Shown: positions 1 to 64,000 of the stretch, one piece after another
How the letters are laid out: each line of letters begins with the position of its first letter
How positions within the stretch are numbered: the stretch's first letter is position 1
DNA from: Chthoniobacteraceae bacterium
GTDB lineage: Bacteria > Verrucomicrobiota > Verrucomicrobiia > Chthoniobacterales > Chthoniobacteraceae
Length of the DNA: 64,000 bases
NCBI GenBank assembly: GCA_037190965.1
Contig: JBBCKI010000029.1
Location: 131,784-195,783, forward strand
Direction: 5' to 3'
Program-made: the position numbers and the translations under genes
The notes under the pieces: generated by a model
What the model saw: the letters and a program-made list of their open reading frames with translations, nothing else
Database searches by the model: none
Told to the model about the DNA's origin: nothing

Positions 1-236
1 CCAGTGAAGCGGGCAGGAAGGTCGGCAAAGATCTCGCGGTGATGGGCATCGACGATCTCCCTTTTTCCCGCGTGCCTCAGATCTCCCTGACCACCCTTCG
101 CCAACCCCATGAAGCGATCGCCAGAATGGCCGTGAAAGTGCTCATAGAGCGCATCGAACAGACGGCGACCGGTCTCGTCCGGCAGGTGTTTCTGCCGGAA
201 CTGGTTGTCCGTCAGAGCAGTCAGCTTAAGGTCTGA
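1..236 (+). CDS. LacI-family transcriptional regulator, C-terminal fragment (5' end outside window)
   Basis: Open frame from the window start, ...GKDLAVMGIDD...SLTTLRQPHEAIARMAVKVL...PELVVRQS, the typical LacI/GalR effector-domain C-terminus. Confidence 0.9.
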   Translation, partial: SEAGRKVGKDLAVMGIDDLPFSRVPQISLTTLRQPHEAIARMAVKVLIERIEQTATGLVRQVFLPELVVRQSSQLKV

Positions 237-354
237 CGGGAAGTGTCGTCGGTCTGAAGCCCTATGGCGTTTCGCGGCGGCTGACCAATGGCGGCCGATA
301 TTTTCACGACGATTTCATCGGGACTTCATCCTCGTTTCATGGGTGAGGGCAACC

Positions 355-1899
355 ATGGTCTTCATGAACCATTCCGATCCATCCGACGGTCCGTCTGCAT
401 TGCCGTTCCAAGATTCAGCACCCCCCATCCCGGAACGGCTGTTTAAGATTTTCGCCAGTACTGCAGGACTGACGCTATTGGGTAATTTCCTGCTGTGGCC
501 TGCCGTGCCAGGGCTCTCTTGGGGGCTGTTCCTGATCGTAGCCGGCGCAGTCTTGGTTTTGAACCGGCCGCGCTGTGCGTGGAATCGTACTTCGGCAGTT
601 TTGTCCGGGCTGCTCCTGATTACGGCTTGCCAGAGTGCGGTGGAAATCTCGTTAAGCAATGTTCTGGTGTCGTTGGCGCTTCTCGTGGCACTTGTGGGCG
701 AGGTTTCGTATCCCTCCCTGGCTGCCGGTTGGGAGAGAGGATCGGAAGCTCTATGGGCCCTTGCAAAAGCGCCGGGCAGGTGGGGATGGGCGGGCGGTGC
801 GATGACGAAACTCGCTCGGACCAATAGGGGAATGGTAGGCAGCGTGGTTTGGTGTATCCGCATCGGCTTGCCTGCGTTGATCCTGGGAGTCGCTTTTGCC
901 AGGCTCTTCGGGGCAGGAAACGCGATTTTCAGCTCATGGGCTTCCGCAAGCCTCGACGCGTTCTGGCGATGGCTTGCAGAATGGGATTTTTCGCCTAGGC
1001 ATTTGCTTTTCTACGGACTGCTGGCGACATTTTCCTTGTGGCTTCTCCGGCCTTCCGGCGCGGGGAGTTCGACACGGGTCTGGGCGCGTACGATCCCCAC
1101 GCTGCCCATCAGAAATCCTGCGATTGACTGGTGGCGCAGCGTGGTGGTGCTGGCCACGCTTAACGGTCTTTTCTTCCTGGTTAACACGATCGATGTATTC
1201 TATCTGTGGATGCACGGCCAACTGCCTGTCGGGGTGACTGCCAGTCAGTACGTCCATGAGGGAGTGCATAGCCTTGTTGCGGCGGTCATACTCTCGGCCG
1301 TAGTGCTGGTAACCTTGTTTCAGCAAGACCGAAGCATTGGCCAATCCCCCGCGCTGAAGCGGCTTGGCTATGTCTGGATAGCGCAGAATTTCGTCTTGCT
1401 CGCCGGTGTGGCGCTCCGATTGGCGCGCTATGTTCAAGACTCTCTGCTGACGCTCGCCCGAGTCTATGTATTTTGTTTCCTGCTCCTGGTGGCGACGGGG
1501 TTTGTGCTGCTGGTCTTTCACATCGCCGGGAATCGCAGCCTTAATTGGCTGATCTTGTCGAACGGACTCGCGACGATCGTGTTATTCTTCGTGATGCAAT
1601 TTCTCAATGTTGCCGGATGGGTGGCGCATTACAATGTGACGCATTGGGAACTCGATACCGGAAAGCCGTTGGATATTAAATATCTGGAATCATTGGGCGC
1701 CCCCGCCTGGCCAGCGCTGGCGCGGGCAGCGGACTCCAAACGCATTGGGGCGCAGGGGGCAAAGGACTTGTTGGAAAGAATAAAAATCGAATATCGTAGA
1801 GCATGTGATTCGCACAACTGGCGTTCGTGGCAGGCAAGGCGTGAACTAAATGCTGCAAAGGTATTTGGCCCGCCTGTGTCGTACGGCTCCGCTTTTTGA
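355..1899 (+). CDS. DUF4153/DUF4173-like multi-pass membrane protein
   Basis: Many hydrophobic segments; SQYVHEG and LTLARVY motifs; C-terminal LDIKYL...WRSW. Start ATG 355 or 364 preferred over the ORF-track start at 205. Confidence 0.7.
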   Translation: MVFMNHSDPSDGPSALPFQDSAPPIPERLFKIFASTAGLTLLGNFLLWPAVPGLSWGLFLIVAGAVLVLNRPRCAWNRTSAVLSGLLLITACQSAVEISLSNVLVSLALLVALVGEVSYPSLAAGWERGSEALWALAKAPGRWGWAGGAMTKLARTNRGMVGSVVWCIRIGLPALILGVAFARLFGAGNAIFSSWASASLDAFWRWLAEWDFSPRHLLFYGLLATFSLWLLRPSGAGSSTRVWARTIPTLPIRNPAIDWWRSVVVLATLNGLFFLVNTIDVFYLWMHGQLPVGVTASQYVHEGVHSLVAAVILSAVVLVTLFQQDRSIGQSPALKRLGYVWIAQNFVLLAGVALRLARYVQDSLLTLARVYVFCFLLLVATGFVLLVFHIAGNRSLNWLILSNGLATIVLFFVMQFLNVAGWVAHYNVTHWELDTGKPLDIKYLESLGAPAWPALARAADSKRIGAQGAKDLLERIKIEYRRACDSHNWRSWQARRELNAAKVFGPPVSYGSAF

Positions 1900-2000
1900 A
1901 ATATTTCTAACGCCGGGCCGATCGTTTCTTATGCGACTGTGGCCATTGAAACACCGCATTCTTTGGAGCGACAACAGAATCGCTCCAGAAAGGCCGAGCT

Positions 2001-2774
2001 TCACGTGTCCCTGATCCTTGGCAGTTGCCCAAGCGTCAATCCTCCATCGACAACGATCACCTGCCCGGTGATATAGGAAGATGCCGGGGCGCAAAGAAAA
2101 GCTGCGGTACCTCCACAGTCCTCGGGGGTTCCAATACGGCCCAGTGCGATCTTTCTCTCCAGCGCTTCACGAAGTCCCGGGGTTCTGTTAAGTGTCTTCT
2201 CGGCGGCGGAAGAGGGCGTCTGGATAAAGCCTGGCGCGATGCCATTGACCCGTATGCCATACTCGGCCAGCGACAGCGCCATGCTGCGCGTCATCATGAC
2301 CAGGGCTCCCTTCGATGTATCATAGGCGGTGGAATCGAATTCGGCCTGAAAGCCGTTGGTGGAACAGGTAATGACGACCGCTCCGCTACGCCTCAAAGAG
2401 ACAAGCCGGGAGGCGAATTCCTTGACAAGAAAATAGGTGGACTCGACATTCAGACGCATGGTTTTGTCCCAGCGTTCGTGGGACATTTCCAGGAGTGGCA
2501 CATCGAAAAAACCGCCTGCGTTGCCGATGAGCAAATCGAGACCCGGGCATGCGGAGAAGGCAGCATCCAGAAGGCTGTTTACTCCACCTACAGCCAGTAG
2601 ATCATGCCGGAAATAGGGATACTTCCCGAGATCTGCGTCGGATGGCTTTTCATCCAAACCGTGCAGCAGAACATCTGCTCCCGCCCGGACCAGAGCAGTT
2701 GCGATGCTTTGTCCGATGCCTCGAGACGAGCCGGTGATAAGCGCCGAGTGACCGCATAGCGAAAAATCAGACAT
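2001..2774 (-). CDS. SDR family NAD(P)-dependent oxidoreductase
   Basis: [11 protein letters not shown], YxxSK (YDTSK), IRVNGIAPG and [12 protein letters not shown] motifs. Confidence 0.95.
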
Positions 2775-2797
2775 GGGAAACAGGCGGCGCGCGTGAA

Positions 2798-4084
2798 TCA
2801 GAGGTGAGTACTGAAGAATTCCAGCGCGCGTTTTTGCATCGCCTTGTTGAACTCGTGCGGCGCGTCAAAGGTCAAGCTCCCGAGGGTGTGCGGACTTCCA
2901 GCCGTCTGCCAGGCGCGCCTTAAGGAGAGATGCGCTGCCGCCGCTCCGTGGGGTTCCATGAGGATGTCATTCCATCCGCTGATGGCCAGGAAAGGTTTGG
3001 GAGCAGCAGCAATGGGGATGTCGATCATATCAAAATTCCGGTACAAGCCGTCGGGGATCGCGAAGAATCCCAGGGAGTGAGGAAGGTTGTAATCGATGAT
3101 GCCGTCCAGTGTGCTGATCCAGCAGGCACTGGCGGCGGCGCGAATGCGGTCGTCGAGCGCGGAGAGATAGTTTGCCCGGAACGAGCCGAAAGAAAGGCCA
3201 ACGCAACCGATGCGTTCCACCTCCACATCGTCTCGGCTGACCATGTATTCGACGGTACGTAGATCGTCTGTCGCTGTCACGGCGGCGATTGAAAGGCCTA
3301 CTGCTCCGAGGACTCGAGCCGCTTCTCCGAATTCCGTTTGAAATATTTTTATCGATAACGCCTCTGCCTCGGTGGGGCTCAGGCAATTTCGAAGTTCGTC
3401 AAAGTCATCGCGATTTTGAGCGGCAAACTTGGTGCGTCTTCCAAAGCCCAGCGCATCGATCGCGATGCAGAGATAACCAGCCCGGGCGAACTCAGCCAGA
3501 AGACTGCGGCCCTCGTAACACTCCTGGCGATACTCTGTGAGGTAGGCCGGTTCTCCCGGATGATGCAGGAGTTTTTCTTTGCCGAATAGTGCGAGTGAAC
3601 CGAGGCAGTGAAGAAGGACAAGAGCCGGATGCTTCTTGCGGCCATTCTTCGGGATGGTGACAATTGCCGTCGTGCGGAACGGAGGGGTGAGTGTAATTTC
3701 GACGTGTTCTTCCCAAAAGCCGTCGTGGTCCCACGTTTGTTTGATCTCGGGAGCGATTGGAGCTTCAAGGGCGCCGGGGACCACAAGCGCCCCCCGCAAA
3801 ATCTCAAGAAAGCCTTCCTTCCACTCGCGAAAGGGGAGCTCCGGGTTGTGGTGCCAAGATGTGACGTTGTGCGTTTTACAGCGATTTTGCAACGAAACGA
3901 AAGCATCAAGTTCCGCGCCTGCGCTCGACCGGCGCGGAAAGTTACTCCGAAGTTTCGCGAGAAGCTCTTCTTCGGGCGACCAAAACGGGAGATTGGCTGC
4001 CCATTGGGGGCGATGCCCGGGTTTCCCTGAAGAATGCGGAGTTTCGCTGTCAGGAGAGGGCGAAATCTGAAGCGGAAAAGACAT
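2798..4084 (-). CDS. Alpha/beta hydrolase (dienelactone hydrolase/esterase-like)
   Basis: [15 protein letters not shown], nucleophile elbow [11 protein letters not shown]-terminal APHEF. Start set at ATG 4084 because the longer ORF would overlap the divergent promoter and gene. Confidence 0.85.
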
Positions 4085-4098
4085 GTTTGGGTTTCGTA

Positions 4099-4112
4099 TA
4101 GAATCGTTTCTA
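4099..4112. promoter_or_regulatory. Candidate LacI operator TAGAATCGTTTCTA
   Basis: 14-bp near-palindrome with central CG, 15 bp upstream of the hydrolase start; the same consensus recurs at 5421 and 14094. Confidence 0.7.
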
Positions 4113-4166
4113 GTTCGATTGCAACTTTTTTCGACAAAATCGGCGGGGGGGCTTCCTGCGGTATGC

Positions 4167-4195
4167 TTGACAGCTTCTAGTAACGTACTTAATCT
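4167..4195 (+). promoter_or_regulatory. Sigma70-type promoter of the LacI gene, with an overlapping degenerate operator
   Basis: TTGACA(4167-4172)-17 bp-TAATCT(4190-4195); TAGTAACGTACTTA at 4178-4191 resembles the operator consensus. Confidence 0.65.
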
Positions 4196-4204
4196 GAGGC
4201 TTTC

Positions 4205-5329
4205 ATGATTAGCCAAAGGAAAATCGCAGAGAGCCTCGGAATGCCCACATCGACCGTTGCAAACATTCTCAACGGCACTCCCTACTACAAAAAGGAGACT
4301 CGCGACCGCGTCCTCAAGGCGGCTGCCGAGTTGGGCTATCAGCGAAATCGAGCTTCAATAGCGATTAGGAAGGGCCGCAGTAACCTGGTGGGGGTGATCC
4401 ACTTTGGTTCGGCCTACGAGACGGCTCATCGAGGCATTTATTTCCTGATCGAGGCGCTCAAGGGCTATGGGTACGACTATGTTGTTGCCGACCAGCGCTG
4501 GCACGCAGGCAACGTCCAATGGATGCTGAACGAAATGATTCAGGCACGGGTGGAGGGGGTGATCCTCATGGGCAATGGAACCCGGACTGAGGCATTCAGT
4601 CCTGCTTCGTTGGCGACACTGGAGCGTGCCAGCATTCCGGTTGTTTCCCTTTATGGCGATGACTATCTGGATGTGCCTCTGGTGGGGGATAGTGCGAAAT
4701 CAAGCTTCTATGCAATGGCCCGCCATCTTCAATCTGTCGGCCATCGCAGTATCTTGTTGCTTTCGTGTCCGTCGAACGAGCGGTCCACGATCGGACGGAT
4801 CGAGGGATTCGAGCAAGCAATGAAGGGGGAAGGGGCGTTTTTCGTATTGGACGAGGAGACCTTTAGCCGCAAATGGCCCAGACTGAGGCGGGAGCATCGC
4901 GACAGCTCAATCGGCGTCGCCATTCGCATGAGTAGTCAGCAAGACTTTTTTAAGGCGTGCAACGAGTTTAGTAAACGGTTGCTCGCCTCCGCGGCGCTGC
5001 CGGACGCGATTATGTGCGCCAATGACCGGGCGGCTTACAGCGTCTTCGATGCCGCGCATGAGTTGCGCGTGCGTATTCCTGAAGACGTAGCGGTGGTCGG
5101 CGCCGATGACGAATCGATCGGGAATCTCTCGATGTTCCGCCTCACTACAATCCGAATGGACATCGCCCGTTCTTCTCAAGCTGCTGTCGATATGTTGATG
5201 GAGCGGCTTAAAAATGGCGGAATTGCGAAACGAGAAGTTTCTTTCCCGGCGGAGCTTGTTCTGCGGCAGTCTTGCGGCCGGATGATCGGCCCAGGAGAGG
5301 AGCGGGAGCTTGTGATCAGGATTCAATAG
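4205..5329 (+). CDS. LacI-family transcriptional regulator
   Basis: N-terminal HTH (ISQRKIAESLGMPTSTVANILNG...TRDRVLKAAAELGY) and C-terminal IPEDVAVVGADD...LTTIR...ELVLRQSC. Confidence 0.95.
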   Translation: MISQRKIAESLGMPTSTVANILNGTPYYKKETRDRVLKAAAELGYQRNRASIAIRKGRSNLVGVIHFGSAYETAHRGIYFLIEALKGYGYDYVVADQRWHAGNVQWMLNEMIQARVEGVILMGNGTRTEAFSPASLATLERASIPVVSLYGDDYLDVPLVGDSAKSSFYAMARHLQSVGHRSILLLSCPSNERSTIGRIEGFEQAMKGEGAFFVLDEETFSRKWPRLRREHRDSSIGVAIRMSSQQDFFKACNEFSKRLLASAALPDAIMCANDRAAYSVFDAAHELRVRIPEDVAVVGADDESIGNLSMFRLTTIRMDIARSSQAAVDMLMERLKNGGIAKREVSFPAELVLRQSCGRMIGPGEERELVIRIQ

Positions 5330-5420
5330 CGATCAGAAGTCAGTAGCCCATTCAGGAAGCTCCGGTTAGCGCTAGTTAAAAAATTCAGAAATGTGTGGAC
5401 GGATGAATTTCTAGAAGATA

Positions 5421-5434
5421 TAGAGACGTCTCTA
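5421..5434. promoter_or_regulatory. Candidate LacI operator TAGAGACGTCTCTA (perfect palindrome)
   Basis: Perfect 14-bp palindrome ending 15 bp before the PEP-CTERM gene ATG. Confidence 0.75.
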
Positions 5435-5449
5435 AATTGATTCATTACT

Positions 5450-7156
5450 ATGAACAGACGCATTATTGCTGGTTTAGTGGTGTTGCTGGGAGTCGCGGCG
5501 AATGGAAAAGCGGCTACGCTCTATTGGTGGCCAGGCAACGCTGGAGCAGGACTGGGTGGGAATGGCACTTGGAATACTTCCGTTGCCAATTGGTCGACCT
5601 CTGACACAGGCAAAGTGGCATCCGCCACGGTTCCGGGGAGTGGGGACACTGCGGTCTTTGGAGGAACAGCGGGAGCTCTCAATTATATTTCGGGGCAGTC
5701 GGTAGGAAATTTTCGCGTAATGACCAGTGGTTATGTCTTTACGCTGGGAGCCGGCACGACGACCTTGACCGTGGGAGAGTTCTCCGGCGCGGGACTCGCC
5801 GACACCACCATTCGGGCGCAGGGGGCGAGTATGTCGAGCACGACGCTTTCGCTGACAGTGACTGGAACCACAAGCTATACGGGGACCCTTTCTGACGGCG
5901 CTCTCGGAGCCCCATTGGTCCTGAGGAAACTTGGGAACGGCCTGCTGGATCTTTCCTCCGCCACGCTTTCCCAAACCGGTGCTACCTATGTATCTGGTGG
6001 GATTCTGCGGGTGAAAGAGGGAACCGGTACGGCGGGTTCCCTGCCGACCTCACAAACCCTGCAGCTGGGCACCGGGGGAGAGAGCGGAATCTTGGAAGTC
6101 ATTGGGAATGGGGTGTCATCTTCCTTTACCCGCAAGATTACCACTTCGACCGCCACGGCCAATGGTGTCTGGCTGGGTACCACCGCCAGTTCCGTAGTGG
6201 GCTTTGGCGCGCTTCAGGGGGACCTTACGATAAATCTGGACAACGATGGCAGCAACAAGAGCTGGGGAGCCACTGGATTTGGCGCCGGAACGATAATTCT
6301 TGGAACCAAAGCCTCCACAGGAAAGGTCACGCTGGTCAATCCCCTGACACTCATTGCCAATGGGCCATCGGTTGCCAAGATTCAGGTCGTGCATGGGGAG
6401 AACAGCACGCAGAAAGTCGATGCGGAGCTTCAGGGCGCCTTGCAGATCAGCGGAACGGATTCCGGTGGAGGAGCAATCGCCAATCGGGTGCTGGAGAAAA
6501 GTGGCGACGGCACGCTTGTGCTTTCCGGTACATCCAATGCCTTCAATGGTCGGCTCCATGTCAGCGCGGGTGCGTTGTTGATAACCGGCAGGTTTATCTC
6601 GAACACGAGCAATGCCAATGCGCTCACCGTTGATGCCGGAGCAACTCTCGGAGGTTCGGGGACGGTTGCGTTTACCAACGCAAGCGCCAGGATCAAAGTC
6701 GACGGCACATTGCAGGCGGGCTTGGGAGCCGCGAATACGGACTTCGATGCCGGCTATAGTTTTAAGACCCTGACCCTCAGTCAGTCGTACGTGGTCATGG
6801 GTGCGGATTCCGTCCTGGCTTTTGGCTTGGGTTCTACCTCCGAACTGCACGACACCATTGCGACCATCAATGGTGGAATATGGGAGTTCGGTAGTGAACA
6901 GAAAATTAAATTCTATAACGCGGGCCTGACCACGGTTGGTATTACCTATACTATTATGACTGGACTGTCAGCCAATCCTTTGCCCGCCTCCTGGCAGGTT
7001 TATGATAGCGATGGTATTAATGGCAGCTTCAGCTTTGCGGATGGCGCGATATCGTTCACCGTTTCTCAGATACCCGAGCCGCACGTCGTGACGCTGGCGA
7101 TCGTCGCAGGCGCCGCATTATTGGTTCTTCCAAGGAGTCGACGCAGATCCTGTTAG
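5450..7156 (+). CDS. PEP-CTERM surface protein with autotransporter-associated beta-strand repeats
   Basis: Signal peptide; G/T/S-rich body with LRKLGNGLLDL and LEKSGDGTLVL repeats; C-terminal IPEP-hydrophobic-RRR sorting signal. Confidence 0.92.
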   Translation: MNRRIIAGLVVLLGVAANGKAATLYWWPGNAGAGLGGNGTWNTSVANWSTSDTGKVASATVPGSGDTAVFGGTAGALNYISGQSVGNFRVMTSGYVFTLGAGTTTLTVGEFSGAGLADTTIRAQGASMSSTTLSLTVTGTTSYTGTLSDGALGAPLVLRKLGNGLLDLSSATLSQTGATYVSGGILRVKEGTGTAGSLPTSQTLQLGTGGESGILEVIGNGVSSSFTRKITTSTATANGVWLGTTASSVVGFGALQGDLTINLDNDGSNKSWGATGFGAGTIILGTKASTGKVTLVNPLTLIANGPSVAKIQVVHGENSTQKVDAELQGALQISGTDSGGGAIANRVLEKSGDGTLVLSGTSNAFNGRLHVSAGALLITGRFISNTSNANALTVDAGATLGGSGTVAFTNASARIKVDGTLQAGLGAANTDFDAGYSFKTLTLSQSYVVMGADSVLAFGLGSTSELHDTIATINGGIWEFGSEQKIKFYNAGLTTVGITYTIMTGLSANPLPASWQVYDSDGINGSFSFADGAISFTVSQIPEPHVVTLAIVAGAALLVLPRSRRRSC

Positions 7157-7334
7157 GAAACCGCCCGTCCTGTTTGTTCGAAAATTCCTGGTGCTGCTTT
7201 GCAAAGAAAGCAACGGGAAGAGATGCACCTTCTATAGCATTTTTGAGTTATGCTATTCACATGCTTTGCACTGGCCCGTGGCGCTCGAGAATCGTTGTAA
7301 ACATCTAACTCTTCAAATCGATAGATTTCTGCCA

Positions 7335-10300
7335 ATGAATTGTTCCCTCCTTCAGAAAATTGGCGTCTTGATGGCTGTCTTGCCGGGCTTCATCGGCACA
7401 GCTTTCGCCGAGACGCTTCCCTTCACCGCAGTGGATCCGGCCGGGAAGACGGCATCCATTGTGATCGATCCTTCGCTTGACTCCGGACGAAATCCGATCG
7501 ATTGGACCCAGTTGGAAAAGCAGGTGTTGGTTCCCTCGCCCTCTCGGGCGAGGCCATTGATGTACGCGGTCCACTACTTGCGCGAGGCCGTGCGGCGAAT
7601 GACCGGGAAAGAATTGCCGATTGAGGAGGGGGGAAATGCTTCCAAAGGCATTGTGCTCATGCGCATGGAAGATGCTCCGGATGAGATCAAAAACGATGAA
7701 GCCGTCCAAAAGGCGCTGAGGAATAACGGGCAGGACGCGTATAACAACGTTGAAGCTTACTACTTGCGCACGGAAGCCCAGCGCGTGCTTGTCGTCGCCA
7801 ACACATGGGACGGTATTCTCGATGGCGTGGTTGCATTGTTGGAATCGGTTGGGTATGAAACCTTGGGGCTTGGCCCCAACTGGACGCACGTACCGGATTT
7901 CCAGAAACGCCCGCTCGTCTTTTCAGCGCTTGAATCGGGCCGCCCCGGCTATTACCTGCGCAATCTGTCTGTGGCCAGCGGAGCCCATATCGGGGGCGGT
8001 ACTCTCAGCCGCGGGCTCAAACTCTCGGATCCACAGGACGAAACGGTTGAACTCAGTCTTCTGAGATGGAAGATAGGAGCGCGGCTGGAGGGGCGCTCAA
8101 TGCCGATTTTCCCCGGCCACGCCCTGACACAGCTTCGCAAGGATGTCATTCAGGTCATGCGGGAGACCAAAAATCCCGACGGCTTTCTTATTGAGAAGGC
8201 CACCATCGGGCCGGAGTCATCGCGGCCTCCGGCCACCGAAGCAAACAAAGGACATTTCTGGATCAATGATGATCCCGAGGGAAGTCCGGGTGCGGGGAAA
8301 TTCTTCAGTTCAAGTGGCACAGAGTGGAAGGAGAATACCTATCGAGAAAGCGCCACCGACCTTACCCTTGACTACGTCCGCAAGATGTTTTTCGAAACGA
8401 TGAAAGTCCGGGCAGAAGAAGCATTTGCGCGGAGGCCAGATGAGATCTTTGTCTTCGGGTCAGATCCGGCGGATGGCTCGGGTCTGGGCAACCTGGGGGC
8501 TTATGCCAAAAACAAAAATTGGTATCCGGAATATCTGGCCGCCGCAGGAGTGGAATTTGGAAAGCCATATCCCTTGCATGGGGTAAAGGGACTGGACCAG
8601 CCCAAGGAAATATGGGATCCGGCGGCGGCCAGCGACACGGTTTTTGCTTTCAGCAATTGGTTGCTGCGGGAGTTTGACAAGTGGATCGATTCCCTCCCCG
8701 AGAGCGAGCATGTGACTTCCACGGGGAAATCCAAGAAAGAGCTGATCGCGTGTGGTCTTCTCAGCTATAATTATCACGACGTTCCTCCCAATTTTACGCT
8801 GGATCCGCGCATTCGCATTATGGTGGCGGGTTTCCCCAAACACCGCGGCACCGGAAAATGGAAAAATTTCAAAACGAATGAGGATATAGCCATCGCTTTT
8901 CGATCACTTCTGCCAAGGCAGCCTGCGGCGGACTACCAATATATCAGTAATTCGCGCTTTTGGGACGGCAGCCTGGCGGGTATTCGTGGGAAAGCGACGC
9001 TCGCGCCGTCAATTCAGTCATTCTATCGCTCCAGATACGACGCTGGCTTCCGCGCTTTCACGGCGGAGACAGACCTCAATTTCGGGAAACTAGGATTGTT
9101 CTATTACCTCTCGGCGAAGGCGCTCTGGAATCCCGAGATGACCCCGGAGGAACTCGATGCCATTCGCGATCGTTGGTTCCAGAGGGCCTTCGGAGCGGCG
9201 TGGAAGGAAATGAAGACCTATTACGATTTCATGAGCGCCGAGAATTTCAAGATCAGTTCCCAAAGAAACTGGTCCAGGGCAGTGCGCATGATTGACGCGG
9301 CGGACAGCATTCTTGCGACGGCAAATGAGCCGGACGCGCAACGACGGTTGGATGATCTCAAGCAATTCTGGTATTATTATTATTTGACGGCAAGTGGCCA
9401 GGCCACGCCGCAATCACGGGCGCTCAGGGAATTTATGTGGAAAGGTCAGATGTCGTACATGACATCAATGATCATGGTCCAACTCGTCGCCTTTAAGCAA
9501 AAGGATACGATTCGCATGGCGCCGCAACTGGCCGGGTCGGAATTCAATACGGGCCCCGCTCATTACACCCATGAGGAAACTCAGGAATGGTGGAAGAAGA
9601 TCTTGGATTTTTGGCCGACGATACCGGTCGCGGAGTTTTCCGAAGGAGTATTGAATAATGGGAAGAAGGCTGCGGAAGTTGATCTGAATGATCTGGTAAA
9701 GGTTTCCGAGTTTCGGGGCGAGCGGAGTTCGAATGATTTGATATACAACAGCAGTTTCGAACCGGCCTTGAACTTCCTAACCTCAGCGCAAAAGACAGGA
9801 CAGGAGATCGGCTTCATCCTCTATTGGCCATCCAATCCGGATTTCCGCTATCACAGGCCGGCATCGGTTGTTTATGGAGTCAAGCGTTGGAATTCTGCCA
9901 CGGAGGAATGGGATGATCTGGTGGATGAACTCATGACCACCGAGGATTCGAAAACAAAGGATGGTCCCGAAGGAAAGCCCCTCCAATGGGTCGAGGTTCG
10001 TTATAAGGCCCCTGAGTCGGGGACGTACCGGATTTCTGTCGGCAGGGGAGGAAGCAATGCTCACCTCACCACCCTGGATGTCGACGAAGACTTGAAAACG
10101 AACGCGGGGGAGCAGGCTCAGACCTTTAATGCTCCCGTGGGCGGTCTCGCGCAAAGCCCCGCCTGGTTTTACATCCCCAAAGGCACGAAGAGCCTCGACT
10201 TTGAGCTCCCGAGAGACGGGGTCGTTAAATTGTGTCTATATACAGGACTTCCCTCCGCAGGTATGTCGCGTTCTCGGGAGATGACCCTGGAAAAAGCAGG

Positions 10301-10478
10301 CACCCATTCCATTCCGCTCGGGCCCGAGGAGGACGGCAGCCTGGCGATGTTTGAGAATCGGGGGCCTCTCTCCTTCCCGACGCTCTACTCCGTCCCGCTT
10401 TTCTGGGCCAAATCGCCGGCCTCTCTTTTGGTTCCTCGCGCCGTTGCTGAAGCCGATAAACTCACGCCGGAGGAGTAA
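7335..10478 (+). CDS. Large secreted protein, DUF4838-like (putative carbohydrate-active)
   Basis: Signal peptide from ATG 7335; N-terminal domain (LREAVRRMTGKELPI...EAYYLR...LLESVG) like that of DUF4838/GH67-N proteins; YYLSAKALWNP motif. Confidence 0.6.
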   Translation: MNCSLLQKIGVLMAVLPGFIGTAFAETLPFTAVDPAGKTASIVIDPSLDSGRNPIDWTQLEKQVLVPSPSRARPLMYAVHYLREAVRRMTGKELPIEEGGNASKGIVLMRMEDAPDEIKNDEAVQKALRNNGQDAYNNVEAYYLRTEAQRVLVVANTWDGILDGVVALLESVGYETLGLGPNWTHVPDFQKRPLVFSALESGRPGYYLRNLSVASGAHIGGGTLSRGLKLSDPQDETVELSLLRWKIGARLEGRSMPIFPGHALTQLRKDVIQVMRETKNPDGFLIEKATIGPESSRPPATEANKGHFWINDDPEGSPGAGKFFSSSGTEWKENTYRESATDLTLDYVRKMFFETMKVRAEEAFARRPDEIFVFGSDPADGSGLGNLGAYAKNKNWYPEYLAAAGVEFGKPYPLHGVKGLDQPKEIWDPAAASDTVFAFSNWLLREFDKWIDSLPESEHVTSTGKSKKELIACGLLSYNYHDVPPNFTLDPRIRIMVAGFPKHRGTGKWKNFKTNEDIAIAFRSLLPRQPAADYQYISNSRFWDGSLAGIRGKATLAPSIQSFYRSRYDAGFRAFTAETDLNFGKLGLFYYLSAKALWNPEMTPEELDAIRDRWFQRAFGAAWKEMKTYYDFMSAENFKISSQRNWSRAVRMIDAADSILATANEPDAQRRLDDLKQFWYYYYLTASGQATPQSRALREFMWKGQMSYMTSMIMVQLVAFKQKDTIRMAPQLAGSEFNTGPAHYTHEETQEWWKKILDFWPTIPVAEFSEGVLNNGKKAAEVDLNDLVKVSEFRGERSSNDLIYNSSFEPALNFLTSAQKTGQEIGFILYWPSNPDFRYHRPASVVYGVKRWNSATEEWDDLVDELMTTEDSKTKDGPEGKPLQWVEVRYKAPESGTYRISVGRGGSNAHLTTLDVDEDLKTNAGEQAQTFNAPVGGLAQSPAWFYIPKGTKSLDFELPRDGVVKLCLYTGLPSAGMSRSREMTLEKAGTHSIPLGPEEDGSLAMFENRGPLSFPTLYSVPLFWAKSPASLLVPRAVAEADKLTPEE

Positions 10479-10531
10479 GAAAAAATGTTCGATGGTTCAA
10501 TAGTTGTACGATCACCCCGGATTTGAATCTC

Positions 10532-12856
10532 ATGCGTAGTTTTCTAGTCATCATTGCAGTAGTCCCTTTCCTTCTGCCTCCGGCCAAGGCCGCGCAGATC
10601 TCCCTTGCCGCCAACCAAAAATCTGAGGCGGTTATCCTGGTTTCCTCCCGCATCATGGAAGGAGATCGGGATATCTCCAAAGTCAACGGCCGTTCCCGTG
10701 AAGCTCAAAATGAAAAGGACCGTAGACGTCTGCGCGAATCCGTCAGGGATCTCAGCGTCTATTTGGGCAAGATTGCGGGGACTCAACCGGTGGACGTCAT
10801 CAGTGATTCCAAGACGGCCCCGCCGATGAAGCTGCCGGTGTATATTGGAGAACTCGCGGCGGAGAAATTTGGCCCGGTGAACAAAAGCTATTCCGGCAAG
10901 CAGGCCTTCCGCTACGTCGCAGGAAAACGTGGACTGGGGCTTTACGGGGAGTCCGATCTCGCCGCGAGCTATGCGATCTACGAACTGCTGGACAAGCTGG
11001 GGTGCCGCTGGTTCATGCCAGGCGAGCTTGGGGAATGCATCCCGGCGGTGAGCGAACTCCGGATCGAAGAGGCCGATTATGCTTCTGCTCCTGGAACATT
11101 GTGCCGGGAGATATGGCTGGCGGATGATGCTTATCGCCGTAGAAATCGCCTGGGAGGAATTCTCCTGCAAACCGGACATGCGTTGGAGGCTTACTTAACC
11201 AAGGCGGATCGCGAGGCCCACCCGGAATATCGCGCTACGATCTCGGGTGTTCCCTCAGAGAAGCGGCTCAAGTGGAGCAGCCCAGCGGTGGCCTCCGCGA
11301 TTGCGGGGAAAATCGTTGAAAGGCTCAACAAGGTGCCGCAGGCCTCCATGTCGCTTTCGCCGGATGACGGCTCGAAATTTGACGAATCCGAGGAGGATAG
11401 AAGGCTTGATGCAGGGGATTTTGACCCGACTTTCCAGACCGTGTCGCTCACGGATCGGCTCATGGTCCTTTGTAATCGCATCGTTGGCGAGGTGGTAAAA
11501 CACCATCCAGACACGCTCTTTGGGATGTTGGCCTACGTGCAATACACTCGACCGCCCGTGCGGGAGAAGTTGCATCCCAACCTGATTCCGCAGATCGCGC
11601 CGATTAGTTATGACCGGGCGCATCCCATCCCTGACGAACGAGCTCCCAATAACGTGGAATATCGCAAGTTGATCGAAGGGTGGGGGAAGGCATCGCCGCG
11701 CGTTTCGTACTATCTTTATGCCTATTTTCTCGGTGAAATCTCCGCGCCCAATCCGCTCATTCGCAAATGGAGCACCGATTTGCCGCTTTTCTACCAGAAC
11801 AATTGCACCTTCTGGCAACCAGAGACCGCGGCAAACTTCGAGACCACGATGCAGGGGCTCCATCTCGGAAATCGCCTGGCTTGGGATCCCCGTCAGGACC
11901 CTGCGGCGATCATTGCCGATCTCAATACGCGCTTTTATGGCAACGCCTCCAAGGAGATGGAAGCCTATTGGAACTACATCGACAGCGTTTGGGTCGACAA
12001 CCCGGAGTATACGGGCGGAGATTTCGGTTATCTGCTGCGGTTCACACCGGCTGTGATGAAAATGGCGAGGGAGCTCATGAATGCCGGGGTCGCGGCGTGC
12101 CGTACAAAAGTTGAAACCGAACGTGTGGAGCTTGCGGACGCCTCCTTGCGGCAGTTCGAGAAGTACATGAAGCTGCGGGAAGACTATGCAGCCGGGCGCT
12201 TCACCAAGCTCGCCGAGGAAAACGAAGCTTACCGGCAGGAACTGATTGCCTTGTCGCAGAAGTACAAGGAGAACTACGCATTTACCGCCGCTCCATGGGC
12301 GAAAAGCAGTACTCATGCGTTGGTGTGGCACGATGATTTCAAGACCATCAGCTACAACGATGCGAGCCGGATTGCCGCTGAATTCGAGATTGTTACCCCC
12401 GAGCCAATTCACTTTAAGTTCCAGGCTGACAAGAACGACACGGGCCTTAAAGAGGGGTGGGGAGCCGCGGGTTTCGATGATTCGGGATGGAAGGAAACAA
12501 ACCCCGCGGTGGAGAGCTGGTCTTCCATTGGCCTGTACGATCACATCGGCACGGTGTGGTATCGCACGAAGGTAGAATCGACCGGAGGCTCTTCGAAGAA
12601 GAAGGTATACCTTTGGCTCGGGGGAACGGATGGCTCGGCGGAAGTGTACGTTAATGGAAAGGAAGTCTCATACATCAACCCGAAGACGAACGAGCCACAG
12701 GTTTTCAAGGGCTTCTGTCGTCCCGCTTCCTTTGAGATGACCGCTGCGCTGGCCGAAGGCAGAAATGAGATTGCGATTCGTACGAATCGTTCCTTTCTCA
12801 ATGAAATCGGTACCGGAGGACTGCTGGGGCCGGTCGTTATTTATCGCGAAAGATAG
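10532..12856 (+). CDS. DUF4838 domain protein with C-terminal galactose-binding-like (GH2 sugar-binding type) domain
   Basis: YAIYELLDKLGCRWFMPGELG, LSPDDG, MLAY, RLAWDP motifs; C-terminal FDDSGW...VWYR...VYVNG. Confidence 0.8.
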   Translation: MRSFLVIIAVVPFLLPPAKAAQISLAANQKSEAVILVSSRIMEGDRDISKVNGRSREAQNEKDRRRLRESVRDLSVYLGKIAGTQPVDVISDSKTAPPMKLPVYIGELAAEKFGPVNKSYSGKQAFRYVAGKRGLGLYGESDLAASYAIYELLDKLGCRWFMPGELGECIPAVSELRIEEADYASAPGTLCREIWLADDAYRRRNRLGGILLQTGHALEAYLTKADREAHPEYRATISGVPSEKRLKWSSPAVASAIAGKIVERLNKVPQASMSLSPDDGSKFDESEEDRRLDAGDFDPTFQTVSLTDRLMVLCNRIVGEVVKHHPDTLFGMLAYVQYTRPPVREKLHPNLIPQIAPISYDRAHPIPDERAPNNVEYRKLIEGWGKASPRVSYYLYAYFLGEISAPNPLIRKWSTDLPLFYQNNCTFWQPETAANFETTMQGLHLGNRLAWDPRQDPAAIIADLNTRFYGNASKEMEAYWNYIDSVWVDNPEYTGGDFGYLLRFTPAVMKMARELMNAGVAACRTKVETERVELADASLRQFEKYMKLREDYAAGRFTKLAEENEAYRQELIALSQKYKENYAFTAAPWAKSSTHALVWHDDFKTISYNDASRIAAEFEIVTPEPIHFKFQADKNDTGLKEGWGAAGFDDSGWKETNPAVESWSSIGLYDHIGTVWYRTKVESTGGSSKKKVYLWLGGTDGSAEVYVNGKEVSYINPKTNEPQVFKGFCRPASFEMTAALAEGRNEIAIRTNRSFLNEIGTGGLLGPVVIYRER

Positions 12857-12905
12857 GATTGCAGCATGTGAAGGCGGAATTTCGAGTGGCTAACGCAAAT
12901 AGTTT

Positions 12906-14063
12906 ATGAAGAATATCGCGATGATAGGCGCCGGTCAGAGACTGCGCGCAGTTGTGAGGGGCGTGCTGGCGGAGAGTCATGGAAACATTCGTGTAGTAGC
13001 TGTCCATGATCCCGATCCTCTCTCCATAGACGCCGCGTGCTCTGAGTTCGGCAGTTCATTGGAACGTTGCGACACCGTTCAGGCACTAATTAGTCGCGAA
13101 GATGTCGATTGGGTTTTCGTCGGCTCCCTCAACTACCAACACGCGCAGCAGAGCATCAACGCTCTTAGAGCCGGGAAAAATGTATTTTGTGAGAAACCGC
13201 TGGCGACAGACTTGGAAGATTGTCGCCGGGTTCGGATGGCGGTGGAGGAAACCGGGCGGGTGTTTGCTTTCGGGCTGGTACTTCGTTACGCACCCCACTA
13301 TCGGAAGATTTATGAGATCGTGCAGTCTGGACGTCTGGGCTATTTGATCTCCCTGGAATTTAACGAAACCCTTTCCTTTAATCATGGCGGATACATTTTT
13401 GGGAATTGGCGGCGCTCTCGCGCGCTTGCAGGCACGCACTTGCTGGAGAAATGCTGCCACGATCTGGATTTGACAAACTGGCTTGTGGGGCGCTTGCCCC
13501 TCCGGGCAGCAAGTTTCGGGGGACGGAATTTTTTCGTGCCCGAGAATGAGCGGCACATCGAACGAATCGGGCCGGATGAACAGGGGCGTCCTGCCTATAT
13601 GACCTGGCCTGATCCCCTTCGTGTGAACCCCTTTTCTCCCGGGGCGGACATTCTGGATAATCAGGTCGCTATTATTGAGTACGAGGGAGGGGTTCGTGCG
13701 GCGTTCCATACGAATTGCAATTCCGGCATCCCCGAGCGGCGGTTTTACTTATGCGGCTCGGAGGGATGCCTGCGTGCGGATGCCTATTCCGGGATCATCG
13801 AAGTGGGGCGCATCGGCCACGCCATGGAGGTCGAGCGCATTCCGACTGGATCGACGGATGGGCACGCGCAGAGCGATGAAGTCATGGCGCGAGGATTGGC
13901 AAAGACGATTCTGAGCGATGCACCTCCCCTGGTATCAGTCGATGAGGGTATCCTCGCGTGTGCCACGGCTTGGGGAATAGATATGGCTCACGAGAACTGC
14001 CAGGTGACGGATTACAAACCGTTCTGGCAGATGCTCTTTCCTGAAGGACGAAAGAGTGTCTGA
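12906..14063 (+). CDS. Gfo/Idh/MocA family oxidoreductase
   Basis: IAMIGAG Rossmann fold, VFCEKP, LLEKCCHDLD. Confidence 0.95.
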   Translation: MKNIAMIGAGQRLRAVVRGVLAESHGNIRVVAVHDPDPLSIDAACSEFGSSLERCDTVQALISREDVDWVFVGSLNYQHAQQSINALRAGKNVFCEKPLATDLEDCRRVRMAVEETGRVFAFGLVLRYAPHYRKIYEIVQSGRLGYLISLEFNETLSFNHGGYIFGNWRRSRALAGTHLLEKCCHDLDLTNWLVGRLPLRAASFGGRNFFVPENERHIERIGPDEQGRPAYMTWPDPLRVNPFSPGADILDNQVAIIEYEGGVRAAFHTNCNSGIPERRFYLCGSEGCLRADAYSGIIEVGRIGHAMEVERIPTGSTDGHAQSDEVMARGLAKTILSDAPPLVSVDEGILACATAWGIDMAHENCQVTDYKPFWQMLFPEGRKSV

Positions 14064-14081
14064 ACGTTGTCGCGAAAGATC

Positions 14082-14111
14082 TTGACCTGGATATAGATTC
14101 GTATCTATGAT
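14082..14111 (+). promoter_or_regulatory. Candidate promoter of the Verru_Chthon cassette containing operator TAGATTCGTATCTA (14094-14107)
   Basis: TTGACC(14082-14087)-18 bp-TATGAT(14106-14111), with a 14-bp site matching TAGANNCGNNTCTA in the spacer and overlapping the -10. Confidence 0.65.
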
Positions 14112-14198
14112 CTCCCCAAAGATCAGCCCGTGCAGGAGGAACGGGAAGTGACATATTGCGGCAAACAGATCAAAGGTAGTGTTTTGTCAATCGAACCT

Positions 14199-15296
14199 AT
14201 GTTCTCCGGAATTCGCGGAAGGTGGCGGGCGAGCGTCATAAGCGTTCGGAGAAGCCACATCGCAAGCTCATTGGCTTGCGGGACTGCATGGGGCTGCCCC
14301 GGCGGCTGCTGCCGCAAGGTCAGCCGGGGATTTTCCCTCCTGGAAGTGCTGGTTACTTGCACGATCCTTTCAATGATTGGAGCGCTTACGTTTGCCATCG
14401 TCAACCAGGCGAGTGCCGTATGGATGCGCAGTCGAGCATCGTTGGTTGCTTTCGAAGGAGCTCGGGTCGGCTTCGAGTATCTGACACGCCAGCTGCAACA
14501 AGCCACGCTTGGAACCTACTGGGATTATGATGATCCGCAGCAGCCCACACGTTATCAACGGCGTTCCGAGCTTCACTTTCTGATGGGAAATGCGGGAACC
14601 ATCACGGGCGCTGGCAATGCTCTGTCGCAGGCTGTGTTCTTTCAGGCCCCGCTCGGATTCACACGCCAGAGAGGGGAGTCGGGAGGTAAAGACTACCGTC
14701 CCTTGCGGAGTATCCTGAGTGCGGTCGGCTTTTATGTCCAGTTCGGTTCCCAGCAGGATTTGCCCCCTTTTCTGAAAGATACTCTTCCCGAGCGATATCG
14801 TTTCCGATTGATGTACTTTCGCGAGCCTTCGGAGAAGCTTTCGCTTTATGCCGAGCGAAATACAGACGGCTCTCCCTCTCCTTCCTGGTTGCGCGGGAAT
14901 CTGGAGGAGTATTCCTCGCCGATTGCGGAGAATGTCGTGGCGCTTATTTTTCGCGCCAAGTATCCGAACGGCAGCCAAGGGACGGCGGAATCTTATCAGT
15001 ATGATTCCGCCTTCAAGGACGGTTCGGCGACATACAACCAACTGCCGCCGGTTATTACCATCACCATGGTTGTCATCGACGAGGCGAGCGCGGTTCGGCT
15101 CCAGGCCTTGAATGGCTCCAGCCTTCCTGACTTGAAGATAGATAGTCTCTTTTCCGAAAGTGGAGAGATTCCTGATGGGAAATACAAGTCCGACCTCCAG
15201 GTTTTGGAAGAGAGATTGCAACAGTCTTCCATTCCCTTGAACTACCGCATTTTCTCCGCCGATGTTGCCGTACGCGGCGCCAAGTGGAGTCGCTAG
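14199..15296 (+). CDS. Verru_Chthon cassette protein C (prepilin-like)
   Basis: GFSLLEVLV prepilin cleavage motif, then AFEGARVGFEYLTRQLQQATLGTYWDY...RRSELHF and AVFFQAPLG. Start uncertain (14130-14271). Confidence 0.85.
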   Translation: MFSGIRGRWRASVISVRRSHIASSLACGTAWGCPGGCCRKVSRGFSLLEVLVTCTILSMIGALTFAIVNQASAVWMRSRASLVAFEGARVGFEYLTRQLQQATLGTYWDYDDPQQPTRYQRRSELHFLMGNAGTITGAGNALSQAVFFQAPLGFTRQRGESGGKDYRPLRSILSAVGFYVQFGSQQDLPPFLKDTLPERYRFRLMYFREPSEKLSLYAERNTDGSPSPSWLRGNLEEYSSPIAENVVALIFRAKYPNGSQGTAESYQYDSAFKDGSATYNQLPPVITITMVVIDEASAVRLQALNGSSLPDLKIDSLFSESGEIPDGKYKSDLQVLEERLQQSSIPLNYRIFSADVAVRGAKWSR

Positions 15297-15325
15297 ATTG
15301 CTGAGCCGCTGAGATCAATACGAGA

Positions 15326-15757
15326 ATGAAAGCGACAAGATACCACAGATTGAATCGAAGGGCCTTTTCCCTCGTGGAAGTCGTGCTTGCGCTTGGAATT
15401 CTCGCCTTCTGCGTGTTGCCGGTGCTTGGATTGCTGTCTGTCGCCCTGACCGCCACCCGTTCCACCATGGATATCAATCTCAAGACACGGATGCTTCAGA
15501 CGGCCCGTACCTATTTTCTCGATCGACCTTTCAGCTCGCTGACGGGCGACACGGTCAATATCTTCTTCGATGCCGAAGGGGCGGAGGTCGGCGATAGCCA
15601 GATCGCCCGGTATCGGCTTGAAGCCCATGTTTCGAAAGACGTCGCTTTGCCGGGCGCCAACCTTCGCAGCCTCAAGCGCCTGGTCCTTTCGATCAATAAC
15701 AAGGAGACTGGCGAAACTTTTATTAATCACTTCCATGTGCCGGACAACGGGTTCTGA
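15326..15757 (+). CDS. Verru_Chthon cassette protein B (prepilin-like)
   Basis: RRAFSLVEVVLALGILAFCVLPVLGLL N-terminus; FFDAEG motif; 143 aa. Confidence 0.85.
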   Translation: MKATRYHRLNRRAFSLVEVVLALGILAFCVLPVLGLLSVALTATRSTMDINLKTRMLQTARTYFLDRPFSSLTGDTVNIFFDAEGAEVGDSQIARYRLEAHVSKDVALPGANLRSLKRLVLSINNKETGETFINHFHVPDNGF

Positions 15758-16307
15758 AAAGAGCGCATTCACGCTGCTCGAGCTTCTCGTGGTGATGGCG
15801 ATCGCCGTCGCCATGATGGTCTTTTTCGTTGGCGCTCTCTCCGATGTCCTGCGGGCGGGAAGAATTACGCAGGCGGCGCAGACGATTGTCGATGCGATCA
15901 ACCTGGCACGCGAGACAGCGGTTGCCCGAAACAACGTCGTCGAAGTCGTATTCAAAAAGGAAGCCCGCGACGGCGTAGCCGATCAGGCATATTTTCAGAG
16001 GGTCCTTGGTCGCGTGGTGGCGAAGGACGGCACCAAGACGGAAATCCTCTGCAGGCATTGGTTGCCGGAAGGAACATTGATCTCCACCGTATCCGGGCTT
16101 TCCAGTATGCTGGACGAGACTTTGGGCGAGGGCATCTTTCGGATTCGTCCCAATGGGGAGCTGGAGACGGTAACAGGCGCGGGTAACCATTGGTTCGTCA
16201 CGGTGGTTGCTTTCGGAGACAAGGACCGAAACGCCTCGGCGCTGCGGAATTTCGCGACGATTCAGATCAACCCCTTCACGGCGAGAACCTTCACCCACCG
16301 TCCATGA
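15735..16307 (+). CDS. Verru_Chthon cassette protein D (prepilin-like)
   Basis: AFTLLELLVVMAI N-terminus, LARETAVARNNVVEV, C-terminal NFATIQINPFTARTFTHRP. Confidence 0.85.
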   Translation: MCRTTGSEKSAFTLLELLVVMAIAVAMMVFFVGALSDVLRAGRITQAAQTIVDAINLARETAVARNNVVEVVFKKEARDGVADQAYFQRVLGRVVAKDGTKTEILCRHWLPEGTLISTVSGLSSMLDETLGEGIFRIRPNGELETVTGAGNHWFVTVVAFGDKDRNASALRNFATIQINPFTARTFTHRP

Positions 16308-19300
16308 GGACCATGACCCCAAAACCACGTGCTTGCAAGCGGAGGGGAGCGGCCCTCTTGATCGTGCTGGCCTGCCTGGTGATTGTCACCGTGTTGGTTG
16401 TGCAGTTCCTGCTTATGGCGCGCAGCGAATTGAAGAGCAGCACAAACTATTCCGCGGAAAGGGAGACAAGGTCGCTGGCGGATCTTGCGGTGAATGTGGT
16501 GATGGCACAGGTGCGCGATGCCACAACGGACGGGCCTGGCGAAAATGCCTGGGCCAGCCAGCCGGGAGCAATCCGCGTCTGGGACAACGATGGCGATCTC
16601 GCGCGGGTGTATAAGCTATACTCGGCAAAGGAAATGCAGGCGGAGGACATGAAATTTCTACCCTTCGAAGTTCCCACCGATTGGGCAGCCCGCACCAATG
16701 AATATGTGGACATCAACGAGCCCGTTCTCCTCCGCGACACAGCGGGCGCAGTGAAGCGGACTGTCTTTCCAATTCTCAATCCCGCATCCTTCGATACGGT
16801 CCAGGGATGCACAACTACCCGCGCGAACCTGGGCGGAGACTATGATACCCGTGCGGCTATGCCGGTACGCTGGCTTTACGTGCTGCGGGACGGCGCGATC
16901 GGTGACAGATCCGAAGCGACGGCCGATAACCCCATCGTAGGGCGGATTTCATTCTGGACGGATGATGATTCCAGCAAGATCAACATCAATACGGCCTCGG
17001 CAACCAAGCTGAATCCAGCTTTTAATTCCAATATTCCGGATGTTCCAAGCGATAGTTTTTGGGATGTTCCCTACACATATACGTTTCAGGATACGCGACT
17101 CGGCTATTTTCCGCCTATTGAGGGCGAATACCAACGCTATCCGGGACATCCGGCAAGTGTGAACCTGCTGACGGTGCTGGGGGGTGATCCCTCGCTGACG
17201 TTGATCGACATGTTCAATCTCACCCCGAGGTATAAATGGGGCGGATCAGAAAATGCGACGATATCGTTCCAAAACACCTCCGGGTTGGCACGGTTGTCCA
17301 AGAACGATCGGTTGTATACGAGTAGTGACGAACTACGCTTCAATGCCAGTATGTCTGACGGTCAGAGGCAGGCGAATTTTCTTGGGAATGGCTCGGAATC
17401 GGCCACGATGGAAACCCTGCTGAATCGTTGGCAATTTTTTCTCACGGCCTACAGCAGGAGTCCGGACCTCAATCTCTTCGCTCAGCCGCGCGTATGCATT
17501 TGGCCAATCTCCTCCATTGATGACGAAAATCATCGAACGATCTACGACAATCTGATGGCTTTTTGCACGACGATTGGAAGCGGCACCGAGAAGAAGCCGT
17601 ATTACTTCGTGCGCCGGTATCCTTTGAGCCAGACTGCAGATTGGAATAGTTTCGACCGCAATCGGGAGGTTTTCGACTATCTGTTTGACCTTACTTCCAA
17701 GAAGATTCCTGGTTACGGTGGAAATTTCCTCAATAAATACGATGTGAGGGATGGCGGTGCCTCCGGGGAGTGGCATCAGATCCTCACCGAGATCTTCGAC
17801 TATATCCGTTGCGTGAATCTTAATGAGACGTATGCGAATGTTCCGGCAGACTACACAAGTTACACACCGACGTTGGGACCGGTTCCTCCCTTCCTCAGTT
17901 CGAAGAATTTCGATGGGGCGGGAGTGGTGCTTCCGATAAAAATTGGCAACTCTCGCGGAGCGGGGAGGGTTCCAGTTATGTCGGAGGCCGCCATAACGGT
18001 CATCCACAATGGCGGGACAACATCGGGGAACCCCATCAATCAACTGCAGAGCGCACTGCTGCTGGAGACATTTTCGCCCATGCTGGGTTTCATGCCTTGG
18101 CAGCCGGTGGATTTCCAGATTGGTGCGAAGTGCACTGCCCTGCTAAAGGAAACGTCGGCTCCCGCCGGAGTGGCGATTTTCCCGGGCGGGGATTCGGCTT
18201 TCGTCTATTCTAACGCAGTCAGCAAAAGCCCTGCAATGCGTTCCTCTCAAAGCGTGGGGGGCACGGATGGATTTTCCTGGTGGATGCCTAGAGCTGGTGA
18301 ACTGACCAATGATGGCGGCACGTATCCGTTCTGGCGCGATCGCATCACTGGGTTGCCCGTTTCCACCTCCGAGCTTTCCCTCGTAGCAGGCTCGTTGAGC
18401 GTGGAGTTGAAGATGGGAGGCGTCGCCTATCAGACTTATCAGCTTGATGTTCCGGGGACGGCCTTGCCAATGCCTCAATTTGTGGCCGCTCCAGTCGGGC
18501 AGAGCGGCAGAAACCTGGATTGGAAGAACCGGGGGCTGTTCGGCAATCTATCCGGTTTTCGCGCTGAGGATGTTGTTCGCGGTATCTCGCTACGGGATGG
18601 CGATCATCGCATCATGGCCTATCTCGACGCCGTGCCAGCCAACTTCTTCCGGGAACACCGGGATTACTTCAACGCTAGTATTCGCTTTGCTCATGGCCTG
18701 CGGACGAGTATTTCCGGCGGATACAAAGGAGTCGATTACACCGATGGAACCTCGAACGGGAGATTCATTCAGACCGACTACCTTGCGGCAGATCGTACAA
18801 CGGATTACATCTTCGACACATTTCGACCCAAAATCGACGCCCGTATTGAGGATCTTCGGGCGGAGGGGTGGACGGGAGACTGGAATACAGGGATGTCCGT
18901 GTTCCCCGACGGGGCTTACCTCAATAAATCCGACGAAGGAGTCATGGATGGCGGCGCGGCGACCGCCCTGTATACTGACCTCGGCGAGTGGTCGCGGGCG
19001 AAGGGATTTTTCTCCCCTACGCGGCAGATTCCCTCGGCGGCGATGTTCGGATCGCTGCCGACCGGGGTAAAGCGAACCTTGCAGGCGTACGAGGGCGGAG
19101 ACTATGCCAATGGCAGACCTTGGAGGACGCTGCTGTTTTGTCCGAACCCCGACGCCGGAAGCGGGCATTTCGGACTGACATCCCCGCCTGACTACTTGCT
19201 GCTGGATTTCTTTCATCTTCCGGTGGTGGAGCCATACGCCATCAGCGAACCGTTCTCCACCGCAGGGAGGCTGAATATGAACTGTCAAATCCTCCCGTTT

Positions 19301-19927
19301 ACGGACATCTCACGCAAGACTGCACTGCACGCTGTATTGGATGGAATGCGTGTCACCACCATTCCCACTGGCGACGGCCTTGTCTACAAGAAGGAAAGTA
19401 GCCGGTTAGACAAGACTTTGAAGTACCGTCCCGCGCTGAATATTCCCGAGACCCTAAAACAATTGGACGATAAATTTGCACCAAACGGGGATGCGGCCCA
19501 AGGGGATCTATTCAAAAGCGCGGCGGAGATTTGCAGTATCTTTCTCATTCCCAAGGATGTCGCGGGAAGCCCGACGTCGGATAACATTGCGAGTTGGTGG
19601 AGCGGTTACCGTCTGACTGGGGATAACGTGCGGGAAAAGCCCTATGCGACGCTCTATCCTCTGCTGACGACAAAATCGAACACCTACACCGTACACGTGC
19701 GTGTCCAGGCGCTGAAGAAGGTTCCAGGGACGCCCCCGGCAGACTTCGAGGAAGGCCGGGACAAGGTCCTGGGCGAGTATCGCGGCAGCTTCTCCATTGA
19801 ACGCTATCTGGATCCCAACGATGAGCGGTTGCCGGGAGGCGCACAAGCATCGATCGATCCTGACACTCAGTCGCTGGAATCCGTCTATCGCTTCCGATTC
19901 TTGGAAACCAAAGAGTTTTCTCCGTGA
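16304..19927 (+). CDS. Verru_Chthon cassette protein A (large PilX/GspK-like component)
   Basis: RRGAALLIVLACLVIVTVLVV N-terminus; AWASQPG, YKLYS, MPVRWLY, FWTDDDSSKININTAS, EYQRYPGHPA, LTTKSNTYTVHVRVQ. ATGA overlap with protein D. Confidence 0.9.
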   Translation: MRTMTPKPRACKRRGAALLIVLACLVIVTVLVVQFLLMARSELKSSTNYSAERETRSLADLAVNVVMAQVRDATTDGPGENAWASQPGAIRVWDNDGDLARVYKLYSAKEMQAEDMKFLPFEVPTDWAARTNEYVDINEPVLLRDTAGAVKRTVFPILNPASFDTVQGCTTTRANLGGDYDTRAAMPVRWLYVLRDGAIGDRSEATADNPIVGRISFWTDDDSSKININTASATKLNPAFNSNIPDVPSDSFWDVPYTYTFQDTRLGYFPPIEGEYQRYPGHPASVNLLTVLGGDPSLTLIDMFNLTPRYKWGGSENATISFQNTSGLARLSKNDRLYTSSDELRFNASMSDGQRQANFLGNGSESATMETLLNRWQFFLTAYSRSPDLNLFAQPRVCIWPISSIDDENHRTIYDNLMAFCTTIGSGTEKKPYYFVRRYPLSQTADWNSFDRNREVFDYLFDLTSKKIPGYGGNFLNKYDVRDGGASGEWHQILTEIFDYIRCVNLNETYANVPADYTSYTPTLGPVPPFLSSKNFDGAGVVLPIKIGNSRGAGRVPVMSEAAITVIHNGGTTSGNPINQLQSALLLETFSPMLGFMPWQPVDFQIGAKCTALLKETSAPAGVAIFPGGDSAFVYSNAVSKSPAMRSSQSVGGTDGFSWWMPRAGELTNDGGTYPFWRDRITGLPVSTSELSLVAGSLSVELKMGGVAYQTYQLDVPGTALPMPQFVAAPVGQSGRNLDWKNRGLFGNLSGFRAEDVVRGISLRDGDHRIMAYLDAVPANFFREHRDYFNASIRFAHGLRTSISGGYKGVDYTDGTSNGRFIQTDYLAADRTTDYIFDTFRPKIDARIEDLRAEGWTGDWNTGMSVFPDGAYLNKSDEGVMDGGAATALYTDLGEWSRAKGFFSPTRQIPSAAMFGSLPTGVKRTLQAYEGGDYANGRPWRTLLFCPNPDAGSGHFGLTSPPDYLLLDFFHLPVVEPYAISEPFSTAGRLNMNCQILPFTDISRKTALHAVLDGMRVTTIPTGDGLVYKKESSRLDKTLKYRPALNIPETLKQLDDKFAPNGDAAQGDLFKSAAEICSIFLIPKDVAGSPTSDNIASWWSGYRLTGDNVREKPYATLYPLLTTKSNTYTVHVRVQALKKVPGTPPADFEEGRDKVLGEYRGSFSIERYLDPNDERLPGGAQASIDPDTQSLESVYRFRFLETKEFSP

Positions 19928-19971
19928 GATTGAGACTTAATCACCATATTTTCTAATCGCCTAAAACTGTC

Positions 19972-21486
19972 ATGGAACCCCCTCAAGCTGCTTTGATCGA
20001 CAATCGGTCTCACATCGAGTCTGCATTTAATGTTGGCTGCCACGCCCAACTCTTCATCGATTCCCGGCTTATTGCTGAGACTCATAATATTGTATCCACC
20101 CTTCATGTGGGAAAGAAGCACGAGGCCAACCCGCTTGTGTCGGTCGACAGACCTTGGGAGGGCTGGCGGGTTCAAATGGGAGGCGATGTGCTTTTCGACG
20201 AAGAGGAAGGCATTTTCAAGATGTGGTACATGGCGGATGGGGAGGGCTTCTTTCGTCCACTCTGCCCGACGATGTATGCAACGAGCAAGGATGGCATTCA
20301 CTGGGAAAAGCCGCTGGTTGGGACGATCAAAGGGCTCAAGGACATGCCGCACAATGCGGTGGTTACGGTACATTCCGTTAGCGTGATCAAAGACCGGCGG
20401 GAGAGCGATCCCAAGAAACGCTACAAAATGACCGCGATCGTCAAGGAGCAGGAATTTCGCGGCTCGCTCTTCGGCTATCGTACCTTGGTTTCGCCGGATG
20501 GATTGCACTGGGAATATTATGGATACAATCCCATTGCCCCGGGCAGCGATGTCATCACGGGATTTCATTACAACCAAAGGCTTGGTTGCTATGCGGCAAT
20601 CATGCGTATCCTGACGCCCTTGCGTGGGTTTGATCGGAGGGTCTTTTACCTGATCAAAAGTGACGACTTTCTAAATTGGTCAAAGCCGAAAGTCATCTTC
20701 GAGCCGGACAAGACCGACGATGCGGGAACGCTAATGCGATTGGCTAAGGTTCGCCCCCTGCTTTCAGCGGACGATGATCCCGCCCTGATGCGTACCGAGA
20801 TTTATGGGGTAGGGGTATATGAGGCCGAAAGTTGTACGATTGGTTTTCCCTGGATCTTTTCCATCAATAACAAAGCTCCTGCCTCTGTTCACGGGAACCA
20901 GGAAGGTCCCTGCGATATTCAACTGGCGGTTTCGCGTGACCTCGAGCATTGGGAGAGACCATTCCGGACGCCGATTTTGCCCTTGGGAAACATTGATGAA
21001 TGGGACAGCGGATTTCTGATCACCCAGTCCAATGCCTTTCGCGTAGGAGATGAAGTTCGCCTGTATTACTCCGGATGGAATTTTACTCACGGAGCGCCGT
21101 GCTGTTACGTGCGGGAAGGGACCGGTCGCGGGTTGCGTTATAAGTCCCAGATAGGCCTGATTACATGGAAGCTTGATCGATTCGTTTCGCTGGATGGCCC
21201 ATCCGACGGTGGCACGGCGACGACCATTCCAGTTATTTTTTCCGGACGCCGTTTGGAAATTAACGCTGATGTGGCGCCGGGAGGGACGTTGCGGGTGGAA
21301 CTTCTCGATGGATCAGGAAGGCCGCTTCCGGGTTGGTCATTGTCCGATCCGTGCACGGGTGATCATATAAGGAGCACAGTTCTTTGGGGAGGCAAGGAGG
21401 ACCTTTCGAAGTGGAGAGGCCATGTGGCATCTCTGCGGTTTCATCTTAACTCCGCGAAATTATTCTCCTTCGCGTTTCGCGAGTAG
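19972..21486 (+). CDS. Five-bladed beta-propeller glycosidase-like protein (GH32/43/130-type fold)
   Basis: FKMWY, YATSKDGIHWEKP, SPDGLHW, SDDFLNW, SRDLEHW repeats; C-terminal LDRFVSL...RLEINAD beta-sandwich. Confidence 0.7.
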   Translation: MEPPQAALIDNRSHIESAFNVGCHAQLFIDSRLIAETHNIVSTLHVGKKHEANPLVSVDRPWEGWRVQMGGDVLFDEEEGIFKMWYMADGEGFFRPLCPTMYATSKDGIHWEKPLVGTIKGLKDMPHNAVVTVHSVSVIKDRRESDPKKRYKMTAIVKEQEFRGSLFGYRTLVSPDGLHWEYYGYNPIAPGSDVITGFHYNQRLGCYAAIMRILTPLRGFDRRVFYLIKSDDFLNWSKPKVIFEPDKTDDAGTLMRLAKVRPLLSADDDPALMRTEIYGVGVYEAESCTIGFPWIFSINNKAPASVHGNQEGPCDIQLAVSRDLEHWERPFRTPILPLGNIDEWDSGFLITQSNAFRVGDEVRLYYSGWNFTHGAPCCYVREGTGRGLRYKSQIGLITWKLDRFVSLDGPSDGGTATTIPVIFSGRRLEINADVAPGGTLRVELLDGSGRPLPGWSLSDPCTGDHIRSTVLWGGKEDLSKWRGHVASLRFHLNSAKLFSFAFRE

Positions 21487-22048
21487 GCGCATATTCCGAA
21501 ACGCCGGGGAAGGCAGTCCAGGAATAGCCTCGGTTTGTTGCTGATGGCTTGCTTGGACGTATCGGCTTGCGGCAGGCATGGAGCCATGCCTGTCCATTTT
21601 CGCGTGGCGAAGTGCTGCTGGGAGAGCGTATTGATCTCTGGTTTCAGCCCGTCTTTCTGACCGACGATCCGGACCTCGGGGCCGGGCGGGAGGAAACAAT
21701 GGATCGGCCACCGCTCAAGAGGAACGGTGGAAGCGCGGCGGGCTTTGTATTGCCGAGGCAAACAGTGTTGCTTGCCTCATCAACTTTTACGGACCGCCTT
21801 CTTTCGCGGCTGTTTTTGGCTGACTTCTTTTGAACGACTCAATGAAGTGGAATCACGCACCATTCTGGCGGAGGCGATGCTGCGGAAGTATTTTCAAAGA
21901 GGGATGTCACCCACGCTCGTTGCCATGGTACCGCCTATGATATTGCACCTGTGATGATGGGACGTGAACTGGCGGCCTCGGGGATCACCCCACCGCTATG
22001 TGGAAGTGCCAGGGTTGGTAAGGCGATGAAGAGAGGGTGCGCGGTTCC

Positions 22049-22609
22049 TTAAAGCAATTCTGGCCGAAACAAAGATTTCCGGCTGATGGTTTTGCCCGAG
22101 ATCATGAACTCGCCGTTGCCCATATAGTGGATCGTTTCCGGATTCTTGGGTGACGAGGCAACCTGGGCTTTAACGACTTCGAAAATGAAGAAGTTGTAGT
22201 TGTCAACCAGGCGGTCGTCGTGCAATCGGCATTCGAAATTGGCGTGACATTCCTGAATGAGCGGCGCAGTTACCTCCCTCGCCTCGCCGGGTGTGAGGCC
22301 GAATTCTGCGAACTTATCGATCTCCTCGCCAGTGCAGTTCCCGATGCGCACGACCGTATCAACGAGTTTGGTGGTAGGCAAATTGATGACGCACTCGCGG
22401 CTCTGGCGGATCATTTCGAAGCTATGGTTCCCCGCCGCGATCACACAACCCACAAGCGAGGGAGTAAACTCCATAACCGTATGCCAGCCCATGGTCATGA
22501 TATTGGCCGTCCCTTGCCATTGCGACGATACCAGCACAATCGGGCCAGGTTCCAGATAATGGCGGATTCGGCTGACCGGGAAGTCCTTCTTTCTCGAAAT
22601 GCTGGCCAT
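22049..22609 (-). CDS. Flavin reductase family protein (DIM6/NTAB-like)
   Basis: YLEPGPIVLVSS, NIMTMGWH, ECVINLPT, APLIQECHANFEC; GGAGGA 7 nt upstream of ATG 22609. Confidence 0.9.
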   Translation of the reverse strand: MASISRKKDFPVSRIRHYLEPGPIVLVSSQWQGTANIMTMGWHTVMEFTPSLVGCVIAAGNHSFEMIRQSRECVINLPTTKLVDTVVRIGNCTGEEIDKFAEFGLTPGEAREVTAPLIQECHANFECRLHDDRLVDNYNFFIFEVVKAQVASSPKNPETIHYMGNGEFMISGKTISRKSLFRPELL

Positions 22610-22729
22610 CGTCATGTCCTCCAATGAGTATTCGGCGAGCAGTACCGCGATGCGCCCATTCTAAAATTGGACGGCTGGGTTCACTTTTATCCCGAGTCAG
22701 ATTGTCCATGATAGTCACATCGACACCCT

Positions 22730-22968
22730 TTCTGGGTGAACCTCGTGGAATGCTTCATAGCATCTTAACGCGAACCGGCCTAAAACAACAGGTCCATAAG
22801 TCAAGCGAAGCCCTCGAACGCTTCCTCAAGCAATTCGTTGAAACCTACAACGAAACCTGCGGACTCTTCATCTGGACCAAAGGTCCCAAAAAGTTAACCC
22901 GAAAAGTCCGCCTTACTCAACTCGCCCATCAGCCGCAATATGCCGTACTTATCCGGCGATTGCACTAG
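22730..22968 (+). mobile_element. IS630-family transposase relic (3' end and right terminus)
   Basis: FWVNLVECF/frameshift/SILTRTGLKQQVHKSSEALERFLKQFVETYNETCGLFIWTKGP matches the IS630 C-terminal pattern (WLNxVExxF...YN...FxWTK); ends in ...GCACTAG. Confidence 0.75.
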
Positions 22969-23687
22969 TTGGCATGCCAGTTTGTGCCTCCAGAGTAAGA
23001 AGTGGCTTTGTTGTTTTCTCCTCCCTGATAGGTGCCGCGTCCTTCCAGCGGACCGCGCAGAAGTTCCACATGACCGTCAGCGAAGCACATGTGCATGCCT
23101 TTGCCGTGAGGATAGCGCGCGTTGTTTGCTCCTTTGCCCGGATAGGTATTCGCAGGGACTTGATTTCCGCCATTGAAGGAGCCGAGATCGATCGCGGAGG
23201 AAATCCCTTCACCCACCATGTAAAGCTTGGAGGGCGAGACAAAGCTGGCGGTTCGGTTGCCGGCGTAGCGATTGTCGCCTTCGAGCCAGCCATTGATCGT
23301 GAAGCTGCCTGCTTGCTCGCCGACGCTTGAAGTCCGCCCCGCGATCTGGAGCTTATTCTCCGGACAGAGCCAGATACCAAGCTCACGACGGCTGGTGGCA
23401 TTGACGAGTTGTTTCCGAGTGTTATCCCATTTAGTAACGATACCGCACCAGTTGAGATTAGCATCGGCATCGAATGGGAGGACAGTGTAGCCGTTATTGT
23501 CGGCCGCGTAGGCGATAAGGCTACTGCCGACTTGCCTGATGTTCACCAGGCAGGTGGCTTGGCGGCCGCTGGCCATGGCGCGCCAGTAGGCGGGCAGGAT
23601 CAGACTGATAAGGAGGCCTCCGAGGGCCACTACAACCAGGATCTCGACTAGCGAAAAGGCGGTTCGTCTTCGGGGGGAAGTCCTCAC
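22965..23687 (-). CDS. Prepilin-type N-terminal cleavage/methylation protein with H-X9-DG C-terminal motif
   Basis: AFSLVEILVVV N-terminus, CLVNIRQVG...YAADN, WLCP, and RYPHGKGMHMCFADGHV. Confidence 0.93.
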   Translation of the reverse strand: MRTSPRRRTAFSLVEILVVVALGGLLISLILPAYWRAMASGRQATCLVNIRQVGSSLIAYAADNNGYTVLPFDADANLNWCGIVTKWDNTRKQLVNATSRRELGIWLCPENKLQIAGRTSSVGEQAGSFTINGWLEGDNRYAGNRTASFVSPSKLYMVGEGISSAIDLGSFNGGNQVPANTYPGKGANNARYPHGKGMHMCFADGHVELLRGPLEGRGTYQGGENNKATSYSGGTNWHAN

Positions 23688-23728
23688 GTATTTTTGGGGG
23701 GGGAAGGGGGGAGTCGGGGCGGTTGTCG

Positions 23729-25882
23729 TCAGGTTTCGAGCGCCACGGTCAACGAGATCTCGGCATCGTCGTGGATGGGCCAGGTCGCGTTGGGAGCGGG
23801 GTTTTGTCGGCCTTCGGACATGAGCCTGACCCAGGGAAATTCCAACACGCCTGCGCAGGGCAAGTTGCGATAGCGACAGCGCACGTGCAGGGAGTCGCTG
23901 CCCACGGCGCTACGCAAGGCGATCTCCGTGCCCTGATAGCCATAGGGAAAACGGATCTCTTCGCTGCCATCCTCGAAGCGCGCCATGCGGGGTTTGGAAA
24001 GGCTGCGGCCGATTTGATAACCCTCTTCCGTGAGGCCCCCGAGGTGAAAGGCGACCAAGGGAACGGGATCCTGAATGAGACTCCGGCCATGGGTCGTTAT
24101 ACCGAGGACCTCGCATCGAAAGGGATTCACCACAAAGCGGCTGGAATTTAGCTGGATTTCCACTGCTCCCTCTGTGACGTCCGAAGGGCGGATACGAGTA
24201 CATTCGCCGGTGCTGCCGGGCGAGCGCCAATATTGACGACTCTCTTCAAGCTTGTGGGCCAGACGGCTCGACGAGTCGCGGGCGCATACTCCAAATTGGA
24301 AGATGTCTCCGGCATCGGGATCGGGGGCTTCCAACCCATCGTATTTCTTGTGATAGGCCGGGATAACGGTGTCCAGGGCCGCGAGACGGTCGGCGGCGAT
24401 CTTCTCGTAGCCAGCCTCGCCGGTATCGTCGAAGGCCATCCATGCATAGAACCCGACCATGTAATCCCGGCGGATGGCGGCCTCGTCGAAGGCGCGTTGA
24501 AGGGAGAAGCCAAGACGCCCGGCATCGTCCCCGGCAAAGGCTTCCCGGGCGGCGTTCAGGGTGCGGATGGCTTCATCGTAGATGGCCAGCGCCTCGCTTT
24601 TCTCCGCTTCCACGCGGCGGAGAAAGTGATGATCCGGGGCGAGCGCGCGGACGTGGTTCGCGTAGTCCACCGGGGAAAAACTCCAGCGGGTTATATTGTG
24701 CCGGCGAAGCGCCGCGATCATGCCATCCGGCGTGAGGGGGGCCCCGGAGGGCGTGCTGCAGGAATGATGGCCAAACTCGTAATAGGTCTTGCAGCCGGCT
24801 TCGTAGAGGTTCTTGAAGATTGCCGCGGCAGCGTGCGCAGCCCGATCGCCGAAGCGCTCGCAGGCAAAATCGCGGTGAATTTCCTCCACCGAAGTAGCCG
24901 GGGCGTTGAGCAAGCGGCAGAAGGCGTACGCGTTAATCTCATTGAAAGTGTCGAGGCAGCTCCAGGTCTGCTCGGAGCGGTGGCTGGTCATGTGCCAGTC
25001 GATGCGGCCTGCCACACCGTAGCTGCGAATTTCGCGCGCCTTTTGCAGGCGAAACTTGATGTCCTCGACCATGGGAAAGGGCGTGCGGCCGACTGCGCAA
25101 TATTCCATTGGCAGCGAGAACTCCACGATGGTGGGCTGTTGCTGCGCCATGAGGGCGAGGGGGGCATTGAAAGGATAGGTCGGCTGAAAGTCCGGCTCCA
25201 CCGCTTTCCCCATCAGCAGGAGGTCCGGGCCCACGGCGGCGGCGGCCTTCAAGAAATGCCAGGTGTAGGTATTCTCGTCGGTGACGAGCGGGATGGCGTC
25301 GTTACCCGCGCCGTGATTGCGAAAAACGACGCGGCGGTCCAGCCGGTCGCAGGTCTCCTTCACCGTGCGAAACATCTTCTCGAAACGCTGCCAGAGCGGC
25401 AGACCGCCGCCCATGCCATTGGCGGAAATCCACTCGCCTGCTTTTTGTTCGCCGGTGCAGGAAAGAATGATGCCCTGGGTGGCGGGAAACAGCGTGAACA
25501 GCGATTCGATGTTCCAGCGCACCAGATCCCAGAGCTCGGGATTTTTAAAGTCGATCCAGTCGGCGCCGTATTTCTCGACGAAACCGGTGGGCAGCCGAAG
25601 TTCGCGGCGCCAAAGATAGAAATCGAGACCATGGGAACGCACGATCTCGGAGGCTGCCCGAATCGTTTCCTGGTAGTTTTCCATGAAGCGACGAGCCTCA
25701 TCATTGGCGGGTGGCACTCCCCAGGCGGTGTGATCGAGGAATTGAAAATTTTTCCACTCGGCGCTCATGTAAGCGATTGCGCCGATGTGGAAGCGTTTCG
25801 CATAGGCGCAGACGCGTTCGAGATTATCCGAGGTGAGCCCGTTGATCTCAAGACAGGTGAAGGGGAATGCGGGTGAACTCAT
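23729..25882 (-). CDS. Hypothetical protein, possibly glycoside hydrolase-like (weak GH67-type resemblance)
   Basis: 717-aa ORF translationally coupled in the operon; EINAYAFCRLL resembles the GH67 NxYAFGRL segment; no signal peptide. Confidence 0.55.
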   Translation of the reverse strand: MSSPAFPFTCLEINGLTSDNLERVCAYAKRFHIGAIAYMSAEWKNFQFLDHTAWGVPPANDEARRFMENYQETIRAASEIVRSHGLDFYLWRRELRLPTGFVEKYGADWIDFKNPELWDLVRWNIESLFTLFPATQGIILSCTGEQKAGEWISANGMGGGLPLWQRFEKMFRTVKETCDRLDRRVVFRNHGAGNDAIPLVTDENTYTWHFLKAAAAVGPDLLLMGKAVEPDFQPTYPFNAPLALMAQQQPTIVEFSLPMEYCAVGRTPFPMVEDIKFRLQKAREIRSYGVAGRIDWHMTSHRSEQTWSCLDTFNEINAYAFCRLLNAPATSVEEIHRDFACERFGDRAAHAAAAIFKNLYEAGCKTYYEFGHHSCSTPSGAPLTPDGMIAALRRHNITRWSFSPVDYANHVRALAPDHHFLRRVEAEKSEALAIYDEAIRTLNAAREAFAGDDAGRLGFSLQRAFDEAAIRRDYMVGFYAWMAFDDTGEAGYEKIAADRLAALDTVIPAYHKKYDGLEAPDPDAGDIFQFGVCARDSSSRLAHKLEESRQYWRSPGSTGECTRIRPSDVTEGAVEIQLNSSRFVVNPFRCEVLGITTHGRSLIQDPVPLVAFHLGGLTEEGYQIGRSLSKPRMARFEDGSEEIRFPYGYQGTEIALRSAVGSDSLHVRCRYRNLPCAGVLEFPWVRLMSEGRQNPAPNATWPIHDDAEISLTVALET

Positions 25883-28011
25883 GGCTTGCTGGCTTTCGCC
25901 CAGGATGGACTGTCCTCCAGAAAATAGCGTTGCGTCGCGATGCCGGGAAAGTCGTCCGTGCGGAAGGGGCTCGCGGGCAGCCCGGTTTGATTATAGAGGT
26001 TGCAGGTGGGATTGTCGGCCCAAGCGTACCGGACCGCCACAGGCTTAGGAATCTCTGGCGACCAAACGACCACGGAATCGCCGTCGATTTTTGCCTGGGC
26101 CCATTTCCAATTTCGATCTTCGCCACAAATCGCGAAACCTTGAACCTCACTGCCTTTGCTGGGAGGTACCAGCGGAGCTGTCATCGGGTTGTGCTCCGCC
26201 GAGCTGTACCTCAGAATATAGGCGGGAGGAAGGGGACGGGCCACAAGACCTCCGTCCGCATGATTAAACCGGATCCTCAATGTATTATTCTCGAGTTTGA
26301 CAGACTCGAAAGAAGGGCCTGATGCTTCCTCCGCCACGCCGTACGTTTTGGCGAGGGCGGCTTTGGCCAGACGCTCGCCTTGTTCTTTGCGAGTCAAGGG
26401 ATGAATGTCTGCCGCCGAGCCGACATCGATGAGAACGGCTTGGCCTGTGTTCGGCAAGGCAAGCGTCTTCGATTGGGCTTCACGGAGTTCGGCCCATGCG
26501 CTTTCCGCCGGCAGGTCCTGCTTCGGGCCATAGTTCGCCAGTTGGCAGAAGTAGAATGGAAAATCTCCCCGTTCCCAAACCGAGCGCCAAGTCTGGATCA
26601 GCAGGGGGAATGAGGTGCGATATTGCTGTGCCCGACCTGCGTTGGTTTCCCCCTGATACCAGGCCACCCCCTTGATGGCATAGGGAATCAGGGGGTGAAT
26701 CATGCCATTGTAAAGCTGGCTGGCCACGTGATGAACGAGCGGAACTGAACGCGGCGGCAACGGAAGCGACCTTGCCATTTCACCCTCGAGAGGCGGCAAT
26801 TCGAATTCCGGTTTTGCGAGCCATGTTCCGCTTAATGCCTGACGAAGAGGACCCGTTACCATATTTTCCGGCTGCCCAAGGAATCCACTATCTTTGCCCG
26901 CCGGAATGAAGATGCGGATGGCGAGAGTGTGCTCGCCTGGTTTGATCTTCGCGCCGTTCGTGCGATGGACCGATTTGAGACCTGGAAGGTCTTTCTCTGG
27001 ATCTGTTCCCCCGAGCCGGACGCCGTCCCAGAAGACTTCATGGTATCCCGCAATAGGTCCAAGACTAAGGCTCATCCAGCCTTCCGCGGATGCCTTGGCG
27101 TCGACGGTTACATTGCGACGGAGCCAAATGGCGCCATAAGCCGGCAGACCTTGTTTTTCCAGTGATCCGGGCACGGTTACGGATTTCCAGTCATCGGTTC
27201 TGGCGCTCGGGGCAGCGTAGGCGGATGAATCCGCAGTCCGACGGTCTTGTCGACCGGTTTTGTTTTGCCATTCCAAAATGGCTTCGAGGTAGTTTTTCCT
27301 TTTCTCCGGGAACCCATTCGTTCGGCTTAGAACGGTTTCCTTACCTCTCTTCAAGTCGAGCTCGCTATCGAGGGCGGATTCGCTTAGCCACGCCTCCAGC
27401 GAAGATCCACCCCAGGCAGCGCGAATGAGGCCGACAGGAACGCCAAGCTTTTGCTGGACCGTTTTTCCGAAATAATACGCGACCCCTCCAAAATTGGGAG
27501 TCGTTTGGGGGGTGGCTACCTTCCATTCTCCCTTGCAGTTCTCCTGCGGGGTGGCCGATGCTTCTTTGAGCACGCAAAATTCGCGGAGCATCGGGTTTCC
27601 AGATGCGGGAATTTCTGTCTTAGCCTCCAAGGAATGCTGAAGCCGCAGTTCCATATTGGACTGGCCGGAGCAGAGCCAGACTTCGCCGACGAGAACATCG
27701 GCACAGACCACCCGATTCTTGCCTTCCACGATCAGTTCGTGCGGACCCGGACCGGTGGCTCCCAAGTCGAGCGTGACCAGCCATTTTCCATTCGGGCCGG
27801 CCGAAGACGTGGCCTGCCTGCCGTCCAGAGAGACCGTTACCTTTTCTCCGGCGTCGGCCCATCCCCATACGGGAACCCTCTCCGACTTTTGCAGGACCAT
27901 GTGGTCGGAAAAGAACGCTGGCAACGAGACATCCGCGTTTGCCTGCGTGGCGAGCCATACCGCCAGGACAAAGCTGAGTGCCAGGTGTTTTGCATTCGCG
28001 CTCGCAGTCAT
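25879..28011 (-). CDS. Sialate O-acetylesterase (SASA/SGNH) with inserted sugar-binding domain
   Basis: FSDHMVLQ, GEVWLCSGQSNM, AWGGS, WYQGETN, QLAN, DIHP, PVAVRYAWADNP, PFRTD. Confidence 0.93.
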   Translation of the reverse strand: MTASANAKHLALSFVLAVWLATQANADVSLPAFFSDHMVLQKSERVPVWGWADAGEKVTVSLDGRQATSSAGPNGKWLVTLDLGATGPGPHELIVEGKNRVVCADVLVGEVWLCSGQSNMELRLQHSLEAKTEIPASGNPMLREFCVLKEASATPQENCKGEWKVATPQTTPNFGGVAYYFGKTVQQKLGVPVGLIRAAWGGSSLEAWLSESALDSELDLKRGKETVLSRTNGFPEKRKNYLEAILEWQNKTGRQDRRTADSSAYAAPSARTDDWKSVTVPGSLEKQGLPAYGAIWLRRNVTVDAKASAEGWMSLSLGPIAGYHEVFWDGVRLGGTDPEKDLPGLKSVHRTNGAKIKPGEHTLAIRIFIPAGKDSGFLGQPENMVTGPLRQALSGTWLAKPEFELPPLEGEMARSLPLPPRSVPLVHHVASQLYNGMIHPLIPYAIKGVAWYQGETNAGRAQQYRTSFPLLIQTWRSVWERGDFPFYFCQLANYGPKQDLPAESAWAELREAQSKTLALPNTGQAVLIDVGSAADIHPLTRKEQGERLAKAALAKTYGVAEEASGPSFESVKLENNTLRIRFNHADGGLVARPLPPAYILRYSSAEHNPMTAPLVPPSKGSEVQGFAICGEDRNWKWAQAKIDGDSVVVWSPEIPKPVAVRYAWADNPTCNLYNQTGLPASPFRTDDFPGIATQRYFLEDSPSWAKASKP

Positions 28012-31000
28012 GGATAGACCCCCGCTTCATAGAAGTTTAGAGAGACTTTTTCGACGTTTCCCCGGCCTGCGGCGGAGTTGACCAGCTCAACTTCATTTTC
28101 TTCACCGAACTTGATCCAAGGGGTAATATTCAGATGAAAGCGAGGGCCGATCTTTTGCCAGAATCGGCTGACCCATTTCCCATTGATGACGACTCCGAGA
28201 GGGGTGCCCGTCACATCGAGGACGACCTGCTTTCCGGATTTTTCAGAGGGAATATTGATCGACCTGCGCAGTGTGAGACAGTCGTATTTCCCAGGCAGGG
28301 AAATCGGGGAGCCGTAGCGCAGAACGTCCTCGCTTGGAGACCAAAGACCGGCCAGATCGATCTGGGATTCGGGCGTCGGCCAGAACCAGAGCCAGGTGGC
28401 GCCCTTGGCTCCGGCCAGGCTGCCTTTTGCTTCGATTTCGACGGCGATTGTGTGCTCGCTGCCTGGCTTGAATCCTCCCTCCGGTTTGAAATCCAGCAGT
28501 CCTTCGCTTCCCTGATCGAGGATCAACTTGCCGTCGAGCCAGATGCGGCCTTTGTCGGCAAACGTCGGTCCAAGCCAGGAAACCAGCCAGAGGGATGGTT
28601 CACCGTTTTTCCAGGCTTCCGGGATGGTGAATTTCCGTCGAAGAACGGCGTGATTCACATCCTTTTTGTCCGGGAAGGTCCAAACGCCCATGTCGGCTTT
28701 TTCCCACGAGGAGTCATCGACGTCCGCCGCGATGAATGCGGTTGCCTGATCGTCTTCGCCGAGCGGCTTAAAGCTCCAGTCTTTGCTCAGGTCCGAGGAA
28801 AACAGATGCGGAGCCGGCGGCAGCGGAGTTGCGGGAGGGGCTTCCGTTCCGCGCCACCAGGATCGCTGAAGGTTAAACCAATCCAAAGGTGCGTCGGCGA
28901 TATGATTTCTCGGCGTGAGATAGAGGAAGGTTTCCTCTGGAGGCAGTTCGACTTTGATGCCGCCGTTATCCACGGGGATTTTTTTTCCGGAACGGAAATC
29001 GAAGGCCCATGCCGGCAAAGGGTTCGTTTGCAGTTGGAGGTCTAGCGATGCTTTGTTTTCGGTGCTCTGATTCCAGAGAACCCAGACGTCGTAGAGTCCA
29101 TTATTCGAAAGATAGTGCCGCAGGAGGACATCTTTGGTCGGGACCAATTTGGCTGGGACCGGTTGAACGTCCCGCCAGCGGAGAATGTCAATCAGCGTGG
29201 TGCGGAGCGCGTTTGTGGCGATCCGCAACGACTCCCTCGAACGGCGGACGTTGCTTTCATCGAAATCGACGCGATCCGGAATGGAATCCCCCGTGAATTT
29301 GCAGCCGATCTGCACGATGCGGCCCTTTCCAAGCTGGCGCACCCCGGCGGCGACAGAGCCGTCTTCCCAAAGGAGCAAATCCTGCGCGTCGGGAGCTTCC
29401 TTCTCGAGAGTCAGGCCGTTGGCCGCGACATTTTGCCATTCGTTGGTGAAAACCGATTGGCCTGGAGCGTTTTCCAATTTCCGGGTCTTGAGCGGATTGC
29501 CCTTCTTATCATACGAATCCACCGCCTTCACGCGATAACCTGTGAGCCGTGAAATGGGCCATGAGTCTCTGATCGCCGGGGTATGGCGTCCGGTTTGCAC
29601 GAATGTCACAAAGGTGCCGCCGGCGCGGACGTACTGCTCGATTTCGCCGACCAGCTTTTCGTTCATGATGGACGTGTTTGTATCGATGATGACCTTATAG
29701 CGGCTCGCGTCTCCCGACGCGAAGGACGACTCGGTAAGGATGTCGCTTTCATAAAGGGACCGCAGTACCGAGCGGACATTCCATGTCCAGTATCCGGAAC
29801 GAAAGTTCGTGTTATAGTCGGATCCCCAAGGATAGGCCATGAGCGCATTGACACTTGTCGAATGCAGCGCCGCAACTTCAGCCTGGGGGGAGTGGTATTT
29901 GCCGATCAGTTTGATGAGCGGAACATTTTCCTCGAAATACTTTCGAATTTCGGGCTCCCACATCACTCTGCCGATGTGGATGAAATAATCCAGCCCTTGA
30001 ATTCCCTCGGTATGGACCAGGCCGATCTTCTTTTTGAAATTCGGAAGATCTTTTGCCGGGGAGCTTGGTTCGACCGAGAATGGCAAGCCGGCACCGCGCA
30101 TGATGGATGACAGATAGTCGTTCCAGAAGGTGAGCATGTACCCCGTGTTCTTGAAGTTGCCCCCGTACTGCAACGCGAGTTTTTTAATGCCGTCGGCGTA
30201 GTAGTCGGGCGCCATGAGGTCGATCTGGCGGTCTTGATCAACGTGACGGATCATTTCCATCCCACGCCGGGCGGCATTGATCCGCGTCCATTGAATCCAT
30301 TCCGCGAAGTCCACCCAACGCATGTTCCCTCCGGGTCCGAAGTCGGGATACTGACGGGGGGAATCTGGTGAGAGATAGACGCGGTAGGCCAGGAAGCCTT
30401 TTGGGAGGCGGATCGCCAATTGATTGGAGCCGGGACGCAAATGCTTGGTAACCTCAACCCCCTCCCAGTGATGGATCGTGTGTTCAAGGGGCGTCTCACT
30501 GACTTTCTGGCCATTGACGGCGATGGTGACCGATTCCGGAGTGACGCGATTCAAGCTCCAGACGTACAGCCATACACGGGGATTTTTCGCGAGCCACTGG
30601 GCGGGCACTTCGATCTTCTGGCGAAATACGGCGGGCCGCTTTTCCAGGAACATGATCCGGTCATGGCCCGGTGCCAGGATGGTCGGCCATGACGAATCGT
30701 CGAACGATTCCGAGTACCAATCTTCCGGTGCCTTCTCGGTCGCGATCGCCCTGATTCGTAGGGTCTTTTCCATCTCACGCTTTGTCAGTGAGGTGCCGCT
30801 GAACTCCTCCCAGCCCACATGCCAATCCCCCGTCAAATCGAGTGCCTGGGGCCCCCATCCGGAAAACGAGGCAACTTCAGGAACCCGGACTTCGTCCCAG
30901 GAAGAATAGTTGCCCTGCCACGAAGCGTTCAGGGCTTTGGTGTTTTCATATCTTTCCTGGAGAAACTTACGGAAGGAGGCGTCCGCGACCGGGCCATATT

Positions 31001-32048
31001 CGGTAAACATGTCCTGGTTACCCGCGCGAAGTTCACCATGGGGTTCCAGAAAAGTGGTGACGTTCGGAAAAGCTGCCATCCGTCGGACGACGCCCTGCAA
31101 GACGCCAAGTTCAGCGTCTTTTCCGTCTGTCGAGCTCCATGAGAATGTTCCAATGCCGCCTTTTGCGTCTGAAGCATTGTGCATGTTGCCCACAAATTGA
31201 GGCATGGATTGGTTCGTTTCAGCGCGAAATCGATTGAGCAGCCACGGAGGGGCAGCGAACTGACCCGCGGCCAAATTGATGCCGATGGGCAGCTTGCGAG
31301 CGGCGGCCTCTTTTGCCGCCCATTCTTCCCAGACTCCATTGTCGAGCCCTTCGGCGGTATCGATACGATTTCCGACCCCATAAATAATGAAACCGGCTTC
31401 TCCATTCTTTTGCGCGAATTCGAATTCCTTGGAGATGTCGTAATTTTTGGCAACCTCCGGGTCTTTGGGAAGATCCCAGGCACGGTAGTAGAATCGAAAG
31501 CCGTATTTGTCCCACCGATCCAGCCACATGGGAACTTCCTTTTCCGCGCGGGATGACGCGCGAGAGAGGTCGCCCGTGAAATGATTCGTGACGAAGTTGC
31601 GCCAATCCTCCTGAGTGGCGGCTGCAGGGATGAATAGATTCGCGCCTGATCGAAGGGCTGCCACAACACCCTGACCCTCGATCTCCAACGCATCGATCTT
31701 GACGCTACCCACCTCCAGAGAGACTAGTTCCGCGCCGGGCAGGACTTGCAGGTCGGAAAGAAATTTCGCCTGAGTCAGCTTGGCTTTTTCCTCATCCTCG
31801 CAGGTGATCCGAAGGATCGATCCGGTCTTGTCGTCAGTCCAACTGGCGCCAGATATCCTGCCATAACCGCGGAGGGAAATCTCCTTCAGGGGTTCAATGG
31901 CCCGCAGGTCCGAGCCCGATACCTCCACGGGGGAGGACTTTCCCCACGCCGATTGAGCAGGAAGGGAGGCAGAGGCCAGAGAGATACCACAGAGAAGGGC
32001 CGCCGTAGGGAAAGAGAAAGGCATAGCAATGGATATGCTTGGTCTCAC
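28008..32048 (-). CDS. Large secreted GH42-like (beta-galactosidase-type) multidomain protein
   Basis: Signal peptide; FRKFLQERYENTKALNASW GH42-like segment; trimerisation-like domain (EQYVRAGGTFV...LGKGRIV); several beta-sandwich domains. Confidence 0.65.
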   Translation of the reverse strand: MRPSISIAMPFSFPTAALLCGISLASASLPAQSAWGKSSPVEVSGSDLRAIEPLKEISLRGYGRISGASWTDDKTGSILRITCEDEEKAKLTQAKFLSDLQVLPGAELVSLEVGSVKIDALEIEGQGVVAALRSGANLFIPAAATQEDWRNFVTNHFTGDLSRASSRAEKEVPMWLDRWDKYGFRFYYRAWDLPKDPEVAKNYDISKEFEFAQKNGEAGFIIYGVGNRIDTAEGLDNGVWEEWAAKEAAARKLPIGINLAAGQFAAPPWLLNRFRAETNQSMPQFVGNMHNASDAKGGIGTFSWSSTDGKDAELGVLQGVVRRMAAFPNVTTFLEPHGELRAGNQDMFTEYGPVADASFRKFLQERYENTKALNASWQGNYSSWDEVRVPEVASFSGWGPQALDLTGDWHVGWEEFSGTSLTKREMEKTLRIRAIATEKAPEDWYSESFDDSSWPTILAPGHDRIMFLEKRPAVFRQKIEVPAQWLAKNPRVWLYVWSLNRVTPESVTIAVNGQKVSETPLEHTIHHWEGVEVTKHLRPGSNQLAIRLPKGFLAYRVYLSPDSPRQYPDFGPGGNMRWVDFAEWIQWTRINAARRGMEMIRHVDQDRQIDLMAPDYYADGIKKLALQYGGNFKNTGYMLTFWNDYLSSIMRGAGLPFSVEPSSPAKDLPNFKKKIGLVHTEGIQGLDYFIHIGRVMWEPEIRKYFEENVPLIKLIGKYHSPQAEVAALHSTSVNALMAYPWGSDYNTNFRSGYWTWNVRSVLRSLYESDILTESSFASGDASRYKVIIDTNTSIMNEKLVGEIEQYVRAGGTFVTFVQTGRHTPAIRDSWPISRLTGYRVKAVDSYDKKGNPLKTRKLENAPGQSVFTNEWQNVAANGLTLEKEAPDAQDLLLWEDGSVAAGVRQLGKGRIVQIGCKFTGDSIPDRVDFDESNVRRSRESLRIATNALRTTLIDILRWRDVQPVPAKLVPTKDVLLRHYLSNNGLYDVWVLWNQSTENKASLDLQLQTNPLPAWAFDFRSGKKIPVDNGGIKVELPPEETFLYLTPRNHIADAPLDWFNLQRSWWRGTEAPPATPLPPAPHLFSSDLSKDWSFKPLGEDDQATAFIAADVDDSSWEKADMGVWTFPDKKDVNHAVLRRKFTIPEAWKNGEPSLWLVSWLGPTFADKGRIWLDGKLILDQGSEGLLDFKPEGGFKPGSEHTIAVEIEAKGSLAGAKGATWLWFWPTPESQIDLAGLWSPSEDVLRYGSPISLPGKYDCLTLRRSINIPSEKSGKQVVLDVTGTPLGVVINGKWVSRFWQKIGPRFHLNITPWIKFGEENEVELVNSAAGRGNVEKVSLNFYEAGVYP

Positions 32049-32079
32049 TGAGTAGAAAAGCGGGGGGGAAAACGCCGGG

Positions 32080-33798
32080 TTAGGCTTGGCGCCGTTTCCG
32101 CCGGACGAGGAAGAAGCCCAGGCCCAAGCCCAAGAAGAGGCAGGTGCCGGGCTCGGGAACCGCTATTAACTGGACGGTGAGGGATTTGCCGGTCGAATCC
32201 CAGATGTACCCATTGCCGCCGCCGTAGGAGGTATCCAATCCGTAGCCGACGGGGGTATTGAAGACGAAGGCGAGATCGACGCCTCCGGTCCAGGTTCCCG
32301 TGCCGGCGAACAGGCTGTAGGGAGTGCCGGTGAGCACGGTTCCCAGCGTGGTAAGATTAAAAGTGATGGTCTTGTCCAGGCTCAGAGCTCCGCTGCCGAA
32401 GTTAACTTTGTCGATGGAGGCTCCGTCCAATTGAAAATCAAAGGTGGCACCGTTGTTAGCGGTCAGACCGCCGCTGAGGGTTAGCGTGCCAATACCCCCG
32501 GTATCGCCGGGGGCGAAATGGGTGTTACCGGTGGCACCCGTGGCGGTGACATGGCCGGTGGCGAAGCCGGTTCCTCCCAAGGTGGCCCCGCCGGCCACCT
32601 GAATCACGCCTGTGCCCGTGGCTGAATTGCTGGTATTGGCCAAGAGGAGGGTGCCCGCGGAAACCTTGGTGCCGCCATCATAGGTATTGCCCGTGGCGCG
32701 GGTGAAACGGACGATGCCCGCGCCGATTTTTTCCACGGCGCCGCTCCCGGTGCCATCCTTAATCTCGCCGCTGAAATCGACCCGCCCGCCCGCGACGGCG
32801 GTCACTTGCAGGGTCAGGTTGTTCGTGCTGTTGGCAAAATCCATGGCTCCGGAAAAAACCGAGACATCGGCGGTGTTGCCTCCCACCACGCGATTGAGCA
32901 GCGCATTGCCGCGATCCAGGGAGACTGAATTTGCCACGGTCATCGACCCGCTGGTGAGCAGTCGGGCGGATTCGCCGGCTGCGCCCCCACCGTTGAGATC
33001 GGATCCCACGCGAACCTGGCCGGAGGAGAAGGCCTGGCCGTTTTCGAGCAGCACTGTGCCTTTGACGATCTGAGCCCTGGTGCCAGCCACTAAGTTGCTG
33101 CTACCGCTCATGATGTACGTGGCGGAATCAGCCGAGATGGCATCTTGCCCAAAAATCACTGAAGTGCTGGCCGAACCGACCGAGACGATCGAACCCCGGA
33201 AGATCAGCGTTCCTCCGGCGGCCTGGCTGAAACTGATAGCCTTGGTGCCAGTCCCGTTCCCCGCGGTCACGTTAATGTTTCCCGTCAGTTCCAACCGAGA
33301 CCCGGTGGCATTATTAATGTAATAATAAGTGTTGGAGCTGGTCGCGCCGGTCAGCGTGAGGTCGATGGCATTGGCGACGGTGATGTCGCCGGTGCCGCCG
33401 GTATATTCGATGAGGGTTTTGCTGGCGTTGGTGACGCCGGTCTGGGTGATGGTGGAACCTGTCAGGGAATAGCCGCCGGCGGTGAAGGTAAGTTTATCTG
33501 CCGTGACGCCTCCGCTGACCGTGATCGTGCCACCCGTTCCGCTGAAGATGGCTATATCGTTGGATGCGTTGTTCCAGGCTTGCAGGGTACCGAGACCGGT
33601 GCTGCCGGTATTCCAGAGAGTAGCCCCGCCGTTTTGCCAGGTGCCGGCGCCGCCGAGGCCTGGCGAGCCTTCATTGGCGTCCCAATAAAGCGAACTGGCC
33701 CAAGCGCCGGACGAGGCGATGGCAAAGAGCGAGGCGGCCAGCAGCGACCGGCCGCTGAAAGGGGTCTTCGAAGCGAAAGCGCGGGGGGGATTTGTCAT
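32080..33798 (-). CDS. PEP-CTERM surface protein with autotransporter-associated beta-strand repeats
   Basis: Signal peptide; VEKIGAGIVRF...NTYDGGTKVSAGTL repeat; C-terminal VPEPGTCLFLGLGLGFFLVRRKRR. Confidence 0.93.
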   Translation of the reverse strand: MTNPPRAFASKTPFSGRSLLAASLFAIASSGAWASSLYWDANEGSPGLGGAGTWQNGGATLWNTGSTGLGTLQAWNNASNDIAIFSGTGGTITVSGGVTADKLTFTAGGYSLTGSTITQTGVTNASKTLIEYTGGTGDITVANAIDLTLTGATSSNTYYYINNATGSRLELTGNINVTAGNGTGTKAISFSQAAGGTLIFRGSIVSVGSASTSVIFGQDAISADSATYIMSGSSNLVAGTRAQIVKGTVLLENGQAFSSGQVRVGSDLNGGGAAGESARLLTSGSMTVANSVSLDRGNALLNRVVGGNTADVSVFSGAMDFANSTNNLTLQVTAVAGGRVDFSGEIKDGTGSGAVEKIGAGIVRFTRATGNTYDGGTKVSAGTLLLANTSNSATGTGVIQVAGGATLGGTGFATGHVTATGATGNTHFAPGDTGGIGTLTLSGGLTANNGATFDFQLDGASIDKVNFGSGALSLDKTITFNLTTLGTVLTGTPYSLFAGTGTWTGGVDLAFVFNTPVGYGLDTSYGGGNGYIWDSTGKSLTVQLIAVPEPGTCLFLGLGLGFFLVRRKRRQA

Positions 33799-33801
33799 TT
33801 T

Positions 33802-34941
33802 CTACGAGGTTTTTGGGTTGGAATGGCGGGCCCCGGATGGGCCGGTCTTTTCGATCAGTTGATAGGGCTGCACAATGCGGGAGAATGGTTCTCCGGAGAC
33901 TTGGCGCTCGATTTGGGTGATCAGGGCCTCGGCAATGGCCTTTTCGCTAGTGACGATCTGCGAGACGCTAAAGGGACAGAGATAGTCGCGGCTCTCATTG
34001 CGATGAAGGACGAGTTTAAGATCCGAGGGAACCCGCACGCCTCGCTCGAGGATCGCCATCAGTGTTCCTTCCACGGTAATGTCAGGCTCGACCAGCAGGC
34101 CATCAGGACGATCTTTCAGATTCCATAAGGCATGGAACTCGTCGTAGCCAAACTTGGTGAGGGCAAAGCCACTTAACGTGGTGTTGCGCGGAATGCGAAT
34201 CCAGGAATTTTTGATCTTCAAGCCGTAATGGGAGGCCATTTCGATCAAAGAATCATAATAGTCTTCGTAAACCTGCGAGGCGGGGTGGACCGTAATCAAG
34301 CCAAGAGACTTGCAGCCCGACCTGGCGAGCCTTTGCATGCCGAGCTCAAACATTTGCCGGCTATCCGTCCCAACACTATAGGGAAGATTTTTGGGCGTGA
34401 TCGCCGCCAGCGGCAAAGGAAGCGATTGGGCCCACTTCAGGGTATTGCCCGGAGCGTCGACCAGGATCAAGCCCTGCATCTCACGGCGCTGGGCGGCCCG
34501 CTCAAGCGAGCCCCACATCGTCCCTGAATCGGTGGCGGAGCGGGGATCCATCCATGCGTGCACACCGATTCCCCGGCGCTCCATGGCCTTCTTCACCTCC
34601 ACAAGAACGCTACGGGAGAACCATTTATTGGGATCTGAAAGGGATTCAAGTTTTGCGTAGAGACCCACGGTGTGCAATCGGGCGATCTCTTCAGCCACGA
34701 AAGTTCCCTTGCCATGCCTCCGGATCAGCTTTCGGGTTTCCACCAGGTCAGCCAGGGCGGAATGCACGATCGTCGCGCCAACACCCCATTTCGATGACAA
34801 CTCGCGGGTGGACGGGATCTCGGTGCCCGGGGTGAGCCGGCCCGTATTGATAAGCTCCTCGACAAATTCCCGGATGCGCTGCCGGGGAAGGTCGGATTTG
34901 AGAATCTTGAGTTCGCTGAACACGGAAGTTGCGGCTGTCAT
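33802..34941 (-). CDS. GntR-HTH / LacI-type sensor hybrid transcriptional regulator
   Basis: IPSTRELSSKWGV...RRHGKGTFV HTH; C-terminal RPDGLLV...VRVPSDLKLV. Confidence 0.92.
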   Translation of the reverse strand: MTAATSVFSELKILKSDLPRQRIREFVEELINTGRLTPGTEIPSTRELSSKWGVGATIVHSALADLVETRKLIRRHGKGTFVAEEIARLHTVGLYAKLESLSDPNKWFSRSVLVEVKKAMERRGIGVHAWMDPRSATDSGTMWGSLERAAQRREMQGLILVDAPGNTLKWAQSLPLPLAAITPKNLPYSVGTDSRQMFELGMQRLARSGCKSLGLITVHPASQVYEDYYDSLIEMASHYGLKIKNSWIRIPRNTTLSGFALTKFGYDEFHALWNLKDRPDGLLVEPDITVEGTLMAILERGVRVPSDLKLVLHRNESRDYLCPFSVSQIVTSEKAIAEALITQIERQVSGEPFSRIVQPYQLIEKTGPSGARHSNPKTS

Positions 34942-34990
34942 GGCAGGGCTGAGGGAAGGAATGATGAGAGATTCGCCTGGATTGCTGAGT

Positions 34991-35011
34991 TTGTAAAGAA
35001 CAATGTGAACA
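34991..35011. promoter_or_regulatory. Candidate regulator site TTGTAAAGAACAATGTGAACA
   Basis: Near-identical to 35986-36006; GAACA direct repeat abutting a minus-strand -35-like TTTACA. Confidence 0.55.
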
Positions 35012-35073
35012 CTTGGATCACTTTGAACTCTTGGTGGACGTCTTTGTCCGTGACTTAGTGATTCTTCGTCAGA

Positions 35074-35928
35074 TCAGGGGTGTAGGGAACGCAGATGTTT
35101 GGCTAGCGATTCTTCCGGGAGCCAGCTGTCATAAAACGCCAGATTGGCCACGCTTCCCTGCCAGCCGAAGGCGGCATTATTGCCGTTCACCCCCACGTTG
35201 ATGGTGGAGACCAAGGGCTCATAACCCTCTCTGACCGAGGCGGGAACCGATACTTCGGCCACCTTCTCAAGGCCGGAGGCCCTTGTTCCCAGGCGCGCGA
35301 CAAAGGCGCGGAGCTTGCAGGTCGAATTCGATTCGAAGCGATACTGCAAGGCGAAGTAATACCAAGTGTCGCTCTCGAACGAAACGGGACTGGTGCCGCC
35401 TACCAGAACCGGCATAGCGCGAAAATCGCCGTTACTCCCCACCACCCAGGTCAGGGGTTCTCCTGACCTCTTTTGGGCTACGAACCAGCGATTGGCCGTC
35501 GACTTCTCGCTCTCGATGCTTAGTCCGGAAATAATCATCCCGGTTCTTGGCAAGTTGCTGTCCTGAAGGCGGGCAAGGAACTCCACCGTGCCTTCGCGCG
35601 GCCAACTGATAACCTTTTTACTACGCAGGCCGGATCCCTCTTTTTCCGAGGCTGGAGCGGGAATGGCGACGGCCAAACCAGAACCGGGCAAACCCTCCGC
35701 AAGCGTAGCAAAGCCGTCGCCGTTGCCCGAATAGGGCGCAAGCTCAGCCTCTTTGGAGGCATGAGGAATGACCTCGACCCGCGTGCCTGGCGAGCCCTCG
35801 AAAGCCCAGGTATAAACTAGAGACGGTTCGGCGGATTGCAGGCGCCCGAGAAGGTCTTCGGCCCGGGCCGTTCCGGTAAACAAGCTGGCGGCAAAAAAGA
35901 GCAGGGCACGAGGAAAGGACGGCTTCAT
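35074..35928 (-). CDS. Secreted LamG/concanavalin A-like domain protein
   Basis: Signal peptide; EGTVEF, TWYYFAL, WQGSVANLAFYDSWL motifs typical of LamG-like jelly-roll domains. Confidence 0.7.
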   Translation of the reverse strand: MKPSFPRALLFFAASLFTGTARAEDLLGRLQSAEPSLVYTWAFEGSPGTRVEVIPHASKEAELAPYSGNGDGFATLAEGLPGSGLAVAIPAPASEKEGSGLRSKKVISWPREGTVEFLARLQDSNLPRTGMIISGLSIESEKSTANRWFVAQKRSGEPLTWVVGSNGDFRAMPVLVGGTSPVSFESDTWYYFALQYRFESNSTCKLRAFVARLGTRASGLEKVAEVSVPASVREGYEPLVSTINVGVNGNNAAFGWQGSVANLAFYDSWLPEESLAKHLRSLHP

Positions 35929-35985
35929 TTCAAAAATGGGGCAAACTCGTTGATAAAAGTAGACAACTAGGAAGGAAGATCTATT

Positions 35986-36006
35986 TTGTCAAGAACACAT
36001 TGAACA
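35986..36006. promoter_or_regulatory. Candidate regulator site TTGTCAAGAACACATTGAACA
   Basis: Second copy of the 34991 motif; includes minus-strand TTGACA; lies in a divergent intergenic region. Confidence 0.55.
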
Positions 36007-36075
36007 GTTCGGGAAATCCCGGGGCGGTGAAGGTGTCCCTAGTCTTTTCGTGAACTCAGAACTCCAAGAAATTCC

Positions 36076-37761
36076 ATGCGAACCGTCTATATCAACGAAG
36101 ATAATCACCACTTTTACGGAACGCATCCGGCGGAAGATATGACCCCGGAGGGAGTGGACCGGCTGGTGGATTTTTACGCAGCCGGGCCGCACGTGGCTGG
36201 AGTTCTTTTTTGCGTGAATGTGCAGCGGGCCCTGTTCGAGAGCCGGGTGTGGGAGACCTTTTGGGGAGACTATGATCCTTCGTTGGGCGATGATCAGCCG
36301 GCGCTCCGCCGCACACACGGCATCCGAAATCATCTGTTGCTCCGGGAGCGCGGCATCGATCAGCACGCCCGCTGGCTGGCCCGGTGCCGCCACCACGGCA
36401 TCGAAGGGTGGCTGAGTATGCGGATGAACGATTGTCATGGCCTCAAAGAAACCGTCCTTGGCCGCTCGGACAACAGCAGGCATCACTGGGCGCCCTATTG
36501 GCCGAGCGAATTCTGGAAATCCCGCCCGGATCTCCGGCGAGCTCCCTATCGCATGGAAAGAAGCTGGGAGGGGGCATTCGATTACGGCAAGGAGGAGGTG
36601 CGTCGACACCATCTGGCACTTGTTCGAGAATTGTTCGAACGCTACGACATGCACGGCCTGGAGATGGACTGGATGCGCTGGGGGATGATGTTCGCCCCGG
36701 GCCACGAGGCCAAGGGGCGGGGAATTTTGACGGAATTCATCCGCGAGGTGCGCCGGCTGGCGGACGCCGCCGAGCAACGCGTCGGACACAAGATCCTGCT
36801 GGCACATCGTGTGCCGGCCCACCCGGAATCAGCGCTGGCTCTCGGCTACGACGTTCCGTGCTGGGCGAAGGAGGGTCTCGCGGACATGGTTGCGCTATCT
36901 TCTTTTCTGGGCAGCGCTTATTTCGACTATCCATTGGAAATCTGGCGGGCGCTGCTCGGGCCCAAAGTGAAGCTGCTGGCCCACGCCGAGGCCGGAGCCA
37001 AGCCGCACCCGGAGCATCTCGTAGCAGGCCATGAATTCATGTTCGGCTCGGCCGCCTCGGCCCTGCACCGGGGCGCGGATGGGATCTATCTGTTCAACGA
37101 ATGCTACCGGGAGAGCGACGCACCCGAGTTACTGAAACTCGAGATGCGGCATCTGGGCAGCGTCGATACCTTGAAAAGCCTGGCGCGCCGCCATGCGGTG
37201 ACGTTCCCACAGGTGCGCGCGCCCGGGGAGCCGGATCGCGCGGTTTTGCCGCTCCCGCTCCGCCTGCCTAAACTGGGAGCCGATTTTGGCCGCATGGAGG
37301 AAACTCTTACCCTCCGCATCTCCATCGGACCCGGGCCGAAAACGGGGCGGGCCATTCTGCGGCTGGGATTCGGCCCGAACGTGGCGCCGGCGGCTGTGGA
37401 GGGGCTCGAAGTTCGAGTCAACACCCACCTCGTCGACGAATGCCCGGCCCCGGAGTTTATCTCGATCTCGACCGAGACGGCGAAGAAGAAGGGTTGGGAT
37501 CTGGATCCCTTTCCGCCGACCGTTTCGGCATCGCTTTGCTTTGAATTACCTTTAGGTCTGCTGCATGACGACACGAATGTCATCGAGATCCTTCCTCCGC
37601 AAATCGATGGGTTCCTCGAATGGGCGGAGATTCTGCTTCTGCCTGCCGCCCGCCGCCCGCTCGTGCCGAAGTGGAGCCCGGCGGGAGAAGAGGGACAGGA
37701 AACGACTACGGTCGGGTCGGGGACAAATGGCCAGGAACCTCCTCTTCGAAGCAAAGCTTGA
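36076..37761 (+). CDS. Glycoside hydrolase-like protein (GHL10/DUF187-type TIM barrel)
   Basis: SMRMND, FDYGKEEVRRHHLALVRELFERYDMHGLEMDWMR, GADGIYLFN. Confidence 0.7.
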   Translation: MRTVYINEDNHHFYGTHPAEDMTPEGVDRLVDFYAAGPHVAGVLFCVNVQRALFESRVWETFWGDYDPSLGDDQPALRRTHGIRNHLLLRERGIDQHARWLARCRHHGIEGWLSMRMNDCHGLKETVLGRSDNSRHHWAPYWPSEFWKSRPDLRRAPYRMERSWEGAFDYGKEEVRRHHLALVRELFERYDMHGLEMDWMRWGMMFAPGHEAKGRGILTEFIREVRRLADAAEQRVGHKILLAHRVPAHPESALALGYDVPCWAKEGLADMVALSSFLGSAYFDYPLEIWRALLGPKVKLLAHAEAGAKPHPEHLVAGHEFMFGSAASALHRGADGIYLFNECYRESDAPELLKLEMRHLGSVDTLKSLARRHAVTFPQVRAPGEPDRAVLPLPLRLPKLGADFGRMEETLTLRISIGPGPKTGRAILRLGFGPNVAPAAVEGLEVRVNTHLVDECPAPEFISISTETAKKKGWDLDPFPPTVSASLCFELPLGLLHDDTNVIEILPPQIDGFLEWAEILLLPAARRPLVPKWSPAGEEGQETTTVGSGTNGQEPPLRSKA

Positions 37762-38848
37762 GCTGCAGCGACCGCTGGCCGGATTTGCCTTCCTGCAGAC
37801 ATTGGAGACTCTGCCGCAGCAGCAGGCCAATGTCGTAGCCCAGCCAGGTGACCGGTACATGCGTCGCGGGCAGAAGGGGATAGTTGCAATGGGAGATGAC
37901 CGGGATGCGGATACCGCATTCCTTCAGGCTCAGGGTGATCTGCTCGGTGAGGTTGTCGTTGCCGATCAGCAGGACGTTGGGGCGCTTGCTCACGGGCAGC
38001 GTAAAGAGCAACTCGATGATGCGCGCGGCCTCCTCCCGGCCTGAATAGTGGAGGCCATGGCTCCAGATGCGGCGCGTCTCCAAACCGAAAGCTTCGACCT
38101 GTTCCTGGAAATTCTGCATGTCGTCGTCTCCCCACGAATGAGATAAGAAACCCACCCGGCGGCGGCCGGTGGAACGCACTCTTTCCAGGGCTCGCGAGAG
38201 CCAGCGGGCGGGAGGCTCCGGTTTCAGGCCCTTCATGTTCTTGTGAAGGTGGATGCGGCCGGAAAGGCTCAGTCTTTCGACGTCCGGCGTGTCGAGGATG
38301 GCGGTGCCAAGAAGGTGATCGGGCGCCGCAGAAAAGATGAGGCCGCGGTAGAGCCGCCGGGCCACCCGGGCTTCCAATTCGAAGACGCTGCCTGTGCGCA
38401 GCGGCTCCTCGGGAAGATCCAGTACATCGATATTCGCGCCCTCCTCTCGCAGGCGGAGGGCTTCCTGGCGGATGGCCCGGAAGTAAAGTTCCTCACGGGG
38501 GCCGCGATCGAAGCATACCACGGCGTAGCGGTGAAGAAAGGGCGGGTTGTCGTGCACGAAGGTGCCCCGGGCGCCCTTCGAATAAATGAAGCCGGCCTTG
38601 CCGAGATCCTGCAGGACCGCGTGCGCCGTCGCGGGGCTGGTCTGAAACTTCCGGCAAATTTCCCGCTGGGTCCAAACGCGTCCGCCGGGCCGGAATTGCC
38701 CCTGCACGATCCGCTCACGGATCTCGTCGAAGATCTCATTGCGGCGCACGGGAGGACGGCCCGCGCCTCGAGGAAGCGGTTGGATCAGCTCGTTGTCGCC
38801 CGGCGAGGGCTTGGAGTTCTTTCGGGCTTTGGCGGTTTTGCTAGTCAC
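37706..38848 (-). CDS. GntR-HTH / LacI-type sensor hybrid regulator
   Basis: IRERIVQGQFRPGGRV...GARGTFV HTH; RPNVLLIGNDNL and VISHCNYP C-terminal domain. Start uncertain. Confidence 0.88.
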   Translation of the reverse strand: MTSKTAKARKNSKPSPGDNELIQPLPRGAGRPPVRRNEIFDEIRERIVQGQFRPGGRVWTQREICRKFQTSPATAHAVLQDLGKAGFIYSKGARGTFVHDNPPFLHRYAVVCFDRGPREELYFRAIRQEALRLREEGANIDVLDLPEEPLRTGSVFELEARVARRLYRGLIFSAAPDHLLGTAILDTPDVERLSLSGRIHLHKNMKGLKPEPPARWLSRALERVRSTGRRRVGFLSHSWGDDDMQNFQEQVEAFGLETRRIWSHGLHYSGREEAARIIELLFTLPVSKRPNVLLIGNDNLTEQITLSLKECGIRIPVISHCNYPLLPATHVPVTWLGYDIGLLLRQSLQCLQEGKSGQRSLQLKLCFEEEVPGHLSPTRP

Positions 38849-38937
38849 GCGGCTTCTAACTTGGCGGAAAACCGACCACCATACCAAGCGCTAAATGCGC
38901 GAAGGCGCGCTTGAAATGGCCAATTGCGGGAAAGGGA

Positions 38938-38988
38938 TTGACAGCGTTTGTGATATTGATTCGATAATATCTGTAGGATATTAATATC
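38938..38988 (+). promoter_or_regulatory. Promoter region with TTGACA and perfect palindrome GATATTAATATC (38977-38988)
   Basis: TTGACA at 38938-38943; GATATT-N8-AATATC at 38952-38971; 12-bp palindrome 3 bp before the ATG. Confidence 0.6.
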
Positions 38989-38991
38989 AAG

Positions 38992-40932
38992 ATGTTGCGT
39001 CTTCCCGCCTTTTTTTCGGAGCACATGGTTTTTCAGCGGGACGCCCCTATTCCCGTCTTTGGTTGGGCGTCGCCGGGCGAGATCGTGCAGGTTTCTTTCC
39101 GCGGTCGAACACGCGAGGCCCAGGCGGGCCGGAACGGACAATGGCGGGTGGCCTTTCCGGCCGCGCGAGCCGGCCTCGCGGGTGAACTGCGGGTGAAGGG
39201 GGTCACGGGAGAACTGGTTTTCGCGGATATCCTGCTTGGCGATGTCTGGTTTTGCTCCGGGCAGTCAAACATGGAATGGACCGTTCAGCAGTCGGCCAAT
39301 GCCGCCAAGGAGATCGACCAGGCCGACTACCGGGCCATTCGCCATCTTAAAGTCTGCAAGGCATCCCGGTCCGACCTGGCCGATGATATCGTCGCGGAGG
39401 GTTGGAAGGTTTGCACCCCAGAGCACGTGCGGGAATTCACTGCCGTCGGCTACTATTGTGCGCGCGAGATCCATCGGAAGACTGGGGTTCCCATCGGGCT
39501 GATCAATAGTACATGGGGCGGCTCCCCCATCGAGCCTTGGATGCCGCCTGGCTCCATCGATTCGATGAGAAAACTTTCTGCCGTGCGCGAGGCCTGGCGG
39601 AAGTGGAAGAAACCTGGCGCGGCCTTCAAGCGGCGGTTTGAGAAGGCGGGCCAAGCCTGGTTTGCCGCGAATATCCTCAAAGATCCGGGAAACCAGGGGG
39701 AAGGCAAAGGCTGGGCTCGGCCGGATTTCGACGATGCTGCCTGGAAGGAGATGGTCGTTCCTGGCAGTTGGGAAAGCCGGGGCCTGAACTACGACGGTTG
39801 TCTGTGGTTCCGGCGCCAGATCACAATTCCCCGGGCGTGGAAGAATCGACCCCTGTGCCTGGAATTGGGCCCCGTGGACGATTACGACATCACCTACTTC
39901 AATGGGGTGAAGGTCGGCGGCCTGGGTAGCGAGACCCCTAATTCCTTCGCCATCCCCCGAGAATACACGATCCCGGCGGAGTTGGTGAAACCGGGGCCCG
40001 CTACTTTGGCGGTGCGCGTTTTTGACATCTACAATCTCGGTGGGTTCACGGGTCTGGAATCGCAGATGCGCCTTTTCTGTCCTTCGCGTGGCGGGAGCGC
40101 CATCCCTCTCTCCGGTCCATGGCGTTACGAAATCGAATGGGTGGTCGATCGCGATCTGTATCCCTATACGGCGCGGCCGGTCGGTTGGCCGCCGCAGCCT
40201 GGATCTTTCTATCACGGCATGGTTCACGCCTTCACCTCCCTGCCGGTGAAGGGCATCCTTTGGTACCAGGGCGAAAGCAATACGCGCCGCGCGGAAGAAT
40301 ACGGGCTGTTTTTTCCTGCGCTGGTTCGGGCTTGGCGTAAGGCTTGGAAGAACGACCGGCTTCCATTCTATTTTGTACAGCTCGCGAACTGCCTTTCAAC
40401 CGTCGCGGAGCCGTCCGGATCCGAGTGGGCGGAATTGCGCGAGGCGCAGAATCGGGCGCTTAAACTGCCACACACCGGCGTGGCCCTGGCGATCGATATC
40501 GGCGACGCAAACGATATCCATCCCACGAACAAGCAGGAGGTGGGCCGCCGGTTGGCTCTGCTCGCCATCAATCGCGTCTATCGACGGAAAACGGTCGATT
40601 CCGGTCCATTTTACACGAGGCACGAAATCAAAGATGAGGGGATTCGCATCTTCTTCGACGGAGTGGGAAATGGGCTGTGCCCGCGAGGCAAAAAGTTGAC
40701 CGGCTTCGCGGTGGCCGGGCGGGATCGAAAGTTCGTCTGGGCCGAGGCTCGGATTGTTTCCAAGGAGAGTGTGTTGGTCCGCTCCGCACAGGTGCCCAAG
40801 CCAGTGGCAGTGCGTTATGCGTGGGCTGACAATCCCTCGGGGAATCTTAGGAATAGCGCCCGGTTGCCAGCCTCGCCCTTCCGCACGGATAAGTGGCCCG
40901 GCATGACGACCGGGCGCACCTGGCCCCACTGA
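38992..40932 (+). CDS. Sialate O-acetylesterase (SASA/SGNH), second paralogue, no signal peptide
   Basis: FSEHMVFQR, GDVWFCSGQSNM, WGGS, WYQGESN, DIHP, PVAVRYAWADNP. Confidence 0.93.
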   Translation: MLRLPAFFSEHMVFQRDAPIPVFGWASPGEIVQVSFRGRTREAQAGRNGQWRVAFPAARAGLAGELRVKGVTGELVFADILLGDVWFCSGQSNMEWTVQQSANAAKEIDQADYRAIRHLKVCKASRSDLADDIVAEGWKVCTPEHVREFTAVGYYCAREIHRKTGVPIGLINSTWGGSPIEPWMPPGSIDSMRKLSAVREAWRKWKKPGAAFKRRFEKAGQAWFAANILKDPGNQGEGKGWARPDFDDAAWKEMVVPGSWESRGLNYDGCLWFRRQITIPRAWKNRPLCLELGPVDDYDITYFNGVKVGGLGSETPNSFAIPREYTIPAELVKPGPATLAVRVFDIYNLGGFTGLESQMRLFCPSRGGSAIPLSGPWRYEIEWVVDRDLYPYTARPVGWPPQPGSFYHGMVHAFTSLPVKGILWYQGESNTRRAEEYGLFFPALVRAWRKAWKNDRLPFYFVQLANCLSTVAEPSGSEWAELREAQNRALKLPHTGVALAIDIGDANDIHPTNKQEVGRRLALLAINRVYRRKTVDSGPFYTRHEIKDEGIRIFFDGVGNGLCPRGKKLTGFAVAGRDRKFVWAEARIVSKESVLVRSAQVPKPVAVRYAWADNPSGNLRNSARLPASPFRTDKWPGMTTGRTWPH

Positions 40933-40933
40933 T

Positions 40934-42034
40934 TCAGGGCGCGGCCACTTCGCAAAAGCCCACGATGCGTGCACAGGATGAAGTCGGCGGGAGGCGAAAC
41001 TCCAGTTCGGGAAGCATTGAGGGGAGGCCGCTGGTGGCGAAGAAGGTGCGATAGAGTCGATGATCCGGCTCTTCGCGCAGCGTAAAATGCCCCGCTCCCT
41101 GTTGACTCAAACACGTCCACGGTCCTCCGGGAACGCGTACCTCAAGAACGGCCGGGGGATCGCATTTCCGCATGAAAAGTCCGACTACGCATCTGCCGTC
41201 TGGCGGGCGATAGCGTCCCCAAGCCTCCGGCTGAGTCGATTCCCACCAGGTGATCCGTTCGTGTTGGACCTTGGTAAAACCATGCAGTGAGGCGCGTTCA
41301 GCAGGCACGCACTCGGGTTGCATCCAGGGCGCGGGATGGAGTGTGACTCCCGGCAATCCATGGGCGGGCGCAAAGCCGTGGGCATTCTGAAACTGCTGCC
41401 ATTCTGCCGCCACCGCGTCGATGAGAAGCTCGCCGAGAAGAATATAGCCTTTGGCCGAGGGGTGAATGTTGTCCTTCATGTAGGTCTCCCACGGCGTGCC
41501 GGAAAGGACGTGGCGGGCGAGTTCAGCGCCGGCATCAACCGCCAGCGCGTTGTAGTGCCGGGCCACGCGATGGAGGAAATCAGCGGAAGGCGGAACGAGG
41601 CCGGCGCGGTAGTCGTCGAGCATGGTTTTATACAGGCCCATCATGAGAATGAGGTCGGCGTTCGGACGTTGCCGACGAAGCTCGCGAACATAGCCTTCCG
41701 TGGCCGGTTCGGTCACGGCGAGGCCCGGGCGGCCCCATGCGCCGTTGGCCGCGCCGAATTCCGCGAGGACGAGATCGGGCTCTTCGGCCAGCAGCCGACT
41801 TTGCTGGTAGAAGAGCTGCGTCTCCGGGCCGACCGCATAGATGATGCGGGGCACGACCTCGATGATGTTTTCCGGGAAGGTGCGCCGAAACCAGGACTCC
41901 AACGCGCTATAGAAACTGCCGAGCAGCTCTTCCTGGGCCGGAGCACCGGCAGACACAGAGTTGCCGATCACCACCAGACGAAGGCGCTCGCCGGCGCACA
42001 GGCGGGTGAAGGAATGATGCAGGAGTGACTTCAT
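40934..42034 (-). CDS. SGNH/GDSL hydrolase family protein
   Basis: IGNSVS block I, EFGAAN block III, DNIHPS block V. Confidence 0.85.
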   Translation of the reverse strand: MKSLLHHSFTRLCAGERLRLVVIGNSVSAGAPAQEELLGSFYSALESWFRRTFPENIIEVVPRIIYAVGPETQLFYQQSRLLAEEPDLVLAEFGAANGAWGRPGLAVTEPATEGYVRELRRQRPNADLILMMGLYKTMLDDYRAGLVPPSADFLHRVARHYNALAVDAGAELARHVLSGTPWETYMKDNIHPSAKGYILLGELLIDAVAAEWQQFQNAHGFAPAHGLPGVTLHPAPWMQPECVPAERASLHGFTKVQHERITWWESTQPEAWGRYRPPDGRCVVGLFMRKCDPPAVLEVRVPGGPWTCLSQQGAGHFTLREEPDHRLYRTFFATSGLPSMLPELEFRLPPTSSCARIVGFCEVAAP

Positions 42035-42046
42035 CAAAATCGAAAA

Positions 42047-42088
42047 ACTTGATGATATTAAAATCTATCTTGTATTTTGATATCAAGT
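42047..42088. promoter_or_regulatory. Two candidate operator sites GATATTAAAATC (42054-42065) and TATTTTGATATC (42073-42084)
   Basis: Both resemble the 38977 palindrome; bracketed by ACTTGAT...ATCAAGT; AT-rich divergent intergenic region. Confidence 0.6.
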
Positions 42089-42179
42089 CCTATTTGCTGG
42101 TCAGCGTGTTCGAGAAATCCCCCCGACCATCCCTTGTCTCCCTGCCGGGAATAGCCGCGTCCATCCGCCCCTGTTTTGC

Positions 42180-44324
42180 ATGAATAGGAGAAGGGACAAA
42201 CCGCAGAGCATGGGACTTTGGCTGAACGAGCCGTTCTTCGATCAGCCGGACAGGGTCAATGCGGCCGTGCAGGATCTAGCCTCGGCAGGTTATGGAATCA
42301 TCCGCGTGATCTTGCGAAACACTAACTTTTGCCATCGTTCGAGGGAGACAATTCGTGCGGTGGATGGAGTTGTGAGGGCCGCGCACGCGCTCGGCGTCAA
42401 GGTGGTGCTCGACTGCGAGCCGCACGCCGAACCGGTCGCCAGGGATCTGGGCGGCCTCTATCCCAACGCCATGGGCTGGCGTGTCGTGCGAGCGGAAGGC
42501 GTCGTGGTGGATGAACGGTGCCTCCTTCACGTGCCCGCGCCATGCACGTCGGGTCCCATGCCGGAGTTTCTCGGCATTGAGGCGGCGTTCCTGGCGAGGA
42601 AAAGCGCCTATGAGAAAGTTTCTCCGGATTATTTCCAGGTCCGCGTGAATCGGGAGTTTTACCAGGATGGCTTCACCACGAACTCCCTGGTCTACACTGA
42701 AGGCCGCATGGGCGCGCAGCGATCCCATGTGCATTTGACCGGACAAGTGCCGGGGGTCTCGCAGGGGCGGGTGGTGGCCTATCTGCGTTTCTCGGATCGG
42801 CGCCTGATTGATTTTTGGTCGAGCGACACTTGGCGTTATTTCGATGAGCTCCTCGAAGGCTATCGCGGTATTCCGCTCGACGGAGTTGGATGGGATGAGC
42901 CGGCCACGGGAGGCGATTGGGACGGTTATCTTTTTGGTCCCGGCTATGAAGCGGCCTTTGCCCGAATGCATGGCACGCCACTTCGTGACAGATGGTTTCT
43001 GTTGGATGAACCGGGAATCTCGGCGGAGAGCCTGCGGGTGCGGCTGGACTATTACAGGATGCTCAACGAAGGCGTTTTCGAGGCCCAGCGCCGGCTCATT
43101 TGCAAGGCTCGGTCGCTCTTTGGGGAGGATCTGCTCCTCGGCACGCATCACACCTGGCAGGGGGAGGGCGGCATCAACGACTATCGAAGCGGAGCCGTTG
43201 ACTATTTTCGTTTGAACGACCAGATGGACGCTGGCTACACCGATTGCTGGTGGTGGGATGCCAAATCCGTTTGCTATGCTTACTCACTTGGGTCTTCGCT
43301 CGGGCGGCTGACCCCGTCCGGCGAGGCAGAGGTGAATACCTGGGACAAAAAGCCGACCAATGCGCGCACGGAATATCAGGCGAGGCTGATGACTCTCTTG
43401 AATATTACCTGGTTTAATATCTGGTACGGCGAGGCATCGGATTGCTGCCAGTACCCTGCCGACTACACCTGGCCAGCGGCAGTTTGCGAGATGCGCCTTC
43501 ACCGCGACCGCCAACTCCGCCTCGGAGCAGCGAAGCCGGTGGTAGACGTGGCGATTCTGCACGGCTGGGAAACCGTCTGCGGTCTCAACCGCGCGGACTA
43601 CGCCGCGGCCCACAAGACTTTTTGCCTCAATACGGCGGAGCTTTTCGTGGAGCGCAACGTGGCTTTCGACTGGGTGGACTCTCGGCTCCTGGCGAGTTCG
43701 CGGACCGAGGCGGGCCGCCTGATTAACGATCTGGGCAGTTATGCCATCCTTATCCTGCCTTACGCCGCAGTGCTGCCCCGCGCGGCTTGGGAAAAATGCC
43801 GACAGTTTATCCAAGCGGGCGGACAGGCGATTTTCACGGGTCCCCCTCCAGCGTGGACCGTGGAGGGCGAGGCGATCGATGCTGAATTCGCGGAATTGAT
43901 GGATCTGCCGGTGCTGCCGCTGGCGCGGTACCTGGCCCGGGTGGATGCAACATGCACCTTGCCGCAATATCGTCCCACGCGGCTGGATGTCGGTTGCGAG
44001 CTCGAGGTCGATGCTGACCGCCTGTTGCTGTCGGCGGAGGGCGGGCGGCATGGGATGCATAATGCCGCTCGAAATGCCATCTATCTAAGCGACCTGGATC
44101 CGCGTGGCCAGCTGCTGGATCTCATCGAACCCTGGCTGGAATCGTCGATCACATGTTGGTCGGATACGATCTTATGGCGGCGCTATCGCGAAGGGAACCG
44201 CGAGGTGCTCGTGTGCGTGGCCCGCGAAGGCCGGCGCCTGCAGGGCTTGATTCGCTGGAGCGGCGAAGAGATTGTGTTCGATACCGGCACGGTCTGCCTC
44301 CTGGAACGGATTAGAGCAGTTTAA
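42180..44324 (+). CDS. Hypothetical glycoside hydrolase-like protein with class I GATase-like (trimerisation-type) domain; 3' end altered by a palindromic element
   Basis: LDGVGWDEP, VDVAIL, YAILILPYA...FIQAGG; the last codons and the TAA come from the inserted repeat. Confidence 0.6.
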   Translation: MNRRRDKPQSMGLWLNEPFFDQPDRVNAAVQDLASAGYGIIRVILRNTNFCHRSRETIRAVDGVVRAAHALGVKVVLDCEPHAEPVARDLGGLYPNAMGWRVVRAEGVVVDERCLLHVPAPCTSGPMPEFLGIEAAFLARKSAYEKVSPDYFQVRVNREFYQDGFTTNSLVYTEGRMGAQRSHVHLTGQVPGVSQGRVVAYLRFSDRRLIDFWSSDTWRYFDELLEGYRGIPLDGVGWDEPATGGDWDGYLFGPGYEAAFARMHGTPLRDRWFLLDEPGISAESLRVRLDYYRMLNEGVFEAQRRLICKARSLFGEDLLLGTHHTWQGEGGINDYRSGAVDYFRLNDQMDAGYTDCWWWDAKSVCYAYSLGSSLGRLTPSGEAEVNTWDKKPTNARTEYQARLMTLLNITWFNIWYGEASDCCQYPADYTWPAAVCEMRLHRDRQLRLGAAKPVVDVAILHGWETVCGLNRADYAAAHKTFCLNTAELFVERNVAFDWVDSRLLASSRTEAGRLINDLGSYAILILPYAAVLPRAAWEKCRQFIQAGGQAIFTGPPPAWTVEGEAIDAEFAELMDLPVLPLARYLARVDATCTLPQYRPTRLDVGCELEVDADRLLLSAEGGRHGMHNAARNAIYLSDLDPRGQLLDLIEPWLESSITCWSDTILWRRYREGNREVLVCVAREGRRLQGLIRWSGEEIVFDTGTVCLLERIRAV

Positions 44325-44481
44325 ATTATAATGCACACAGCTTATTTTGCGAGCGCCGGGGGCTACTGCGACGGTTTTCGAGCACAGCGGCTGTATTTTC
44401 AATACAGCCCAAGCTCGAAAGGCGTCGCAGTGGCCCTCGCCACCGCAAAGAAGCATGTGCAGGATAAGTTAATCTGCTCCA
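44312..44481. repeat. Palindromic element family A, copy 1 (170 bp, MITE/RPE-like)
   Basis: Ends TAGAGCAGTTTAA / TTAATCTGCTCCA; nested stems TGCACA/TGTGCA, TTTGCG/CGCAAA, CTGCGACG/CGTCGCAG, TTTCGAGC/GCTCGAAA, GGCTGTATT-ttc-AATACAGCC; homologous to 49598-49763. Confidence 0.85.
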
Positions 44482-44580
44482 ACGGCAAACTGATCGAAAA
44501 GCCCGCTCTCCTCGCGGATGACTCTTGCCGCTTGAGCGGGCCAACCGGTCAGTCTCATTTTCATCCCCCTGAGCCCTCGC

Positions 44581-47250
44581 ATGCCTCGCTATAAATTCCC
44601 GTTCCTGGCCTTGATGACGTTAACCGTATTCGCGTTAACCCTATGTCGGCTCTTGGGCCAGCCGTTCGCGTCGGCGGAAAACGCGCCCGAGCCGACTCGC
44701 GTCCAAGTGGTTTCAGGGTTCTTCAATCCGAATTCTCCGGACCAGTTTCGCAATCTCATTGCGCTGATGCGCGACGATCCGTCGCTGAAGATCGAGATGT
44801 GGAGCGGGCTCTCGCTGCCGGGAGGCAGTTCACGCACGCCGATCATCATGTCCATCGCGGGAGAGACCTCGCCGGATTTGATGGAATCCTGGTTTCACAC
44901 CATTCGAAACGATATCGCGCAGGGGTTCTTGTATCCGCTCAATGAATGGATCGGCGACGACACGGACGGCGATGGCCAGATCAGCGACGCGGAAGCCAAG
45001 TGGCCGGGCTGGAAGAGTGTGCCGGAATTGTGGAAGCGCGTGGCCACGGTGGATGGCAAAGTCTACGGGCTACCGCAGCCGGGCGAAAACATGATGGGCG
45101 TGCTCTACCGCATCGATCTGGTGCGGGCGGCAGGCCTGGATCCGAATGAGCCACCGCGCACGTGGGAGGAATTTTACGACTGGTGCATGAGGCTGACCAA
45201 TCCTGGCCGGCCAGTGCCGGGCCGCGCCTACAATGATGGCCAGCGGGCCATCGCGCTCCTGCCTTACGGATTCACCTGGCTGCCGTGGCTGGAGACCGCG
45301 GGAGGCACGCCCTTGAAGCAAGTCGCCGTCGATTCGCAAAGCGGGAAGTCTTACGAGTTCTCCATGAACGAGACGCGGCTGCTCACCGAAGATGGACGCG
45401 ATCTTTCCCGGGAGAAGGTGGCTTTTCGGGCTGATTTCGACTCGCCTGCCGGCCTTGCTGCCGCCGGTTTGCTGCATCGGCTCCGCTGGGCGCCGTGGGT
45501 CATCGATCCGGAAACCGGAGATCCTTTTTCGCTCACGGAGGAGCAAGCGCGCGCGGGAGTGGTGGAGGCGGGAGGACGGCGCATCGTCTTCGATCCGGCC
45601 TCGGTGCAGGCAGGAGTCGGCCGGGCCCAGGGCGGCGCTCGCGAGTTATCGCCATTGCAACTGCTGGCACGAGGGGAAGTGGCGATGCTCACTTGGTTCG
45701 TCGGCAGCATTCAGAGCGGCACCGAAGCGGGCCTCAACCCGGAACTCATCGGCTGGTTCCCTTTTCCTGCCATGACGGCACAAACGCCGCGGGTGGTCCA
45801 GTTGCAGCGGCACTTCGCCACCATGGTCACGAATGTTCGCTTGCGTCCCAAGGAAGAGCGCGACCGCGTGTGGCAGGTGCTCGAGAAAGTAACGGATCGC
45901 GCCGCGCGAGACCAGGAAGTCGAGCGCTTGGTCATCTCCGGGCTGGCCCGCTTCGTCAATCCCAAGGACCTGCTTCGCTTGGGCTACCAGGACTATGTGC
46001 GGGATATTCCGCCGGAAATCTTGCAGAACTTTAACGAGATCGATGCCGGGCACATTCGCACGGAAACGGAGCCCTACCAAGGCTTCTGGCTGACCATGGA
46101 TGGCGCGCTCAATCGCGAAGTGCTCAGCCTGATCATCTCTCAGACGGGGAAGAATTTCGATTACACCTCGGCCTTGCACGAGATCACGAAGAAGGCCAAT
46201 AGCGGCGTCATGTTCGCCCGCTCCGAGGCGGATTTCGCCCAGCATCGCGGAACGGCCTTTGCCATCTTCCTTCTCATTCTCGCGGTGGTCGCAGCTCTCA
46301 CGGTGCTCATCATCCGCCAGATGATGGCGGTGCGGGCGGCCTCGCGCAGCGGGATGGTGAGCAACCCCTGGCTGCCCTGGCTGCTGCTTTTGCCGGCGCT
46401 CCTGCTCATTGGCCTGTGGGGGTACTATCCCTTGCTGCGCGGAATGGTGATGGCGTTTCAGGATTACCGCATCGCGGGCGAAAGCACCTTTGTCGGATTG
46501 GACAATTTCATCGCGCTGGCGCTCGACCGGAGCTTCTGGACCAGCCTGTTCACGACATTTTATTTTGTGTCGCTGACGATGCTGCTGGCATTCACCGCGC
46601 CGATCATTCTGGCGGTAATGGTGTCGGAAGTGCCGCGGGGAAAGGTCTTCTTCCGCACCTTGTTCTTTCTGCCCCAGGTGAGCAGCGCCCTGGTGATCGC
46701 GCTCATCTGGAAGATGATGTACGACCCTGCTCCGAGCGGATTGTTCAATCAGGTGATCCAATGGCTTAACCACTTGCCAGGCGTTCACATCGACCTGCAG
46801 TCGTGGTTGCTGGACCCGAAGCTTGCCATGCTGTGTGTCGTGCTGCCCACTGCTTGGGCCACGGCGGGCATCCAAAGCCTGATTTATTTGGCCGCATTGA
46901 AAGGCGTTCCGGATGATCTTTACGAGGCCTGTGAAATCGACAGTGGCGGAGTCTGGACCAAGCTGCGCCACATCACGCTGCCGATGCTGATGCCGCTCAT
47001 CATCATCAATTTCGTCGGAGCATTCATCGGCACTTTCCAGAACATGGGCAAGATCTTCCTGCTGACCTTCGGCGGCCCGGGAGAAACAACCATGGTCCTC
47101 GGCATGCGCATCTGGATCGAGGCCTACAGCAACCTGCGCTTCAGCATTGCTACCTCCATGGCCTGGGTGCTCGGAGCCTGCCTCATCGGGTTCACTTATC
47201 TGCAAATTCAGTTTCTCAAGAAGATAGAGTTCCGCAAAGCCAAGGACTGA
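44581..47250 (+). CDS. Fused sugar ABC transporter substrate-binding protein + MalF-type permease
   Basis: SBP-like N-terminal part (DGKVYGLP, PPRTWEEF) fused to a permease (FVGLDNF, FRTLFFLP, DLYEACEIDSGG EAA loop, HITLP). Confidence 0.9.
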   Translation: MPRYKFPFLALMTLTVFALTLCRLLGQPFASAENAPEPTRVQVVSGFFNPNSPDQFRNLIALMRDDPSLKIEMWSGLSLPGGSSRTPIIMSIAGETSPDLMESWFHTIRNDIAQGFLYPLNEWIGDDTDGDGQISDAEAKWPGWKSVPELWKRVATVDGKVYGLPQPGENMMGVLYRIDLVRAAGLDPNEPPRTWEEFYDWCMRLTNPGRPVPGRAYNDGQRAIALLPYGFTWLPWLETAGGTPLKQVAVDSQSGKSYEFSMNETRLLTEDGRDLSREKVAFRADFDSPAGLAAAGLLHRLRWAPWVIDPETGDPFSLTEEQARAGVVEAGGRRIVFDPASVQAGVGRAQGGARELSPLQLLARGEVAMLTWFVGSIQSGTEAGLNPELIGWFPFPAMTAQTPRVVQLQRHFATMVTNVRLRPKEERDRVWQVLEKVTDRAARDQEVERLVISGLARFVNPKDLLRLGYQDYVRDIPPEILQNFNEIDAGHIRTETEPYQGFWLTMDGALNREVLSLIISQTGKNFDYTSALHEITKKANSGVMFARSEADFAQHRGTAFAIFLLILAVVAALTVLIIRQMMAVRAASRSGMVSNPWLPWLLLLPALLLIGLWGYYPLLRGMVMAFQDYRIAGESTFVGLDNFIALALDRSFWTSLFTTFYFVSLTMLLAFTAPIILAVMVSEVPRGKVFFRTLFFLPQVSSALVIALIWKMMYDPAPSGLFNQVIQWLNHLPGVHIDLQSWLLDPKLAMLCVVLPTAWATAGIQSLIYLAALKGVPDDLYEACEIDSGGVWTKLRHITLPMLMPLIIINFVGAFIGTFQNMGKIFLLTFGGPGETTMVLGMRIWIEAYSNLRFSIATSMAWVLGACLIGFTYLQIQFLKKIEFRKAKD

Positions 47251-47254
47251 CCCC

Positions 47255-49600
47255 ATGCCCATTCTCTCCACCGTTGGACGCAAAAGCTGGTCGAGCCGCC
47301 TGTTTGTCTGGTTCCTCTACGCCTGCCTCTCGTTCTTCGGAGCCACCATGGTTATCCCGTTTCTTATCACGGTAACCGGCTCCGCGACGAACGCCTTCGA
47401 TTACGAACGTTTCTCCGTGCTGCCGCGCTTCACGTGGTCCCGGGACGACCGCTTTGTCAAAGGCCTGGTGTATTTCTTCAACGGCTATCCGGGCTGGTAT
47501 TCCTCACTGCGCAACTATCTCCCGGAGGTGCCGGAGAGCTGGACCTCATGGCGCACCGCCGGCCTGGACGAAGAGGGGGTGCGCCGGCTCTCTGCGGAGT
47601 ATCTCGACGCCTCGCCCGAGACGCGCGTTTTCCGCGCCCGGCAGGCAGCTGACTATGCGGAGTTTTCTCTGCGTTATCCGCTGGCGGATTCCCAGGCCGC
47701 GATCACGCCGGAACTCTCCTCGCAATTCATTGCCTTGAAGTACGGACAGCTTTGGGCGCAGAAACATCCTGGCGCTGCCACGAAAGCCGAACGGGAAGCC
47801 GGCGCGCTGGCCATGCTCTCGGAAAGCTGGGGCGTGCCCATCCCCGATTTCTACACGATCAACTTCAAGGCGGAGAATCGCGCGCCCATGGGACAGCAGA
47901 CATGGAGCCCGCCAAAGACACCGAAGTACGCCGACTATCTCGATTTTCTTTACGCCTTGCGGCACGGCTTCGGCACGCCGGGGGTTCTGCCGGCCTGGCG
48001 GCGCTTCTTGCAAGAGAAGGGCCTTTCCAAGCAGGAAACGGAGCGCCTCTCGCCGCTACCGGCGGATGCTTCGATGGAAGAACAGGCGCTCTGGCTGGAG
48101 TTTGCCCGCGCATCGGCTCCGGCCTCGCCGGTGATACCCTTTCCCCTGCGCCTGGTCTGGATCGAATTTCTCCAGAGCGACGAGGCTCGTCCGCTCCTCG
48201 GCCTGGAGGGTAGACAGCGGTTCGATGTCGCCCATTACAACGCGCTGGCCGGGACTCAGTATGGCCGGCTTTCCGAAACTCCGTTTCCGTTGCCGGTAGC
48301 CGAGTTCGACGGCTTGCGGAAAGCGTGGGACCGCTTCGTAGAGTCCCGCTATCCATTGCGGCTCACGACAATTGTGGTGAACGAGCAGACGCAACTGGCC
48401 TTCCGGCAGTTTCTGGAAAACCAGTATCATTCACTCGAAAACGTGAACCGCCTGCTGGGCACCCAGTTCGCCGCGTGGTCCGAATTCACGCTACCTCCCG
48501 GCCTGCCCGAGGGCTCCGCTTTGAACCCGAACTCCGAAGTTGATCGCGGCGATCTGACGCAATTTGCTGGTCGCGAGTGCCTTTCGTCAGGGCTCGCCGT
48601 ATCTAAAGATACGCCTCGCCCTTCCTCAAATCATCGCGACTCAGCCTCTTGCGCCAGCTCATCCGCTCCAACATCGGAGTTCGGGTTGAATGGCGCGGGC
48701 CGGCGTGAGGTGTGGATGGATTTCGTGCGCACCCTGCCCGCGGCGCAGCGGGAACTCCATTCGGCAGAAGGGGACTATCAAAAATTTCTGCTCACGAAGT
48801 ACGGTTCCCTGGCGACCATCAATGAAGCCTATGGCTGGCGGCTGGCGCGGATCGAGGAGGCGCGACCTGCCTTCGACGCAGCCTACGCGGCGACCTACTC
48901 GGCCCACGCGCTCGCCTTTACCCTCGACGCGCCGCTCTCCAATTATCACACTATCGCTCAATTCCTTCTCAGTCGGGGAAACGCCATCCCGGTCACGCTT
49001 TGGCTCATCTTACTGAGCATTTTTTCCTCGCTCACCATCAATCCTCTGGCCGGCTACGCCTTGTCCCGGTTCAATCTTCGCAACAAGGACAAAATTATTC
49101 TTTTCTGTCTGGCAACGTCTGCTTTCCCCGCCATGGTTAGCGCCATCCCCGGGTATCTCCTGATGCGCGACCTGGGGCTGCTCAATACCTTCTTCGCGCT
49201 CATCCTGCCTGGCGCGGCAAGTGGCATGAGCATCTTCATTTTGAAGGGATTCTTCGATTCGCTTCCGCAGGAACTTTACGAAGCCGCCACCATTGATGGA
49301 GCCAAGGAATGGCAGATCTTCGTGAAAATTAGCCTTCCGATGCTCACGCCCATCCTCGCCGTGAATGCGCTCAACGCCTTCCTCAGCGCCTATGGCAGTT
49401 GGGAATGGGCTCTCATCGTCTGCCAGGACAAAAGCATGTGGACGCTTTCGGTCTGGCTTTACCAAGCCAGCCAATGGTGGGTACAGACCCCGTGGATTAC
49501 CACGGCCGGATTCGTCATCGCCTCGGTTCCGACCCTCCTGGTCTTCCTTTTTTGTCAAAAGATCATTTTGCGCGGCATCGTCGTGCCATCCATGAAATAG
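47255..49600 (+). CDS. Sugar ABC transporter MalG-type permease with a large extracytoplasmic insert
   Basis: C-terminal AGYALSR, LGLLNT, FFDSLPQELYEAATIDGA, FLFCQKII; ~500-aa insert after TM1. Confidence 0.9.
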   Translation: MPILSTVGRKSWSSRLFVWFLYACLSFFGATMVIPFLITVTGSATNAFDYERFSVLPRFTWSRDDRFVKGLVYFFNGYPGWYSSLRNYLPEVPESWTSWRTAGLDEEGVRRLSAEYLDASPETRVFRARQAADYAEFSLRYPLADSQAAITPELSSQFIALKYGQLWAQKHPGAATKAEREAGALAMLSESWGVPIPDFYTINFKAENRAPMGQQTWSPPKTPKYADYLDFLYALRHGFGTPGVLPAWRRFLQEKGLSKQETERLSPLPADASMEEQALWLEFARASAPASPVIPFPLRLVWIEFLQSDEARPLLGLEGRQRFDVAHYNALAGTQYGRLSETPFPLPVAEFDGLRKAWDRFVESRYPLRLTTIVVNEQTQLAFRQFLENQYHSLENVNRLLGTQFAAWSEFTLPPGLPEGSALNPNSEVDRGDLTQFAGRECLSSGLAVSKDTPRPSSNHRDSASCASSSAPTSEFGLNGAGRREVWMDFVRTLPAAQRELHSAEGDYQKFLLTKYGSLATINEAYGWRLARIEEARPAFDAAYAATYSAHALAFTLDAPLSNYHTIAQFLLSRGNAIPVTLWLILLSIFSSLTINPLAGYALSRFNLRNKDKIILFCLATSAFPAMVSAIPGYLLMRDLGLLNTFFALILPGAASGMSIFILKGFFDSLPQELYEAATIDGAKEWQIFVKISLPMLTPILAVNALNAFLSAYGSWEWALIVCQDKSMWTLSVWLYQASQWWVQTPWITTAGFVIASVPTLLVFLFCQKIILRGIVVPSMK
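48524..48687. repeat. Palindromic element family B, copy 1 (164 bp), inserted in frame in the permease gene
   Basis: Ends AACCCGAACTCCGAAGTTG / CAACATCGGAGTTCGGGTT; central CGTATCT-aa-AGATACG; TTGAA recurs 165 bp apart (48521, 48686). Confidence 0.88.
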
Positions 49601-49763
49601 AGCGCTTTTGAGTTAAATGTTTACAATTATTTGCGAGCGCCGTGGGTTGGTGCGCGGCTTTTCAAGCGAAGCGGCTGTATTTCCAATACTGCCCGAGCTT
49701 GAAGGGCCGCGCAACGGCCCGCGCCGCCGCAAAGAATGTAAACAGGAATTCAAAACCGCTCTA
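49598..49763. repeat. Palindromic element family A, copy 2 (166 bp)
   Basis: Ends TAGAGCGCTTTTGAGTT / AATTCAAAACCGCTCTA (TA...TA); begins at the permease TAG stop; stems TGTTTACA/TGTAAACA, TGCGCGGC/GCCGCGCA, TTCAAGC/GCTTGAA. Confidence 0.88.
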
Positions 49764-49768
49764 TCCCC

Positions 49769-51214
49769 ATGACTAGTCGATTCCTCCTTGCCTTTTTCCT
49801 GGCCTGCGCGCCCGTGCCATCTTTCGCCATGAACTTGAATCTTGCGCGCCCCTACACCGTGGAGTGCTCGCCCCCGCAAACCCCGCAACTGGCCTTCTCC
49901 AGCCCGCAATCCGAAACCCTGCTGTTTGAAAAGGGGCAGGAAATTACGATGCTTTGCCAGGCGGGCACGCGGGCCATCGGTTTGAGCTGGTCCCTCCATC
50001 GCAACAGGGTTAAGAAACCCTTTCTAGAAGGCCAGGCGGAGGCTCTGCCCGCCAATCAGTTCAAGATCCGCCTTCCCACCGGCCAGCTTGAGCCCGGCTT
50101 TTACGACCTGCGTGTCAAGCTGGATAATGGCGTGGACCCGCTTGTCGAGGGGGTGAGCACTTTTGGATGGCAGGTCTCCTCCATGGCCCTGCGCGAGACA
50201 CGGCCGGCGGATTTTTCCGCCTTTTGGAAAGCCCTCGTCGATGCGTATGCCGCAGCGCCCCTTGATGTGCGGATGGAAAGCGAGATGAAAACTTATCGTG
50301 GGAAAGAGATCGGTGAGTACAACGCCAAGGAAGCGGCGCTGCCCGGCGACTACGATCCCAACGGCCATAAGTTCGACGAGGTGGAATCCTGCAAGATCAG
50401 TTATGCGGGACCCGACGGCGGGCGAGTTTACGGATGGCTTGCGCGGCCCAAGGGAGGCGGTCCGTTCCCAGGTATGATCGTCCTGCCCGGTGCGGGTTTC
50501 AACGCCCGGCCTCGTCCTTTGGAGCACGCACGGCACGGTTTCGTGGCTTTGGATATCCAGATCCACGGTCAGGATGTTGACTTGGAGAAATACGAGAAAC
50601 TGCCGGGCTACTATAATCAGTTCACTTACGAACCGCCTCAGGACTACTATTACAAGAACGTCTACCTGCGCGCTTTGAAAGCCGTTGAGGTGCTGACCAC
50701 GCGGCCCGAGGTCAAGAAGAATGAGATCGTGGTCGTCGGCGGCAGCCAGGGGGGGCGGCTGGCGATCGTGGTGGCGGCGCTGGATCCGCGCGTTCGGGCG
50801 GCCATCTCATGCATCGCTAATTCTGCCAATTACCCGCATCTCCGCTGGGTCGCCGATTGCAACGGCCTGGTCAGCCCGTTCGGAAAGCAGCTCCGGGAGG
50901 GGGGTGTAATATCCGACGGCACGGCACTTTCCGACGCTCCACCCGCATTTGACGATCCGGAGGCCCGCTGTGTGCGCTACTACGATCCCATGAACTTCGC
51001 CTCCGACGTGAAGTGTCCGGTCTTGATGAATGCCGGGCTCATTGATCCCGTTTCCCCACCCTTCAGCATTTGGGCTGTCTTCAACCGGCTGGGCACGAAG
51101 GACCGGCAGATCGTGGCCCTGCCAGGTCTCGGCCATGACTGGTCGGCGGAATTCGACCGGCGGGCCTGGCATTGGTTGGAGGAGCGCCTCAAAGCCAACG
51201 CGGGGACAAATTGA
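49769..51214 (+). CDS. Acetylxylan esterase / cephalosporin-C deacetylase family (CE7), secreted
   Basis: VYGWLARPK, PQDYYY, GGSQGG nucleophile, YYDPMNFA, GLIDPVSPP, LGH. Confidence 0.88.
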   Translation: MTSRFLLAFFLACAPVPSFAMNLNLARPYTVECSPPQTPQLAFSSPQSETLLFEKGQEITMLCQAGTRAIGLSWSLHRNRVKKPFLEGQAEALPANQFKIRLPTGQLEPGFYDLRVKLDNGVDPLVEGVSTFGWQVSSMALRETRPADFSAFWKALVDAYAAAPLDVRMESEMKTYRGKEIGEYNAKEAALPGDYDPNGHKFDEVESCKISYAGPDGGRVYGWLARPKGGGPFPGMIVLPGAGFNARPRPLEHARHGFVALDIQIHGQDVDLEKYEKLPGYYNQFTYEPPQDYYYKNVYLRALKAVEVLTTRPEVKKNEIVVVGGSQGGRLAIVVAALDPRVRAAISCIANSANYPHLRWVADCNGLVSPFGKQLREGGVISDGTALSDAPPAFDDPEARCVRYYDPMNFASDVKCPVLMNAGLIDPVSPPFSIWAVFNRLGTKDRQIVALPGLGHDWSAEFDRRAWHWLEERLKANAGTN

Positions 51215-51218
51215 CGGA

Positions 51219-52634
51219 ATGAGCCTCTGGTTCCCCACTCAGCACGATGCACGGGCAGATTTCACTTTTTTGGAAGGGCGATCGGCCCCGCGTGATCGCC
51301 CGTTAATGGCGATCACCGATAAGCGTTCCACCACACTTAGGTGGCGCGAGTGGCCGCGCGATAGTAACCGGTTGGAATTGAGCCTGGCCGTCGCCATCGA
51401 TTTTCCAGATTCCCCGGAGAACGAGCTGCTCGTCACCTGCGGGCCGGACCAAGGCGTGGTCGGACAACTGGAGATTCGCCATCCCGACCCCTACCAGATC
51501 CTTTCGATTCCGCTGGATCCCGCCCGGCTGTCCGGCTCGGTGGATTTGACGCTCCGGCTGCAACTCGCCTCCGGAAGTTGTATCTGGCTGTTCGCGCCCA
51601 ATCGCGAGGCGTCCCATGGATTGGAGTACCACGTGCCCCATCTCCACGTACCATCCGGGCCTCCGGCCGAGTTCCGATCGCGGCTTTGCTCGATGGCCTC
51701 CCTTCAGGCTTTCGGTTGGAAAGAGGGCTGTGTTCTCGAGGGCATTCATGCGCTGGGCAAGGCCGGACTCTGCCTGGAGGCGCCCCTGGTCATTCGCCGT
51801 CATCTCGATGAATTCGGCTTTTCCAGCGGAAAGCTCATCTACGAGACGCCGCGCAGTGAGCGCGTCTCCAACCGTCTTACTACCATCGAATCGACCCTGC
51901 CCTTTGCGCAGGTCGCCCGCCTGGATCCACTTCATCCCTGGGTGGATCTCGCCGTGGACTATTGGCAGCAACAGCTCGATGAGCTTGGCCAGGTTTGCGA
52001 GCATAGCATGATCTCCAGCGAGGGCGCCTATACCGTGGCCTATCCCATGACGCTCATCGCCCACACGCGCGGCGAGGAACGCTGGGCCGTGCTTGCCCAA
52101 GACTTGCTTATCAAGACCTTCGCGCATCTCGTCCAGCCCGAGGGGATTTATCTCCGCTGTTTTCAGGACGGTACACGCACTCATCGCAATTGGGCTCGGG
52201 GCCTGGCTTGGCTGCTTCTCGGCCATGTCCAGACCTTGCGCCACCAGCCGTCTCCATCCGCCCAACTCGTCGAACAATTGCTCCACCTGGCGGAGTTCGC
52301 CAAATGCTACCAAAGGGAAGACGGCCTTTGGTCCACCTACCTCGACGAACCCACGATCAAGCCCGATACTTCCGGCTCGGCTGGCATCGCCGCGGCTTTT
52401 GCCCTCGCCTCCGGCTCCGGGTGGTTGCCGACCGTCTATCGCGAGCGGGCCATGCTCTGCCGCCAGGCTTTGAGCGGGTGGCTTACGAGCGAGGGTTTTC
52501 TGGGAGGGTGTTCCCAATCCAATAAGGGTGGCGAGGAACTTCAGCGCAGTCCTTATAGGGTTGCTCTTCCCTATGCCTTAGGACTGCTGGGGACTTTGGA
52601 GGCGGCTTTGATGATACCCGAAAACCGAAGTTGA
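51219..52634 (+). CDS. Glycoside hydrolase family 88/105-like (unsaturated uronyl hydrolase fold)
   Basis: NWARGLAW, YQREDGLW, DTSGSAGIA. Start ATG 51219; the last codons come from the family B repeat. Confidence 0.8.
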   Translation: MSLWFPTQHDARADFTFLEGRSAPRDRPLMAITDKRSTTLRWREWPRDSNRLELSLAVAIDFPDSPENELLVTCGPDQGVVGQLEIRHPDPYQILSIPLDPARLSGSVDLTLRLQLASGSCIWLFAPNREASHGLEYHVPHLHVPSGPPAEFRSRLCSMASLQAFGWKEGCVLEGIHALGKAGLCLEAPLVIRRHLDEFGFSSGKLIYETPRSERVSNRLTTIESTLPFAQVARLDPLHPWVDLAVDYWQQQLDELGQVCEHSMISSEGAYTVAYPMTLIAHTRGEERWAVLAQDLLIKTFAHLVQPEGIYLRCFQDGTRTHRNWARGLAWLLLGHVQTLRHQPSPSAQLVEQLLHLAEFAKCYQREDGLWSTYLDEPTIKPDTSGSAGIAAAFALASGSGWLPTVYRERAMLCRQALSGWLTSEGFLGGCSQSNKGGEELQRSPYRVALPYALGLLGTLEAALMIPENRS

Positions 52635-52778
52635 TCGCGGCGGCCTTGCGCAATTTCCTGGGCATAAATGGCTTCGTCGAAGTGCGCCGTATCAAAAGAT
52701 ACGACCGCACTTCTCCTCAACCGTTTCTGCACCAGGCTCTTGCGCAGTTCCGCTCGCTCCAGCATCGGTTTTCGGGTT
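52615..52778. repeat. Palindromic element family B, copy 2 (164 bp)
   Basis: Ends ACCCGAAAACCGAAGTTG / CAGCATCGGTTTTCGGGT; central CGTATC-aaaa-GATACG, GAAGTGCG/CGCACTTC; alignable to 48524-48687. Confidence 0.88.
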
Positions 52779-52803
52779 AAACCCCTACCGCGCTGAAGTT
52801 GGC

Positions 52804-53157
52804 TCACGCGTCGATCCAGATGTCGCCGTTCTCGACCTTGAGAGGAAACATCTTGATGCGAGGCTTGATGGGGCACACGGAGGCGCCGCTGGTCAGGTCG
52901 AATTCCCAATGATGCCAGGGACACTTTAGGACCGGCCGGTCGTGGTCGCAATCCGGCAACGCGCCGGGTTCATTCCCGAGTACGATGGCTTCCACCCGGC
53001 CGCGAGCGATGGGCGCGCCGGCGTGTGGGCAGAAATTCAGCACGGCGTGGAAGGAATCACCATATCGAAGAATTCCGATCTCACGGCGTCCCAGAGAGAC
53101 CATTGTCGGTGTGCCTTCCCGCACCTCCGAGGCCATGCAAACCTTTTGCCAGCTCAT
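52804..53157 (-). CDS. Rieske (2Fe-2S) ferredoxin
   Basis: CPH...CPWH ligands; 117 aa; ATGA overlap with the amidohydrolase gene. Confidence 0.93.
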   Translation of the reverse strand: MSWQKVCMASEVREGTPTMVSLGRREIGILRYGDSFHAVLNFCPHAGAPIARGRVEAIVLGNEPGALPDCDHDRPVLKCPWHHWEFDLTSGASVCPIKPRIKMFPLKVENGDIWIDA

Positions 53158-54239
53158 GAGATAGCTGCCTCCGTAACGGGAACTGCGGGGAGGTTGAAGA
53201 ACTGCGCGGCATTGTCGTGCAAGATACGGCGGAGCGTCGTCTCGCCCAACGCGCGGGGAAGCTTCGTGGGCTCGTCGAAATCCCAGTGCGGGAAGTCGCT
53301 GGCATACATCACGATATCGTCAGCGCCGATCATGTCGAACATCTGCAGGAGGTGCTCGGCCTTCGAGGGCTCCTCGATCGGCTGGGTGGTGAGCCGCACG
53401 TGGTCTCGTACGTAGTCGCTGGGCATGCGCTTGAGGAAGGGGGCCTGATGCCGCAACCCCTTGAACTCGGCATCCATGCGCCACAGCAGATGCGGCAGCC
53501 AGCATATTCCACCCTCCACCAGGATGACTTTGAGTTGTTCAAATTTGGCGAACACGCCGTTCAGCACCATGCTGGCCACCTGCGCCATGTAGAACTGCGG
53601 CATGCAGACATGGCTTTCGAGATAGGTGGCGGCCTGGCCAGCGGGAGTCATGGCCGCATTGGCAATGGTGGCGGTGGTGGAGGGATGCAGATGCAGCGGC
53701 AGGTTATGCCTCTGGCAGGCCTCGTAAATGGGCCAGTAGTAGCGCTCGCCGAAGGCGATGCGATTTGCCGTGGCGAAGACGGATACCGCGACGACACGGG
53801 GCGTTCCCGCCAGGCGCTCGATCTCCCGCACGGCTTGTGCGGGGTCTTGCAGCGGGATCTTGAGGGTAAGCAAAAATCGCTCGTCTCGCGGCAGCCATCG
53901 GTCGAGGTAGTAGTTGTTCAGCGCCGTGCATAGAGCTGCCGTGTAGTCGGGATCGGGCATGCCGGCGATGTGGCCGTTGTTACCCGAGAGGATCGCGTAG
54001 CGATGTCCGTAGGTATCAAGGAGTTGCTCACTGTAAAATTCGGGATCCCTGAGCGTCCGGCCATTTCGTTCGCCGCCGAGGTCCCAGCGGTTCCCCCCGT
54101 CCTCGAAGCGGATTCCGGAGGAAATGATGCGTGGTCCAAAGCGCGCCACCTCGGATCGGTAGGGTTCGGGCAGATATTCGCACCATTCTTCCTGGGTAGG
54201 GTTGGGCTGGTGAATGTCGCAATCGATGAGGGGTTGCAT
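53154..54239 (-). CDS. Amidohydrolase_2-family TIM-barrel protein (possible dinuclear oxygenase)
   Basis: IDCDIH, LHLHP, VEGG, YASDFPHWD, NAAQFF. Confidence 0.88.
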   Translation of the reverse strand: MQPLIDCDIHQPNPTQEEWCEYLPEPYRSEVARFGPRIISSGIRFEDGGNRWDLGGERNGRTLRDPEFYSEQLLDTYGHRYAILSGNNGHIAGMPDPDYTAALCTALNNYYLDRWLPRDERFLLTLKIPLQDPAQAVREIERLAGTPRVVAVSVFATANRIAFGERYYWPIYEACQRHNLPLHLHPSTTATIANAAMTPAGQAATYLESHVCMPQFYMAQVASMVLNGVFAKFEQLKVILVEGGICWLPHLLWRMDAEFKGLRHQAPFLKRMPSDYVRDHVRLTTQPIEEPSKAEHLLQMFDMIGADDIVMYASDFPHWDFDEPTKLPRALGETTLRRILHDNAAQFFNLPAVPVTEAAIS

Positions 54240-54317
54240 GGGCCCAAATCTATCCGGCTTGCAGCGCGGCTGCTTGCCCGGTTGTGACCTGAAGCTTGCC
54301 TATTTGTGATGCCCGGA

Positions 54318-55154
54318 CTAACCCAGCCGTTGGAGCTGGCGATACTGCGTGGGCGTAACGCCCTCGAATTCGCGAAAGATACGCGTGAAATGGGCGTGGG
54401 AGCGAAATCCTGTGGCCAAGGCAACATCGAGGACGGTCCAATCGCCTTGCATGACCAAGAGACGCCGGGCCTCCGCAATGCGAGTCGCCACGACATAGCG
54501 GTGAAGGGGAATGCCAAGCTCGCGGGTAAACGCGCGGCTCAGATGCTCGCGGCTGAGGCCAAACCGCGCCGCAATGCACTCGGTCGGCAGGTCTTCGTCG
54601 AGGTGCTCACGCACAAACCCCGCCACGCGCGACGCCAGACTGGCGGCTTGAACGTCGCGCCCCAGGGCGATGAGCGAGCGGAGGGCCAGCACGGCGGCTT
54701 CGATGGACAAGGCCAGACTGGCCTCTTCCCAGCCGGGAGGTTGCAGGCGGGTCTCCTTCGCGATGCGCGCGATCAAGTCACGAAAGCGGGAGGCGTTTCC
54801 GTCGGAAAGCCGGGTCAGCGCAGGCTCGGCGAACTCCGCCCGCTCCAGTAGCGCCCTCGGCAGCCGGTGCCGGGAATCTGTAGCGACACATAGGACCGCG
54901 CGCACATACGGAACGCGCCCATCAGCCAAAAGGCGGTGAACTTTGCCCTGCGGCACGATGACCAGGCACCCGGGAGAAATCTCGAAGTCGCTTGATTCGA
55001 CAGTCAACGTCCCCTTGCCCTCGCAGGTGAGGTTAAACTCCAGCCCGAGCTGGCGGTGCGAAGTCGTATCCGTCCGGCGCTCCGGGCTCACCGCGTAAAC
55101 GGGGAAGCGGGAAAGTCGTCGGCCCAGCACTTCGTTCCAAGGGGGCGATTTCAT
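54318..55154 (-). CDS. AraC-family transcriptional regulator
   Basis: N-terminal cupin; C-terminal HLSRAF...DVALATGFRSHAHFTRIFREFEGVTPTQYR. Confidence 0.93.
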   Translation of the reverse strand: MKSPPWNEVLGRRLSRFPVYAVSPERRTDTTSHRQLGLEFNLTCEGKGTLTVESSDFEISPGCLVIVPQGKVHRLLADGRVPYVRAVLCVATDSRHRLPRALLERAEFAEPALTRLSDGNASRFRDLIARIAKETRLQPPGWEEASLALSIEAAVLALRSLIALGRDVQAASLASRVAGFVREHLDEDLPTECIAARFGLSREHLSRAFTRELGIPLHRYVVATRIAEARRLLVMQGDWTVLDVALATGFRSHAHFTRIFREFEGVTPTQYRQLQRLG

Positions 55155-55257
55155 GACTCTGGGAGCAAGCAAAATACTGGGGGTTCGGCTGCCATGGCGA
55201 GCTCTCGCGCAATTTAAACTGCTCTAATTTCCGCTTCTCGAAATGGAAAGGCAAGCA

Positions 55258-56304
55258 CTAGCGTTTTGGGCAGGTCCCGCGGTCGACCAGAGTCGCCGGA
55301 ATCAAGACTTGGCGGGGCACTGCGGGCCGTCCGTGCTCACCATGGTAGAGCTGGGTCGTCACGAGATCCACGGCTGCCGCGGCCACATCCTGGCGATTGT
55401 GATTGATTCCGGACCAGGCGGCGTCCCGCTCGGTCCAGTCGTGGATCAGGAACCCGATGTCGCCAGGAAGCTCGAGCTTCCCTTCCTCCCTAATCCAATC
55501 GGGAACCAATCCATTGAAGCTAACGATGGCGTCGGGACGGTGCGCTTTCATCCATTTGGAGAACCCCCGCCGGTTTTCCGCCAATCTATTCTCCGGAAAG
55601 AATAGGGGAGGGACCCTCCTGCTGCGCGGGAGCCCCGCCTGATAGTGCCGGATGGCCCCTGAATAGGTATGGTTTGATCGGTGGTCGACCCAGGGTGTCA
55701 CCGCCAGTCCAATTCGCCGGTAGCCCCTTTCTTCGAGCCAGCCGAACGCGGAAAGGAGGCCTTGCATCATGTTGGTGCTGGCTCGGTGCAACGAAGGCTC
55801 CAGCAAGCCGTAGCCGAAAGACGCGCATGCCAAGGAAGAGAAATCGAAATCGGTCACCTGCTTTTCCGGCACCTCGGAAGAAAACAGAACGCCCTCGATT
55901 CCCCGCGCCTTGAGAATCGAACGCAGGCGCTGAGGAGTCAGGCCATTTTCCCCGAGGAACATTTCGTCCACGCCATAACCCAGTTTTTCCGCGCGGCTTT
56001 TCACTTCGTCCAATTTCACGTACCGATGAAAGTCTTCAGTACCGCCTGCTTGCGCTTTGGTGTGGCGGACGAGTGCGAGGGTGGCCTTTGTTCCAGTTCG
56101 TTTTCCTCTTCTGACGGCCGCCATGAGCCGCGCCGCGAGAGGATCGGGTTGATAGTTGATCCTTTCGGCGGCCAGCAGGACCCGCTTCGAAGTTTCCGGT
56201 CGTACCAGGGCTGAGTTCCGCATCACCCGCGAAACGGTCATGGCCGAAACTCCCGCCGCCTCGGCCACCTGCTTTAATGCTGACGTATTCAAGCATGTTA
56301 TCAT
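55258..56304 (-). CDS. LacI-family transcriptional regulator
   Basis: LKQVAEAAGVSAMTVSRVMR HTH; ILKARGIEG, GYRRIGL, RPDAIV. Confidence 0.92.
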   Translation of the reverse strand: MITCLNTSALKQVAEAAGVSAMTVSRVMRNSALVRPETSKRVLLAAERINYQPDPLAARLMAAVRRGKRTGTKATLALVRHTKAQAGGTEDFHRYVKLDEVKSRAEKLGYGVDEMFLGENGLTPQRLRSILKARGIEGVLFSSEVPEKQVTDFDFSSLACASFGYGLLEPSLHRASTNMMQGLLSAFGWLEERGYRRIGLAVTPWVDHRSNHTYSGAIRHYQAGLPRSRRVPPLFFPENRLAENRRGFSKWMKAHRPDAIVSFNGLVPDWIREEGKLELPGDIGFLIHDWTERDAAWSGINHNRQDVAAAAVDLVTTQLYHGEHGRPAVPRQVLIPATLVDRGTCPKR

Positions 56305-56309
56305 AACAT
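56295..56309. promoter_or_regulatory. Candidate LacI operator ATGTTATCATAACAT
   Basis: 7-1-7 perfect inverted repeat between the divergent lacI and dgoK genes, overlapping the lacI start. Confidence 0.55.
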
Positions 56310-56345
56310 CATTCGAGGACTGCGGGCAATGTCCTTTCAGGAATA

Positions 56346-57287
56346 ATGGCTGCTGCGCCTATGTCCCGAGATTTTCTTAGTTGTGATTGGGGAACGAGTC
56401 ATTTTCGGTTGAGGCTGGTGGATGCCCGGAGTTTGGAGATTCGAGCCGAAATCAAAACGGAAGAAGGTGCGACCATCCTTGCCCGCCAGTTCACCGAGCA
56501 GGTTCGACCTCAGAAATATGCCGAAGTATTGACCAGGCACAGCGAGGCGATTCTTCGGCAAACCGGCAGTGATGCGACATGCTGTGTTGTCTCGGGGATG
56601 CCCTCCTCCACTATAGGGTGGATCGAGTTGCCCTATGCGCTGGCACCCCTGCCGCTGACCGCAGGCCACTTGGAGAAGGAAGTCTTTGAGATGCCTGTCT
56701 TTGGGCGTTCGATGGCTGTCACCCTCATTTCAGGCATTCGGACCGACCGCGACATGATGAGGGGTGAGGAATGCGAGTTGCTTGGCCTCCTCGAAAATGA
56801 CCGGGAACTCTCTGAAGCCGACGCGTACATGATATTGCCCGGGACGCATAGCAAACATGCCCATCTAAAAAACGGTACCTTGGTCGCGTTTGTCACCTTC
56901 ATGACTGGCGAGCTTTTTGACCACTTGCATGGTCTTCCGACCTTGCTGGCCGCGTTGGTGGCGGATGAGGAATGGTCCGACGAGGCATTTCATGAAGGTG
57001 TGCGAGTGGCCAAAACACAGGGTCTGTCCGCCGGTCTTTTTAGAATTCGGGCCAAATCGGTATTAGCGCGATTGACCTCTGGAAATTCATCCTTCCTCAG
57101 TGGCCTGCTCATCGGCAGTGAGCTTCTTTGTGTGCCTGGTGATCGTCCGAGTTATCTTGCGGCTTCGCCGGATCTTCAAGCTCTCTACCTTAGAGCGAAC
57201 GAACAGATAGGGTTGCCCATCCATCCTGTTTCACCAGAAGCCTTCCGGAGTTCGACCATCCGTGCACATCGGATGTTCCTGCCCTGA
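56346..57287 (+). CDS. dgoK: 2-dehydro-3-deoxygalactonokinase
   Basis: DWGTSHFR, GWIELPY, DMMRGEE, PGTHSKH, TFMTGELF, FLSGLLIGSE. Confidence 0.92.
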   Translation: MAAAPMSRDFLSCDWGTSHFRLRLVDARSLEIRAEIKTEEGATILARQFTEQVRPQKYAEVLTRHSEAILRQTGSDATCCVVSGMPSSTIGWIELPYALAPLPLTAGHLEKEVFEMPVFGRSMAVTLISGIRTDRDMMRGEECELLGLLENDRELSEADAYMILPGTHSKHAHLKNGTLVAFVTFMTGELFDHLHGLPTLLAALVADEEWSDEAFHEGVRVAKTQGLSAGLFRIRAKSVLARLTSGNSSFLSGLLIGSELLCVPGDRPSYLAASPDLQALYLRANEQIGLPIHPVSPEAFRSSTIRAHRMFLP

Positions 57288-57312
57288 TGAATGAGAAATT
57301 TACTTGAAATCC

Positions 57313-57987
57313 ATGAAGTCATCCTTCGACCCTGTTTTATCCCGAAAAATTGAGAAGGCCGGAATTATCGCGGTTGTCACCATTGAATCTGTGCGGGATG
57401 CCGTTCCTCTCGCGAAGGCTTTATTGGCTGGGGGCATCGAAGTAATAGAACTTACTTTGCGAACTTCTGCTGCGCTGGATGCCCTTCGGGCGATCCGGGC
57501 CGAGGTGCCTGAGATGATGGTGGGCGCTGGCACTATTCTTACTTCCGCGCAGTTAAGGGCGGTGATTGACGCGGGCGCAGCCTTCGGGGTGGCGCCTGGG
57601 CTGAATCGGCGAATTGTCGAAATGGCCAGAGAGGAAAGCTTTTCTTTTTCTCCTGGTGTGCTGACTCCGACGGAGATTGAACTTGCCGTGGAAGCCGGTT
57701 GCCGGTTGCTCAAGTTTTTTCCTGCGGAACCCGTCGGTGGGCTGGCCTATCTAGGAACGGTGCTTGTGCCCTTTGCCCATCTCGGAGTGAAGTTTATTCC
57801 TTTGGGCGGCTTGAATCTGGCCAGTACGGCTGCATATATTTCCAATCCAAACGTTGCGGCCATCGGCGGGTCCTGGCTGGCTCCGAAAGCCTATATCAAA
57901 GCAGGTCGATGGCAGGATATCTCAATACTAGCTTCCGAGGCAACCAGCCTGATAGAAATGACCCGCCTCCAAAGGAATGGAGTATAA
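57313..57987 (+). CDS. eda: KDPG/KDPGal/KHG aldolase (Eda/DgoA family)
   Basis: IELTLRT, GAGT, LKFFPAE, FIPLGG, GGSW. Confidence 0.88.
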   Translation: MKSSFDPVLSRKIEKAGIIAVVTIESVRDAVPLAKALLAGGIEVIELTLRTSAALDALRAIRAEVPEMMVGAGTILTSAQLRAVIDAGAAFGVAPGLNRRIVEMAREESFSFSPGVLTPTEIELAVEAGCRLLKFFPAEPVGGLAYLGTVLVPFAHLGVKFIPLGGLNLASTAAYISNPNVAAIGGSWLAPKAYIKAGRWQDISILASEATSLIEMTRLQRNGV

Positions 57988-57988
57988 G

Positions 57989-59233
57989 CTAGGCAACCGG
58001 TTCCCCGGGAATCCAGAACGTGGTTTGAGGATTCGAGGCTTCCGGCTTCCCCTCCACCTCGAGCACGATGGTCGTGGCAATGGGATTCGGCAGCACCCTG
58101 GGCAGGTTTCGGAGAACCACGCGCTCGTCTTTCTGCTCGAAGGAGATGGGTGACCCGCTGTCCAGAAAGCGAGCCGACAAAACACGATTTCTGACTTCCG
58201 CAAAGCAAAGTTCTTCGCCCGTGCCATTCCAGATATGCAGATAAATGTGGTTCTCGCGAGTGGTCACCCGGCCCCAATTGCTCCAGGTGAAGGGTGAACG
58301 GCTGGAACCATAGATGCTCTGGCCATGGTGGCTGAGCCACGCTCCGACTTCGCGGAGAATTTGTGAGGATTCGGCGGGAATCGTTCCGTCGGCTTTGGGA
58401 CCGACGTTGAGCAGCAAATTGCCGGCTTTGGATGCTGTTTCGGTCAACATTTGAACGACTTGGCGCGGGGATTTCCAATTGTGGTCACCGGCGTGGTAGC
58501 CCCAATTGTCGTTAAGCGTCATGCATGCCTCCCAGAGTTCCCCGGGTCGACCGGGACGTATCGCTTGTTCGCTGATGTGAACGTGCGAGGGTTGGCCATT
58601 GCGTTCGTTGATGAGCAAATGAGGCTGCAACCGAAGCATTTCTTCGTTGATCGCCCGGCTTTGCAGATCTTCGGGAATGCATCCGTCGTACCACAGGTAG
58701 TCGATGTGCCCGTAGTCGGTCATCAGTTCCCGAAGTTGAGCCGCATAGAAGGCCTTCATGCGTTCCCGGGCTTCCGGGCTTTCCCAATCGCCGGGGCTCG
58801 GCCAATCCCGGAAATATGCGCCCGGATAATCGGGATGAAACCAGTGGGCTGGAGAATAGTAGAGGCCCACGCGGAGCCCTGCCCGGCGAAAAGCGTTTAG
58901 AAACTCGCCCACCAAATCGCGCTTCGGTCCAATATGCCCGGCGTGGAAATCGCTCGTTTTGGTGGGCCAAAGAGAAAATCCGTCGTGATGCCGGGCGGTT
59001 AGCACCGCGTAGCGCATGCCCGCTTCGCTAGCCATGGTGGCCCATGCTTCGGGATCGTAATTCTCCGCACGGAAAGTTTCAACGTAGCGGCGGCGATATT
59101 CGGCGAAGGAAATTCGCTCGCGATTAACCACCCACTCCCCTCGCGCGGCGGATGCATATGCGCCCCAATGGATGAACATCCCGAAGCGGGATTGATCAAA
59201 CCAACGGTGATCCGTAACATGGTCTTCGCTCAT
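57989..59233 (-). CDS. Alpha-L-fucosidase (GH29)
   Basis: WFDQSRFGMFIHWG, LTARHHDGFSLW, GLYYS, LWYDG, WEACMT, GNLLLNVGP. Confidence 0.95.
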   Translation of the reverse strand: MSEDHVTDHRWFDQSRFGMFIHWGAYASAARGEWVVNRERISFAEYRRRYVETFRAENYDPEAWATMASEAGMRYAVLTARHHDGFSLWPTKTSDFHAGHIGPKRDLVGEFLNAFRRAGLRVGLYYSPAHWFHPDYPGAYFRDWPSPGDWESPEARERMKAFYAAQLRELMTDYGHIDYLWYDGCIPEDLQSRAINEEMLRLQPHLLINERNGQPSHVHISEQAIRPGRPGELWEACMTLNDNWGYHAGDHNWKSPRQVVQMLTETASKAGNLLLNVGPKADGTIPAESSQILREVGAWLSHHGQSIYGSSRSPFTWSNWGRVTTRENHIYLHIWNGTGEELCFAEVRNRVLSARFLDSGSPISFEQKDERVVLRNLPRVLPNPIATTIVLEVEGKPEASNPQTTFWIPGEPVA

Positions 59234-59286
59234 GGGTGCCGCAATCGTATGCCAGTGATGCTTCTTCTATTCGTGGATAGGTTGGC

Positions 59287-61965
59287 TTAGGCTAAGCGGT
59301 AACCTTGGGTGGAAAATGGTGGGAAGCTGATATTGAGCTTTCCTCCCGCGAAGGGAATGGGGTGTTGTTTTTCTTCGAGTCCGTCACACGCCCAGGCTTC
59401 CTTGAAATTTCCCTCCGGAAAATACAAGGTTGCGTTCAGGGAATTCGCGGAGGTATTGCGCAGCCGCACGAATAGGCCGTCGCCGTTGTCGGCAGGCTTG
59501 CATGCCGTGACGTCCACGGAAGGAGGGTCCACTTCGAATAGACTGGAGGTCGTGGACCTTGGTCCATTGGGATCTTTGACGGGATGGCTCCACAGCGGAC
59601 AGGCCGCCTCCCGTGCCTGTCGGCTCGACCATGCAGAGTCGAAGGCTCCATGCGGGCAGAGCCGATAGGAGAAAGTCACGAGCCCGTGTTGCGCCGGAGC
59701 ATAATTCACGTGCCATAAGTTACTCATGATCAAGCTCGATAGAATGGACGGCGTGACAGGACGCTCTCCATCGTGCATGCGGCCAAAGTGGAATCCGCCA
59801 AAGAGCATGATGGGGGCGTCCGGCGTGCAAAGCGTCATACCCTCCCGGTCTGTGGACCAGTCGGCCCAGCCTTGGATTGTAGGGAAATCCTGATTGCTTC
59901 CAGGTAGCTGATTTTCGGACGGCGTGACCACTCCGCCCACCGCTTCGTAGCGCGGAACGGCTCCGGGCAAATCAAAGGGAAAGATGAGATAGCAGTTTTC
60001 GGGCGCGAGGCTCCAGGTCTTGTCGAGGGTGATGCGCAAATCGACGCTGGGCCGGTCGTCATGAAGAGTCAATTCGTAGACCAGTTGATTGAGCCCTGGC
60101 GCGTTGCAGATCTGGCGCAGCCGGGTGGCACCGGGCAGCCTCTGGCAAGTCTGACTGATGACCCTGCTGGCTCCCCGGCGTCTAGCAGGCCAATTGACAT
60201 TCCATCCGCGGTAGCCCATGAAGCGGCTCCAGTCGGACTCCTGAAAGATTTCCATTCTACCACCGTAAGGCTGATCTGGCTTGGCCGTGGTGACCTCCTC
60301 GTACACGTAGCCTCCCAGCGGCCAGGCGCTGTCGCGGTCGATCCATTCTCGCGCCCGAGTCTTCTCAAACAGCGATGCGACACCTCCCCGTCGTGCATCC
60401 AGGGCGACGATAAGGTAGTCATTTTCCGCCCGGGCTTCATCGACCTGATGCGGTCGTTCGGGAATTCGGGCTTGCAGATCGGCTGCACTGCAAAGCCGAT
60501 AGCCCATGGCGGGAACTTCAACCGGAATGCTTAGCAAAGATCCCGCGTCGGCGAGGCTTTGTTGTTCACCAAGGTCGTCGCGATCCAGATACTGGACGCG
60601 GCTGACAGTGTCGTGCACTTCATGCGTGATTGTTGTACGCGGCGCGTTTTCATCCTCGACCAGTTGAGGGGGGAGACTGGAATAGCCCTCCAGCCAGGCG
60701 GCAGGGAGCTCCAGCGGCTCCCTGCGCGGCCATCGCAGCGAGTTGATTGCCAACACATAGCGTCCCGCAGGAGCGGATATCGACCTGGCGAGGCGGTCGA
60801 CCGCCTCCAGACGTACCAGTTGAGCTCGGGAACGGGCGCGATAGGCATAATTCAACTTCTGGTTGAGCTGGCTGCGAGTCGCGTTGGACCAGGGCTTCGC
60901 TACGCTCACATTGGCGCACCAAGTGTGCTCGTCGTAAAGCAGCGCCAGCTCCCAGCCCCGGACCAAGTCCGGCTTTCGGGAGAATTCTTCATCGGGTGGG
61001 GCAAAAGCGGAGAGCCACTCCGCTTCGACGAGGCGGCGCTCCGTCCCTCGATTGAGTGCTGTTTCATAGGCGCTGGAGGTTGCGCCGAAGTTCCAGTAGT
61101 CAGACCAGTCGCCTTGATGCGGCGGCAGCAGCTCAGCGGGTTCGCAGCGCAGGCGGTCAAAAAAGGCGCTCAGCGTGACGATCTCCATGCGCGGAGTCCT
61201 GCCTTCCCGGTTCCAGCGTCGAACGAAATCGGCCAGTCGCGCATCGGGCGGACCGTTGTCGTTGAAGGTATTGTGGGTGGCCTGAAAGAGGCAGAAAGGA
61301 TATGGATAATGACGCTGTTCCAGCCAATCGAGAAAACGAGGCAGTTCGCGCACGGCGCGGTCGAAATCGTCGGGAATCCCGAAATACTGGTTGTTGTTGT
61401 AGTGCAGCCCATTCCAGACGAGCACTTGACGACCGGCCGCACTTTTCCAATGGAATCCGTTGGGACGGGCGGTGCCAAAGGCGGCCCTCCCGACGTTCTC
61501 GTTGATGGCCATCGCGAAGTTTGCCAATCCGGCGTCCGCCAAGGCGTCCACCAACCCCCAATGCACGCCATTGATATCGCAGGCCATCGCAGAACGAATT
61601 GTCATTCCGTAGTCGGACCGGAGCTTGCTCACGGGATAGAGCTGTCGCCATGTTGCCTCATGCGAGAGGCATTGGCTGAGGGTGGCAAACATCCCTGTGA
61701 CTTCGATGCGCCCGGCGGCCTCCAGTTTCAACAAACGCTCGATCCGGGAGTCCGTTCGCTTCTTCAGCCAGTTCAGAAGAGGCAGAGTGCATTCGCAGGT
61801 CCAGCGCAGTGCGCTTCCTTCGGGATAGTCGGCGGTCTGTTCGCAAAGCTCGATGGCTCGGTCAATAAACTGATAATGCAGGTCGAGCACAACATCCTGA
61901 TCATGTGTGAAACCAACGTCCGTATGCGTATGGTGAATCAAGTAAAGGGTTTCAATTGATTTCAT
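59287..61965 (-). CDS. Glycoside hydrolase family 38-like (alpha-mannosidase-type) protein
   Basis: HHTHTDVGFT, DNGPP, LYDEHTW, C-terminal KPADNGDGLFVRLRN. Confidence 0.85.
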   Translation of the reverse strand: MKSIETLYLIHHTHTDVGFTHDQDVVLDLHYQFIDRAIELCEQTADYPEGSALRWTCECTLPLLNWLKKRTDSRIERLLKLEAAGRIEVTGMFATLSQCLSHEATWRQLYPVSKLRSDYGMTIRSAMACDINGVHWGLVDALADAGLANFAMAINENVGRAAFGTARPNGFHWKSAAGRQVLVWNGLHYNNNQYFGIPDDFDRAVRELPRFLDWLEQRHYPYPFCLFQATHNTFNDNGPPDARLADFVRRWNREGRTPRMEIVTLSAFFDRLRCEPAELLPPHQGDWSDYWNFGATSSAYETALNRGTERRLVEAEWLSAFAPPDEEFSRKPDLVRGWELALLYDEHTWCANVSVAKPWSNATRSQLNQKLNYAYRARSRAQLVRLEAVDRLARSISAPAGRYVLAINSLRWPRREPLELPAAWLEGYSSLPPQLVEDENAPRTTITHEVHDTVSRVQYLDRDDLGEQQSLADAGSLLSIPVEVPAMGYRLCSAADLQARIPERPHQVDEARAENDYLIVALDARRGGVASLFEKTRAREWIDRDSAWPLGGYVYEEVTTAKPDQPYGGRMEIFQESDWSRFMGYRGWNVNWPARRRGASRVISQTCQRLPGATRLRQICNAPGLNQLVYELTLHDDRPSVDLRITLDKTWSLAPENCYLIFPFDLPGAVPRYEAVGGVVTPSENQLPGSNQDFPTIQGWADWSTDREGMTLCTPDAPIMLFGGFHFGRMHDGERPVTPSILSSLIMSNLWHVNYAPAQHGLVTFSYRLCPHGAFDSAWSSRQAREAACPLWSHPVKDPNGPRSTTSSLFEVDPPSVDVTACKPADNGDGLFVRLRNTSANSLNATLYFPEGNFKEAWACDGLEEKQHPIPFAGGKLNISFPPFSTQGYRLA

Positions 61966-62074
61966 ATCGATGGTTTGAGTGGTGATCACCTCCGGGAATT
62001 CGGGGAGGTTCTAAAATCCCGGACTCCGCGCGGAGGTCTGCGAATGACGCTTTGGGTATGGGCAGGGAAAGCGG

Positions 62075-63178
62075 TCAGCCTTCGGGAGTCAGGGAAAATG
62101 GATCCATTCCCTCCCGGACTACCGAAATGGGAATCTGCACCGGCCGTACCTTGCCGCCTTCCAACTGAGTACGTATCATCCGGACGAGGGCATCGGCAAA
62201 GCTGCCGACTTTCGTGAGAAGAAAAGTGGCCGGGAAGGGGCAGACATAGGGCAGCAGGTCGTTTGCGTGAAAGGCCACCTTCAACTCCTGCGGCACATTC
62301 AAACGCCGCTCCAGGATGGCGGTAATCACGCCGGTGGCCACTCCGTCAGGGTAGACCAGAAGACCCTCCGGACGCTCCGGCAGATCCCAGAGCGCGTGAA
62401 ATTGCTCATATCCGAAATGCGCTAAATGAGGGGTGTATTCCTGGGGAAAACGAATCCAGGGGTTGCGGATTTGCATGCCCAACTCGTTCGCGAGATCCAC
62501 TATTGATCGATAAAAATCCAATGCTACCGAGTGTGTAAGATCTGCCTGCATCAGCATGTTGCTGATCACCCCCACGGTTCGGCATCCCTGCTTTTTCAGT
62601 TCCATCAAACTCAGGCGCAAGATCTTTCGCGGGTTTCCAGAGACGCGGTTTTGTACCGACAGGTCCGTGGTCAGAAGCGCGGTCGGCACCGGAGCCTCTT
62701 GCAGCCACTTCAGGTCGTTCCCGCAAATCAGCGGAGCAATCAGCGCCTGGACCTCCCGCTTTTCCATCGCCCGCTTGAGGCTTGTGACCGGCTCGCTCTG
62801 CTCGGCCTCTTCACGCTCATCGATCCAGGCGCGGACTTTGACGCCCTCCTTGTTCAGCCTCTGGCGCAGTTCCTGGCCGAGCACTTGATAAAAGGCCGAA
62901 TCCGCGCGGGCGAAGGGTCGGTTGAAATAAACGCCAGCGCATGTCAGCGCGGGTTTCTCCCCTTTCACGTAGGTGGCTCGATTGGCTTGCCGATCCAGCA
63001 GCCCTTCCCGGTAGAGGCGAACGAGCGCGGTCTGCACAGTGAAAACGCTCGCTCCGGTCATTTTGGCCAGCGCGCTGGTGGAAGGCAGCCTTGATCCCGG
63101 AACGAATTCGCCGGAAGCGATCTGGCCACGGACAAATTCTTCAACCTGCTGGTGGAGGGGCTTCGATCGAGTCAGCAT
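62075..63178 (-). CDS. GntR-HTH / LacI-type sensor hybrid regulator
   Basis: PLHQQV...PGSRLPSTSALA...TVQTAL HTH; RPEGLLVYPD; clear paralogue of 33802-34941. Confidence 0.92.
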   Translation of the reverse strand: MLTRSKPLHQQVEEFVRGQIASGEFVPGSRLPSTSALAKMTGASVFTVQTALVRLYREGLLDRQANRATYVKGEKPALTCAGVYFNRPFARADSAFYQVLGQELRQRLNKEGVKVRAWIDEREEAEQSEPVTSLKRAMEKREVQALIAPLICGNDLKWLQEAPVPTALLTTDLSVQNRVSGNPRKILRLSLMELKKQGCRTVGVISNMLMQADLTHSVALDFYRSIVDLANELGMQIRNPWIRFPQEYTPHLAHFGYEQFHALWDLPERPEGLLVYPDGVATGVITAILERRLNVPQELKVAFHANDLLPYVCPFPATFLLTKVGSFADALVRMIRTQLEGGKVRPVQIPISVVREGMDPFSLTPEG

Positions 63179-63190
63179 GGGGAATTAATA

Positions 63191-63240
63191 TGTAACATAA
63201 TGGATGTTACAAAATGGATTGCAAGCGGTAATTGCAATCC
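63191..63240. promoter_or_regulatory. Two perfect inverted repeats upstream of the GntR gene
   Basis: TGTAACAT-N5-ATGTTACA (63191-63211) and GGATTGCAA-N7-TTGCAATCC (63216-63240). Confidence 0.55.
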
Positions 63241-63511
63241 ACCGAAGCCTTTCTCCCGCACCCCGTTCATCACACCGCTGCCCCGGGCAAGCGCCGCAGC
63301 TGCGGACAAAGGAAAGTTGGCCAAGGAGAATGCTACCTAAGAGGCATCGCTCAAGGACCGCCGGATTTGCGCGGCAAGATCCAAGCTGACGCCTAGTTGG
63401 TTACCAACGCCAACCACGTCCTCTCAGTTGTCTCGTGCCTGGCCCGTCATGGCCAGGTGCTCGGCCACGGTTATTGACAATGTCCTCGAAACTCCCTGCT
63501 TGATAAAGGCA

Positions 63512-63639
63512 GGCTTCAAGAATTACGCCAACTACCGCCTGCGAGTCATCGCTCATTGCGGTTAAACAAAATTTCAGACGTCACTAACCCAAAACCTAAA
63601 CGTAGGTCCGTTTCAGACCTCAATCTTTGGTGCAGACCC
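63512..63639 (+). mobile_element. ISL3-family relic (transposase C-terminus and right end)
   Basis: GFKNYANYRLRVIAHCG* (63512-63565) matches the ISL3 C-terminus GFRNFxNYRLR; terminus ...TTTGGTGCAGACCC. Confidence 0.75.
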
Positions 63640-63696
63640 CCAAGCACGAAATCCCCCAGCTTTGGGAATCCGTGGTAAGTGCCTGATTCTAAGAGA

Positions 63697-63742
63697 GAGT
63701 CAATGACGGGACTCGAACCCGTGACTTGTTGATTACGAATCA
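63697..63742 (-). pseudogene. tRNA-Thr(CGT) 3' half, degenerate (att-site-like fragment)
   Basis: Minus strand TGA-TTCGTAA-TCA anticodon arm, AAGTC variable loop, ACGGG-TTCGAGT-CCCGT T-arm, acceptor 3' strand; no D-arm or 5' half. Confidence 0.75.
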
Positions 63743-63744
63743 CC

Positions 63745-63948
63745 GTCTTCATCGAGCGCCTCTGGCGAGCGGTGAAGCACGAAGGAGTGTGCCTGCGGGC
63801 GTGCGAAAATATGCACGAACTGGAGAAAGCGCTCGGAAGATGGTTTTAAGATTATAACCAATGGAAGCCGCACGAAGCGCTGGCCTACAAAATGCCCTGG
63901 GAATGCTATCGACCCGAAGAGCTTCCGGGATGGAGAAGAGCAGCATGA
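63745..63948 (+). mobile_element. IS3-family transposase relic (integrase-core C-terminus, internal stop)
   Basis: VFIERLWRAVKHEGV...WF*DYNQWKPHEALAYKMP with TAA at 63847-63849. Confidence 0.82.
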
Positions 63949-64000
63949 AGCCCCCCCGGGTCGGCGCACCCGTATTGGGGCCGTCTTGCGCCCCCTCGCT

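Follow-up and report, generated by a model that had tools for sequence, protein, structure and literature searches.

The SusC/SusD PULs of Bacteroidota gather a regulator, surface proteins and CAZymes in a substrate-specific locus, and the two modules described here share this layout. They differ in that SusC, SusD and a TonB receptor are absent from the loci, with one TonB receptor genome-wide, and in that anchoring, which is by lipoproteins in the Bacteroidota PULs, would here be by PEP-CTERM/exosortase. Pilin-like genes near CAZymes were also described in the verrucomicrobium Verruconatronum alginivorum. There, a PulG-like pseudopilin with 67 homologues in the genome lies in an alginate-induced CAZyme cluster, a pseudopilin is over-expressed on alginate, and enzyme export was proposed by the authors (PMC13274419). 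These are single PulG-like genes, which parallel the H-X9-DG gene in module 2 and not the four-gene cassette of module 1. Four adjacent genes, as in module 1, are found for Verru_Chthon A-D (TIGR02600, TIGR02598, TIGR02599 and TIGR02596); these NCBIfam families carry no assigned function, and no paper text naming them was found in the literature searched. The T2SS tip complex GspH-I-J-K, like the module 1 cassette, consists of four prepilin-type proteins including one large (GspK-like) subunit without Glu5. Type IVa minor pilins with the PilY1 adhesin, and competence pili, follow the same idea of a priming complex with a large ligand-binding tip and then retraction. The cassettes differ from them in that the PilY1/PilC domain was not found and subunit A has its own pilin-like N-terminus. 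Here we report that sugar-polymer operons of a soil verrucomicrobial genome carry their own pilus-tip-like proteins and predicted surface-anchored beta-helix proteins, which offers a lead, open to testing, on glycan handling by bacteria that lack SusC/SusD. Our reading, to which we give about an even chance of being correct, is that both modules are substrate-inducible glycan regulons with locus-specific pseudopilin tip sets, in a lineage nearly devoid of TonB receptors.

The window was a 64,000-nt stretch of a 4.2-Mb, 97% complete genome; positions 2001-35928 were considered, and gene identities were taken from Pfam and NCBIfam profile searches. In module 1, an SDR oxidoreductase gene (2001..2774, minus strand; adh_short_C2, E 8e-51) has on its 5′ side, across a 23-bp gap, an alpha/beta hydrolase gene (2798..4084, minus strand; Abhydrolase_7, E 6e-9), and the two are probably co-transcribed. 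The hydrolase ORF extends to 4216, and its start is likely the ATG at 4084-4082. The plus strand encodes a LacI-family regulator (4205..5329; LacI HTH and Peripla_BP_3, E 1.8e-28) and a secreted PATR beta-strand-repeat protein of 568 aa (5450..7156; PATR, E 2e-8). The original prediction gave this protein a PEP-CTERM tail; the C-terminal motif (IPEP, a hydrophobic stretch and RSRRR) is PEP-CTERM-like by motif alone, but no PEP-CTERM HMM match was obtained even at E ≤ 1. It also counted two DUF4838-like genes. One is a true DUF4838 protein (10523..12856, plus; DUF4838, E 5.5e-33), which is secreted, has an all-beta domain of the beta-galactosidase type and is 61% identical to the DUF4838 protein of the paralogous module L015. 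The other (7332..10478, plus; ORF from 7191) encodes a secreted 1048-aa protein, a divergent GH20b/DUF4838 relative whose matches are all sub-threshold (GH20b, E 3e-4; DUF4838, E 0.02); pairwise BLASTP against the true DUF4838 protein gave E 0.006, and a PDB search returned no relative. A GFO/IDH/MocA oxidoreductase (12906..14063, plus; Pfam/NCBIfam), in which no signal peptide was seen, and the cassette C-B-D-A follow as predicted. The last gene, 44 bp 3′ of A, encodes a 504-aa protein without a visible signal peptide (19972..21486, plus). Its proposed identity as a propeller glycosidase reduces to a weak BT_1020 beta-propeller match of 20 bits, below the cut-off.

The families predicted for module 2 were recovered by Pfam/NCBIfam. 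It is a tight minus-strand operon with gaps of ≤41 bp or overlaps, whose first gene encodes a GntR-HTH regulator with a Peripla_BP_3 sensor (33802..34941). After a 3-bp gap come a secreted 572-aa PATR protein with a PEP-CTERM tail (32080..33798; TIGR02595, PF07589), a secreted 1346-aa GH42-like protein (28008..32048; Glyco_hydro_42M, E 3.6e-7; Glyco_hydro_42, E 7e-6), a secreted SASA-type carbohydrate esterase (25879..28011; SASA, E 1.9e-17), a 717-aa protein for which Pfam/NCBIfam gave no family and no signal peptide was found (23729..25882), and finally an H-X9-DG (DUF1559-type) prepilin-like protein (22965..23687; TIGR04294, N_methyl, GspG N-terminus). The latter scored 20.3 bits against TIGR04294 (cut-off 19), and its atlas neighbours were N_methyl/SBP_bac_10 clusters. 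Whether a secreted 284-aa protein with no Pfam/NCBIfam family match (35074..35928, minus) belongs to module 2 is uncertain. As predicted, Pfam and NCBIfam found in either module (2001-35928) neither transport genes (TonB receptor, ABC, MFS) nor genes for assembly (pilus ATPase, secretin, prepilin peptidase). Separately, ABC permease fusions were observed in the next locus near the modules (44581-49600).

The four cassette genes of module 1, all on the plus strand, match their own TIGR families best in the case of B, C and D, and A lies far above its curated cut-off. C (14130..15296; TIGR02599, E 2e-75) has a GspJ-like N-terminus (NF006453 GspJ, E 4.7e-5) and falls just below the family cut-off (254.3 against 256.5 bits). 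Its prepilin motif RGFSLLEV stands at ORF residue 67, and an internal start at the in-frame TTG at 14271, giving a 19-aa leader, is likely. B (15326..15757; TIGR02598, E 1.3e-12) is GspI/ComGE-like and scored 48.1 bits, below the cut-off of 51.4; its family aligned with the genome's own GspI by hhalign with a probability of 92.6% over 111 columns. D (15570..16307; TIGR02596, E 5e-17) is GspH/ComGD-like (GspH, E 1.6e-6), scored 62.6 bits, below the cut-off of 70, and likely starts at 15735. A (16190..19927; TIGR02600, score 857 bits, cut-off 332), which likely starts at 16304, is a giant subunit with a GspK-like N-terminus (GspK, E 2.3e-5) lacking Glu5. Its ends are conserved, with variable, insertion-rich sequence between them (about residues 550-850), and its paralogues are old, interleaving with those of other species. 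NCBIfam matches of the cassette proteins to GspJ, GspH, ComGE and GspK were weak (E 1e-4 to 1e-6). By hhalign no homology past the N-terminal helix was detected for C against GspJ (31 columns) or A against GspK (11% probability), indicating that the likeness to GspH/I/J/K is mostly confined to this helix.

When all CG-centred palindromes of the 4+6+4 form were scanned, TAGANNCGNNTCTA proved to be the rarest class whose intergenic sites cluster. Three copies occur in the window against 0.00 expected (100 shuffles), and only 4 in the whole 4.2-Mb genome, 3 of them in module 1 promoter regions. These are TAGAATCGTTTCTA in the hydrolase/LacI divergent region (4099..4112), TAGAGACGTCTCTA 16 bp 5′ of the PATR gene of the PEP-CTERM operon (5421..5434), and TAGATTCGTATCTA before cassette C (14094-14107), where it overlaps the -10 element of the promoter-like site TTGACC-18-TATGAT (14082..14111, plus); in the scan that gave this site, promoter-like sites taken together were no more frequent than expected by chance. 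LacI presumably binds these candidate operators. The same palindrome precedes the module 1 cassette as well as hydrolase/LacI and the PEP-CTERM operon, which makes co-regulation of this cassette with the enzymes probable. The palindrome and the link of Verru_Chthon cassettes to glycan regulons are additions of the present analysis. The common motif also bears on a different explanation, in which the pilin-like sets act in adhesion, motility, biofilm formation or DNA uptake and their proximity to CAZymes reflects only the CAZyme richness of the genome. We regard this as very improbable, since an operator-like motif 5′ of both enzymes and cassette argues that the pilin-like genes are part of the glycan loci.

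Genome-wide comparison bears on the same question. The 39 TIGR02600 matches were grouped into about 16 cassette loci. The predicted proximity to CAZymes was borne out: GH/CE genes (Pfam matches) were present in 10/16 loci versus 3/15 random regions of 20 kb (Fisher p 0.029). That random regions also contain such genes, and that 5-6 of the 16 loci lack a recognisable GH/CE gene, would fit sets not tied to glycans. On the other hand, the cassettes of L003 (LacI-BNR_2-GH123-PEP-CTERM-D-B-C-A-SSF) and L014 (GH38-FAD oxidoreductase-MFS-D-B-C-A-x-GDSL-esterase-PATR) are embedded between transporter and GH genes in co-directional arrays with tight operon spacing. The cassettes, which are present in Verrucomicrobiota in multiple copies per genome, show the same GH/CE association in other species, with GH/CE/PL matches in 10-11 of 12 hand-picked loci of other Verrucomicrobiota; L039 of another species repeats the design (regulator, PEP-CTERM, B-C-D-A, MFS). 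Gene order thus varies among C-B-D-A in module 1 and D-B-C-A or B-C-D-A elsewhere. Two features of the modules were not supported as general ones. The lack of a transporter is not a general feature, as SSF/MFS genes adjoin the cassettes in L003, L013, L014 and, in another species, L039. Co-occurrence of cassettes with PEP-CTERM genes is weak (10/16 within 10 kb; random mean 6.8, max 13), and only 8/16 have a Peripla_BP_3 regulator at that distance or closer (random mean 3.9, max 9); such modest excesses over random would again suit sets with no glycan role. The regulator followed directly by a PEP-CTERM gene is above chance genome-wide: a PEP-CTERM-motif ORF stands no more than 1 kb from 15/46 Peripla_BP_3 regulators (random mean 4.3, max 10; 500 draws).

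Assembly machinery is encoded outside the modules and is far scarcer than they are, in line with the original prediction. The genome has 4 GspF/PilC, 5 GspE/PilB, 4 PilT, 4-5 secretins, one prepilin peptidase and one exosortase, against some 16 cassettes plus 35 solitary pilin-like genes. The cassettes thus differ from the T2SS tip complex in being encoded apart from GspC-M, D, E and F and in numbering about 16 sets per genome. Two canonical T2SS loci own G-H-I-J-K sets and thus require no cassette to be complete; beside a GspF+GspG locus on C30 no minor pseudopilins were found. The cassettes and solo H-X9-DG pseudopilins could be alternative T2SS tips that recognise and push out the secreted enzymes of their own locus, perhaps with the beta-helix protein. 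The likeness to T2SS pseudopilins (GspG/H/I/J/K matches), the several signal-peptide enzymes per module, and the T2SS secretins, ATPases and platforms of the genome are consistent with this, as is the T2SS export of alginases encoded beside a PulG-like gene that the authors of the V. alginivorum study suggest (PMC13274419). We consider such export possible but doubtful. The tip sets of the two canonical loci are of ordinary size, whereas A, with about 1200 aa, is 3-4 times the size of the GspK proteins encoded in this genome (303-375 aa); L007 (RhaA, aldo-keto reductase) and L013 (PfkB, GFO/IDH) hold mostly cytoplasmic catabolic enzymes. Moreover, we know of no T2SS that swaps tips per cargo, which also counts against it.

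Both modules encode cytoplasmic enzymes, so substrate must get in. Retractile locus-specific pili might pull glycan chains through a secretin into the periplasm, as competence pili do with DNA, and replace SusCD. This fits the single TonB-dependent receptor match in the 97%-complete genome (0-10 in each of 25 relatives) and the presence of 4 PilT-type retraction ATPases and a PilQ-type secretin. In Planctomycetes, pili-like fibres bind dextran, according to one report (PMC5394234). Such import nevertheless seems unlikely. TonB receptor scarcity is lineage-wide and extends to relatives without an A match, porins in the outer membrane could admit the small oligosaccharides that the secreted enzymes release, and the cassette proteins resemble T2SS pseudopilins more closely than they do T4aP minor pilins, Pfam having found PilX_N in 2/32 A members and nothing else, with no PilY1-type domain.

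We return to glycan regulons with their own pseudopilin tip sets. The repressor of each locus (LacI, or GntR with a sugar-binding domain) appears to control three gene groups together: a secreted PATR beta-helix protein, whose PEP-CTERM tail would be handled by the single exosortase for placement at the cell surface; secreted and cytoplasmic carbohydrate-active enzymes; and a locus-specific protein set dependent on prepilin peptidase. The module 1 cassette may form an alternative minor-pseudopilin initiation/tip complex, with D resembling GspH, B GspI and C GspJ, and with A as an oversized GspK-like subunit. This complex would be processed by the one prepilin peptidase and share one of the few T2SS/T4P platforms for its assembly. 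The notion of a plug-in tip module on a shared machine is reasonably supported by the scarce shared machinery, the copy numbers and the GH/CE enrichment, but the mostly N-terminal likeness weighs on the other side, as do the two canonical T2SS loci with tip sets of their own. The capped fibre would display the variable middle of A as a locus-specific recognition surface, most likely for the glycan itself, with polymer capture or adhesion at the cell surface near the PEP-CTERM protein and enzymes. Products may then be taken up by inner-membrane transporters whose genes lie elsewhere or, as at other cassette loci, within the operon itself. In module 2, the solo H-X9-DG prepilin could be an accessory of similar type but simpler build; genome-wide, the prepilin motif occurs in 82 ORFs, 15 of them with H-X9-DG.

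The gene content of the window (C29:131784-195783 in a genome of 4.21 Mb, 73 contigs and 97% completeness) was established by listing ORFs and scanning them with HMMs. The + strand carries module 1, which begins with a LacI regulator (4205-5329) carrying a LacI HTH and a periplasmic-binding-protein-like sensor. It continues with a 568-aa secreted PATR beta-strand-repeat protein (5450-7156), a 1048-1095-aa secreted protein, a DUF4838 protein (10523-12856), a GFO/IDH/MocA oxidoreductase without signal peptide, the Verru_Chthon cassette in the order C, B, D, A (14130-19927), and a 504-aa protein without signal peptide. Module 2, on the - strand, runs from a GntR regulator with a Peripla_BP_3 sensor (33802-34941) through a 572-aa PATR protein with a PEP-CTERM tail (32080-33798), a 1346-aa GH42-like protein, a SASA esterase and a 717-aa protein that has neither a family assignment nor a signal peptide to an H-X9-DG prepilin (22965-23687); its intergenic gaps were 41 bp or less, or the genes overlapped. 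The gene list of the original prediction was largely correct, though weaker in places. Of its two 'DUF4838-like' genes, the one at 10523-12856 gave a clear match, but the other, encoding the 1048-1095-aa protein, was not established, its GH20b and DUF4838 matches being sub-threshold. The 'propeller glycosidase' was not established either, since the 504-aa protein gave a weak beta-propeller match only, and the PEP-CTERM tail was supported by HMM in module 2 and by motif alone in module 1. A PDB sequence search found no relative for the 504-, 717- or 1095-aa protein, and Rfam and tRNA scans of the window gave no match.

The tail of 32080-33798 scored 22.2 bits against TIGR02595 (cut-off 16) and also matched PF07589, as in PEP-CTERM/exosortase substrates, and an exosortase gene was present in the genome (PF09721, E 2e-49, C42:6838-7578). 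In 5450-7156, inspection by eye and regex showed IPEP, a hydrophobic stretch and RSRRR at the C-terminus, and no PEP-CTERM HMM matched this protein even at E<=1. When one PATR protein was searched against the other, phmmer gave no match at 1e-5, and BLASTP detected similarity in an N-terminal stretch only (E 2e-6). The two proteins thus have an architecture in common without being closely related, a further weaker point of that prediction. In contrast to SusC/SusD loci, neither module adjoins a SusC-like TonB-dependent transporter or a SusD-like lipoprotein; HMM scans gave no TonB_dep_Rec or SusD match in either. As had been predicted, Pfam and NCBIfam scans of 2001-35928 showed no transporter, ATPase, secretin or peptidase gene.

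A perfect 20-base palindrome was found 13 bp before the PATR gene of module 1. Its core was searched first, followed by the degenerate form TAGANNCGNNTCTA, which gave 3 exact matches in the window against 0.00 expected (100 shuffles), and 4 in the whole genome, where about 2.4 are expected from composition. The window sites lie between a divergent alpha/beta-hydrolase gene (start inferred at 4084) and LacI (4099-4112), before the PATR gene (5421-5434), and between the GFO/IDH/MocA gene and cassette C (14094-14107), placing three of the genome's four copies in module 1 promoter regions. At the last of these, the palindrome and the -10 hexamer of a promoter-like site, TTGACC-18-TATGAT, overlap; a promoter/terminator scan of 4000-23000 returned fewer sites than shuffled sequence. 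LacI-family operators are usually CG-centred palindromes, and when all CG-centred 4+6+4 palindromes were scanned, this class was the rarest with two intergenic sites no more than 12 kb apart. Because the palindrome stands at the three promoter regions, module 1 is read as a single regulon of three transcription units, namely hydrolase(+SDR)/LacI, PATR plus enzymes, and cassette plus 504-aa gene, and we infer that LacI would bind the three palindromes. At the other cassette loci, a 5-base-arm scan found no further palindrome clusters in intergenic regions and a 4-base-arm scan gave extra classes only, which were ambiguous. In module 2, no palindrome was found upstream of GntR. The fourth genomic copy (TAGACCCGCTTCTA, at G000:C63:50873, G000 being the whole genome) is intergenic and precedes a 168-aa ORF.

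The four adjacent cassette genes encode proteins with prepilin-type N-termini. Protein A scored 857.2 bits against TIGR02600 (curated cut-off 332.3), while C (254.3 vs 256.5), B (48.1 vs 51.4) and D (62.6 vs 70) had their families as best matches just below the curated cut-offs. The nearest relatives of the cassette proteins were in MAGs labelled Chthoniobacterales, Spartobacteria or Verrucomicrobiales. Canonical prepilin N-termini are present in C, B and D (motifs RGFSLLEV, RAFSLVEV, SAFTLLEL), and A has a hydrophobic N-terminus following RRG, with no Glu5, as in GspK. Weak NCBIfam matches, mostly over the first 70-80 residues, pointed from C to GspJ, from D to GspH and ComGD, from B to ComGE and from A to GspK. 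Profile comparison with the genome's own pseudopilins gave 92.6% probability over 111 columns for B against GspI, a helix-only match of 31 columns for C against GspJ, and an unsupported 11% for A against GspK. Among these three comparisons with the T2SS set GspH/I/J/K, likeness beyond the N-terminal helix was supported for B and GspI. The cassettes, unlike that set, do not lie inside a gsp operon with ATPase, platform and secretin. They also differ from T4aP minor pilins with PilY1, because no PilY1/PilC-type tip adhesin domain was matched by Pfam in 32 A-family members, PilX_N (2/32) being the only Pfam domain seen. A PDB sequence search found no relative of A or C. Residues 1-500 and 851-1193 of A are conserved and residues 551-850 are variable and hold most insertions, with which the two-block pattern of A-family matches agrees. 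Atlas neighbours of A were clusters without a name or named 'cassette protein A', one lower-ranked cluster having HHH_3 in 29% of members. The H-X9-DG prepilin of module 2 matched N_methyl (E 7e-5) and TIGR04294 (20.3 bits vs 19), stayed under the cut-off for PF07596 (20.2 bits vs 23.3), and had N_methyl/SBP_bac_10 clusters as Atlas neighbours.

These elements were also counted over the genome. TIGR02600 matched 39 stretches, grouped into about 16 loci, 5 of them above cut-off, and there were 117 PATR repeat matches and 46 Peripla_BP_3 regulators. By our own regular expressions, with a simple greedy ORF picker for genes outside the window, 82 ORFs carried a widened prepilin motif (15 of these with H-X9-DG near the C-terminus), 35 pilin-like ORFs were 'solo' (>1.5 kb from another), and 91 ORFs had a PEP-CTERM-like tail. 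Proximity was compared with 500 random draws for each test. Regulators lay within 1 kb of a PEP-CTERM ORF in 15/46 cases (random mean 4.3, maximum 10) and within 5 kb of a pilin-like ORF in 14/46 (mean 6.2, maximum 16). Solo pilin-like ORFs were within 5 kb of a PEP-CTERM ORF in 18/35 cases (mean 6.6, maximum 15) and of a regulator in 11/35 (mean 3.1, maximum 8). For cassettes within 10 kb, the values were 8/16 for a Peripla_BP_3 regulator (mean 3.9, maximum 9) and 10/16 for a PEP-CTERM ORF (mean 6.8, maximum 13). The link of the cassettes to both regulators and PEP-CTERM genes is weak, and we do not claim that the three-part design of regulator, PEP-CTERM protein and cassette is general. A smaller design of regulator, ~270-aa PEP-CTERM protein and ~250-aa H-X9-DG prepilin also recurs (for example at G000:C34:109300-111568, C68:35328-40499 and C18:50516-54395) and could represent module 2 in minimal form.

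Enrichment of cassettes near CAZymes, which the original prediction had named as a check, was found in this genome. The 15 other cassette loci were taken as 20-kb stretches, 15 seeded-random 20-kb regions not overlapping cassette loci served as controls, and all greedy-called ORFs of at least 110 aa were scanned with Pfam. GH/CE-type matches occurred in 10/16 cassette loci and 3/15 random regions (Fisher p 0.029), in a single genome whose paralogous loci are not mutually independent; the first count rises to 11 when L009, a contig-end locus whose matches are >12 kb from the cassette remnant, is counted. At the gene level, a hand count gave 19/196 proteins in cassette loci and 7/202 in random regions. 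Cassette scans were read at E<=1e-4 and random scans at E<=1e-5 (one cassette-locus match is lost at 1e-5), and glycosyltransferases, CBMs, Laminin_G_3 and generic alpha/beta hydrolases were left out on both sides. Sugar genes were also present in cassette loci without a GH/CE match: GntR and GFO/IDH in L001, LacI, a PATR/PEP-CTERM protein and a 781-aa protein in L005, RhaA and MFS in L007, LacI and GFO/IDH in L008, and PfkB and SSF in L013. In two loci the cassette is embedded in a tight co-directional array, which reads LacI, BNR_2, GH123, 267-aa PEP-CTERM, D, B, C, A, SSF in L003 and GH38, FAD oxidoreductase, MFS, D, B, C, A, x, GDSL, esterase, PATR in L014. Since SSF or MFS genes adjoin several cassettes, the idea that cassettes substitute for missing transporters was rejected.

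The A family was then followed into other genomes. An alignment of five A paralogues detected an A relative in 506/542 candidate stretches of the species collection, in 14/15 same-family genomes, and, at 1e-6, in 19/25 relatives, and phmmer of A against 1.84 billion representatives returned 1382 proteins at E<=1e-30. None of 60 other genomes in a phylum-wide sample matched TIGR02600 at E<=1e-20, and the distribution is therefore patchy; the first-look filter of this sample may miss distant copies. Twelve full-flank loci from different assemblies, hand-picked after regulator and PEP-CTERM tags had been seen and so not blindly selected, were scanned (99 proteins, E<=1e-6). In 10-11 of these loci, A had a GH, CE or PL match no more than about 9.5 kb away; the exceptions were L040 with no match and L087 with a GDSL match only. 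One of the other-species loci, L039, consists of a regulator, a 635-aa PEP-CTERM protein, B, C, D, A and MFS. In a quick maximum-likelihood tree of A, the G000 paralogues interleaved with other species (that of L001 on a long branch), indicating that the paralogy is old. A paralogous module on C50 shared 61% identity with module 1 in DUF4838 and 46, 41, 35 and 35% in A, C, B and D.

The pilus and T2SS machinery was found on contigs other than that of the window and in small numbers: 5 GspE/PilB ATPases, 4 PilT ATPases, 4 GspF/PilC platforms, 4 strong and 1 weak secretins, 1 prepilin peptidase and, for sorting, 1 exosortase. Modules (about 16 cassettes and 35 solo pilin-like ORFs) far outnumber machines, which fits the predicted 'plug-in' subunits served by machinery encoded elsewhere. 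The evidence best supports a scheme in which each glycan regulon would equip a shared T2SS/T4P-type machine with peptidase-dependent, pseudopilin-like subunits of its own, while also supplying a surface beta-helix protein and enzymes. As to what the subunits may do there, the main rival is cargo-specific secretion, which the authors of the Verruconatronum study put forward for a PulG-like gene located within a cluster induced by alginate (PMC13274419). However, the two canonical T2SS loci of the genome each already encode a pseudopilin set, in which GspK measures 375 and 303 aa, and cytoplasmic catabolic genes predominate in some cassette loci. For these reasons, and because the sets are many, old and locus-specific, we favour glycan capture or adhesion, in which the variable middle of A would contact the glycan. 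A GspF+GspG locus on C30 had no minor pseudopilins adjoining. Locus L118 (G000:C18:16500-25500) encodes Amuc_1100, Amuc_1099 and Amuc_1098 family proteins, that is, the pilus-like proteins known from Akkermansia and their secretin, here in a genome from soil.

Import of glycan through the secretin, as originally proposed, is possible by analogy with DNA uptake, and a study of Planctomycetes gives a hint in its dextran-binding fibres (PMC5394234). The genome has a single TonB-dependent receptor (PF00593); across the family as a whole such receptors are scarce, whether or not cassettes are present. In its full form, the proposal is that Verrucomicrobia of this lineage fish for polysaccharides, with regulon-specific tips (B, C, D and the giant A, whose middle domain is specific to the locus) on a shared retractile pilus binding the cognate glycan and reeling it to the secretin, or through it into the periplasm, much as DNA is taken up by competence pili, and thus replacing SusCD/TonB-dependent uptake; we consider this unlikely.

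The cassette families, the H-X9-DG proteins and PEP-CTERM sorting are all already catalogued. What appears new, on sequence evidence, is the recruitment of minor-pseudopilin-like sets into glycan regulons with a defined putative operator. In the literature searched (subscription journals and supplementary files outside it), no paper text naming the Verru_Chthon cassette or the TIGR numbers was found, nor any paper tying Verrucomicrobia, PEP-CTERM and polysaccharide utilisation together, and broader searches gave nothing relevant; pseudopilins and verrucomicrobial glycoside hydrolases were linked only by the 2026 Verruconatronum paper and preprint. The question addressed is how Verrucomicrobia and Planctomycetes, both without SusCD, gain access to polysaccharides, for which the literature offers a 'TonB system or extracellular digestion' (PMC11980603) and, in the Planctomycetes study, unidentified fibres (PMC5394234). 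The locus gives testable parts, namely a defined operator with its repressor and a pseudopilin set of four genes, one of which encodes a variable giant subunit, and about 16 paralogous sets per genome are tied to differing enzyme sets. If these were substrate-specific fibre tips, they would represent a new principle of glycan recognition and provide markers for predicting substrate-specific loci, in a phylum that matters for carbon turnover in soils and oceans.

Several further gene groups were noted. A third locus in the window (37706-52634) contains GntR (37706-38887), SASA, GDSL, a 714-aa protein, ABC permease fusions, AXE1 and GH88, that is, a transporter and no pilin-like or PEP-CTERM genes. 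Its ABC importer genes (44581-47250 and 47255-49600) are unusual: an 889-aa protein fuses a solute-binding domain to a BPD_transp_1 permease, and a 781-aa permease has a long N-terminal part matching GH42 weakly. A similar pair lies beside GH20 in one of the random regions (L016:2308-6374). The galactonate and fucose/mannose block at 55258-63178 (LacI, DgoK-like kinase, KDPG-type aldolase, GH29 fucosidase, GH38 mannosidase, GntR) likewise has no pilin-like or PEP-CTERM genes. At 205-1899, a 564-aa DUF4153 membrane protein directly follows a LacI-type regulator extending past the window start, and could be an uncharacterised transporter under sugar control. In the cassette locus L002 (G000:C4), a proteasome-subunit-like gene lies at 16792-19606, a few kb from the cassette, together with a gene whose product ends in UBact, a prokaryotic ubiquitin-like domain. 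Directly after cassette k1 in L001 (13599-19429, G000:C4), integrase, DUF6896, SUKH immunity-type and RHS-repeat genes form what looks like a mobile or polymorphic-toxin island.

Follow-up and report, generated by a model that had tools for sequence, protein, structure and literature searches.

Two families of hairpin-forming repeats in a soil Chthoniobacteraceae genome, very probably IS630- and IS1380-type MITEs, one of them strongly oriented with respect to GC skew

RUP of Streptococcus pneumoniae, linked to IS630-Spn1, is a short (107 bp) non-autonomous repeat with IS630-like inverted-repeat ends that inserts at TA (as described in the part of PMC2229807 drawn on here). A different type of example is that of Correia/NEMIS, ERIC and the 168-bp enterobacterial RU-2, MITE-like elements that form one stem-loop by pairing of the 5′ end with the 3′ end; they lie beside, and sometimes within, genes, and their RNA hairpins can affect neighboring transcripts (excerpts of PMC2229807; PMC2759123). 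In-frame fusion of MITE peptides to host ORFs is also described (excerpts of PMC2229807).

With regard to orientation, insertion oriented by the direction in which the replication fork moves is a property of IS200/IS605 and of Tn7 with TnsE, and in the portion of a broad survey considered here such bias is found mainly with IS200/IS605, IS607, IS91, ISL3 and IS110, none being given outside three phyla and MITEs not being mentioned (PMC3971601). A literature search found no description of a MITE for the phylum Verrucomicrobia.

The present case comes from a 4.2-Mb MAG of a soil member of the Chthoniobacteraceae (Verrucomicrobia), in 73 contigs and 97% complete. Within the window, i.e. the whole stretch of 64,000 nucleotides that was analyzed (C29:131784-195783), an initial annotation had drawn attention to four long hairpins of two families, A and B (Table 1). 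All four are where it placed them, and nhmmer within the window yields these loci only, in keeping with its claim of none in the other ~55 kb. Each folds very stably as one long hairpin, with MFE values of -101.4 (A1), -101.1 (A2), -88.9 (B1) and -89.8 kcal/mol (B2), the respective z scores being -10.6, -12.0, -8.6 and -9.5, and with 0/200 shuffles as stable in every case; for B1 the minus strand is the better-folding one. The apical GTAT...ATAC stem-loop said to be common to both families is present, and the compensatory pairs that had been quoted recur in the alignments of both. The Rfam comparison then proposed gave no family matching A or B: none of its covariance models reaches gathering score anywhere in the window, and at E<=1 in 44000-53000 the sole match is a weak one to ALIL, outside the elements. 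As expected of MITEs, the elements of both families are short (160-170 bp) and without a transposase ORF.

Table 1. Elements and adjoining genes in the window (the MITE assignments are those considered very probable; TSD, target duplication)
Feature	Coordinates	Strand	Description
Upstream ORF of A1	42180/42210-44324		Ends 4 codons inside A1; stop codon TAA from A1
A1	44312..44481	+	Family A, probable MITE of IS630 type
889-aa ORF	44581..47250	+	Solute-binding domain fused to ABC permease domain; neighbor
B1 host gene	47255..49600	+	781-aa ORF, transporter
B1 TSD, left copy	48521..48525	.	TTGAA, 5 bp
B1 core	48526..48685	+	Family B, probable MITE of IS1380 type, 160 nt, CCCGAAC...GTTCGGG
B1 TSD, right copy	48686..48690	.	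TTGAA, 5 bp
A2	49598..49763	+	Family A, probable MITE, GAGCGC...GCGCTC between TA and TA
Acetyl-xylan-esterase-like gene	49769..51214	+	Start 5 nt past A2
B2 core	52617..52776	+	Family B, probable MITE, 160 nt

There is little doubt that the hairpins belong to two families of non-autonomous transposons (MITEs), A of IS630 type and B of IS1380 type. They are new families of a known sort, and neither local RNA genes nor a new class of RNA. The scan of the genome and of relatives that had been suggested at the outset revealed dispersed copies in both, and one empty site (B1, below). In the whole assembly nhmmer detects 26 family A loci, 18 of them full, and ~60 family B loci, 25 of them full, dispersed over dozens of contigs.

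Family A elements are of 166-170 bp, with terminal inverted repeats (TIRs) TAGAGC... / ...GCTCTA, and fall into at least 4-5 subfamilies with paired changes in the arms around a conserved core of ~105 nt. TA is present at the left of 14/18 copies and at the right of 14/18, though it is inseparable from the element's own ends; A1 has TA at its left and CA, a decayed TA, at its right. In a 1005-bp IS630-family IS of a related genome (G011:C110; NF033545, 136.7 + 62 bits in two frames), the inverted repeats are perfect over 27 nt and begin TAGAGCATTTTC, with TA/TA as the flanks of the IS. The arm of one family A subfamily matches this repeat at 25/29 positions, with the reservations that 4/29 differ, that the IS is from another genus and that its ORF is split over two frames. 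Other candidates proved unsuitable: a full IS630 of the congener G001 has different ends, two A copies in inverted orientation, separated by 1561 bp, enclose non-transposase ORFs, and G005 contigs starting inside A copies reflect repeat-induced assembly breaks next to ftsZ/ftsA. Family A is present in 8/41 genomes, including all 5 congeners. By description it is like RUP in its IS630-type ends and TA, but it is longer, is in another phylum, is palindromic over its full length and has the subfamily structure, paired arm changes and conserved core just mentioned. Its outer arms would be the TIRs to which an IS630-family transposase, supplied in trans, binds.

The IS1380 family, of which ISEcp1 is an example, has ends beginning CC and duplications of 4-5 bp. 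Family B has a core of 160 nt, CCYGAA...TTCRGG, with CCYGAAWWCCGAWGTTG at both termini, and a 5-bp, AT-rich, TTNAA-like target duplication. With element boundaries set by alignment, the flanking 5-mers of 22 copies are identical in 9 and alike in at least 4 of 5 positions in 13 (permuted control: mean 1.4 identical, maximum 6 in 5000); those of B2, TGATA and TTAAA, are alike at 3/5. Two metagenome loci (L163 and L156) have IS1380 transposases of 461 and 459 aa, respectively, between B-type ends, scoring 240.8 and 253.4 bits against NF033539 (cut-off 180), and B-type ends have 18/19 terminal bases in common with those of IS1380-family ISs. In a related genome, G108, a 1511-bp IS (on C15) has B-type ends, a TTAAA/TTAAA duplication and an ORF homologous to the L156 transposase (52% identity), and at least 12 B copies are present besides; flanking 5-mers are identical in 11/12 of these. 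Beside solo B ends in G108 there is no transposase. An IS1380 fragment in G012 is without B-type ends, and G012:C5 is not clearly a transposase locus. The covariance model finds family B in 6/41 genomes, with one weak match among the 5 congeners. Family B would be a 160-nt non-autonomous form, in contrast to autonomous IS1380, with the 17-19-nt ends of the 1.5-kb IS1380-family ISs and with a 5-bp duplication of the AT-rich, TTNAA-like site on insertion. The ISs with B ends have in common with the IS1380 family a CC start, AT-rich TTAA/TTNAA-type duplications and a DDE transposase of ~460 aa. PiggyBac, to which IS1380 is a prokaryotic outgroup, has a TTAA target and CCC-type TIR starts (excerpts of PMC10813416).

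Duplications, an empty site and IS-type ends together mean that the elements were placed by transposition. The empty site is that of B1: an X3 contig from a related strain joins 48520 to 48686, skipping exactly 165 nt, with 5 letters that fit either side (one contig, whose short side is 26 nt). Contigs of X2-X4, which cover the window in part, include none with an empty site for A1, A2 or B2. The 5 congeners, compared at DNA level, gave no orthologous site to set against these, because the operon is not conserved there at ~70% identity. At C31:60055-60253 a third hairpin family is nested inside a B copy. The initial annotation, in stating that no cognate mobilizing enzyme was evident, was right for the window and also for this assembly, which has no IS630, DDE_3 or IS1380 transposase, so that the elements here may no longer be mobile. 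A search of this genome for A or B termini paired at distances of 250-6000 bp gave no full-length transposase-bearing element, and the only DDE_Tnp_1 IS of the genome, on C34, has unrelated 35-nt repeats. Mobilization would have been in trans, by a transposase that the genome has since lost or that is missing from its assembled contigs. A transposase near copies, which the initial annotation had advised looking for, came to light as the IS630 and IS1380 partners in other genomes and in metagenomes; Y1 genes adjoin no copy.

Consequences for host genes are varied. In the window the better-folding strand is sense for A and antisense for B. B1 with its duplication is of 165 nt, i.e. 55 codons, in-frame in the fused transporter gene, whose product has an N-terminal domain (weak GH42 match), residues 424-478 deriving from B1 plus one duplication copy, and, at residues 612-773, an ABC permease domain (BPD_transp_1). 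This gene ends with TAG, the first three bases of A2, as its stop codon, and a GH88-like ORF upstream of B2 ends at 52634, its TGA being inside the left inverted repeat of B2. In-frame location, an echo of Rickettsia palindromic elements, is exceptional for family B, only 1/24 full copies being intragenic (of the others, 8 are sense to genes, 4 antisense, 4 convergent and 7 divergent). Among 18 family A copies, 6 are sense, 5 antisense, 5 convergent and 2 divergent, and overlap with a gene 3′ end occurs 12 times. In their single stem-loop and location beside genes both families are like Correia/NEMIS, ERIC and RU-2 (a likeness of description, with none expected in sequence), a difference being that cognate IS families are identified for A and for B.

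The covariation first noted between pairs of copies holds in larger alignments. Among 18 aligned copies of family A, pairing holds in 96.3% of cells and 19/60 pairs have changed on both sides, with 0/500 shuffles reaching any of the measures and slid controls being 38-48% paired; for family B (22 copies), the corresponding values are 93.9% and 25/43, again with 0/500 shuffles. The most variable of the covarying segments are the TIRs. Hairpin shape as such would be a consequence of arm-to-arm complementarity over the whole element, and TIR covariation, over the terminal ~25 nt, would follow from the need for a single transposase to accept both ends. However, inner pairs also have compensatory changes (10/37 in A, 16/28 in B), and both families have a better-folding strand, G-U pairs outnumbering A-C pairs 99:8 in A and, on its better strand, 93:24 in B. 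The folding asymmetry for A and B is about 19 and 14 kcal/mol with RNA parameters, and about 5 with DNA parameters. Transposase binding does not account for these changes deep inside the element, nor for the one-strand G-U bias; for the inner part, some constraint on the single strand, or an arm-homogenizing process acting there, would be needed. The compensatory changes in the TIRs together with the G-U bias leave room for a constraint at single-strand level.

An extreme in another regard is the orientation of family B, assigned from strand-specific profiles. With GC skew as a proxy for replication, the same strand is on the G-rich side in 49/53 full copies from four genomes, and in all 12 of the young copies in G108, among which there are perfect duplications. 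Family A of this genome has no such bias (8 against 10). Gene orientation is not the source, as the orientation of B with respect to genes is mixed and the genes of this genome have no strand bias (51.5%). Neither is in-situ strand-biased mutation: on the strand lying in G-rich DNA the GC skew of B itself is -0.135, and the asymmetric positions are common to copies. Family B, unlike A, is inserted, or retained, in one orientation to replication, with integration perhaps coupled to the fork. Binding to the beta-clamp has been reported for a peptide of an IS1380 transposase. Tentatively, and with the odds somewhat against it, an IS1380-type (piggyBac-related) DDE system may integrate in one orientation to the fork, perhaps via beta-clamp binding. 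Tn7, which shares the fork-following orientation, has TGT ends and several TnsB sites; family B has neither, and has IS1380-type ends instead. IS1380 shows orientation bias in few or no chromosomes, as far as the part of the survey used here extends (PMC3971601), whereas family B is almost fully oriented.

Other explanations have been considered. That the hairpins are primarily structured cis-acting RNAs (terminators, mRNA stabilizers or processing sites), retained for what they do to the flanking operon and spread by host use, is improbable even though their stability, the covariation extending past the termini, the strand-specific G-U pairing, the far greater folding asymmetry with RNA parameters and the overlap of A copies with gene 3′ ends would all suit it. 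Orientation to genes is mixed in both families, with the window itself having A sense and B antisense, there is no Rfam match, and the duplications, empty site and IS-type ends are those of placement by transposition. The suggestion in the initial annotation of a structured RNA controlling mRNA processing, as a primary role, lacks support, given the mixed orientation and lack of an Rfam match; some copies may still act secondarily at the RNA level. Its alternative of mobilization through recognition as ssDNA or RNA fares no better, the matching ISs encoding DDE transposases and the TIRs being the most variable covarying segments. What survives of the mobile-element proposal is mobility itself, for which dispersed copies, duplications, an empty site, a nested insertion, patchy distribution and IS-matched ends speak.

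Movement of ssDNA hairpins by a tyrosine (HUH/Y1) transposase, in the manner of REP/RAYT or of palindromes derived from IS200/IS605, would account for both the one-strand folding bias and the replication-linked orientation of B, a pattern reported for IS200/IS605 (PMC3971601, in part), and the genome has four Y1_Tnp matches. It is nevertheless very unlikely. The three matches on contigs C7 and C43 have no A or B locus on the same contig, and for the fourth (C5:33382) the nearest fragment lies >12 kb away, so that no copy has a Y1 gene beside it, and the ends of both families are common to DDE-type ISs. IS200/IS605, with its Y1 enzyme, makes no duplication, and Y1 transposition in general is not known to produce any, whereas in family B the 5-bp duplications are matched while varying in sequence. 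Least credible, to the point of being nearly negligible, is that the hairpins are landing pads or remnants linked to group II introns or to integron-type recombination sites. In one genome (G021) a group II intron ORF (RVT_1 152.3, GIIM 43.6 bits) is enclosed by two 17-nt B-type ends at a spacing of 2138 bp, and many contigs there break ~50 nt inside such a 17-nt end. The best reading of this case is insertion of an intron into a short B-type element, and the genome under study has no GIIM match, its window has no intron RNA family at gathering threshold, and copies are scattered, not arrayed.

On the MITE reading, then, a named transposase family is now the likely driver of each, IS630 for A and IS1380 for B. 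Relevance to annotation is immediate: copies supply stop codons, extend or truncate C-termini and cause breaks in assemblies, and one has lengthened a transporter by 55 residues. Except for the orientation lock of B to replication, both are elements of an ordinary kind. If the fork-coupled proposal is true, family B would be a natural reporter of fork-coupled DDE transposition, and the one-strand G-U bias seen in A and B alike would suggest a stage, or a constraint, at which the element is single-stranded and which is absent from ordinary MITE models. The near-absolute orientation of family B to replication is the part worth following, and should the bias be established on insertion, the 160-nt element and its 1.5-kb partner IS would make a simple test system for how fork polarity is sensed by a DDE transposase.

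The four hairpins belong to two new families of MITEs (short non-autonomous transposons), which are elements of a well-known kind; family A is of IS630 type and family B of IS1380 type. All four elements of the initial annotation are present, each as one long hairpin (see table), and in no case was any of 200 dinucleotide shuffles as stable as the native sequence. Rfam gave no match at gathering score in the whole window, and the sole match in a permissive scan of 44000-53000 was a weak ALIL outside the elements. With copies being kin by descent, so that independent events are fewer than the counts imply, the family A consensus hairpin (18 copies) has 60 pairs with 96.3% of cells paired and both-side changes in 19, no column shuffle among 500 reaching any of five measures and pairing falling to 38-48% when, as a control, the partner is slid by 1-3 columns; the family B hairpin (22 copies) has 43 pairs, 93.9% paired, with both-side changes in 25 and 0/500 shuffles. 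Such changes in family A are densest in the outer ~25 nt (9/14 pairs, inner pairs 10/37), and the outer arms divide the family into no fewer than four or five subfamilies, which share a conserved ~105-nt core. For family B the values are 9/15 for terminal and 16/28 for inner pairs.

Locations of the hairpins and associated features (window coordinates unless a contig, C, is given; contigs are of the genome under study, G000, unless another genome, G, is named)
Feature	Location	MFE (kcal/mol)	z-score
A1	44312..44481	-101.4	-10.6
A2	49598..49763	-101.1	-12.0
B1 core	48526..48685	-88.9	-8.6
B2 core	52617..52776	-89.8	-9.5
889-aa transporter ORF (+)	44581-47250		
781-aa transporter ORF (+), hosting B1	47255-49600		
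MITE cluster	44312-52778		
Further MITE clusters	C68:43110-44142; C42:27532-50949; C63:42347-61100		
Inverted family A pair (L001/L002)	C63:59540-61100		
Third-family element within a B copy	C31:60055-60253		
Some other third-family copies	C14:9461-9625; C14:17599-17761; C18:67384-67548; C64:46560-46732		
Y1_Tnp matches	C7:29925-30714 (two adjacent); C43:15829-16155; C5:33382-33600		
Hairpin adjoining an IS (L125)	G001:C14, locus 1149-1379		
Intron ORF between B-type ends (L133)	G021:C154, locus 308-2445		

In the assembly of G000 (4.21 Mb, 73 contigs, 97% complete), where the window is C29:131784-195783, BLAST and iterated nhmmer place family A at 26 loci, 18 of them complete, and family B at 60, of which 25 are complete and the remainder shorter variants and fragments; the loci are scattered across dozens of contigs. 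As had been stated, the window has no copies beyond the four. Clustering is seen, with four copies per 8.5 kb here versus a genome average of ~1 per 50 kb, and in the C68 cluster A and B copies are <1 kb apart. Family A occurs in 5/5 congeners searched and two other genera (8/41 genomes overall). Public contigs with its core are titled Chthoniobacteraceae, Verrucomicrobiota or Spartobacteria MAGs, and 16/19 matches to the core pattern are whole or contig-truncated elements; the other three, from other phyla, matched the 21-nt apical motif alone and were discarded as chance. A covariance model of family B found it in 6/41 relatives, including G011, G012 and, as single matches, G021 and G025, with one weak match only in the five congeners.

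Family A copies have the format TA/GAGC...GCTC/TA, the TA being present on the left in 14/18 and on the right in 14/18. No IS630 (NF033545) or DDE_3 match was found in G000; IS630-family matches were found in all five relatives searched. An IS in one of them (G011:C110) is 1005 bp long, with TA/TA flanks, perfect 27-nt inverted repeats starting TAGAGCATTTTC and a transposase match spread over two frames, and the arm of one family A subfamily is like its inverted repeat at 25/29 positions. The complete IS630 of the congener G001 was rejected as partner, its ends being different. Also in G001, a near-perfect hairpin of ~230 bp (inverted repeat pairs of 43 nt and 17 nt) adjoins a complete IS630-family IS. 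Elsewhere in G000, two inverted family A copies that together span 1561 bp flank a pair of neighbouring ORFs (stop-to-stop lengths 197 and 122 aa) without resemblance to transposases; the whole may be a composite, MITE-bounded unit.

The family B core, with boundaries from alignment, is 160 nt, CCYGAA...TTCRGG. Its flanking 5-mers are identical for 9/22 copies and alike at four or more of five positions for 13/22, as against a mean of 1.4 identical and a maximum of 6 in 5000 permutations of right flanks, and the target is TTNAA-like. These ends and target are consistent with the piggyBac pattern of TTAA duplications and CCC-type ends, IS1380 being the prokaryotic outgroup in PMC10813416. G000 itself has no IS1380 match. 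The 19-nt family B end is widespread among environmental contigs: a metagenome scan with it returned 120 stretches, and among the 80 fetched, 26 have short inverted pairs of ends 143-287 bp apart and only four match the family B interior, so that one IS1380-type end seems to be common to many distinct MITEs. Long pairs are present in three, including one of 1495 bp (L163) with a 461-aa ORF scoring 240.8 bits and one of 1514 bp (L156) with a 459-aa ORF scoring 253.4 bits against the IS1380 model (cut-off 180 bits), their ends having 18/19 bases in common with those of family B. Homologues of this transposase were found in 29/151 genomes of the bacterial family. One genome, G108, has both an IS of 1511 bp, whose ends are of B type and whose target duplication is TTAAA/TTAAA, and at least 12 B copies, 11 with perfect 5-bp duplications. 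A different association is that in G021 of a group II intron ORF (RVT_1 152.3 bits, GIIM 43.6 bits) flanked on each side by a 17-nt end of family B type and seemingly placed within the loop of a short B-type hairpin; as many of the 31 such ends in G021 are ~50 nt from contig ends, the composite looks multi-copy.

Signs of movement come from contigs of a soil metagenome run of another study that span the B1-hosting transporter gene at ~96% identity. One joins 48520 straight to 48686, 5 letters fitting either side, and the absent 165 nt correspond precisely to the B1 core together with a single TTGAA; the junction is in a single contig with a short side of 26 nt. Also, a B copy is split into halves by insertion of an element from another, third family of hairpins. 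Members of this family are ~172 bp long, have TAGAGC/TATAGC ends and fold at about -100 kcal/mol (MFE); with 12 BLAST matches in 11 places, the family is like A in architecture but different in interior. The initial reading of the hairpins as mobile and non-autonomous holds. Recognition as ssDNA or RNA, or a role as regulatory RNA, is unsupported as a mechanism of spread. Four Y1_Tnp (IS200/RAYT-type) matches are present in G000, none adjoining an A or B copy.

B1 with its duplication is 55 codons, in frame within the 781-aa ORF, between a variable N-terminal domain and the ABC permease domain; paralogue similarity begins at residue 483, just past the insert. Since the genus has many fused paralogues, their open frames 565-714 aa long, the fusion is older than the B1 insertion. 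Both transporter ORFs are unusual ABC fusions, a solute-binding domain with a permease in the 889-aa ORF and an unknown N-terminal domain with a permease in the other. The TAG stop of the 781-aa ORF is the first three bases of A2, without which the frame would extend four codons; the final four codons and stop of the ORF upstream of A1 come from A1, and the final six and stop of a GH88-like gene from B2. Across G000, with gene calls from a purpose-written simple codon-usage caller, the terminal TAG/CTA is the stop codon of the abutting gene for 9/18 A copies, as against stop codons at 10.8% of otherwise neutral TA sites; overlaps with gene 3′ ends number 12 altogether.

With RNA parameters, the shown strand of family A folds better than its complement in 18/18 copies (mean difference 18.8 kcal/mol), and for family B the complement is better in 21/25; DNA parameters keep the direction (A 18/18, B 19/22) with differences of ~5 kcal/mol. 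The advantage of one strand is due to wobble pairing, G-U exceeding A-C by 99 to 8 cells in family A and by 93 to 24 on the better strand of family B. Most wobble positions are common to copies and so founder-derived rather than independent events.

Orientation was scored with strand-specific profiles against local GC skew, the element itself removed, as no more than a proxy for replication direction; skew is of one sign in ≥80% of 10-kb windows for 31/40 contigs of ≥40 kb. Full B copies have their window-plus-type strand on the G-rich strand in 26/28 cases in G000 (p = 3e-6), both exceptions being in a contig with near-zero skew, in 5/5 in G011, 6/8 in G012 and 12/12 in the Mb-scale contigs of G108, 49/53 together. 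With fragments included the G000 split is 71 vs 11; that of family A is 8 vs 10. Transcription as the cause is rejected, as genes in G000 divide 51.5:48.5 between strands and B orientation relative to neighbouring genes is mixed, and so is local mutation pressure, family B's own skew of -0.135 being opposite to its surroundings. Selection, with slow loss of one orientation, could also yield such a distribution but is less favoured, because short variants have the same bias and so do the young G108 copies with perfect duplications (12/12); a bias arising at insertion is favoured. The survey in PMC3971601 reports beta-clamp binding by an IS1380 transposase peptide, yet for IS1380 it sees an orientation bias in at most a few chromosomes; MITEs are absent from it. 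This replication-linked orientation of family B is the most interesting result of the analysis.

Follow-up and report, generated by a model that had tools for sequence, protein, structure and literature searches.

A palindromic, MITE-like repeat inserted in frame in an ABC permease gene of a Chthoniobacteraceae bacterium

Background

In-frame insertions of selfish palindromic DNA into protein-coding genes are best known from Rickettsia. In the window (the whole 64,000-nucleotide stretch analyzed here), the open reading frame of an ABC permease runs uninterrupted through a long hairpin, which raises the question of whether this segment is part of the ancestral protein or mobile DNA that the gene has come to translate and, if the latter, what kind of element it is and what it does to its host gene. 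The contribution of miniature inverted-repeat elements (MITEs) to protein evolution elsewhere is described as largely unexplored in the portion of a 2024 review that we draw on (PMC10969869).

An in-frame segment in the permease gene

The host protein starts with a transmembrane helix, continues with ~500 aa of helical domain, and ends in a BPD_transp_1 membrane domain (Pfam match at residues 612-773, E = 4.3e-13); its residues 424-478 (protein P0001) have no Pfam match. The features of the locus are as follows.

47255..49600, + strand: host gene (ORF) of a 781-aa carbohydrate-ABC-type permease, with the insertion at residues 424-478
48521..48525, no strand: target-site duplication, left copy, TTGAA (sequence and copy alignment; the joint in the X6 contig described below is ambiguous by these 5 letters)
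48526..48685, + strand: palindromic MITE-like element of 160 bp, subfamily A (top nhmmer score, hairpin statistics, absence from 20 of 20 aligned homologues, low pLDDT)
48526..48542, no strand: left terminal inverted repeat, 17 nt (16 of 17 positions complementary to 48669-48685; end conserved across copies)
48669..48685, no strand: right terminal inverted repeat, 17 nt (complementarity and copy alignment)
48686..48690, no strand: target-site duplication, right copy, TTGAA (sequence and copy alignment)

The element and one TTGAA together measure 165 bp, i.e., 55 codons, and the permease frame is stop-free throughout, reading ...PEGSA-LNPNSEVDRG...PTSEFG-LNGAGRR... across the two junctions; frame +1 of the element itself (48526-48685) translates as NPNSEVDRGDLTQFAGRECLSSGLAVSKDTPRPSSNHRDSASCASSSAPTSEFG. 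This 55-aa peptide is the only open frame of the 160 bp, which hold no transposase gene and are palindromic along their whole length. Folded as single-stranded DNA, the element reaches -49.9 kcal/mol (z = -7.3; none of 200 shuffles did as well), and as RNA -83.5 kcal/mol (z = -7.7). Pairing extends over ~48524-48687, in line with the 164-bp hairpin of the initial annotation, a figure that counts the AA/TT of the two TTGAA copies; likewise, the 19-bp terminal inverted repeats with one mismatch reported there shrink to 17 bp with 16 complementary positions, the two extra bases being part of the target duplication.

A dispersed repeat family

The repetition is not accidental: BLAST returned 50 matches to the element in the genome (4.2 Mb, 59% G+C), and three rounds of nhmmer yielded 100 hits over two strands that merged into 53 loci on many contigs. 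The permease copy has the highest nhmmer score of these loci (152.2 bits) and is 94% identical (BLAST) to a copy on contig C47. The copies fall into two subfamilies, A and B, which are ~72% alike, and short derivatives of 46-94 bp are also present. Neither Rfam (searched over 48400-52900) nor a plasmid collection contained a match to the element. A second copy lies within the window.

51030..52634, + strand: GH88-like ORF (Glyco_hydro_88 at residues 383-519, Pfam) that ends inside the left inverted repeat of the second copy, from which it takes its final five codons (PENRS) and its TGA stop
52617..52776, + strand: second copy, 160 bp and of subfamily B, lying where two genes converge (BLAST, nhmmer, and fold)

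The second copy matches the first with 73% identity (BLAST, E = 9.3e-18), forms a hairpin of -52.3 kcal/mol (z = -9.2), and is flanked by TGATA and TTAAA, which are alike at 3 of 5 positions. Only its first 18 bases are coding, at the end of ORF 51030-52634, so the earlier description of a mostly intergenic unit at 52615-52778 holds. The repeat is a dispersed palindromic DNA element and is not derived from protein. That it is a verrucomicrobial family, as was also proposed, is suggested only by the source names of homologues (e.g., Opitutaceae bacterium).

From the 53 loci, 27 near-full-length copies were chosen and aligned. Exactly 160 bp were found in 13, and length plus 5 was divisible by three in 14, as it is for the modal length. 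Flanking pentamers were identical (5/5) in nine of the 27 copies and matched at 4/5 in four more, against 4.4% exact matches in a cross-copy control and 0/27 in flanks further out. The duplicated pentamers, which are TTNAA-like, include the non-palindromic TTTGA/TTTGA and CTAAA/CTAAA and, three times, TTGAA/TTGAA; these cases show that the repeat is direct, not inverted. Small size without a transposase gene, terminal inverted repeats, target duplication, and many dispersed copies are the traits of prokaryotic MITEs, and we conclude with good confidence that the element is a non-autonomous MITE-type DNA transposon inserted in frame in the permease linker.

A long hairpin might also mark a REP/REPIN sequence mobilized by a RAYT (Y1) transposase, as opposed to a MITE that depends on a DDE enzyme. 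The genome has four Y1_Tnp matches, and an abundance of GTAG-tagged REPs is reported for the verrucomicrobium O. terrae (PMC3733652, in the part used here). This origin is very improbable given the 5-bp direct target duplication, ends that read CCCGAA and carry neither a GTAG nor a CGTC tag, and a length of 160 bp compared with the 20-40 bp that the same part of PMC3733652 states for REPs; further, no Y1_Tnp gene adjoins any copy, the nearest lying ~8 kb off on contig C43.

Most copies are intergenic, often immediately 3′ of stop codons, and only two lie in coding sequence (2 of the 27, and 2 of the 53 loci), namely those in the permease and in an FAD oxidoreductase. A codon-usage model separated sense from antisense weakly (0.29 vs 0.11-0.16 per codon) and was therefore applied only to the comparison of frames, in which the permease locus alone, among the 53 loci, had coding signal in one frame on both flanks. 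The element integrates at AT-rich, TTNAA-like pentamers and duplicates them; because such sites tend, in a 59% G+C genome, to fall on stop codons or directly after them, most copies end up between genes. A recent copy landed on the TTGAA of Leu-Asn codons in the variable Pro/Gly linker of the permease, and since element and duplication add 165 bp with frame +1 stop-free, the gene stays open and encodes 55 extra residues.

Homologues and alleles without the insertion

Among permease homologues, of which 242 were found, 120 listed, and 20 aligned, the segment was missing from all 20 of the aligned proteins (697-734 aa), which have a clean gap of at least 55 columns in its place; full-length homologues measure 696-735 aa. 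The segment is thus not conserved protein, as the initial annotation had expected of an alignment with orthologues. The linker around the insertion varies in length among the aligned homologues.

Public metagenomes contain both states of the site. A 580-nt contig from run X6 joins 48520 directly to 48686, skipping the same 165 bp that had been taken for an in-frame insertion; it is ~96% identical to the locus (21 differences), 5 letters at the joint fit either side, and its short side has just 26 letters, in a range (<30) where sides can mislead. A contig from run X2 covers 48651-48746 with 0 differences and crosses the right junction of the filled site (35 + 61 letters). An allele without the insertion thus exists in the population. 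Contigs left parts of the gene uncovered in X2, X3, X5, and X6, and these gaps do not count for either state; no RNA run is listed among those that contain the locus.

The X2 contig also bears on the idea that a repeat copy was misjoined into the permease during assembly of this metagenome-derived genome. The genome is a draft of 73 contigs, and the public run that covers it best may be its own source; however, X2 is a second sample, and it would be surprising for a misjoin to leave exactly 165 bp, a perfect TTGAA duplication, and a preserved frame, all of which makes an assembly artefact scarcely credible.

Predicted effect on the permease

In the AlphaFold model, pLDDT is 27-36 over residues 423-479 and 87-89 and 86-93 in the neighbouring blocks, and similar helix-strand-helix-helix units flank the insert on both sides, while the membrane domain is of low confidence (pLDDT 31-58, residues 571-781). 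The insert is accordingly modelled as a loop in the large non-membrane domain, with a folded helical unit on each side; its 55 extra residues are probably disordered, and the loop would be periplasmic. These units, together with the variable linker length, bear out the Pro/Gly linker as the insertion site.

Whether the protein tolerates the loop is a separate matter. The permease may be dead or impaired by a very recent in-frame deleterious hit that has yet to be purged, acting through misfolding of the large domain or through stalling or cleavage at the mRNA hairpin, and we rate this as unlikely but realistic. The copy looks young, being the best-scoring in the genome and 94% identical to another, an allele without it occurs in another metagenome, the RNA hairpin of -83.5 kcal/mol could impair expression, and the many paralogous permeases of the genome could cover a loss. 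On the other side, the 781-codon frame is unbroken, with the residues invariant in homologues retained, the insertion falls in a length-variable linker whose neighbouring units are modelled with confidence, and the element sits in frame in at least three other proteins elsewhere. The insert-bearing permease is presumably still made and working, with the caveat that, as the identity to the C47 copy makes the insertion look young, its persistence is weak evidence of tolerance.

Other genes that carry or touch the element

The second coding copy in the genome interrupts the FAD oxidoreductase gene on C47, where a GAGGG Shine-Dalgarno sequence, ATG, and 8 codons are followed by the element and then by DVIVCGGGPSG; the insertion is at codon 9, and the Pfam match begins at residue 89, directly after the element. 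In public databases, the element peptide is found in frame inside proteins unrelated to the permease, as the initial annotation had anticipated of a protein search: an AraC regulator (P0121), an LmbE-like deacetylase (P0122), and a VOC/glyoxalase protein (P0139). Orthologues of P0121 and P0122 are contiguous without the insert both in another genome (G003) and in the one under study (G000). These public cases are a lower bound biased to frame +1, the only frame whose peptide was used as a query. The peptide profile matched 36 of 1.84 billion cluster representatives at E ≤ 0.001, most of which are short ORFs resembling gene calls across intergenic copies.

Several further ORFs that touch copies were considered as coding insertions and rejected. 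A 1035-aa ORF on C66 without a Pfam match merely shadows a topoisomerase gene on the antisense strand, and the copy lies ~30 bp beyond the stop of that gene. At C2, C42:27532, C50:28065, and C70, ORFs are open through the copy and their Pfam domains start well downstream, which places these copies upstream of genes.

Recurrent in-frame insertion invites the stronger reading that the family has been selected for compatibility with translation and supplies new protein loops, as proposed for the Rickettsia palindromic elements (RPEs). No stop interrupts frame +1 in 16 of the 27 copies, some of them intergenic and drawn from both subfamilies, compared with 6, 6, 0, 8, and 7 for the remaining five frames; the eight are in reverse frame -1, subfamily B is open in both orientations, and the modal length, with the duplication, fits whole codons. 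Yet the copies share descent, and most of the count is accounted for by a founder in which one frame was open; ~12% of frames of such length are open by chance (estimated from base composition), so one in six is unremarkable. Set beside two coding copies in 27 and 36 matches among 1.84 billion representatives, mostly short ORFs, such selection appears improbable. In-frame insertions exist, but entering proteins is not what the repeat usually does, which qualifies the original proposal of a protein-inserting family. The in-frame copies would be those spared when selection removed disruptive insertions, and would not reflect targeting.

Mobility and relation to known elements

A DDE transposase acting in trans would have moved the element. 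A search of the 73-contig draft and three other genomes (G011, G012, and G051) yielded no autonomous element with these inverted repeats and no matching transposase; because the genome is a draft of this kind, a repeated insertion sequence could be missing from the assembly. Under a strict end pattern, the genome has no end pairs 0.3-6 kb apart, and it has no IS1380-family transposase (NF033539, PF13701) and no rve transposase. Its single DDE_Tnp_1 gene (C34:112550-114118, IS1182-like) was rejected as the parent, since its ends (32 bp) are unrelated and it does not resemble the element. Elsewhere, the end pattern gave 3 hits, all in G011, and for the IS1380 family G012 yielded only a fragment of 139 aa that scores under the family cut-off. 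IS1380 and ISEcp1-like elements have ends that begin with CC and make 4-5-bp duplications at AT-rich targets. Such traits would fit the CCCGAA ends and TTNAA duplications seen here, and a link to the IS1380 family is our guess.

Compared with RPEs (Ogata et al. 2000, 2002, as portrayed in parts of PMC10969869 and PMC3733652), the element is likewise a dispersed palindrome of ~150 bp with an open frame that inserts in frame in unrelated genes and adds a peptide to otherwise intact proteins. The two differ in that gene insertions are far rarer here, about half of the copies of three RPE families lying within ORFs according to the part of the 2024 review cited (PMC10969869); in hosts, RPEs occurring in an obligate intracellular alphaproteobacterium and the homologues here, by database names, in soil Opitutaceae; and in the clear inverted repeats and 5-bp target duplication of the element. 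This comparison is one of described features. The RPE-like character first suggested is retained for in-frame insertion into unrelated proteins and lost for the rarity of coding copies and the MITE-type ends and duplication.

Similar in build are Coxiella QMITE1/2 (PMC5896051), intragenic ERIC, and Anabaena MITEs (PMC10969869), which, in the parts of these sources consulted, are small and non-autonomous with inverted and direct repeats, mostly intergenic, and occasionally inserted in frame mid-gene or at the 3′ end, as here. QMITE2 supplies the last codons and stop of enhC (PMC5896051, same part), and the second window copy does likewise for its gene. The element differs from these bacterial MITEs in being a separate sequence family without an Rfam match, in its 5-bp TTNAA-like duplication, and in its full-length palindrome. 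An in-frame hairpin insertion is a kind of event already known from other bacteria, while the repeat family itself is apparently undescribed, word searches of open-access text having found no description of it in Verrucomicrobia or Opitutaceae.

Tentatively, the data may reflect something broader, i.e., an RPE-like, translation-compatible transposon family now active in free-living soil Verrucomicrobiota, with filled and empty alleles coexisting in natural populations and 55-aa loops repeatedly added to proteins that still work (one transporter, one regulator, and enzymes of three kinds). If so, how proteins tolerate selfish DNA and how new loops arise could be tested directly outside obligate intracellular bacteria. 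The permease event is unusually clean, with exact boundaries, a target duplication, an insert-free allele, and insert-free orthologues for two further hosts. The family also explains some annotation oddities, such as gene calls over intergenic copies and genes that end in copy-derived codons and stop, and the element may serve as a strain marker.

An in-frame palindromic insertion in an ABC permease

One copy of a palindromic, MITE-like repeat (the element) lies within a carbohydrate-ABC-type permease gene (the permease), where a clean-bounded, in-frame MITE insertion is well supported. The window spans C29:131784-195783 of genome G000, and the features concerned are:

44581-47250: permease gene, 889 aa, a fusion of an SBP_bac_1 solute-binding domain and BPD_transp_1
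47255-49600: the permease gene, 781 aa, with a ~500-aa helical repeat domain preceding the membrane domain
48521-48525 and 48686-48690: TTGAA pentamers enclosing 160 bp (sequence inspection)
48526-48685: permease copy of the element (subfamily A), inserted at residues 424-478
52617-52776: second copy of the element (subfamily B), 160 bp

The 781-aa open reading frame runs uninterrupted across the element (...PEGSA LNPNSEVDRG...PTSEFG LNGAGRR...), the 160 bp and a single TTGAA making 165 bp, or 55 codons. Folded as DNA, the permease copy forms a single long hairpin (-49.9 kcal/mol, z = -7.3, 0/200 shuffles equal) whose arms are complementary at 16 of their outermost 17 positions, and as RNA the hairpin reaches -83.5 kcal/mol (z = -7.7). 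The second copy is 73% identical (BLAST, E = 9.3e-18) and also folds into a hairpin (z = -9.2). The initial annotation had reported a hairpin inside the permease frame, which holds in every particular (fold, reading frame, and second copy); its figures of 164 bp and 19-bp repeats count two bases from each TTGAA.

The sole Pfam match of the permease, BPD_transp_1, is C-terminal (residues 612-773). In an AlphaFold2 model built from a 21-sequence alignment (mean pLDDT 71.5), a large domain, which follows the first helix and precedes the membrane domain, is modeled mostly at pLDDT 87-98, and helix-strand-helix-helix units recur, with residues 352-401 ahead of the insert and 481-526 behind it. Residues 423-479 fall below pLDDT 50 (block means 27-36), and the insert is probably a disordered excursion from the linker between these folded units, in the model at the kind of position that had been proposed earlier, i.e., a linker between helical repeats. 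If it follows the topology usual for permeases of this type, the large domain would be periplasmic. Separately, both adjacent permeases are of unusual ABC type, and paralogues of 560-720 aa are numerous in the genome studied (G000) and its relatives.

Homologues lacking the insert and an apparent empty site

Searching permease residues 250-650 against 5.8 billion proteins yielded 242 homologues, and among the 120 matches listed the full-length ones measured 696-735 aa, with none as long as 781. All 20 aligned homologues (48-68% identical to the query) showed a gap across the 55 inserted residues, flanked by a linker (LPxGxxxxG) that is variable in sequence and differs in length by a few residues. 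The same-genus genomes compared contained no orthologue of the permease, just paralogues matching the membrane domain.

Contigs from four soil-metagenome runs were also compared over window positions 47900-49300. A 580-nt contig from one run (X6), carrying 21 differences, runs straight from 48520 into 48686 and skips exactly 165 bp, five letters fitting either side. This contig looks like an empty site with one TTGAA, which is good but not conclusive evidence because its short side is 26 letters, under the advised 30. A contig from a second sample (X2), belonging to the study that is probably the source, spans the right junction with zero differences, which counts against misassembly. The permease copy is the top-scoring one in G000 and is 94% identical to a copy on contig C47, pointing to a recent insertion.

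A repeat family with direct target duplications

BLAST found 50 element matches in G000 (4.21 Mb, 73 contigs), and three successive nhmmer rounds returned 45, 94, and 100 hits on both strands, which merged into 53 loci. From these, 27 near-full-length copies (142-178 bp matched) were aligned with their flanks. Exactly 160 bp was the length of 13 copies, and in 14 of the 27 the length plus five was divisible by three. Similarity among copies ends abruptly, with CCYGAA... marking the left limit and ...TTCRGG the right, and the five bases immediately outside form a direct repeat, identical at 5/5 positions in nine of the 27 copies and at 4/5 in a further four. When left and right flanks from different copies were paired as a control, exact matches dropped to 4.4%, and further out in the flanks there were none (0/27). 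The paired pentamers repeat each other in direct rather than inverted orientation (TTGAA/TTGAA in three copies, TTCAA/TTCAA, TTTGA/TTTGA, CTAAA/CTAAA), with a target-site consensus of T-T-N-A-A. With its five-bp direct duplication and inverted-repeat ends, the family thus carries the marks of MITEs.

A strict end search also recovered short derivatives of 46-94 bp comprising hardly more than both ends, as if the middle had been deleted within the hairpin (C24:49033-49088, C31:13558-13603, C32:56794-56859, C13:45480-45563, C4:111772-111862, and C31:3419-3512). At C31:59977-60332, a copy is split, its halves (covering 86-164 and 1-117 of the model) lying apart with ~167 bp of other sequence between them, possibly a nested insertion.

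Of the 27 copies, 16 have no stop in the element's forward reading frame that is open in the permease (frame +1), against 0-8 for each other frame. This needs no selection, because the copies share ancestry and one open frame in the founder suffices.

Mobilization, distribution, and relation to described elements

The element's anatomy points to a DDE transposase, which would act in trans by cut-and-paste or copy-in. In G000, we found no parent element, no paired ends 0.3-6 kb apart in the strict end search, and no transposase of the IS1380 family or of rve type. Elements of the IS1380 family carry CC at their ends and duplicate 4-5 bp of AT-rich target, and a link to them is a lead, not a finding. 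The sole DDE_Tnp_1 gene found (C34:112550-114118) is IS1182-like, with imperfect ~32-bp inverted repeats unlike those of the element. A Y1_Tnp route is disfavored by the target duplication, and none of the four Y1_Tnp matches in G000 adjoins a copy.

By BLAST, the element occurs at 82-87% identity in three of 60 other genomes (G011, G012, and G051), namely two of genus g7 and one of two of g8, both other genera of the family, and in none of five same-genus genomes (G001-G005); copy numbers per searched genome are to be read as "at least." Such a patchy distribution suits a mobile element, and absence from its own genus with presence in two others hints at horizontal spread. Neither Rfam nor the plasmid collection contained a match.

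In-frame MITE insertions are already known from a 2024 review (PMC10969869) and a paper on Coxiella MITEs (PMC5896051); Rickettsia palindromic elements (RPEs) are their extreme case. The element works like RPEs and other in-frame MITEs, the likeness to RPEs being by published description. Another paper reports GTAG-tagged REPs in a verrucomicrobium (PMC3733652), from which the element differs in size and in having no GTAG tag. A word search of the open-access literature found no such element described in Verrucomicrobia or Opitutaceae; the insertion mode is known, and the family itself was not found described there.

Copies relative to genes

At all loci we examined stop-to-stop frames crossing a copy, with Pfam searches on 17 frames and coding signal compared on both sides; same-frame signal on both sides was seen at the permease locus only. 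The C47 copy (10862-11024) is very probably coding as well: GAGGG and ATG precede eight codons, the element within TTTGA/TTTGA, and then DVIVCGGGPSG, with a FAD_oxidored match from residue 89, immediately past the element, and ~50 relatives aligning just from residue ~86-88 onward. With two of the 27 near-full-length copies in coding sequence (2/53 loci), both in frame +1, gene insertions are much rarer than those of RPEs. By this crude test, no copy in G000 was seen splitting a gene out of frame.

Long frames on C2, C42, C50, and C70 were rejected as insertions, the copy lying upstream of the real start. Also rejected was a 1035-aa stop-free frame (C66:1943-5047, locus L075) with no Pfam hit, an antisense shadow of a topoisomerase gene; relatives match this frame only with internal stops, and it could be mis-annotated as a gene.

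Several upstream genes end within the left duplication or stop at the TGA of GTTGATC in the left end, including the GH88-like open reading frame beside the second window copy (left end, 52617-52634) and genes at C18:22416, C51:19336, C65:10286, C71:3245, and C23:24899. The element may thus provide stop codons, or lie on them, again and again; whenever N is A or G, TTNAA holds TAA or TGA, in line with how often copies lie immediately after a stop codon.

The element peptide in other proteins

Protein searches covered the frame +1 peptide alone and are blind to other frames. Among longer proteins, eight further ones match a 59-aa stretch, and a profile built from 15 frame +1 translations gave 36 matches at E <= 0.001 (18 at E <= 1e-10) among 1.84 billion cluster representatives. 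Most profile matches are short open reading frames, which look like gene calls over intergenic copies, with multi-stretch low-complexity hits accounting for four. Database proteins carrying the peptide include:

P0121: AraC regulator, 347 aa, peptide at 77-131, between a cupin match (21-74) and an HTH (261-338)
P0122: LmbE-like protein, 307 aa, peptide at 100-154
P0139: VOC/glyoxalase protein, 186 aa, peptide at 74-128, within a domain match (7-181)
P0123: XdhC-MobA fusion, peptide close to the C-terminus

Orthologues without the insert are contiguous across the site for P0121 (on C102 of G003 and C18 of G000) and for P0122 (G000, C29:92390-93139). In P0128, the peptide follows MTNVRTPPF and precedes a lipoprotein signal sequence (…LALAGCSS…); this gene call looks over-extended across an upstream copy, and the true start is probably downstream.
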